A stretch of DNA of 26,245 nt from an uncultured Deinococcales bacterium. Lineage in GTDB: Bacteria > Deinococcota > Deinococci > Deinococcales > JAAFIG01. This document shows, in pieces, positions 1 through 26,245 of the stretch (position 1 is its first letter; every line of letters starts with the position of its first letter). The position numbers were made by a program, and so were the translations under genes. The DNA lies in assembly GCA_964244895.1 (NCBI GenBank), contig CAXTKV010000051.1, positions 1-26,245 on the forward strand. The letters are read 5' to 3'. The notes below the pieces were generated by a model, which was given only the letters and a program-made list of their open reading frames with translations, did no database searches and had not been told where the DNA came from.

Positions 1-23
1 GCGCTGTGGCGCGTAGGATGCGA

Positions 24-79
24 ATGAAATCGTCTGGAACTGAAGCGGCGAAGCTTCACGCGTGAAAAGACGATTTCAT
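24..79. repeat. Inverted repeat/hairpin just downstream of the HD gene (possible terminator or degenerate copy of the intergenic family)
   Basis: ATGAAATCGTCT (24-35) is the perfect reverse complement of AGACGATTTCAT (68-79). An internal perfect palindrome TTCACGCGTGAA lies at 55-66. Confidence 0.55.
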
Positions 80-80
80 A

Positions 81-770
81 TCACTCGAGTTCGTCCACCG
101 CGTGAACCCAGTTGATTTCGGGATCGTCGCCCGGATGGTGGTGGTGCTCCACGATCAGCGCGACGCGCTCGTCGCCACCCGCCGCGCGGATCAACCATGC
201 GCCGATCTGCGGGTGAAAGCGCCGCACGTCGGCTGCGCTGGGCCGGTCGGGTTTGAACTGTCTGGCGCGGGTTTTTCTCGAGCCGACCCGCTCGGCGCGG
301 GTTGTCGTGATCTCGGTCAGGCGGGCGGAGGTCAGGCGCGTCTCGCGGTCGGGTTCCGCGACCCGCAATCCGACCCAGATGCGCTCGAAAACGTTGTACG
401 GCCTGACTTGCTTGCCGCAATCGTGGAGCAGTGCGGCCCGCAGCACGACCCGGCTGGCGTCCGGGTGGAGCCGCAGGATTTCCTTGGCGACGCGCACGGC
501 GTGTTCGCGGTCGCGTCCATCCATGCGGACGTAAACGGCGTACTCGGCGCTCGGGAGCAAGTTTTGCGCCCACGCATCGTCCGGTCTGGCCAGAAACGCG
601 AAGCTGGATCGGAGCGTGCGCTGGACGCGAGCCGCGAGCTTGGCGCGAGTCGGTTTGGGCGCTGCGGGCGCGGGATGCTCGAGCTTGATGGATTCAGACG
701 GCGCGGCTGATGGAAGTTCGACGAACTCCATGTGCTCGAGCGTCGTGTCCCTGAGCTCATCGTCCTTCAC
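81..770 (-). CDS. HD-domain (HDIG-like) metal-dependent phosphohydrolase
   Basis: Motifs D-R-E-H-A, AALLHDCGK, HPQIGA and EHHH...D. The GTG start overlaps the upstream lyase stop (GTGA), suggesting translational coupling. Confidence 0.8.
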   Translation of the reverse strand: MKDDELRDTTLEHMEFVELPSAAPSESIKLEHPAPAAPKPTRAKLAARVQRTLRSSFAFLARPDDAWAQNLLPSAEYAVYVRMDGRDREHAVRVAKEILRLHPDASRVVLRAALLHDCGKQVRPYNVFERIWVGLRVAEPDRETRLTSARLTEITTTRAERVGSRKTRARQFKPDRPSAADVRRFHPQIGAWLIRAAGGDERVALIVEHHHHPGDDPEINWVHAVDELE

Positions 771-2266
771 GCGGTTTCGGCGGAAGGCTCTAAAATTTCG
801 TGGATTGCCTCGTCCAGTCGATCTCGGGCGCGGCGCAAACGCGCTTGTTCCGCGCGACGCCAGTTCTCGTCGGTCTCGAGGGCCTCGCGGGCGCGGCTCA
901 GGAAGGGCAGCATCGCTTCGGGCGCAGGCCCGCCGGGGAGCCTGCGTGCGGCCACGAAGGCCGAAGGGGACAACGCCAGCCGCACGTCGGCATCGTCCAG
1001 ATGTAACGCCTCGCCCAGCTCCTCGAGCGCGGCCTGGTCGACCAGCGCGGCATCCACCTGACCCGCGCCGATGCCGCGCGCGTAGGCCAGATCCACGACC
1101 CTCGAGACGACGCCGTGCGCCTTGCGGAACGGCAAATGGTGGTTGGCGACCAGGAAGTCCGCCAGCCCGGTGGCGGTCGTGAAGTGCTCACCGGCGCGTG
1201 AAGCCATGTGCTCCACCTCGAAGGTGGCGTCCTCCAGCACCGCCGAGAGCAAATCGATCGCCTCGTCGAGTTCCGTGAAGCTCGAGAAGGCCGGTTCGAT
1301 CAGCGTCTCACCGACATCGTTCGTGTCACCGAACGGCACGTTGCGGCACAGGCCGTAGACCGTCTGGGCGTTGCCGACGCTCCGCGCCAGTTTGGTGCGG
1401 ATGTGTTCCAACACGACCGGGTTGCGCTTTTGCGGCATGATCGAGGAAATCTGAATGAACGCGTCCGGCACGCGCAGAAAGCCGTATTCCCGCGATGCCC
1501 AGTTCATCAGATCGAAAACCATTCTGGATAGATTCGTGGCCAGTGTCATGCCCGCCGCCAGCGCTTCTAAGGTGTGATCCGCGCCACCGACGGCATCGAT
1601 GGCGTTCTCGGCCAGACCCTCGAAGCCCAGAAGCGTTTCCGTGATCTCGCGCCGGATCGGGAAGCCCGTCGTGGTCATGGCCGCCGCGCCCAGGGGGTTG
1701 CGGTTGATGGTCGCGTAGGAGGCCTTCAGGCGCGTCGCGTCGCGTTCCAGGCAACCGATGATGCCGCCCAGGTAGTGCGCCAACGTCGTCGGTTGCGCCG
1801 GTTGCGCGTGCGTGTAACCGGGCATCAGCGCGTCGACGTGCTGCAAGGCCCTGGAGATCAGCACGCCCCGGAATTCGCCCAGGACTTCCAGTAAACCCAG
1901 TACCGTCTCGCGCAGCACGATGCGGATCATGGCGGCGTCGATATCGTTTCTGGAGCGCGCGATCTGGAGGTTGCCGCCCGCCTCCGAGCCAGCCAGCGCG
2001 ATCAATTTCTGTTCGACCGCGAAGTACAGATCCTCGTATTCCTCGCGGTAGCTGTAGCCGCGCGCGCCGCCCGATTCGATCCCCTCGAGCGCCTCGAGCA
2101 ACCTGGTGGCTTCCTGCGCGCCGAGCAACCCGACCTGCGCGAGCATGACCGCGTGCGCCTTGTTGACCAGCATCAAGGGTTTAAACAAATACCGTTTGGC
2201 CTGCGCGAAGTTCGGTCGCAGCACGTGCGCGACGTAGTCTTCACTCCAGCGTTTGCGCCCTTCCAC
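767..2266 (-). CDS. argH: Argininosuccinate lyase family protein (fumarase/aspartase superfamily), non-canonical N-terminus
   Basis: Motifs ARSRND, MPGYTHAQPAQP and SSIMPQKRNP. TAGAAT -10 box at 2273-2278 lies 6 nt before the GTG. Confidence 0.8.
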   Translation of the reverse strand: MEGRKRWSEDYVAHVLRPNFAQAKRYLFKPLMLVNKAHAVMLAQVGLLGAQEATRLLEALEGIESGGARGYSYREEYEDLYFAVEQKLIALAGSEAGGNLQIARSRNDIDAAMIRIVLRETVLGLLEVLGEFRGVLISRALQHVDALMPGYTHAQPAQPTTLAHYLGGIIGCLERDATRLKASYATINRNPLGAAAMTTTGFPIRREITETLLGFEGLAENAIDAVGGADHTLEALAAGMTLATNLSRMVFDLMNWASREYGFLRVPDAFIQISSIMPQKRNPVVLEHIRTKLARSVGNAQTVYGLCRNVPFGDTNDVGETLIEPAFSSFTELDEAIDLLSAVLEDATFEVEHMASRAGEHFTTATGLADFLVANHHLPFRKAHGVVSRVVDLAYARGIGAGQVDAALVDQAALEELGEALHLDDADVRLALSPSAFVAARRLPGGPAPEAMLPFLSRAREALETDENWRRAEQARLRRARDRLDEAIHEILEPSAETA

Positions 2267-2349
2267 GGGTTCATTCTAACGGGTTCAAGCAATTCGACCG
2301 TAGCAAAATCCATGCTCGAGACGCGGTTTGGTTCGTGATGATGCTGGGA

Positions 2350-2400
2350 ACACCGTCTGGGACGCGAACAAAAGAATGCGTGCAAGATGGTCTCCTCGAG
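2350..2400. repeat. Paired-box intergenic element, 44-bp type (degenerate) plus terminal CTCGAG
   Basis: ACACCGTCTGGGACGCG...GCGTGCAAGATGGTCT (2350-2393), followed by C-CTCGAG. Confidence 0.7.
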
Positions 2401-2471
2401 ATGTCAGCGAAAGACGGGACGGGTTTAGGTTTTTGCGTACGCTTCGATTCGATAAGAACCGGGGTGACGAG

Positions 2472-2969
2472 CTACAACAGGAACGAACGAATCCCGAGCC
2501 GATCCATGACTCCGAACGCCCGTTTGAGCGCATCGAGCTGAACGGGTATCGCCAGTTGCTCGTCGCTTTGCGTGTCCAGGCACATCAATTCGTAGCCGCG
2601 TTGCCGAAACCACGGAGCCGCGCCGCTCAGCACCTCGAACACCTCTGTCGGAAGGGCTGAAACCGTACTGAGGAAGTGACCCTCGAGCCCCAGGGTGTGC
2701 GCCATTGCCTGGCATTGCCATTCGACCTGCTCGCTGGCTTTCCAGTCCACGCTCAGGAACAGCCACCAGCGGCAGTGCGATTCGTCCATCCACCAGCCTG
2801 CAGGGTATTCGGTCGGGTAATCCTGAAGGGCTTCCTTGAGGGCGTGCAGCTCGTCGCCGTACTCGTCTAGGGCTTGGCGGGTTTCCTCGAATCGCTCCCG
2901 AATCTGGCGGCACAGATCGGCTCGATTCACCTCGAGCGGCGAGAGGATGATGGCGAGCAGTTCGTCCAC
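2472..2969 (-). CDS. Hypothetical acidic protein (DWK motif; possibly DUF6630-like)
   Basis: 165-aa ORF filling the gap with protein-like composition (VDWK, RGYELMCLDTQSDE). The family assignment is from memory and is weak. Confidence 0.6.
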   Translation of the reverse strand: MDELLAIILSPLEVNRADLCRQIRERFEETRQALDEYGDELHALKEALQDYPTEYPAGWWMDESHCRWWLFLSVDWKASEQVEWQCQAMAHTLGLEGHFLSTVSALPTEVFEVLSGAAPWFRQRGYELMCLDTQSDEQLAIPVQLDALKRAFGVMDRLGIRSFLL

Positions 2970-3015
2970 GTCGAGATCACTCTACACACGTCTCAAAGAA
3001 TGGACAAGCTCAAAA

Positions 3016-3059
3016 ACACCGTCCAGCACGCGAATTTAGGCTTGCGTGCTGGACGGTGT
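3016..3059. repeat. Paired-box intergenic element, 44-bp type (perfect copy)
   Basis: ACACCGTCCAGCACGC-N12-GCGTGCTGGACGGTGT, a perfect 16-bp inverted repeat. Confidence 0.9.
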
Positions 3060-3082
3060 CCGTGATATCCGGTCAGGGCGGA

Positions 3083-4273
3083 TCAACCCAGCTTGGCTCG
3101 AGGCGGCTCGGGCAACCCGAGCGTCAGGAAAAATGCGGGGATCAACAGTGCGACCGTGGCCAGCATGGCGATCTCGGGCGATGTGGCTTTGGCCAGCCCC
3201 GCGAACAGGATGTAGACCACGCCCGCCGTGCCCCACGAAAACCCCATCATCAAGGCGCTGGCGGTGGCGTTGTGACCGGGCGCGTATTCCTGCGCGGCCA
3301 CGATCGCGACGGGAATCGTGGCATTGCCCAGCCCACCGACGATAAACGCCAGCGCCAGAAACGGCGCGAGGCCGATGCTGGACGGGGAAACCAGGATCAG
3401 CACCGCGAACAGCGGGATCAGCAAGCTGACGCTCGAGCGCAGGATCGTGACGCGCCCCAACCGATCCGAAAGCTGCCCGCCGACGATGCCGCCGATGGCG
3501 CTCGCCAGGCTGAAACTGGCCAGCGTAGCCGCGATCACGAAATCCGATTCGCCGCGCGCCTTGAAGACGAACGGAATCAAACTGCCGTAGGTCACTGTGG
3601 ACAGCGACCGCAGCACGCTGACGCCCCAGAGCGTGCGGATCGGGCCTTTGAAGACCTCCAGGTAATCCGAAAGTCCGCGCGTTTTGACGCGTGTAGGGTT
3701 TGCGGTTCGCGTGGACGGGGCCATTGCGAAGGTCGCCACGCCCATCGCCAGCCCGAGCGGCATCAGCCAGACCAGGCCGTGCAAGCCCAACGCGGTCGCC
3801 GTGAACGGCCCGAGCGCCAGCCCCGCCGTGCCGCCCGCGCTGAAAATGCTGGCGTACAACCCGCGTTTCGCCTGGTCGCTGTTGGCCGCCACGTAGGCCG
3901 CACCGGACGGGTGAAAGATCGCGCTGCCCAGACCGCCCAGCATGACCAGCAGTCCTAGAACGTAAACGTTCGGCGCGTAGCCCATCAAGGTCATGCCGAG
4001 CGCCGTCAGGATCGGCCCGGCGGCGGCCAGGTAGCGCCTGTCCACGCGATCGCCGATCGCGCCGAAAATCGGTTGAATCACGGAACCGACCAGCGCCAGC
4101 AGGCTGACCAGCACGCCCGTCTCGACCAGCGTGACGCGGTACGCGTCGGCGATGGCGGGTTGCAACGGCCCGAGCAGGCTGGTGAAGTTGTCATTCACGA
4201 AATGGCTGGCGGTCACCAGGCCAATCACGAGCGTTCTGCCCGCAGCGGCGGTGTTTCTGACGGTGGTGCTCAA
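3083..4273 (-). CDS. MFS transporter, Fsr (fosmidomycin resistance)-like
   Basis: About 12 hydrophobic segments. Motifs SHFVND, QPIFGAIGDR, SAIFHPSG and GGQLSDRLGR. TTG start overlaps the MOSC stop, with an AAGGAG RBS. Confidence 0.88.
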   Translation of the reverse strand: MSTTVRNTAAAGRTLVIGLVTASHFVNDNFTSLLGPLQPAIADAYRVTLVETGVLVSLLALVGSVIQPIFGAIGDRVDRRYLAAAGPILTALGMTLMGYAPNVYVLGLLVMLGGLGSAIFHPSGAAYVAANSDQAKRGLYASIFSAGGTAGLALGPFTATALGLHGLVWLMPLGLAMGVATFAMAPSTRTANPTRVKTRGLSDYLEVFKGPIRTLWGVSVLRSLSTVTYGSLIPFVFKARGESDFVIAATLASFSLASAIGGIVGGQLSDRLGRVTILRSSVSLLIPLFAVLILVSPSSIGLAPFLALAFIVGGLGNATIPVAIVAAQEYAPGHNATASALMMGFSWGTAGVVYILFAGLAKATSPEIAMLATVALLIPAFFLTLGLPEPPRAKLG

Positions 4274-4929
4274 CGGTTCTGCTCCTTTTTGAGTTGCCCC
4301 AGCCTCAGGTGCAATGGTCTGCGCCAGGCCAGCGCGAGTTCCGGGACGGACAAGAGTTTCTCGAGGTCATCGAGGTCGTCGCGCCCGTGGTGGCGGACGC
4401 GGTTGGCGTCTCGGATGCTGACGGCGTGCGCGGATCGCTCCAGCCGCACGAGTTCGTCGTTCGGGCCTACGCGCCCCGGCTCGAGGACGCGGAAGTACCA
4501 GCCCGTCAGTCCAGATTCCACCATCCAGGCCGTCAGCCTCGGCTCGCCGTGCAGCGCGGCGGGTTTGAAGCACGGCACGCGCGGCTGCGAAACCTGCACG
4601 ACACTGGAACCGACCCGGAACGTGTCTCCGATGCACACGCTTTCCTCGAGCAAACCCTCCGTGGTGAAGTTCTCGCCGAAGGCCGGCATCGCCAGCGCGC
4701 GTCCCAGACGGTCTCTCCAGTGCGCGTAATGTTCAGCTGGATAAACGTTCACGGCTTTGTCCGCGCCGCCGTGGTGTTTCGCGTCCGCCACCTGATCGCC
4801 GCGCAAACCCAGCGTGCCGAGCTCGATAACGTTTCCGATGGCTTCCCTGGCGATGGCGCTCTGGACGGTTTCCGCGCCGTGCGCCAACGCTTTGGGGCGT
4901 CCAATGTTGAGCGACACGATACGGCTCAC
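4270..4929 (-). CDS. MOSC domain protein (YiiM-like)
   Basis: Motifs GDQVAD-HHGG-DKAV, FGENFT, CIGDTFRVG, VSQPRVPC and TGWYFRVLEPG. GAGGGG RBS. Confidence 0.9.
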   Translation of the reverse strand: MSRIVSLNIGRPKALAHGAETVQSAIAREAIGNVIELGTLGLRGDQVADAKHHGGADKAVNVYPAEHYAHWRDRLGRALAMPAFGENFTTEGLLEESVCIGDTFRVGSSVVQVSQPRVPCFKPAALHGEPRLTAWMVESGLTGWYFRVLEPGRVGPNDELVRLERSAHAVSIRDANRVRHHGRDDLDDLEKLLSVPELALAWRRPLHLRLGQLKKEQNR

Positions 4930-4999
4930 GATTCGCCCCTCTCGACCCTGGAGGTCAACCGTTCAGCACGGTGGTCTCGAGACATCGAAATTCGTGTGC

Positions 5000-5081
5000 A
5001 GAAGCGCGAATAGCCCGTGAGGTGCTGTCCCATGAGCAAGAAGCGCGAATAGCCCGTGAGGTGCTGTCCCATGAGCAAGAA
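5000..5081. repeat. Perfect 39-bp tandem duplication
   Basis: AGAAGCGCGAATAGCCCGTGAGGTGCTGTCCCATGAGCA at 5000-5038 and 5039-5077, followed by AGAA. Confidence 0.95.
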
Positions 5082-5089
5082 CGGTCTTC

Positions 5090-6268
5090 TCATGCCTTCG
5101 CCGATTTCAGTGCGGGCTCGCGTTCGGGCACGAACACCGTCAGCGCGAGCGCGATCAGCGGCAAGAGCGAGATCAGCGTCATCGTGCTGGCCGTGCCGTG
5201 CGCGTCTGCGAACGCGCCCAGGGCTGCGACGCCCAAGCCCTGCGCCGCGTAGGTCGTGCCGAGCGACAAGCCGCCCGCCAGACCCAGGTTGGCGGGCATG
5301 GCCTCCTGGATCATGACCACGATCACCGGCCAGGCCGCGCTGATAAACGTGCCCGTGACGCCAATCGCCAACACCCGCAGCAGACCGTCGGTGTGCAGGA
5401 AGGCGAACAGCGCCAAGATCGTGATCACCAGGCTGCCCGCCATCACGACGCGCCGCCCGTACCGATCCGCCAGCGTGCCGCCCGCCAGATTGCCGATCAC
5501 GCCAGAGAGCGCCAGCACGGTCACGAGGAGCGCTGCCGCCTCAGGATTGAGCGCGCCGGACTCGTGAAAGAACAGCGGAATGAAGGTCTGAAGGCCCATG
5601 CTGACCGTGCCGCGCACCGCGATCAGCAGGATCAAAAACGCGACCAATCCGTAATTGTTCGCGGTGTTCGAGCTGGTCGCGCCACTTCCGACATCGCTGC
5701 GAACCCTCGAGATCACGCGCCACTGGCTCGCCAAGCCCACCAGCGCGAGGACCGTCGGTACGATCATCAACAGCCCGCCCGGCCTGCCCAGCTTCTGCGT
5801 CAGCACCGTCGCCAGGATTGGGCCGAGCGCGAAGCCGATGCTGCCGCCGGAAAAAAAGACGCTCACGCCAGTCGCTGGCCTGTCCGACATGAGCGCCCGC
5901 GCCCGAGCCAGCGCTTCGGGGTGAAACAACGCGCTGCCGATGCCGCTGACAATCACGGCTCCCAGCACCGTGATATAGGTCGGCCACCACAGCACGCTCG
6001 CCATCGCCAGCCCAGTCAGCAGGCAACCGATCCAGACGAGCGCCCGGTTCGGCTTGCGGTCACCCAGCAAACCGAAGATCGGTTGCGCCACCGCGATCAC
6101 GATGTTGTTGGCCGTGATGATCGCGGCGGCGCTGGCGTAATTCAAGTGCAATTGAGCGAACAACAGCGGCAGCAGCACCGCCAGAGACCCCGTGTGCATG
6201 TCCACGCTCGAGTGCGCGGCGCTGATGGCGAAGAGGCTCGGGCGGGTTTTGGTGGATGGTGTCTGCAT
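5090..6268 (-). CDS. MFS transporter, Fsr-like (paralogue of 3083-4273)
   Basis: Motifs AHSSVD, QPIFGLLGDR, SALFHPEA and GGTLADRYGRR. About 12 TM segments. GAGGA RBS. Confidence 0.88.
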   Translation of the reverse strand: MQTPSTKTRPSLFAISAAHSSVDMHTGSLAVLLPLLFAQLHLNYASAAAIITANNIVIAVAQPIFGLLGDRKPNRALVWIGCLLTGLAMASVLWWPTYITVLGAVIVSGIGSALFHPEALARARALMSDRPATGVSVFFSGGSIGFALGPILATVLTQKLGRPGGLLMIVPTVLALVGLASQWRVISRVRSDVGSGATSSNTANNYGLVAFLILLIAVRGTVSMGLQTFIPLFFHESGALNPEAAALLVTVLALSGVIGNLAGGTLADRYGRRVVMAGSLVITILALFAFLHTDGLLRVLAIGVTGTFISAAWPVIVVMIQEAMPANLGLAGGLSLGTTYAAQGLGVAALGAFADAHGTASTMTLISLLPLIALALTVFVPEREPALKSAKA

Positions 6269-6306
6269 CGTGTTCCTCGAGAAATAACGGTGAAAGAACC
6301 TGTCTT

Positions 6307-6364
6307 CGGGCTGGATGGCGTTTTTGAGAATCCTGAAAGGACTGTCCCAGACGGCCTTCTCGAG
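6307..6364. repeat. Paired-box element, direct type (degenerate, 36-bp spacing) ending in CTCGAG
   Basis: CGGGCTGGATG-GCGTTTTTGAG and TGTCCCAGACG-GCCTTCTCGAG. Confidence 0.55.
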
Positions 6365-6366
6365 AT

Positions 6367-6969
6367 TCAGCGATTGATCTCCAGTTCGGATTTCGGCGCG
6401 GTAGACGCGACCAGAAGCACGCGGGCGGCGCGCCCGATGGCGTCGGCGCGGTGTGGCAGTCGAGCATCGTAGTGGGCGCTGTCGCCGGGTTCCAGCGTGA
6501 AGGTCTCTTCAGAGACGCGCAGGCTCACGCGACCGTCCAGCACGAACATCAGTTCCTCGCTGTCGTGGTGGTTCATGTCGGTGTTGGTGCGCCGTGCGGG
6601 AATGTGGAGCAGCACCGCGTTCAAGTGCGATGGTCGCTCGCCGCCCGTCAAGGGCACGTACTCGAGTTCGTTGCCGGTGCTTCGGCTGCGCGTTCCAGCC
6701 CGCACGATGGTGACGTTCGAGGTCTTGTTCTCGGATGTTGAAGACTCGAACAGCGTGGCGAGCGGCAACTCGAAGGCTTGCGCCAGCGAGATCAAGGCCG
6801 CCAGCGACGGCTGGCGCTCGCCCGCTTCGAGTCGGCTCAGGTACGGCTGGGACAGATCGGCGCGGGCGCTCAGTTCCTCGAGCGTCCAGTCGCGTTCCGA
6901 GCGCAGGTTTTTCAGTCTCGGGCCGAGTCGCGCCAGTTCGGCTTCGAGGTCGGTGGTCGTTTCGGGCAC
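6367..6969 (-). CDS. XRE-family HTH transcriptional regulator with C-terminal cupin domain
   Basis: HTH motif LGPRLKNLR..WTLEELS..LSQPYLSRLEAGERQPS. Cupin motifs HHDSEE..VLDG and LEPGDSAHYDARLPH. TAAGCT -10 box lies 6 nt before the GTG. Confidence 0.92.
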   Translation of the reverse strand: MPETTTDLEAELARLGPRLKNLRSERDWTLEELSARADLSQPYLSRLEAGERQPSLAALISLAQAFELPLATLFESSTSENKTSNVTIVRAGTRSRSTGNELEYVPLTGGERPSHLNAVLLHIPARRTNTDMNHHDSEELMFVLDGRVSLRVSEETFTLEPGDSAHYDARLPHRADAIGRAARVLLVASTAPKSELEINR

Positions 6970-6975
6970 GCCCTG

Positions 6976-7037
6976 AGCTTACGGGGAATCTTGTCCGTCA
7001 GGCAAGAAGTCGAATAAAGATTGTCAGCTAGGCAAGA
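6976..7037 (-). promoter_or_regulatory. Leaderless promoter of the XRE gene with two palindromic operator-like sites TTGTC-N5-GGCAAGA
   Basis: -10 TAAGCT (6976-6981) and -35-like TTGCCT (7000-7005). Sites at 6991-7007 and 7021-7037 are 30 bp apart. Confidence 0.65.
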
Positions 7038-7063
7038 TGGCTGATCTCGAGCTCGACGCGAAA

Positions 7064-7107
7064 ACACCGTCCGGCACGCATTCTTGAATATACGTCCAGG
7101 ACGGTGT
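7064..7107. repeat. Paired-box intergenic element, 44-bp type
   Basis: ACACCGTCCGGCACGC...CGTCCAGGACGGTGT. Confidence 0.85.
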
Positions 7108-7201
7108 CCTTCAACGACGAGCGTTCGAGCACCTCGCCCCGGACGCTTTCGTCGGCGAGGTGCGACCCACGAGAACGTGCGCGCGATGGTGTTTTAGAGC
7201 G

Positions 7202-8290
7202 TCAAAACTCGACCTCGACCGCCTGCAATTCCGCCGCTTTGGCTTCCGGCAGCACGTCGGAAGCGAACATGCCACCGCCCAACTCCGTGCCCGCCAGGTA
7301 TTTCAGCTTGTCGGGCGTGCGGTACGGCGGGTAGAACTCGAAGTGCAGGTGCGCCTCGGGGTGCGCCTGACCGTCCGTCGGCGCCTGGTGCATGACCATC
7401 AGGTACGGAAAGGCGGGGCGTTTTTCAAAGAGGTGATCGTATTTCAACAGCACGGTTTTGAGCGCCCGCGCCAGGTCTGCGCGCTCGGGCTGGCTCAGAT
7501 CCGCGATGCTGGGCGCGGCCCGTTTCGGCGCGATCCAGACCTCGTAGGTGTAGCGCGCGAAGGATGGCACGAATGCGACCGCGTGCTCGCCGCGGTAAAT
7601 CACGCGCTGCCCGTCCTGCAGTTCCAGGTTGACGTGATCTTCCAGCAAGCCGCGCCCGTGCGTTTCAAAGTACGCGCGTTGCATCTCGAGTTCTCGGGCC
7701 GGGATCGGTGGGACGTGATCGTAAGCGTAAATCTGGCCGTGCGGGTGGTAGAGGGTCACGCCCATCTCGACGCCGCGATTCTCGAAGGGCAGGACGTAAC
7801 GGATGTGATCCCGAGCGCCCAATTCAACGTACCGATCCGCCCAGACATCCAGCAACAGTTCGATGTGCGACACGGGCAAACTGCCCAGGCTGGCGTTCGC
7901 GTCCTGCGTGAAAACCACGACCTCGCACGCGCCCAGTCCCGGCGCGGTCGGCGTGATGCTGGCGGGTGGGTCGTGAGCGGTGGCGTTCAGGCTGGGGAAG
8001 CGGTTCTCGAAGACCGCCACGTCGTAATCGCCGGGCGGCAATTCCGTCGGGAAGCTCGCGTCCCGCGTCGGCGCGAGCGGGTTGTACTCGGGCGGCGGCA
8101 GGAACGTCCGATCCTGACGGTGCGCGGCGTAAGTGACCCACTCGCCGCGCAACGGGTGCCAGCGCAAATGCGGGTTGGCGGCGACCGGATCAACCGATGG
8201 GCTGGTGGCCTGAATGCCGTCCGGGATCGGGTTCCTGGCATAGAGCGCCAGCTCGCGCCCGTCGGGCTTTCGGAGGATTCGTTTGTGCAT
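7202..8290 (-). CDS. galT: Galactose-1-phosphate uridylyltransferase
   Basis: Motifs HLRWHPLRGEWV, HRQDR, VFENRFP and FENRGVEMGVTLYHPHGQIY (HPH catalytic motif). TAGAGT lies 6 nt before the ATG. Confidence 0.95.
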   Translation of the reverse strand: MHKRILRKPDGRELALYARNPIPDGIQATSPSVDPVAANPHLRWHPLRGEWVTYAAHRQDRTFLPPPEYNPLAPTRDASFPTELPPGDYDVAVFENRFPSLNATAHDPPASITPTAPGLGACEVVVFTQDANASLGSLPVSHIELLLDVWADRYVELGARDHIRYVLPFENRGVEMGVTLYHPHGQIYAYDHVPPIPARELEMQRAYFETHGRGLLEDHVNLELQDGQRVIYRGEHAVAFVPSFARYTYEVWIAPKRAAPSIADLSQPERADLARALKTVLLKYDHLFEKRPAFPYLMVMHQAPTDGQAHPEAHLHFEFYPPYRTPDKLKYLAGTELGGGMFASDVLPEAKAAELQAVEVEF

Positions 8291-8345
8291 GGCATGACTC
8301 TATCGCGTCCTGGATCGGCCCGTCTCGAGCCGACGATTCGAGAAA

Positions 8346-8389
8346 ACACCGTCCGGTGCGCAAATCAGGAATGTCGTGCTGGACGGTGT
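8346..8389. repeat. Paired-box intergenic element, 44-bp type
   Basis: ACACCGTCCGGTGCGC...CGTGCTGGACGGTGT, preceded by TTCGAGAAA. Confidence 0.85.
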
Positions 8390-8495
8390 TCCCGGCTTTC
8401 ATCAATCCCGGCTCCGGGCTTTTAAGCGCCAACGCGACCTCCTTTACCCGGCGAAAGCCGTCTGGCACGCAATTCCCTGGTGGTACGCTTGAACC

Positions 8496-9719
8496 ATGAC
8501 CCGAGAACAGCAACTGGACAATTACGCGCGCCTGTCCGTAGCAATCGGATTGAACCTGCGCGCCGGACAGCGTTTGTTCATCACGGCCCCTTTAGAGACC
8601 GCGCCGCTGGTGCACCGCATCGCGGAACATGCCTACAAGGCCGGAGCGAGGCTGGTTCAGGTCGTCTACAACGACGAACAACTCGAGCCGATCCGTTTCG
8701 CTCACGCGCCGCGCGATTCTTTTAACGAATATCCCGAGTGGATCGCGGCGGCCTGGTCGGGTGCGCTCGAGCGCGGCGATGCCTTCTTGAGCGTCGCCGC
8801 CGGCGATCCTGACCTGCTCAAGAACGCCGACCCAAAGCTCGTCCAGCAGGTGGCGCGCGTCCGCCAGGAGCGCCTGCTCGAGGCCAGAGAAGGGCTGATG
8901 CGGAACCAGGTCAACTGGTTGGTGGTCAGCGTCCCGATTCCCTCCTGGGCTCGCCGCGTCTTTCCAGACTTGCCCGAAGCCCAGGCGCTCGAGCAACTCT
9001 GGAATGCCATTTTCAAGACCGTCCGCGCCGACCAGCCCGACCCGGTGGCCGCGTGGCGCGCGCACCTCGAGAAACTCGACGCGCGCCGCAACTGGTTGAA
9101 CGCGCAACGTTTCACGGAACTGCACCTGCGCGGTGGCGGCACCGACCTCCGCATCGGCCTGCCAGAGGGCCACATCTGGACGAGCGGTCAGAGCCTGGCG
9201 CAAAACGGCGTGCTGTTCTGCGCCAATTTGCCAACCGAGGAAGTCTTCACCATGCCCCACAAGGATCGCGTCAACGGAACGGTGCGTTCCACCAAACCCT
9301 TCGCGCACAACGGCGTGCTGGTCGAAGGCATCGAAGTCGAATTCCAGGCCGGTCGGATCGTTCGCGCCAGCGCCCAGCGCGGCCAGGAGACCTTCCTGGG
9401 CTTACTCGATACCGACGAAGGATCCCGGCGAATCGGCGAAATTGCCCTGGTGCCCCACAAGAACCCCGTCTCTGACGCAGGAATCCTCTTCCTCAACACC
9501 CTCTTCGACGAGAACGCCGCCAGCCACATCGCCCTCGGGCGGGCGTACCCGTTCACCCTACACGGTGGCCCAGCCATGGACGACCAGGAACTCGAGACCG
9601 CCGGAGCCAACATCAGCCTGGTGCACGAGGACTGGATGATCGGTTCCGACCAGATCGACGTGGACGGCATCACCGACGGTGAATCCATCCCCGTGATGCG
9701 CGGCGGGGAGTGGGCTTAG
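8496..9719 (+). CDS. Aminopeptidase, peptidase family M29 (AmpS/aminopeptidase T-like)
   Basis: Motifs NLPTEEVFT, IGEIALVP, TLFDENAASHIALGRAY and N-S-VH-DWMIG. TACGCT lies 6 nt before the ATG. Confidence 0.93.
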   Translation: MTREQQLDNYARLSVAIGLNLRAGQRLFITAPLETAPLVHRIAEHAYKAGARLVQVVYNDEQLEPIRFAHAPRDSFNEYPEWIAAAWSGALERGDAFLSVAAGDPDLLKNADPKLVQQVARVRQERLLEAREGLMRNQVNWLVVSVPIPSWARRVFPDLPEAQALEQLWNAIFKTVRADQPDPVAAWRAHLEKLDARRNWLNAQRFTELHLRGGGTDLRIGLPEGHIWTSGQSLAQNGVLFCANLPTEEVFTMPHKDRVNGTVRSTKPFAHNGVLVEGIEVEFQAGRIVRASAQRGQETFLGLLDTDEGSRRIGEIALVPHKNPVSDAGILFLNTLFDENAASHIALGRAYPFTLHGGPAMDDQELETAGANISLVHEDWMIGSDQIDVDGITDGESIPVMRGGEWA

Positions 9720-9898
9720 GTCGTCGCTGCGCCCCGATTCCGGCACTACCGCTCGAGAAAACCTCGCCTTTTGCCGCTTGCGCATTCTTGCAAATCAAGC
9801 TGGAGCGTTCGGCGCGACGAAGAGTGAAACCTGTAAAGACCGTCCAGTACGGCATTCCTACCGATTCGCGCCCGAGTATAAACCGACCGGCCCAAGCC

Positions 9899-9927
9899 TT
9901 GACACCTTTTCGGGGGCGGTTTACAAT
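9899..9927 (+). promoter_or_regulatory. Near-consensus sigma70-type promoter of the tRNA operon
   Basis: TTGACA-N17-TACAAT, 25 nt upstream of tRNA-Asp. Confidence 0.88.
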
Positions 9928-9952
9928 CCAGTGCCTCTCGGAGGGGTCGTGT

Positions 9953-10028
9953 GGACCGGTGGTGCAGTGGTTAGCATACCCGCCTGTCACGCGGGTGGTC
10001 GCGGGTTCAAGTCCCGTCCGGTCCGCCA
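9953..10028 (+). tRNA. tRNA-Asp (GTC)
   Basis: Acceptor stem GGACCGG/CCGGTCC, anticodon arm CCCGC-CTGTCAC-GCGGG, GGTTCAAGTCC T-arm and encoded CCA. Confidence 0.97.
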
Positions 10029-10073
10029 CACCAACCCCTCGAGAGTTTTTCTTCCCGCCCGTTCCGGGTGCTC

Positions 10074-10149
10074 GCCAAGGTAGCTCAGTTGGTAGAGCAT
10101 GCGACTGAAAATCGCAGTGTCGCCGGTTCAATTCCGGCCCTTGGCACCA
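10074..10149 (+). tRNA. tRNA-Phe (GAA)
   Basis: Acceptor stem GCCAAGG/CCTTGGC, anticodon arm TGCGA-CTGAAAA-TCGCA, GGTTCAATTCC T-arm and encoded CCA. Confidence 0.97.
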
Positions 10150-10153
10150 GGAT

Positions 10154-10178
10154 AAACCCCGTCAATGACGGGGTTTTT
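10154..10178 (+). terminator. Intrinsic terminator of the tRNA operon
   Basis: AAACCCCGTC-AAT-GACGGGGTTTTT. Confidence 0.9.
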
Positions 10179-10361
10179 GCGCTGATGTCAAAGTTGCTTC
10201 GGGCGATTGTACTGCGAAAAACGCGGCGGTCGTTGGACAATTCGCGTACACGGAAATCGTGCCAGCGGCATGATTCTCTTTCCAGAATGTGCTTTTAATG
10301 AGCCTAGGGTTATCTGATTCGAGGAGACGGCGGAACGAAATATGCCGTCATAGGGGGAATA

Positions 10362-12866
10362 ATGTTCGTTCGTCTGAAACGATTTGTGCCGATTATCGCA
10401 CTGTCTTGGTTGCTCACCGCTTGCCCACAACTGACCGCCCCCGCCGAACTGAGCGTGACACCCTCGAGCCTAACGCTCAATACGGGCGACAACCCCGTCA
10501 ATTTGAACGCCGCCTTGAAGAATTCAAGCGCGACCATCACATGGTCGCTGGCAGGAGAAGGAAACCTGACCGCGACCACGGGTGCGGTCGTACAGTACGT
10601 TCCACCATCTGCTCTGGACGACCAGAAGACGGCCACCATCGTCGTGAGTGCGGGTGCGTTAGCGCGCACGATCACCGTCACTATCAAACCCAGACCCAAC
10701 CTGTTTGTCAGTCCTGAAAACCCCACCCTTTCCGCAGGAGGCGCAGCGTTCGAGTTCACTGCGCGCCTAGATCACGCGACCGGAGAGATCAACTGGACGC
10801 TCTCTGGCCCAGGAGCGCTCAGCGCCACGACGGGCTCGAGCGTGCGCTACACACCACCCGCAACCCTGTCCGATGCCACTGCCGCGACCCTAACCGCGAC
10901 CGCATCTGGCCTGAGCGTCAGCGTTACCATCGCCCTCGCGCCGTCGCAAACGGGCATCGTACTGAACCCGCTGGCTGCGACGCTGACCGCTGGTGATGCC
11001 CCCGTGAACTTCAACGCTGCCCTCACCAACTCAGGCGACACCATCTCATGGACACTCTCAGGGCCGGGCGTTATTGATGTCACGACTGGCTCGAGCGTGC
11101 GCTACACGCCACCAGCAACCCTGGACACCGAGCAGACCGCGACCCTGACGGCGAGCGGTGCAGGCTTGTCCCGAAGCGCCCAGATCACGATCAAACCGCG
11201 ATCAAAACTGACAGTTGCGATCACCAGCCCGACTGGAACGGTCTACTCGCGCGATGCGGTCACCGTCCAGGTCAACGTTTCCGGCGGCGCACCGGAAACC
11301 GTAGAACTCCTGCGCGATGGAAACCCGCTCGCCACGCTCGTACCGCCCTATCAGTACACCTGGAATGTCACCAACGAACCCGAAGGAGCGTACCACCTGA
11401 GCGCCCGCGCAAAACGCGGCACTGAACGTTTCGACTCGAGCGCTAACCTGACGGTTAACGTTGACCGTACCCCACCTGCAATCGCGGCTCGCACCCCCGC
11501 GCCCAATGCGACAGACGTAGCGCGCAACGCACCGATCACCATCGGGTTCTCGGAATCGCTCGAGCCCTCGAGTGTCAATGATGCCAGTCTGACGCTCACT
11601 CAGAACGGTTCCCCTGCGACGCGAACGGTACAACTCTCGAGCGACGGTCGTACCATCACCGTCACGCCCGCGACGAATCCTGAACCCACGACCGTGTACG
11701 CAATCAGTTTGACAAACCTGCGCGACCGAGCCGGGAATACCGTGTCTGCTGCGTGGACGTGGACGGTTCCTGACTGGCTCGAGTTCGGATACTTGGGGCA
11801 GGGAGAGCATTTTGGATGCAGTCAGTTGAAACTGGATTTCAAAGACCGACCTGTCGTGTATTGCGTGAACTTGATTGGTGGTTACGTTTATGGCTCTGTT
11901 CAACGCCTGACCAACGGTGCTTGGGAATCACTCGGTGGAGGAGCATTCAACACTGAAACGACGCAAAGTGTGCTGGCTGCAAAATTCGCTCTCAGGGCTG
12001 ATGGAACGCCCGTCGTAGCATCCATAGAAACCACTGGAACTACGAATGTCGTCTATGTTAAAGAATTGCGCGCAGGAACCTGGGTTTCTTTGGGGGGGCC
12101 GCTCAATATTGATCTCTCGAGGCAACTGGATACCTCATCACTCGATATTTCGCTCGACACGAACGGCTTGCCGATTGTCGCATTTATCGAAGCGAGCAAA
12201 ATGTATGTTCGACGTTTTCAATCGGGTTCTTGGATGACTCTAGGAGGCGATGCTGTACCCAACGCATCACCAACCGGATACTCAGCGCCAGCAAGTCCAA
12301 AGATCTTAATTCTTGCAGATGGTTCTGTCCACGCATTCTGGCAGACTTTTGAATCTGCGTATGTCACTAACATTTTTCATCAGAAATGGAGCGGATCATG
12401 GGCTACTGAAATTGGGTTCGGCAGTTATAGCATTTTTAACTACGAACCATTCTTTTATTCGAGTGGAATTCTACTCTTAAAGCTCGGCTCGGGTCGTTCG
12501 GGTTACTACGGAACGAACGTCGGGGTAGAAAAACTGAATGGATTGGGTGGGCAATATTTCAGCATTTCGAGTTCAGGTAGATCAGCAGGTTTGTCAAGTA
12601 ATGCAGTCATTTCTACTGATGGAGTCCTGTACACTGCCTATTTGCAAAGTCAGTCAGGATATCCCGGATTTCAAGGGTATGACGTGTTCGTGAGTGCTTT
12701 AACGAGTGATGTGTCCAAGTCTGTTGGTACTTCTCTTGAAAGCAACGCCACTACTCCTGTAGATTATGCGCCGACTAAGTTGTATATCGCCCTTGACTCT
12801 ACTAACACTCCTGTCGTCGCTATCGTGGGTTCGGCAAGATTGATTCTGAAACGCTATAACCGTTGA
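10362..12866 (+). CDS. Large surface lipoprotein: three internal Ig-like repeats, two further bacterial Ig-like domains and a divergent C-terminal beta-rich domain
   Basis: Lipobox LLTAC. Three roughly 82-aa repeats (I-x-W-[ST]-L-x-G-x-G...TTG-x-x-V-x-Y-x-PP). Ig-like segments TVAITSP..YQYTWN..GAYHLSARA and DRTPP..P..NATDV..PITIGFSE. Confidence 0.85.
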   Translation: MFVRLKRFVPIIALSWLLTACPQLTAPAELSVTPSSLTLNTGDNPVNLNAALKNSSATITWSLAGEGNLTATTGAVVQYVPPSALDDQKTATIVVSAGALARTITVTIKPRPNLFVSPENPTLSAGGAAFEFTARLDHATGEINWTLSGPGALSATTGSSVRYTPPATLSDATAATLTATASGLSVSVTIALAPSQTGIVLNPLAATLTAGDAPVNFNAALTNSGDTISWTLSGPGVIDVTTGSSVRYTPPATLDTEQTATLTASGAGLSRSAQITIKPRSKLTVAITSPTGTVYSRDAVTVQVNVSGGAPETVELLRDGNPLATLVPPYQYTWNVTNEPEGAYHLSARAKRGTERFDSSANLTVNVDRTPPAIAARTPAPNATDVARNAPITIGFSESLEPSSVNDASLTLTQNGSPATRTVQLSSDGRTITVTPATNPEPTTVYAISLTNLRDRAGNTVSAAWTWTVPDWLEFGYLGQGEHFGCSQLKLDFKDRPVVYCVNLIGGYVYGSVQRLTNGAWESLGGGAFNTETTQSVLAAKFALRADGTPVVASIETTGTTNVVYVKELRAGTWVSLGGPLNIDLSRQLDTSSLDISLDTNGLPIVAFIEASKMYVRRFQSGSWMTLGGDAVPNASPTGYSAPASPKILILADGSVHAFWQTFESAYVTNIFHQKWSGSWATEIGFGSYSIFNYEPFFYSSGILLLKLGSGRSGYYGTNVGVEKLNGLGGQYFSISSSGRSAGLSSNAVISTDGVLYTAYLQSQSGYPGFQGYDVFVSALTSDVSKSVGTSLESNATTPVDYAPTKLYIALDSTNTPVVAIVGSARLILKRYNR

Positions 12867-12886
12867 TCTTTTCACACTGGAGGAAC

Positions 12887-13273
12887 ATGAACAAGTACGT
12901 CGTGTTGTCTTTTGTCGTCGCGGTGTTGGCGGGCTGCAACAGTCCACCGCCAGCACCTTCGATCTCGAGCGTCGTCGTCACGCCCACCACGGCGTCCTGC
13001 TCGGTAGGCGGAACGCAACCGTTCGTTGCCGTGGCGCGCGACGCGAACGGATTGAGCCTCAACCCGCAACCGTCGTTCTCGTGGGCTTCGAGCCTGCCCT
13101 CGGTAGCGGGCGTAGACGCGGGAAGCGGGCTGGCCTCTTGTCAGGGCGCGGGCGTCACGAACGTTACGGCCAGCGCGGGTGGTGTGACCTCGAGTCCGGC
13201 ATCGTTGACGGTCGCGGCGGGAGGGGCGCGATTCGACAGCGCGAAGTTCGATCAGGCTGTGTTCAATCCATAG
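12887..13273 (+). CDS. Small lipoprotein with one Ig-like (Big_2-type) domain and C-terminal FDSAKFDQAVFNP motif
   Basis: GGAGG RBS before the ATG at 12887 (preferred over TTG 12863). Lipobox LAGC. Big_2-type pattern SVVVTP...FVAVARDANG...FSWASS-PSVA-VD--GL. Confidence 0.85.
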   Translation: MNKYVVLSFVVAVLAGCNSPPPAPSISSVVVTPTTASCSVGGTQPFVAVARDANGLSLNPQPSFSWASSLPSVAGVDAGSGLASCQGAGVTNVTASAGGVTSSPASLTVAAGGARFDSAKFDQAVFNP

Positions 13274-13280
13274 CGAATGC

Positions 13281-13337
13281 CGTCCAGGATGGAGTTCTGC
13301 ACCAACTGAAATGTGCGCTCTAGACGGTGCTTTCGAG
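13281..13337. repeat. Paired-box element, direct type (35-bp spacing)
   Basis: CGTCCAGGATG (13281-13291) and CGCTCTAGACG (13316-13326), then GTGCTTTCGAG. Confidence 0.6.
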
Positions 13338-13364
13338 TGTGCTTGAGTTTAAAAGGGGAATCGA

Positions 13365-14273
13365 ATGAAGACAGCCAAGCAGTTTCGGAACGTTGTGATC
13401 GGTTTCGCTTTGGGTTCGTTGGGCGTATACGCGCTGGCCGTGACGATCCCGAACACATTCACTGGCGGCCAAACGATCAGCGCCGCCTTATTCAACGCGA
13501 ACTTTGTCTCCCTCAAGACCGCCGTGGACGCGCTCGAGGCCAACGGCTCAGTCACTACCGCGCGTCTGGCAGATGGGTCGGTCACGGCGGGCAAGTTCTC
13601 CGCTTCGGGAGGCGCGGACGGCAAGGTACTGAAGCTTCAAGGCGGGAGCCTTGCCTGGGGCGACGACCAGGTCGGTACGGGCGGTGGCACGGCGTACACG
13701 GCGACGGATGGCGTGGCCTTGAATGGATCGCAGTTCAGCCTGGCGAATGGTGGCGTCTCGAGCGCCAAACTGGCGGATGGAGCGGTGTCTAGCGCGAAAC
13801 TGGCGGACAATTCCGTCTCGAGCGCGAAGACCAGCAACGAGCCGGGGATCGCGGCCAGTCGCAGCAACCGGAGCAATTTCATTTCGAGCACACAGAGCGT
13901 TTCGGACGTGGTTTCGGCTTCGATCACCACGCCGGATGCCGGGCAGATCATCGTGGATGCGAGCTTCCAGGCGGGTTTGCAGGGCACGGCGGGTGCGAAG
14001 TGTTTCATCAACGCGCAGATTGACGAGACGCCGGGCGGTTCGATCGATCTAGATAACAGTTACGCGGTCGGTTTTGATACCTTGCCGAACGCGAGCTTGA
14101 TCTATTTGCCGTACGCCACGCGCCGTATCTACCAGAAAGCTGCCGGGTCGTACACGTTTCGGCTCGAGGCGCTCAAGTCTGCTGACGCGGGTTGCTCGAG
14201 CGCGGACGCTTGGAATCCGCGCATTACGGTGATGTATGTGCCGACGACCTACGGCGCGGTGGTCACGAATTGA
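13365..14273 (+). CDS. Secreted protein with tail-fibre-like N-terminus and LADG(A/S)V(T/S)xAK decapeptide repeats
   Basis: AAGGGGAA RBS. Signal peptide ending in ALA. VTIPNTFTGGQTISAALFNANF segment. 30-bp tandem repeats at 13740-13829. Confidence 0.8.
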   Translation: MKTAKQFRNVVIGFALGSLGVYALAVTIPNTFTGGQTISAALFNANFVSLKTAVDALEANGSVTTARLADGSVTAGKFSASGGADGKVLKLQGGSLAWGDDQVGTGGGTAYTATDGVALNGSQFSLANGGVSSAKLADGAVSSAKLADNSVSSAKTSNEPGIAASRSNRSNFISSTQSVSDVVSASITTPDAGQIIVDASFQAGLQGTAGAKCFINAQIDETPGGSIDLDNSYAVGFDTLPNASLIYLPYATRRIYQKAAGSYTFRLEALKSADAGCSSADAWNPRITVMYVPTTYGAVVTN

Positions 14274-14296
14274 AGTTCTGATCGGCTGACAAAAGC

Positions 14297-14333
14297 GTGC
14301 CGGGGACACGTGTGGTGTCCCCGGCACATCTTT
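14297..14333 (+). terminator. Hairpin/probable intrinsic terminator closing the surface-protein operon
   Basis: Perfect 13-bp stem GTGCCGGGGACAC-GTGTG-GTGTCCCCGGCAC followed by ATCTTT. Confidence 0.7.
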
Positions 14334-14471
14334 ACCGCTGAGCTCAATCTCACACGGTGGGTCTTACAAATTTCTTACTCGTTATTCAACTTCTGGGGTT
14401 TCCGGCTGATCTACCACACGCCGTCCAGCGCGGGCTCGAGATGACTCGAGTTGTGTTTGCGTGACCGACCT

Positions 14472-14504
14472 TATACTTTCATTTCGTGTGGGTCTGACCC
14501 ACAC
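14472..14504 (+). promoter_or_regulatory. Candidate -10 box and perfect 19-bp palindrome (operator or 5'-UTR hairpin)
   Basis: TATACT at 14472-14477. GTGTGGGTC-T-GACCCACAC at 14486-14504, directly before the AGGAGG RBS. Confidence 0.55.
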
Positions 14505-14515
14505 CAGGAGGAAGG

Positions 14516-14962
14516 ATGAAGAAACTGATCGCGGTCGTCGGGGTGCTGGTGTTGGTTCTCTCGGGTTGCGCCTTGATCTTCAAGGGCGATTCGGCCAAGG
14601 TGACGTTCAATTCCAATCCTCAGGGTGCGACCGTGCTGCTCGATGGCAACAACATCGGGCTGACGCCGACCGAAGCGGTGCTGAAAACCAACAAGTCCTA
14701 CACGATCACGTTCCGGTTGGCGGGCAGTCAGGAGCGCACGTACATCCTGAACAACCGCGTGGGTGCCTTGTGGATCGTGCTGGACATTCTGGCGGGCGTC
14801 GTGCCGATCATCATCGATGCCGCCACGGGCGCGTGGTACGAGTTCGACACGACGAACGTGAATGTCACCTTGACACCTGCCGCCATGTCGCACGCGCCGT
14901 TGCCGAAGTGGGTTCAGGAATTGATCCACACGCACCCGGAGCAATTTCGGTTGACGCAATAA
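14516..14962 (+). CDS. PEGA-domain lipoprotein
   Basis: Lipobox LSGC. PEGA pattern SNPQGATVLLDG---GLTP. C-terminal IIDAATGAWY. AGGAGG RBS. Confidence 0.85.
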   Translation: MKKLIAVVGVLVLVLSGCALIFKGDSAKVTFNSNPQGATVLLDGNNIGLTPTEAVLKTNKSYTITFRLAGSQERTYILNNRVGALWIVLDILAGVVPIIIDAATGAWYEFDTTNVNVTLTPAAMSHAPLPKWVQELIHTHPEQFRLTQ

Positions 14963-14981
14963 GTTCTCGCGCTGCGGTTAG

Positions 14982-15006
14982 AACCGATCCGGGAGGGTCG
15001 GTTTTT
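14982..15006 (+). terminator. Intrinsic terminator
   Basis: AACCGATCC-GGGA-GGGTCGGTTTTT, 20 nt after the stop codon. Confidence 0.8.
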
Positions 15007-15047
15007 GGTTGCGTGCGGATCCTCAAGGCTCGAGACGTTGGGGAGAC

Positions 15048-15104
15048 CGTGCTGGACGGCATTCTTCGAGATCGAAACTGTGCGTCCAGGACGGTGTTCT
15101 CGAG
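15048..15104. repeat. Paired-box element, direct type (35-bp spacing) ending in CTCGAG
   Basis: CGTGCTGGACG (15048-15058) and CGTCCAGGACG (15083-15093), then GTGTTCTCGAG. Confidence 0.8.
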
Positions 15105-15202
15105 CGTAGGTCTTCGGGCAATGCCCGTGCTTAAGCCATTGTTGTTATGCGCTCAATGCGCGCAGCAACTACAGTCTTGGCTAATCACCACGGAGGATTC
15201 AC

Positions 15203-16240
15203 ATGACCATGACTGCGCTGGACATCAGACCCGTAGACCTGAGACGAGCGAGCGACGCCGAGTACGCGGCCTTGACAGGGTTTTTGAACGTCATGCGGGC
15301 CGAGCGCGTCCCGGAAGACTCACCCGTGCCGCTCGAGGAGCGCGTGGCGGGTTGGCGCGCGATTCCCGAGCGCGAACACATTGAAACCTGGGCGGTCTGG
15401 GAGGACGATCAGTTGATCGGGTACGCGGATGCAGGTTTCGATGCGGTGGCGACGGAAAACACGCACCTGATCTGGGCGGAGGTTTCCGTGCGCCCATCGC
15501 ACCGACGCCAGGGCATCGCGCGGGCATTGATCGAACGCGTCGTCGGGGTCGCCGTGCGCGCGGGACGACGATTGATCATCGGCGGCACGTCGGATCGCGC
15601 CCCAGCCGGGGAAGCGTTGATGAACCGTCTGGGCGCAAAGAAGGCGCTCGAGACGCACCTGAATCAGCTCCTGCTCGAGGATCTCGACCGCGAGTTGTTG
15701 CGGCGCTGGATTGTGGAAGGCCCGAACGGGGATTTCGAGCTGGGATTCTGGGACGGCGCGTACCCGGAAGATCAACTCGAGCGCATCTGTCAGCTGATGG
15801 ACGTGATGAACACCGCGCCCAGGGGCGAGCTGGAGATGGATGACTGGAAGGTCACGCCGGCGCAACTGCGCGAATGGGAGCGGCAAACTTCAGCGACTGG
15901 AACGGTTCGCTGGACGATCCACGCGACCGATCGCAAGACGGGCGAGTTCGTCGGGTACACCGAAACCGGCTGGAACCCGAACCGCCCCGAAATTCTGGGG
16001 CAGTGGGGCACGGGCGTCTTCCCGGAGTATCGCGGTCGGGGGCTGGGCAAGTGGCTCAAGGCCGCCATGCTCGAGCGCGCACTGCGCGAGCGCCCGAGCA
16101 TCACCAAGGTTCGCACCGGCAACGCGGACAGCAACGGGCCGATGTTGAAGATCAACCACGCCCTCGGTTTCAAGCCGTACATCGCGGACGCCGAATGGCA
16201 GGTCGAGGTCAATCAGGTGCTGGCCTACCTGGGTTCTTGA
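15203..16240 (+). CDS. Tandem GNAT-family N-acetyltransferase
   Basis: Two acetyl-CoA-binding motifs (VRPSHRRQGIARAL and TGVFPEYRGRGLGKWLK) plus TGNADSN-PMLKIN--LGF. GGAGG RBS. Confidence 0.92.
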   Translation: MTMTALDIRPVDLRRASDAEYAALTGFLNVMRAERVPEDSPVPLEERVAGWRAIPEREHIETWAVWEDDQLIGYADAGFDAVATENTHLIWAEVSVRPSHRRQGIARALIERVVGVAVRAGRRLIIGGTSDRAPAGEALMNRLGAKKALETHLNQLLLEDLDRELLRRWIVEGPNGDFELGFWDGAYPEDQLERICQLMDVMNTAPRGELEMDDWKVTPAQLREWERQTSATGTVRWTIHATDRKTGEFVGYTETGWNPNRPEILGQWGTGVFPEYRGRGLGKWLKAAMLERALRERPSITKVRTGNADSNGPMLKINHALGFKPYIADAEWQVEVNQVLAYLGS

Positions 16241-16256
16241 GGCGTTGAACGCAGCG

Positions 16257-16300
16257 ACACCGTCCAGCACGCGTTTTGTGAATAGCGTGCTGGATGGTGC
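16257..16300. repeat. Paired-box intergenic element, 44-bp type
   Basis: ACACCGTCCAGCACGC-N12-GCGTGCTGGATGGTGC. Confidence 0.88.
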
Positions 16301-16374
16301 TTTGCCGTGTGGCCCAAGCCTTCTCGAGCCATTCGACTTCGCTCAAACGCATCCCTGCGCGGCGACGTACCCAC

Positions 16375-16397
16375 GGAGGGCGAACCTCGTGTTCGCC
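16375..16397 (+). repeat. GTAG/GGAG-headed REP-like hairpin
   Basis: GGAG-GGCGAAC-CTCGT-GTTCGCC. Confidence 0.5.
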
Positions 16398-16447
16398 ATC
16401 GCGAACCGCTCGAGATGCAGGCTGCGTCTCGGGCTTGATGCTGCGAA

Positions 16448-16491
16448 ACACCGTCCAGTACGAACTTCTTCCCTCGCGTGCCCGACGGTGT
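16448..16491. repeat. Paired-box intergenic element, 44-bp type
   Basis: ACACCGTCCAGTACG...GCGTGCCCGACGGTGT. Confidence 0.85.
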
Positions 16492-16501
16492 TTTTGAATC
16501 A

Positions 16502-18010
16502 TCAACGCGCGAATTCGACGATCCAAGCGGAAAGCGGGTTGATTTGAGCGGAAAGCACGTCCAGGTGCGTCAATCCGGGCAACGAGCGCACCTGGATGCT
16601 GCGCCCGAGTTTCTTCTCGAGCGGTTTGAAACTCTCGGGATCCGTCACGATGCCGCGCCCACCCGCCACGACCAGCAAGGGCAGCTTGACCTCTGAAAGA
16701 TGCGTCAGCCGTAGGCCCCTGTTGATCGCCCAGCTCGGAGCCTCGAGCCCGATGGCCGCGATGTCGATGGACAACCGGGACGGGAAGTACCACTCCTGGT
16801 AGTCCACGCCGGACAGACCACCGTCGGGGTTCGGCACGGCCTGCCAGAAGCGCCGCGCGAAATCCACGGGGTCCGTGAACTCGTTCGGGTCGTTGGGTGC
16901 GGGCGCAATCCATTCGACCCGCGCCCCATCATCGTTCGGCCCGATGACTTCTCCGACGCGCAAGCCGCCGCCGAGCAGCAGCCCGAACGCGTTCAGCCCG
17001 AGCTTGGCGTTGCCCGTGAAACCCGCCGAAGTCGAGAACGCGCTGATCGGCGAGAAATCGTTGTCGCCGCCTCCGCTGCCCAGGATGCCCGCCGCCAGGT
17101 TCGAGGCGGGGTACGGCACGAAACCGCCCGGTGAATCGCCGTTCGGATCGGTGGCGGCCAAGAGCGCGGCGGCGCTGTATTTCGCCAACCCTGACGGTCC
17201 CAACCCGAGCGCATCGAAGTACGGCGTGGCTGCGCCAGCCTCGAGTTCCCTGGCTCCGGCGGTTCGGATGCCGAACGGCCCGTCCTGGCCGTCGTCGTAG
17301 GTGCGCTCGCTGACTGGAACGTCGCTCGAAACGGTGCTTCCCGCTGCGCCATCCAGCAGGATCAGGCCGTCCAGATCGCTCGCACCCGGCGCGCCCCGAA
17401 AATCCCAGCCCGCGTAGAGCGCGACCATCACGCTGCCCAGGCTGTGACCGCCCAGAAAGACTTTCGGCGCGAGCGTCCTGGCGCGTGCAATCACGGCGCG
17501 CAAATCTTCGAGGTGCGTCTCGAGCCCCCAGTAGCCCATGAACGCCAGGTCTTTTGGGCTTTTGGGTTGAAAGCCTTTCTGCGTTCCAGCGTCCCGCACG
17601 AAGTACCGCCAGGCGATAGATGGATCGCGCGTTCGGTTGGCCTCGAGCAGCGCGCCCTGATCCTCGAGCTGGTTGGAACGCCGATCCACCGCCCAGACCT
17701 CGAGCGCTCCGTCCTGCGCCACCACGCTGCGCGCCAGTCGGTCGAAGTTCGTGGCTCCACCCAGGAATCCCGGCATCAGCACGACGATGGCGCGAGGATT
17801 CGCGCTCTGCGGGGCGCGGTAGCGCAGGTAAATCGCGTTGTTCAACGCGTCCGGCGTGTGCGGTTCCTTGAAACCCGGAATCACATCGCGTTCGACCCGG
17901 ACGGCCTCGAGCGCTGCCGGGTTCGGCGCGGACTGGTTCGAGTACGGGCTGATGCTCGGCGCGCACGCCATCAACGCGAGTCCGACCACGACGGATGCGA
18001 GGTGTTTCAT
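16502..18010 (-). CDS. Alpha/beta-hydrolase-fold lipoprotein
   Basis: Start re-assigned to ATG 18010 (TATGCT lies 7 nt upstream; lipobox LMAC follows). Motifs PGFLGG, VWAVDRR, nucleophile GHSLG and C-terminal THLD. Confidence 0.85.
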   Translation of the reverse strand: MKHLASVVVGLALMACAPSISPYSNQSAPNPAALEAVRVERDVIPGFKEPHTPDALNNAIYLRYRAPQSANPRAIVVLMPGFLGGATNFDRLARSVVAQDGALEVWAVDRRSNQLEDQGALLEANRTRDPSIAWRYFVRDAGTQKGFQPKSPKDLAFMGYWGLETHLEDLRAVIARARTLAPKVFLGGHSLGSVMVALYAGWDFRGAPGASDLDGLILLDGAAGSTVSSDVPVSERTYDDGQDGPFGIRTAGARELEAGAATPYFDALGLGPSGLAKYSAAALLAATDPNGDSPGGFVPYPASNLAAGILGSGGGDNDFSPISAFSTSAGFTGNAKLGLNAFGLLLGGGLRVGEVIGPNDDGARVEWIAPAPNDPNEFTDPVDFARRFWQAVPNPDGGLSGVDYQEWYFPSRLSIDIAAIGLEAPSWAINRGLRLTHLSEVKLPLLVVAGGRGIVTDPESFKPLEKKLGRSIQVRSLPGLTHLDVLSAQINPLSAWIVEFAR

Positions 18011-18191
18011 GGGTTCGAGCATACGGTCGGTGGACGCGGGAGACCCCGACGGAGGCCACCCTTCGGGCGTCGCTGCATGCAATCGCGCCGTTCGCGGTGT
18101 GCGGCTGGCACAAACCTCGACGCGCCAACAAACCACGTGCGAAGGTCAGTCTCGAGATGGTGTTGACGCGAGGGCAACTGGACAGGGTGTT

Positions 18192-18294
18192 GTAGGGGTA
18201 GGGCTTGTCCCTACCCTTCCCTCGGGACGTGTTCGATCACTTTCGCAGGAGGTCGAATGCTTTTCGGAGGGGCGCAGTAAATTGCGCCCCTCCG
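18192..18294. repeat. REPIN-like doublet of GTAG/GGAG-headed hairpins
   Basis: GTAG-GGGTAGGG-CTTGT-CCCTACCC (18192-18216) and CGGAGGGGCGCA-GTAAAT-TGCGCCCCTCCG (18265-18294). Confidence 0.6.
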
Positions 18295-18340
18295 TCGGCA
18301 AGGTTTCTGGTGTGTCACCCGCTGTGAATGCTGCTGCAAC

Positions 18341-18387
18341 GCGTCCCGAACGGTGTTCTCGAGAAGAAGACCTTCTGGAACGGTGTC
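18341..18387. repeat. Degenerate boxes of the intergenic family with CTCGAG
   Basis: GCGTCCCGAACGGTGTTCTCGAG and CTTCTGGAACGGTGTC. Confidence 0.6.
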
Positions 18388-18415
18388 GCGCTGAAAACCG
18401 GTCGCGAGTCCGCCC

Positions 18416-18982
18416 TCAGGCCTCAGCCCGAGCAGTCTGTCGCGCTCTGGAAACGACCGCCACCAGCGCCACCAGGATGCCGAGCGCGAGCGGCACGCCC
18501 AGCATCAGCGACACGATCCAGACCATGCGGTTGACTTCCGGACTGGGGGCACTCAGCGCGAACCGACCGCTCGATTGAAATTTGCCGACGCCCAACAGGT
18601 ACAGCCCTTCCAGAGGTTGACCGTTGATGGTCGCTTTGAAGTGAATGTTCCACGTGCCTTCCGGCAACCCGAGCAGCACCTTAAACGCGCCAGCACCGGC
18701 GCGTTGGACTTCTCCGGGGATGGTGCGACCGCGCTCCCACTGGTCACCGATGGCGTTGACCTGCAAGGAATCGACGTTGATCGCGTCCGTACCGTTCGGG
18801 GCGAACACCGCCAGATCCATCCGACCGGCTTTCGGATCGAAACGGAACTCCGCCACACCTTTGCGCCGCACTTCCGCTTTGGCGTTTTCGGATTGCGCAA
18901 GCGCGAGGTTGGAAACCGCGATGCTCGAAACGAGGATAAACGCCATCAGCATGACCGCTAGAATTGAACCGGACTGCTTCAC
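18416..18982 (-). CDS. Hypothetical exported protein with C-terminal membrane anchor
   Basis: N-terminal signal (ALA|Q), beta-rich middle, C-terminal hydrophobic helix and basic tail. TAGAAT lies 6 nt before the GTG. Confidence 0.72.
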   Translation of the reverse strand: MKQSGSILAVMLMAFILVSSIAVSNLALAQSENAKAEVRRKGVAEFRFDPKAGRMDLAVFAPNGTDAINVDSLQVNAIGDQWERGRTIPGEVQRAGAGAFKVLLGLPEGTWNIHFKATINGQPLEGLYLLGVGKFQSSGRFALSAPSPEVNRMVWIVSLMLGVPLALGILVALVAVVSRARQTARAEA

Positions 18983-19032
18983 GCCGCCATTCTACGTCGC
19001 ACTTCAAGGTCATCTGTACTCGAGAAAAAAGG

Positions 19033-19097
19033 GAGAACACCGTCAGGTACGGTGTTCTCGAAGGGCTGAAATCCGCGTCCAGGACGGTCTTCTCGGG
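19033..19097. repeat. Fully symmetric single box plus a second box at 35-bp spacing
   Basis: GAGAACACCGT-CAGGT-ACGGTGTTCTC (19033-19059) and CGTCCAGGACG (19076-19086), then GTCTTCTCGGG. Confidence 0.85.
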
Positions 19098-19104
19098 ATT
19101 ATGT

Positions 19105-20085
19105 TCAGGAAGGAGTTCCTTCGTCGTAGGCCCTGATGATCTTGCCGACCAGCGGGTGACGCACCACGTCGGATTCCGTGAAATACACGAAATTGATGCC
19201 GTCGATGTTTTTCAGGATGCGTTTGGCTTCGCCCAGGCCGCTCAGGACGTTCTTCGGCAAGTCCACCTGCGTGATGTCGCCCGTGACCACGACCTTGGAA
19301 GAAAATCCCATGCGCGTCAGGAACATCTTCATCTGCTCGGGCGTGGTGTTCTGGGCTTCGTCCAGGATGATGAAGGCATCGTTCAGCGTGCGACCGCGCA
19401 TGAAGGCCAGCGGTGCGACCTCGATGGCTCCGCTCGTCAAATAAGAATCGAAGCGTTCAGCGTCGATCATGTCGAACAGCGCGTCGTAGAGGGGCCGCAA
19501 GTACGGGTCGATCTTGGCTTGCAGGTCGCCCGGCAAGAAGCCCAGGCGCTCACCGGCCTCGACGGCGGGTCGGGTCAGGATGATGCGTTTGACGCGCTTG
19601 GCCTTGAAGGCCGCGACCGCCATGGCCACCGCCAGGTAGGTCTTGCCCGTACCCGCCGGGCCGATGCCGAAGGTGATGTCGGAAGAATTGATCGCGTCCA
19701 CGTAGACGCTCTGACCCTTGGTTTTCGGGCGCAAGCGCTTGGGCAATTCCAGATCCTTGCTCAGCAGCTTCGTGTCTTCGAGCAGGCTTCCGCCCTCGCT
19801 CGAGACATCCACGGTGCGGTCGATCTCCTCGAGACTCAACTCGCCGCCCTGGCGCACCACGGACAGCAGATCGCGGATGGCGCGTTCGGCCAGTTCCACG
19901 TCTTCCGCTTCGCCTTCGATGCGGATCGAATCGCCGCGCGCCAGGATTTTCGCAATCAGCTTCTCGCGCAGGCGCTTGAGGTGTTGATCGTTCTCACCCA
20001 GCAGCGCGAGGGCTTCGTTGGGGTTGTGCAGCCGGATCGTTGCGGTCTGTGGCGTGTTCGTGTTGTCGGTCCTTTCCAGCGTCAT
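19105..20085 (-). CDS. phoH: PhoH-family ATPase (YbeZ-like)
   Basis: Walker [41 protein letters not shown] and GDITQVDLP. Confidence 0.95.
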
Positions 20086-20155
20086 CGGGCTCGAGTGTGA
20101 CAGCCTTGGCTGCGGTTGGAATCCGGGTTTTGGCGTAGGCCAGCGTCTTTGCGGC

Positions 20156-20947
20156 TCATCTTCTGCGCGATTTGGGCGGGTTGAGGATCTCCGTCCAGAT
20201 CACCGCTCGAACGATATCACCGCTGGTCGCACTGCTCCATGAGCGGGTCTGCGAACCCTTCGAGACGACGCTCGCGCCCTGAGATTCGCGTTCGGCGGCG
20301 ATGGCGCGTTCTGCGGCGGCGGCGCTGATGTTGACGACCGCGCCCTGATCCTGAGCGCCAGCGGTCGTCACGGACGGTCTGATATTCGATTCAATCGGGG
20401 CGGAAACGGCTCGCGGTGCGGGTCGCGGCGTTTGCGGCGTTCGGGGTGGTGTGCGCCCAGCGCTCTGAGCTGGTGTTTGCCTGGTGGGTATCGTGGCTTG
20501 CGGCTGGCGAGTCTCGACGGCTTTGGTGAAATCGCGCAACAAATCCTCGAGCGATTGCGGTTGGCGCGATTGGGTCGAAGCGCTGGCGGGCGCGTCGCCC
20601 ATCTTGCGCGCCATCTCGCGCCGCAAACGCTCCTGCTCGTTGACCTGACCGGATTGCTCGAGGTCGCTGGCGAAGCTTCCCGCTCGGCTCGGCTGGCGGA
20701 AATCATCCGGTGCGTCCCGCTCGAGCTGACCCGGCCTGGTGCGCTCCAGATAGCTCTGCATGGATTGCGTGTTCGGGTCCGCCTCGCGGCGCTTGCGCGC
20801 CAGTTCCGCGCCCTGGCGCTCGAGTTCCGCCTGCTGCGCCGCGCGCTTTTGAGCTTCGGAGGTCGCTTTGAGTATGCCCGAAAGAATCCTGAAGGCAAAA
20901 AACCCGATGGTCAGAATCGTGATGATCGCGTTGATCGGAATGTTCAC
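20156..20947 (-). CDS. Hypothetical membrane-anchored, largely disordered protein (positionally YqfB-like)
   Basis: N-terminal TM helix, Q/P/R-rich linker and C-terminal VRAVIWTEILNPPKSRR. GTG 20947 is better spaced from GAGGA than TTG 20953. Confidence 0.75.
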   Translation of the reverse strand: MNIPINAIITILTIGFFAFRILSGILKATSEAQKRAAQQAELERQGAELARKRREADPNTQSMQSYLERTRPGQLERDAPDDFRQPSRAGSFASDLEQSGQVNEQERLRREMARKMGDAPASASTQSRQPQSLEDLLRDFTKAVETRQPQATIPTRQTPAQSAGRTPPRTPQTPRPAPRAVSAPIESNIRPSVTTAGAQDQGAVVNISAAAAERAIAAERESQGASVVSKGSQTRSWSSATSGDIVRAVIWTEILNPPKSRRR

Positions 20948-20956
20948 GGCCAAGTC

Positions 20957-21007
20957 CTCGAGAACACCGTCCTGGACGATGTCCCTATCTTGCGTGCCAG
21001 ACGGTGC
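20957..21007. repeat. Paired-box intergenic element, 44-bp type with CTCGAG
   Basis: CTCGAGA-ACACCGTCCTGGACG...GCGTGCCAGACGGTGC (core 20964-21007). Confidence 0.85.
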
Positions 21008-21029
21008 GTAAAACCTTCACCAGTCAACG

Positions 21030-22010
21030 TCACTTGCTCGAGTCGCGCTTGGCGGATTCGCTGATCGCGCCGCGCATGGACGTGTCGGCCTGGATGTTCT
21101 GCATGTTGTAGTAATCCATCACGCCCAGCTTGCCGCTCCTGAAGGCTTCACTGAGCGCCATCGGAACCTGCGCTTCGGCCTCGACGACCTTGGCGCGCAT
21201 CTCCTGGACGCGAGCCTGCATTTCCTGCTCCTGCGCGACCGCCATCGCGCGGCGCTCCTCGGCTTTGGCCTGCGCGATGCGCTTGTCGGCCTCGGCCTGA
21301 TCGGTTCTGAGCTGCGCGCCGATGTTCTTGCCGACATCCACTTCCGCGATGTCGATCGAAAGAATCTCGAAGGCCGTACCCGCGTCCAATCCCTTGGCCA
21401 GCACCGTCTTTGAAATCTTGTCCGGGTATTCCAGAACTTCCTTGTGCGAGACCGCGCTGCCGATGCTGGCGACGATGCCTTCACCGACGCGCGCGATGAT
21501 GGTTTCCTCGCCCGCGCCGCCGACCAGTCGGTCGATCTTGACGCGCACCGTGATGCGGGCTGTGGCCAGCAACTGAATGCCGTCCTGCGCCATGCCCTGC
21601 ACCATCGGGGTCTGGATGACCTTCGGGCGCACGGAAACCTGCACGGCTTCCAGCACGTCTCGGCCCGCCAGGTCAATCGCGGTGGCCTGATCGAAGGACA
21701 GCGGGATTCCGGCCTTGTCCGCCGCGATCAGCGCGTCAACAACTTTATCCACGTCGCCACCCGCCAGGAAGTGCGCCTCGAGCTTGTTCTGACCGACATC
21801 TTTCAGGCCCGCCTTGCGCGCCTTGATCAGCGGGTAAATGATCCGCGATGGTGCGACGCGCCGCAACTGCATCCCGATCAGGCTGGGCAACGGAACCAGC
21901 ACCCCGGACGCGACCGCAGAGATCCAGATCCCCAGGAACCTCCAGATGTAAGAGACGATGATGAGTACGAGTATGGCGACGATGATGATCAGAACCGTTG
22001 ATGTTGACAT
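21030..22010 (-). CDS. floA: Flotillin-like protein FloA (YqfA family)
   Basis: Motifs [58 protein letters not shown] and [12 protein letters not shown]. Confidence 0.95.
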
Positions 22011-22076
22011 TCAGTCTTCCCCTTTCGAGATTGAGCGATTGATGCGAGATGAACTTGAGTCTGTTCAAAAAACTCT

Positions 22077-22146
22077 TGACGGTATTCCCGAGAATACGCG
22101 AACCTCGACCGAGCTAAGAGACGCCGTCAGGTGCGGTGTTCTCGAG
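22077..22146. repeat. Degenerate boxes of the intergenic family with CTCGAG
   Basis: TGACGGTATTCCCGAG and AGACGCCGTCAGGTGCGGTGTTCTCGAG. Confidence 0.65.
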
Positions 22147-22161
22147 CATCGAATCTTCGGT

Positions 22162-23493
22162 TCACGTCCGCACGGATTTGACCACGACCCGGCGCCCCTC
22201 GACCCGCACGACCTCGAGCGAGGTTCCGACCGCGATGAATTCGCCGTCCGCCACGACATCGACGCGTTCGCCCTCGATGTCGGCCACGCCGGAAGGCCGC
22301 AGATCCGACAAGGCGCGCCCGTAGCGGCCCATCAGGTTCGGCCTGATGTTGCTGGTGCTGCCCGTCGCGGTGTTCCCCTCAAGGCTGGTCGCCAGCGCGA
22401 ACCGCCGCGTCAACGTGCTGGACGGTAGCAACCAGAACGCCAGCCCGATCCCCACGCCCGTCAGGATCACGGCCAATCCCGCCACCAGCGGGAAATCGCT
22501 GCCGAATTGCAGGTAGATGCTCGCCAGGATGCTGCCTGCGCCCAACAACCCGACGACCGTGGAACCGGGAATCAGCACCAGTTCCGCGCCCAGCAACAGC
22601 AACCCGGCGATCAAGAGCAGCAGCGCCACGCTCGAGCCGTTGCCCGCCAGGAACGACCCGCCGAAGTACGCCAATAACGCCACGCCGCCGACCACGCCGG
22701 GCAGGGCCACGCCTGGATGCAGCAATTCGATCAGGATGCCGATCACGCCGATGGCCAAGAGGATGGCCGCCACGATCGGTTGGGACAGGAACGCGCCGAG
22801 TTGCTCGGCGCTGGAAAGTTCAACTCGTTCGAGCTTGACTTTGCTGAACCCCGCCGAGCGCACCGCGTCCTCGAGCGTGCGCGCTTCTAGGTTGGCGACT
22901 TTGTATTTCACCGCATCGCTCGAGGTCAGCGTCAGGATCTCGCCCTTGTCCTTCAGGCCGGGAATGACCTTGTTCGGGCTGACCATGCCCTCGGCGGCGT
23001 CCGCGTTGCGCCCGCGCGTCTCGGCCACGCTGCGGAATTTGGTGCGCAGGGCGCTGTTGATTTTCTCGCCGACATCGCCTTCCAGCGCCTGACCATTGCC
23101 CGTGATCGGCAGGGCCGCGCCGATCTCGCTGCCGGGCAGCATGGCGACGCTTTCCGCGCTCATGGCGATCAGTGCGCCCGCGCTGAAGGCGTTGGTCACG
23201 ACCGCGACCGTGGGCACTGACGATGACACGATCCGATCCGACATGGCGATGGCGCTGTCCACGCGCCCGCCTGGGGTGTCCACGTCCAGCACCACGACGG
23301 GCACGTTGGCGGCTTCCGCCGCGTCGAGTTGCCTGTCCAGAAACGTCGCTAGGGCAGGGTTGATCTCGCCCTCGATTTTGATGATGCGTCCCGGCGTGGC
23401 CGGGTTCGCGGCCTGAGTTTGCCCACGGGCGAGGCCGATTAAACCCACCACGGCAAAGACGGCCAGGGCGAGCAGCTTCCATTGCGTTCTCAT
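22162..23493 (-). CDS. nfeD: Long-form NfeD family membrane-bound serine protease (YqeZ-like)
   Basis: Signal peptide, ClpP-like domain (DTPGG, AFSAGALI), TM region and C-terminal OB-fold (LRPSG...ERVDVVADGEFI). Confidence 0.92.
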   Translation of the reverse strand: MRTQWKLLALAVFAVVGLIGLARGQTQAANPATPGRIIKIEGEINPALATFLDRQLDAAEAANVPVVVLDVDTPGGRVDSAIAMSDRIVSSSVPTVAVVTNAFSAGALIAMSAESVAMLPGSEIGAALPITGNGQALEGDVGEKINSALRTKFRSVAETRGRNADAAEGMVSPNKVIPGLKDKGEILTLTSSDAVKYKVANLEARTLEDAVRSAGFSKVKLERVELSSAEQLGAFLSQPIVAAILLAIGVIGILIELLHPGVALPGVVGGVALLAYFGGSFLAGNGSSVALLLLIAGLLLLGAELVLIPGSTVVGLLGAGSILASIYLQFGSDFPLVAGLAVILTGVGIGLAFWLLPSSTLTRRFALATSLEGNTATGSTSNIRPNLMGRYGRALSDLRPSGVADIEGERVDVVADGEFIAVGTSLEVVRVEGRRVVVKSVRT

Positions 23494-23574
23494 CGTTCCT
23501 CAATCTACGCGTTCGGGCGCGCCAGCGTTCCCCCAAAGCTCACACTCGAGGGTCACGAGGGGCTCGAGAATTTG

Positions 23575-23594
23575 AAAACACCGTCCTGAACGCG
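23575..23594. repeat. Single box of the intergenic family
   Basis: AAAACACCGTCCTGAACGCG. Confidence 0.65.
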
Positions 23595-23644
23595 AGTCCC
23601 GACCCGATCACGCTCGGGTCACGCTCTCTCCTTAAACTCGTACC

Positions 23645-24685
23645 ATGCGATGGAAGCTTCCTTGGATCGGTCTGATCGCCGCGTTCGCGTTCGTCTCGGT
23701 GGCTCAGGACGCCGGGTACACCATCGAGCGGCGCGCCGTCAAACTGGGCTCGAGACTGATTTCCGCGACCATCGTCCGGGCGTCACGCGATCGATTCCGC
23801 CTCGGCGTGAGTATCGCCAACGGTCTGGTCGGCGGTGCGGCTTCTCTGGCCAGCATGGCATCCCGAGCGAAGGCCGTCTGCGCCATCAACGGCACCTTCC
23901 TGGCCGCCTACGAGGGGCAGACCGGAGAACCGTACGGCACGCTCGCGGTCGGCGGGAAGTGGTTGCACCTGGGCAGCGCCGGGACGCGGCTGGACGTGCT
24001 GGATGACGGCTCGATTCGGTTCTCTCGGGACGATCTGCGCGTGCTGGGCAGCCTGGACGGGTCGGTAAACTATCCGAATAACTGGTACGCTTACGGCATC
24101 AACCAATCGCCGCAGAACGCGAACTCGAGCTACGTTTTCACGCCGGAACGCGGTTCCAAGCTGGGTTTCCGAGCGCCCTTCGCGGCGATCGTGCGGAACG
24201 GCTTCGTGGTGCGCGTGGCCAAGGGTGAAGACGCGCAGATCCCCACGGACGGCTTCGTGATTGCGCTCTCCGGTAACGAAATCGATCAACTCGGCTCGAG
24301 ATTGACCGTCGGTCGCGGCGTCGCGTACCGCGTGGACTCGCGCTCCGGGCAACCGCTGAACGGCGTGCAGTACAGCCTGGGGGCTGGGCCGAAGCTGGTC
24401 ACAGGCGGCGCGATCAGCCTGAATCTGGAATCTGAGGGTTTCCGGTCATCGAAGATTCTGAGCGAACGCGGCGCGCGCAGCGCCGTCGGATTGAACGCCA
24501 CAGAACTCATCCTCGCGACCATCACCGACGCGACCGTGCGCGACGAGGCCGCCGTTATGGGGCAACTCGGTGCGACGGACGCCATGAACCTCGACGGCGG
24601 AGCCTCGAGCGCGCTGTGGTGCGGCGAGGACATCGTGGTGGGCGGTCGCAAGGTTCCCAACGCGCTGGTGCTGTGGAAAAAATAG
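23645..24685 (+). CDS. Secreted phosphodiester glycosidase family protein (NAGPA-like)
   Basis: Signal peptide. Motifs AINGTF, GAGPKLV, ARSAVG and AMNLDGGASS. TAAACT lies 6 nt before the ATG. Confidence 0.9.
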   Translation: MRWKLPWIGLIAAFAFVSVAQDAGYTIERRAVKLGSRLISATIVRASRDRFRLGVSIANGLVGGAASLASMASRAKAVCAINGTFLAAYEGQTGEPYGTLAVGGKWLHLGSAGTRLDVLDDGSIRFSRDDLRVLGSLDGSVNYPNNWYAYGINQSPQNANSSYVFTPERGSKLGFRAPFAAIVRNGFVVRVAKGEDAQIPTDGFVIALSGNEIDQLGSRLTVGRGVAYRVDSRSGQPLNGVQYSLGAGPKLVTGGAISLNLESEGFRSSKILSERGARSAVGLNATELILATITDATVRDEAAVMGQLGATDAMNLDGGASSALWCGEDIVVGGRKVPNALVLWKK

Positions 24686-24694
24686 GGGAGAGGG

Positions 24695-24745
24695 CTCGAG
24701 AACGCCGTCCTGGACACGGTTTGATGATTGCGTCCAGGACGGTGT
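24695..24745. repeat. Paired-box intergenic element, 44-bp type with CTCGAG
   Basis: CTCGAGA-ACGCCGTCCTGGACAC...GCGTCCAGGACGGTGT (core 24702-24745). Confidence 0.88.
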
Positions 24746-24883
24746 CGCCGTGACCTACCCGTCGCGCCTCGAACCCCGTGGAGCGCGAGAGCGACCTCGG
24801 TCTCGCCGCCGGGCGGAGGAAAGGACGGCTGATTGCTCGACGCGACTCGAGATGCCCGCGAAGGGCGCGGTAAACTCGCTCAC

Positions 24884-25723
24884 GTGACCATCGAAACCCG
24901 AGCCTTCCTGTTCGCGCACCCGGCGCGGCACTCGCTTTCGCCCGCGATGCACGACGCGGCGCTCAAAGCGATGGGTATTCCGGCGCGGTACGAGGCCAGG
25001 GACGTGCCGCCGGATCAGCTCAGAACTGCCCTGAACGCTTTGCGCGGGTCAAACATCTGGGGCGTGAACCTGTCCATCCCGCACAAGGAGCGCGCGTTTG
25101 AAATCGTGGACGACGTTTCCGAAGATGCGCGCGCCATCGGTGCGATCAATACGGTGATCGTGCGCGGCGACAGGCTCGAGGGGCGCAACACGGACGCGCC
25201 GGGCTTCATCGAGGGCTTGCGCGAGTCGGGCGTGGTCATTCCGGTGGCTGCGGTGACGGTTCTGGGGGCCGGCGGTGCGGCTCGCGGCATCGTCTGGGCG
25301 CTCCAACGCGCGGGCGCGGCCTGGGTCAAGGTCTGGAACCGCAACGTTGATCGCGCCGTGCGGCTGGCCGAGGAATTTGGTGCGACCGCCGTCTCGGACG
25401 ATGAACTCGAGGCTGCCGTGGTCGAATCCGATCTCCTGGTCAACACGACCAGCGTGGGTCTCGAAGACCCCGATGTCTCGCCGTTGCCGCCGGGATGGCT
25501 GCCTTCTGGATCGTGGTTCCCGGACGGCCCGGTCGTTTGCGACATCGTCTACCGCCCGCTCGAGACGCGGCTTTTGCGCGAGGCTCGAGAGGCCGGGTTG
25601 ACGACCGTGGATGGGCTGGGCATGCTCGTCCACCAGGGCGCGTTGGCGCTCGAGGCGTGGACGGAACGGGACGTTCCAGTGGACGCGATGCGCCGCGCCG
25701 CGCTGGGCGCGCTCGGGCATTGA
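24884..25723 (+). CDS. aroE: Shikimate dehydrogenase
   Basis: Motifs HSLSP-MH, GVNLSIPHK, GAINT, NTD, GAGGAAR, DIVYRP and DGLGMLVHQG. Start re-assigned to GTG 24884 (TAAACT lies 7 nt upstream). Confidence 0.95.
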   Translation: MTIETRAFLFAHPARHSLSPAMHDAALKAMGIPARYEARDVPPDQLRTALNALRGSNIWGVNLSIPHKERAFEIVDDVSEDARAIGAINTVIVRGDRLEGRNTDAPGFIEGLRESGVVIPVAAVTVLGAGGAARGIVWALQRAGAAWVKVWNRNVDRAVRLAEEFGATAVSDDELEAAVVESDLLVNTTSVGLEDPDVSPLPPGWLPSGSWFPDGPVVCDIVYRPLETRLLREAREAGLTTVDGLGMLVHQGALALEAWTERDVPVDAMRRAALGALGH

Positions 25724-25765
25724 TAAGACGTTGGAAGGTCTGCTGGCTCGTGAGCTCTGACCGAC

Positions 25766-25814
25766 GCACCGTCCAGCACGCGACCCCAAATGCGCGTCTG
25801 GGACGGTGTTCTCG
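25766..25814. repeat. Paired-box intergenic element, 44-bp type
   Basis: GCACCGTCCAGCACGCG...CGCGTCTGGGACGGTGT-TCTCG (core 25766-25809). Confidence 0.85.
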
Positions 25815-25861
25815 TATCGAGCCCGACGTTATTTTCGAGCCCGTAGCCGTACACTCGAGCC

Positions 25862-26245
25862 ATGAGAACCAAAACTGTTCACGTTGACGCGCTCGACCCG
25901 AGCGGTGAATCACGCGTTCGATTCGTGGCCCACAACCCGCGCGGCGAGCGCATCAACATCGAAGCGCACCACGCCGATCCCGCGCAGCACGACCCCGCCA
26001 GCGTCGGGCTGGGGCCGATGGAGGCGCTGCTGGGCGCACTGGGCGGTTGCACGGCGGTGGACGTGCAGGACATCATGCGCAAGCGCCGCACGCCGCTGAC
26101 CGCGTATCGCCTCGAGATCGTCGGTGAGCGCGCGGAGGGCCTACCGGGGCGCTACACGAAAATCACCGTGCGCCATTTCGGTTCCGGCGAGGGCGTGACC
26201 GCCGAAGCCCTGCAGCCCGGCGCGGTGGTCGCGGTCGTCGTCACC
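25862..26245 (+). CDS. OsmC/Ohr-family protein, runs off the window end (absent from the ORF track)
   Basis: My translation: MRTKTVHV...GLGPMEALLGALGGCTAVDVQDIMRKRR...GERAEGLPGRYTKITV. TACACT lies 6 nt before the ATG. Confidence 0.88.
   Translation, partial: MRTKTVHVDALDPSGESRVRFVAHNPRGERINIEAHHADPAQHDPASVGLGPMEALLGALGGCTAVDVQDIMRKRRTPLTAYRLEIVGERAEGLPGRYTKITVRHFGSGEGVTAEALQPGAVVAVVVT

What the first reader, a model, noticed from the sequence alone, without database searches (positions are those of the whole stretch)
2350..25814. Intergenic paired-box element with fixed geometry: probably a protein-bound DNA site rather than an RNA hairpin
Seen: about 18-20 copies in 26 kb, all intergenic, in tandem, convergent and divergent gaps. 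Consensus is (CTCGAGA)ACAC-CGTCCWGSACG-C-N12-G-CGTSCWGGACG-GTGT(TCTCGAG). Nine copies span exactly 44 bp from ACACC to GGTGT (starts 2350, 3016, 7064, 8346, 16257, 16448, 20964, 24702, 25766). The central spacer differs in every copy. In several copies (7064, 8346, 20964, 25766) the two arms are different variants that pair poorly, so length is conserved while base-pairing is not. Each arm is itself an 11-bp pseudo-palindrome CGT-N5-ACG, and a fully symmetric single unit exists at 19033-19059. Inference: this fits a high-copy site for a dimer-of-dimers DNA-binding protein (nucleoid organiser, global regulator, recombinase or domesticated transposase) better than a terminator or classical REP. 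I do not recognise the family.
Basis: partly seen in the sequence, partly recalled or inferred. Interest (0 to 1): 0.85.

Follow-up and report, generated by a model that had tools for sequence, protein, structure and literature searches.

The report
Evenly spaced, helix-phased DNA box pairs
The genome of an uncultured relative of Deinococcus carries about 3,000 evenly spread copies of a short DNA box, mostly in pairs of two lengths that differ by one turn of the double helix, and these are likely landing sites for an unidentified chromosome-organising protein rather than an ordinary jumping repeat.

Summary
The element is real and genome-wide. The genome is an uncultured Deinococcales assembly holding about 5,500 boxes in about 3,400 loci; 7% of strong boxes lie inside genes. 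No comparable excess was seen in 363 other phylum genomes.

Box pairs sit 25/26 or 35/36 bp apart (89% of 1,974 pairs), with minor peaks at 30/31 and 41. This ladder follows the DNA helix. Loci fall about one per intergenic gap whatever its length and avoid each other below about 1 kb. Boxes inside genes appear preferentially far from other loci, some by amino-acid-changing substitution with no insertion.

I found no RNA-strand bias, no U-tract, no target duplication and no Y1 transposase. The 25-bp class does show moderate arm covariation, and one in-frame whole-element insertion exists.

Best reading (0.45): sites for a cooperatively binding, two-fold-symmetric chromosome protein, not identified. 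Rivals are a REPIN-like mobile relic (0.25) and an uptake or recombination signal (0.2). The scan noted this family earlier on another piece of the same genome and called it ordinary REP-like; the spacing tests here argue it is more than that.

The parts
2350..2393 (.). box pair, centres 25 bp apart
3016..3059 (.). box pair, 25 bp
4956..5087 (.). box pair, 35 bp, with one box split by two tandem copies of an unrelated 39-bp unit (about 5004-5081)
6303..6357 (.). box at 6348 (16 bits) with a weak partner (9 bits) 36 bp away
7064..7107 (.). box pair, 25 bp
8346..8389 (.). box pair, 25 bp; a related organism's contig aligns to exactly 8389 and then diverges
8455..8473 (+). single box (16 bits) upstream of the aminopeptidase-like gene
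9837..9855 (+). single box (22.5 bits) upstream of two tRNA genes
13277..13330 (.). box pair, 35 bp
14418..14436 (+). weak single box (12.6 bits)
15044..15097 (.). box pair, 35 bp
16257..16300 (.). box pair, 25 bp
16448..16491 (.). box pair, 25 bp
18338..18386 (.). box pair, 30 bp (minor class)
20964..21007 (.). box pair, 25 bp, in the short gap downstream of floA between co-oriented genes
23578..23596 (+). single box (24.8 bits) in a divergent gap
24702..24745 (.). box pair, 25 bp
25766..25809 (.). box pair, 25 bp
4696..4714 (-). single box (17.8 bits) inside the MOSC-domain gene 4270-4929

Best explanation
The boxes are likely binding sites, on double-stranded DNA, for an abundant two-fold-symmetric protein of this genus that binds two boxes cooperatively on the same face of the helix and is predicted to organise the chromosome at about one site per 1-1.5 kb. 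Shown: the box (AAcACCGT-cc-n-gs-ACG, often followed by TT at +9/+10) is a degenerate palindrome with fixed ends and a loose centre. Second boxes occur at 25/26 or 35/36 bp. Loci come about one per gap and avoid each other below about 1 kb. Boxes inside genes arise preferentially far from other loci. Sites were gained both by substitution in place and, at least once, by insertion of a whole pair. The 25-bp pairs in convergent gaps probably double as hairpins. The protein was not found.
For: Spacing counts: 25 (833), 26 (140), 30/31 (57), 34-36 (835), 41/42 (42), against about 4 per distance at 50-130 bp. The two main peaks average 25.1 and 35.2 bp. Both lengths occur with the same inner-flank types, and unpaired boxes have weak partners at the same distances. 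No strand signal: G-U versus A-C mismatches 247 v 244 on the transcript strand, no 3' T excess, and 35-bp pairs fold no better than chimeric arms. Orientation against transcription shows no bias in the main classes. One per gap: 1,626 of 2,290 gaps hold exactly one locus against 957 +/- 22 under random placement; 4 hold three or more against about 111. Locus-to-locus distances of 300-1000 bp are depleted (382 observed v 518 after permuting among like gaps). Coding boxes rise from 14 to 117 per Mb with distance from the nearest intergenic locus. Four of five decoy matrices show no rise and one about twofold; stratified z = 4.6. PheT, MiaA and one MetH pair align gap-free to 5 of 5 family orthologs, and PheT lost a Cys kept in all five. 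Nearest-neighbour distances among 827 copies are close to a genealogy-free simulation (5.3 v 5.5-5.6 mismatches). Two contigs of related species keep a pair of the same length class at the orthologous gap with a diverged spacer.
Against: No protein was identified. HU paralogue number does not track the element. One small, basic candidate with highly-expressed codon usage is in 12 of 18 relatives that lack the box. Even spacing and gain inside genes are also expected of uptake sequences. 11 of 62 aligned coding boxes have 6 or more extra residues nearby (control 2.3%), and one is a clean 17-residue whole-element insertion, which shows unit movement. Arm covariation in the 25-bp class is real (17% perfect arms v 6%). 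Stretches of 39-55 kb do without any box. Gap statistics rest on my own gene caller, which missed two likely genes in the window (10362-12866, 12863-13273). Only 1 of 6 gene-length bins in the direct neighbour test was significant. In the 300-900 bp gene class the gap-filling trend is absent, on 13 hits.
Confidence: 0.45

Rival explanations
1. A REPIN-like non-autonomous mobile element: an inverted doublet that was copied and inserted as a single-stranded hairpin by a transposase now lost or unassembled, and that persists in free intergenic space.
For: Inverted doublets with unique spacers in a few length classes are REPIN features (PMC3337134). It lies just after stop codons (median 19 bp) and favours convergent over tandem over divergent gaps, as REPs do (PMC3733652). 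It is lineage-specific. There is moderate arm covariation at 25 bp and an in-frame whole-element insertion in a P-type ATPase. A separate GTAG-type repeat family in this genome also lacks a detectable Y1 gene, so the missing enzyme proves little in a 91% complete assembly.
Against: REPIN doublets are randomly distributed in extragenic space (PMC3116915); these are strongly under-dispersed. REPIN spacers fold into the hairpin, whereas here inner positions +7 to +9 pair less than shuffled and 35-bp pairs show almost no covariation. There is no GTAG tag, and the CGTC is part of a 3-4 bp pseudo-stem, not an unpaired tag before an 8-9 bp stem. There is no target duplication and little copy genealogy. 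Gap-free gains inside genes need no insertion.
Confidence: 0.25
2. A self-DNA signal for uptake or homologous recombination, driven up by biased gene conversion like the uptake sequences of Neisseria and Haemophilus; a second phased box raises receptor affinity.
For: About one locus per 1.4 kb, evenly spaced, missing from island- and plasmid-like contigs, and placed in poorly conserved coding positions (identity 0.28 at strong boxes v 0.60 gene-wide). These match features reported for DUS (PMC2397512). ComEC is present. Drive explains amino-acid changes in core genes more easily than weak selection on each site.
Against: Uptake sequences are non-palindromic, 35-65% lie in ORFs and about 10% are inverted pairs (PMC1939737). 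Here the box is a degenerate palindrome, 4-7% of strong boxes are in genes and 71% (3,927 of 5,492) are paired. ComEC is in 17 of 18 relatives without the box, so it does not discriminate.
Confidence: 0.2
3. An RNA hairpin acting as a bidirectional terminator or 3' stabiliser.
For: Stop-proximal position. Mean fold energy is about -24 kcal/mol for 25-bp pairs. Perfect core complementarity is 50% in convergent gaps against 32% in tandem and 29% in divergent gaps.
Against: No G-U preference or U-tract on the transcript strand. It occurs in 62-73% of divergent gaps over 200 bp and between genes that look co-transcribed (window floA region; L022). A hairpin gives no reason for loop lengths of exactly 14-15 or 24-25 nt.
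Confidence: 0.07
4. A neutral product of repair or replication errors at palindromes, for example 10-bp stepwise trimming by SbcCD plus template switching.
For: E. coli SbcCD cuts hairpin stems at about 10-bp intervals (PMC4787754 abstract); template switching would give the arm covariation seen at 25 bp.
Against: It does not explain one locus per gap, gap-filling inside genes, or conservation above the flanks in related organisms. That activity was reported on a 110-bp substrate and changed on shorter ones.
Confidence: 0.03

Closest known systems
REPINs (Pseudomonas fluorescens SBW25) and GTAG/CGTC REP dimers
   Same: Inverted doublets, lineage-specific, intergenic and stop-proximal, unique spacers in discrete length classes, occasional in-frame copies in genes.
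   Different: No tag-plus-stem REP unit, spacer does not extend the hairpin, lengths form a helical ladder, distribution is one per gap rather than random, and no RAYT was found.
Neisserial DUS and Pasteurellaceae USS
   Same: Thousands of copies, even spacing, absence from recently acquired DNA, gain in permissive coding positions, inverted pairs after stops.
   Different: Palindromic and degenerate, mostly paired, far rarer in genes, helically phased pairs; no receptor identified.
Cyanobacterial HIP1
   Same: Hyper-abundant palindrome under selection with a proposed nucleoid role (PMC5861425 abstract).
   Different: HIP1 is an exact 8-mer with 10-90 kb periodicity. The better HIP1 analogue in this genome is CTCGAG (21,883 copies, family-wide), not the box.
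E. coli BIME-1/BIME-2, matS and similar protein-bound chromosomal repeats (recalled from memory, not read here)
   Same: Repeats bound on duplex DNA by architectural proteins with fixed geometry.
   Different: Tens to hundreds of copies rather than thousands; different sequence; no IHF-type consensus was tested in the spacer.

Membership tests
GTAG/CGTC REP | unpaired GTAG or CGTC tag followed by its own stem-loop (8-9 bp stem, 4-5 nt loop, CCA tail for CGTC) | tested here: not met
   box consensus against the definition in PMC3733652
GTAG/CGTC REP | mostly intergenic, near 3' ends, convergent and tandem gaps favoured | tested here: met
REPIN | over-represented inverted doublets at preferred distances, stronger than singlets | tested here: met
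   mean score 22.1 paired v 17.6 single, partly inflated by chance singles
REPIN | spacer organised to extend the hairpin, with compensatory changes | tested here: not met
   inner positions pair at or below shuffle level; covariation only in the boxes of the 25-bp class
REPIN | doublets randomly distributed in extragenic space | tested here: not met
   1,626 one-locus gaps v 957 +/- 22
REPIN | cognate RAYT (Y1) gene flanked by the repeat | tested here: inconclusive
   no PF01797 match in this 91% complete genome. 16 of 18 relatives have Y1 matches; the 12 loci examined look like IS200-type genes and none has a box nearby
REPIN | mobility as a unit (excision or insertion) | tested here: inconclusive
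   one clean in-frame insertion and an excess of extra residues against gap-free gains; no empty allele among the listed joints of one related organism
IS-derived MITE | target-site duplication and near-identical copies | tested here: not met
   CTCGAG on both flanks 12 v 26 expected, no consistent direct-repeat excess; 826 of 829 44-mers distinct
DUS/USS | evenly spaced, absent from recently acquired DNA, in permissive coding sites | tested here: met
DUS/USS | non-palindromic motif with a third to two thirds of copies in ORFs | tested here: not met
   310 of 4,363 strong boxes in genes v 35-65%
DUS/USS | enhances DNA uptake through a surface receptor | not testable with these tools
   the PF16732 search rang nowhere, controls included, so it is uninformative
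intrinsic terminator | G+C stem followed by a U-tract on the transcribed strand | tested here: not met
Rfam RNA family | match at gathering score | tested here: not met
   only two tRNAs in the window
sequence-specific nucleoid protein site | direct binding by an abundant chromosomal protein | not testable with these tools
   no candidate protein tracked the element

The most novel reading that the evidence does not exclude
One Deinococcales genus has evolved its own chromosome-wide address code: thousands of helically phased paired sites, held at about one per kilobase by a saturating force strong enough to rewrite core proteins. It is read either by a new sequence-specific nucleoid organiser or by a third, independently evolved self-DNA uptake or recombination system.
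Probability: 0.55. Interest if true: 0.85.

Novelty: new variant of a known kind. Interest (0 to 1): 0.64.

Why it matters
Why bacteria keep thousands of short lineage-specific repeats (REP, DUS/USS, HIP1) is an old open question. This family offers unusually sharp handles: a helical ladder of pair distances, one locus per gap, and gap-filling inside genes, with sister genera that lack it altogether. It would reveal either a sequence-specific nucleoid system at near gene-level density, or a self-DNA signal outside Neisseriaceae and Pasteurellaceae.

Tried and rejected
Rfam: nothing but tRNAs.

Enzyme searches in this genome: Y1 transposase and IS110 transposase gave none. Tyrosine recombinases gave 11 matches, whose flanks I did not examine.

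Reader candidates: HU paralogues number 3 here and 1-3 in relatives, with 3 in genus g2 that lacks the box. A codon-bias screen and a Pfam scan of 20 picked candidates gave no specific candidate. Only one of them was tested across the family, and it is widespread. The ComP family search was uninformative.

Viral contigs gave none. Metagenome contigs gave only two.

Sequencing runs: no RNA holder was listed. Two DNA runs of one study hold a related organism at about 91-94% identity; most differences and joints were not displayed, so empty alleles could not be excluded.

Other tests: the target-duplication test was negative. Origin/terminus bias was not testable on 328 contigs; the dnaA contig has typical density (1.09 v median 1.05 boxes per kb).

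Literature: searches listed no paper whose title or abstract start describes this element, helically phased REP doublets, or CTCGAG excess in Deinococcota. The library lacks most subscription papers, and I read no supplements.
Full report
Source. The window is contig C51 of a 5.12-Mb, 328-contig assembly, 91% complete. Its tmRNA tag matches Deinococcus species. The family holds 18 other genomes in four other genera, and no other member of its own genus was returned.

Observation. All nine 44-bp copies are where stated. A weight matrix built from 3,945 seed matches gives 7,109 strand hits at 12 bits, against about 407 in a Markov control. These are 5,492 distinct boxes in 3,444 clusters: 1,891 doublets, 1,478 singles and 75 larger. 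About 400 of the hits may be chance. The box has nearly fixed AA at -10/-9, ACCGT at -7 to -3 and ACG at +3 to +5, a loose centre and frequent TT at +9/+10. A 13-letter core pattern occurs 2,060 times here and at most 32 times in any of 363 other phylum genomes, the same order as its reversed control.

Geometry. Distances between box centres are quantised: 833 at 25, 140 at 26, 39 and 18 at 30 and 31, 43, 582 and 210 at 34, 35 and 36, 31 and 11 at 41 and 42, with about 4 per distance from 50 to 130. Of 1,974 adjacent pairs within 45 bp, 1,758 are at 25, 26, 35 or 36. The main peaks differ by 10.1 bp and the minor ones by about 11, so the ladder follows the helix, with the minor classes half a turn off. 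Both main lengths occur with the same inner-flank types, so the long class is not one derived subfamily. Among 776 strong unpaired boxes, weak partners pile up at the same distances (84 at 25, 48 at 35). That this reflects protein dimers touching on one face of the helix is inference from established behaviour of cooperative DNA-binding proteins.

RNA or DNA. In the 25-bp class the arms covary: cores are perfectly complementary in 36.5% against 17.2% shuffled, and rare variants are sometimes compensated. In the 35-bp class the figures are 12.1% against 8.2%. Inner spacer positions pair less than shuffled, because the spacer is asymmetric. On the transcribed strand of stop-proximal tandem copies, G-U and A-C mismatches are equal (247 v 244 at 25 bp) and there is no 3' T excess. 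Orientation against transcription is unbiased in the two large classes; one subgroup of 41 in the 26-bp class was 29 to 12. Convergent gaps have more perfect arms (50% v 32% and 29%), so some 25-bp copies probably also act as hairpins. Rfam has no match.

Placement. With my own gene caller (4,597 genes, 81% coding; it missed two likely genes in the window), 310 of 4,363 boxes at 16 bits or more lie in genes. Pairs sit a median 19 bp from stops and 101 bp from starts. Mean loci per gap approach 1 for gaps of 300-600 bp whether the gap has zero, one or two stops. For this and the next tests I left out contigs under 0.6 boxes per kb. Among 2,290 gaps of 100-800 bp, 1,626 hold exactly one locus against 957 +/- 22 under random placement, and 4 hold three or more against about 111. 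Permuting occupancy among gaps of like type and length shows depletion at 300-1000 bp and excess at 1-3 kb; the median distance is 1,445 bp. The direct neighbour test was significant in one of six gene-length bins (350-500 bp, odds ratio 0.2), with odds ratios at or below 1 in the rest. Island- and plasmid-like contigs carrying transposases, conjugation genes or ParA have few or no boxes over up to 55 kb (gene identities read by eye).

Boxes in genes. Strong coding hits exceed synonymous-codon controls (86 v about 18 at 20 bits). 46 pairs lie in genes, 38 of them at 25, 26, 30 or 34-36 bp. Their rate rises from 14 to 117 per Mb with distance from the nearest intergenic locus. Four of five decoy matrices show no rise and one about twofold; stratifying by gene length and distance to gene end leaves 59 far hits against 42.7 expected (z 4.6), though short genes show no trend. 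Six pairs were aligned to family orthologs. PheT, MiaA and the second MetH pair are gap-free, and PheT replaces a Cys kept in 5 of 5 relatives with residues that spell the box. An FAD enzyme differs by two residues, and two pairs lie in length-variable loops. Systematically, 62 of 242 coding boxes could be aligned to the 2.17 Mb of relative DNA fetched. 34 have no indel nearby; 11 have six or more extra residues in this genome (control 2.3%; the two boxes of a pair count separately); identity at strong boxes is 0.28 against 0.60. One P-type ATPase has 17 extra residues that correspond to a whole pair. So both gain in place and insertion occur, and I could not resolve their shares.

Age and mobility. 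826 of 829 44-mers are distinct. Nearest-neighbour distances are close to a genealogy-free simulation, with a small excess of near-identical copies (70 at 0-2 mismatches v 38 and 29). Other repeat families in the same genome are over 90% identical among copies. No target duplication is seen. Two metagenome contigs at 77-80% identity keep a pair at the orthologous gap, 25 v 25 and 36 v 35 bp, with diverged spacers; they were found by the pattern, and most gaps here are occupied, so this is modest support. In one sequencing study a related organism aligns across the 2350 and 3016 copies and to the last base of the 8346 copy before diverging. At the 7064 copy its alignment stops mid-element and resumes 41 letters short, which I could not interpret.

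CTCGAG. It occurs 21,883 times here and is 17- to 30-fold over-represented in samples of all eight relatives examined, which lack the box. It tends to sit 11 bp from the box centre, where the box's own pyrimidine flank supplies half of it. It is a separate, older feature.

No Y1 or IS110 transposase was found; 16 of 18 relatives have Y1 matches. HU paralogues, a codon-bias screen and one tested candidate gave nothing specific. ComEC is present family-wide.

Comparison with the literature. I read passages of PMC3733652, PMC3116915, PMC3337134, PMC2397512, PMC1939737 and bioRxiv 10.1101/2025.10.24.684340, and only the abstracts of PMC5861425 and PMC4787754. The element works partly like a REPIN in architecture and position, but fails the tag-and-stem, hairpin-spacer and random-distribution features. 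It works partly like DUS/USS in spacing and coding gain, but fails on palindromy, pairing and coding share. BIME and matS are recalled, not read.

Verdict. A real, genus-restricted, chromosome-wide element whose geometry and distribution point to selection on duplex DNA sites read in phased pairs. The chromosome-organising role is the most likely single mechanism (0.45); the mobile-relic (0.25) and uptake or recombination (0.2) readings stay open, and a mobile origin is compatible with later retention as binding sites.

Noticed in passing
window 5004-5081; about 101 units genome-wide; also G003, G004, G005, G006, G007, G015 loci: A 39-bp unit, two tandem copies here, splits a box at one fixed position; 31 of 101 units have the left part of a box as their 5' flank. 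Its two variable 5-6 nt segments change together between variants, units nest in one another, and it occurs in sister genera that lack the box. A related organism's contig is about 78 letters shorter here, suggesting recent insertion. No IS110 gene was found.
   Followed up: partly
whole genome and family relatives: CTCGAG is hyper-abundant (one per 234 bp here; 17- to 30-fold over expectation in eight relatives), in coding DNA too, like cyanobacterial HIP1.
   Followed up: partly
G000 C100:16873-17044 and about 50 other regions: A separate repeat family of GTAG-type palindromes inside conserved terminal inverted repeats, with no Y1 transposase detected in the assembly.
   Followed up: no
G000 C167:11667-11807 (13 regions) and C128:11237-11363 (5 regions): Two further MITE-like families of about 130 bp, over 90% identical among copies.
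   Followed up: no
L103 (G004 metH linker): A GTAG-type palindrome sits in frame in the same MetH linker in which G000 carries a box pair.
   Followed up: no
G000 C10:5198-5500: A third HU paralogue with stronger highly-expressed codon bias than the canonical HU, flanked by boxes on both sides.
   Followed up: partly
G000 C258:1094-1573 (L198): A 159-aa basic protein with no Pfam match, conserved at 58-82% identity in 12 of 18 family genomes.
   Followed up: partly
window 10362-14273: A box-poor stretch with a lipoprotein of repeated Ig-like domains and a protein with short 10-residue repeats; my gene caller scored the first two genes as atypical, which may mean foreign origin.
   Followed up: no
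G000 C36:23011-30636, C50:1-9676, C139: Box-poor regions carry a type I-C CRISPR-Cas locus and BREX-like genes (mostly read by eye).
   Followed up: no
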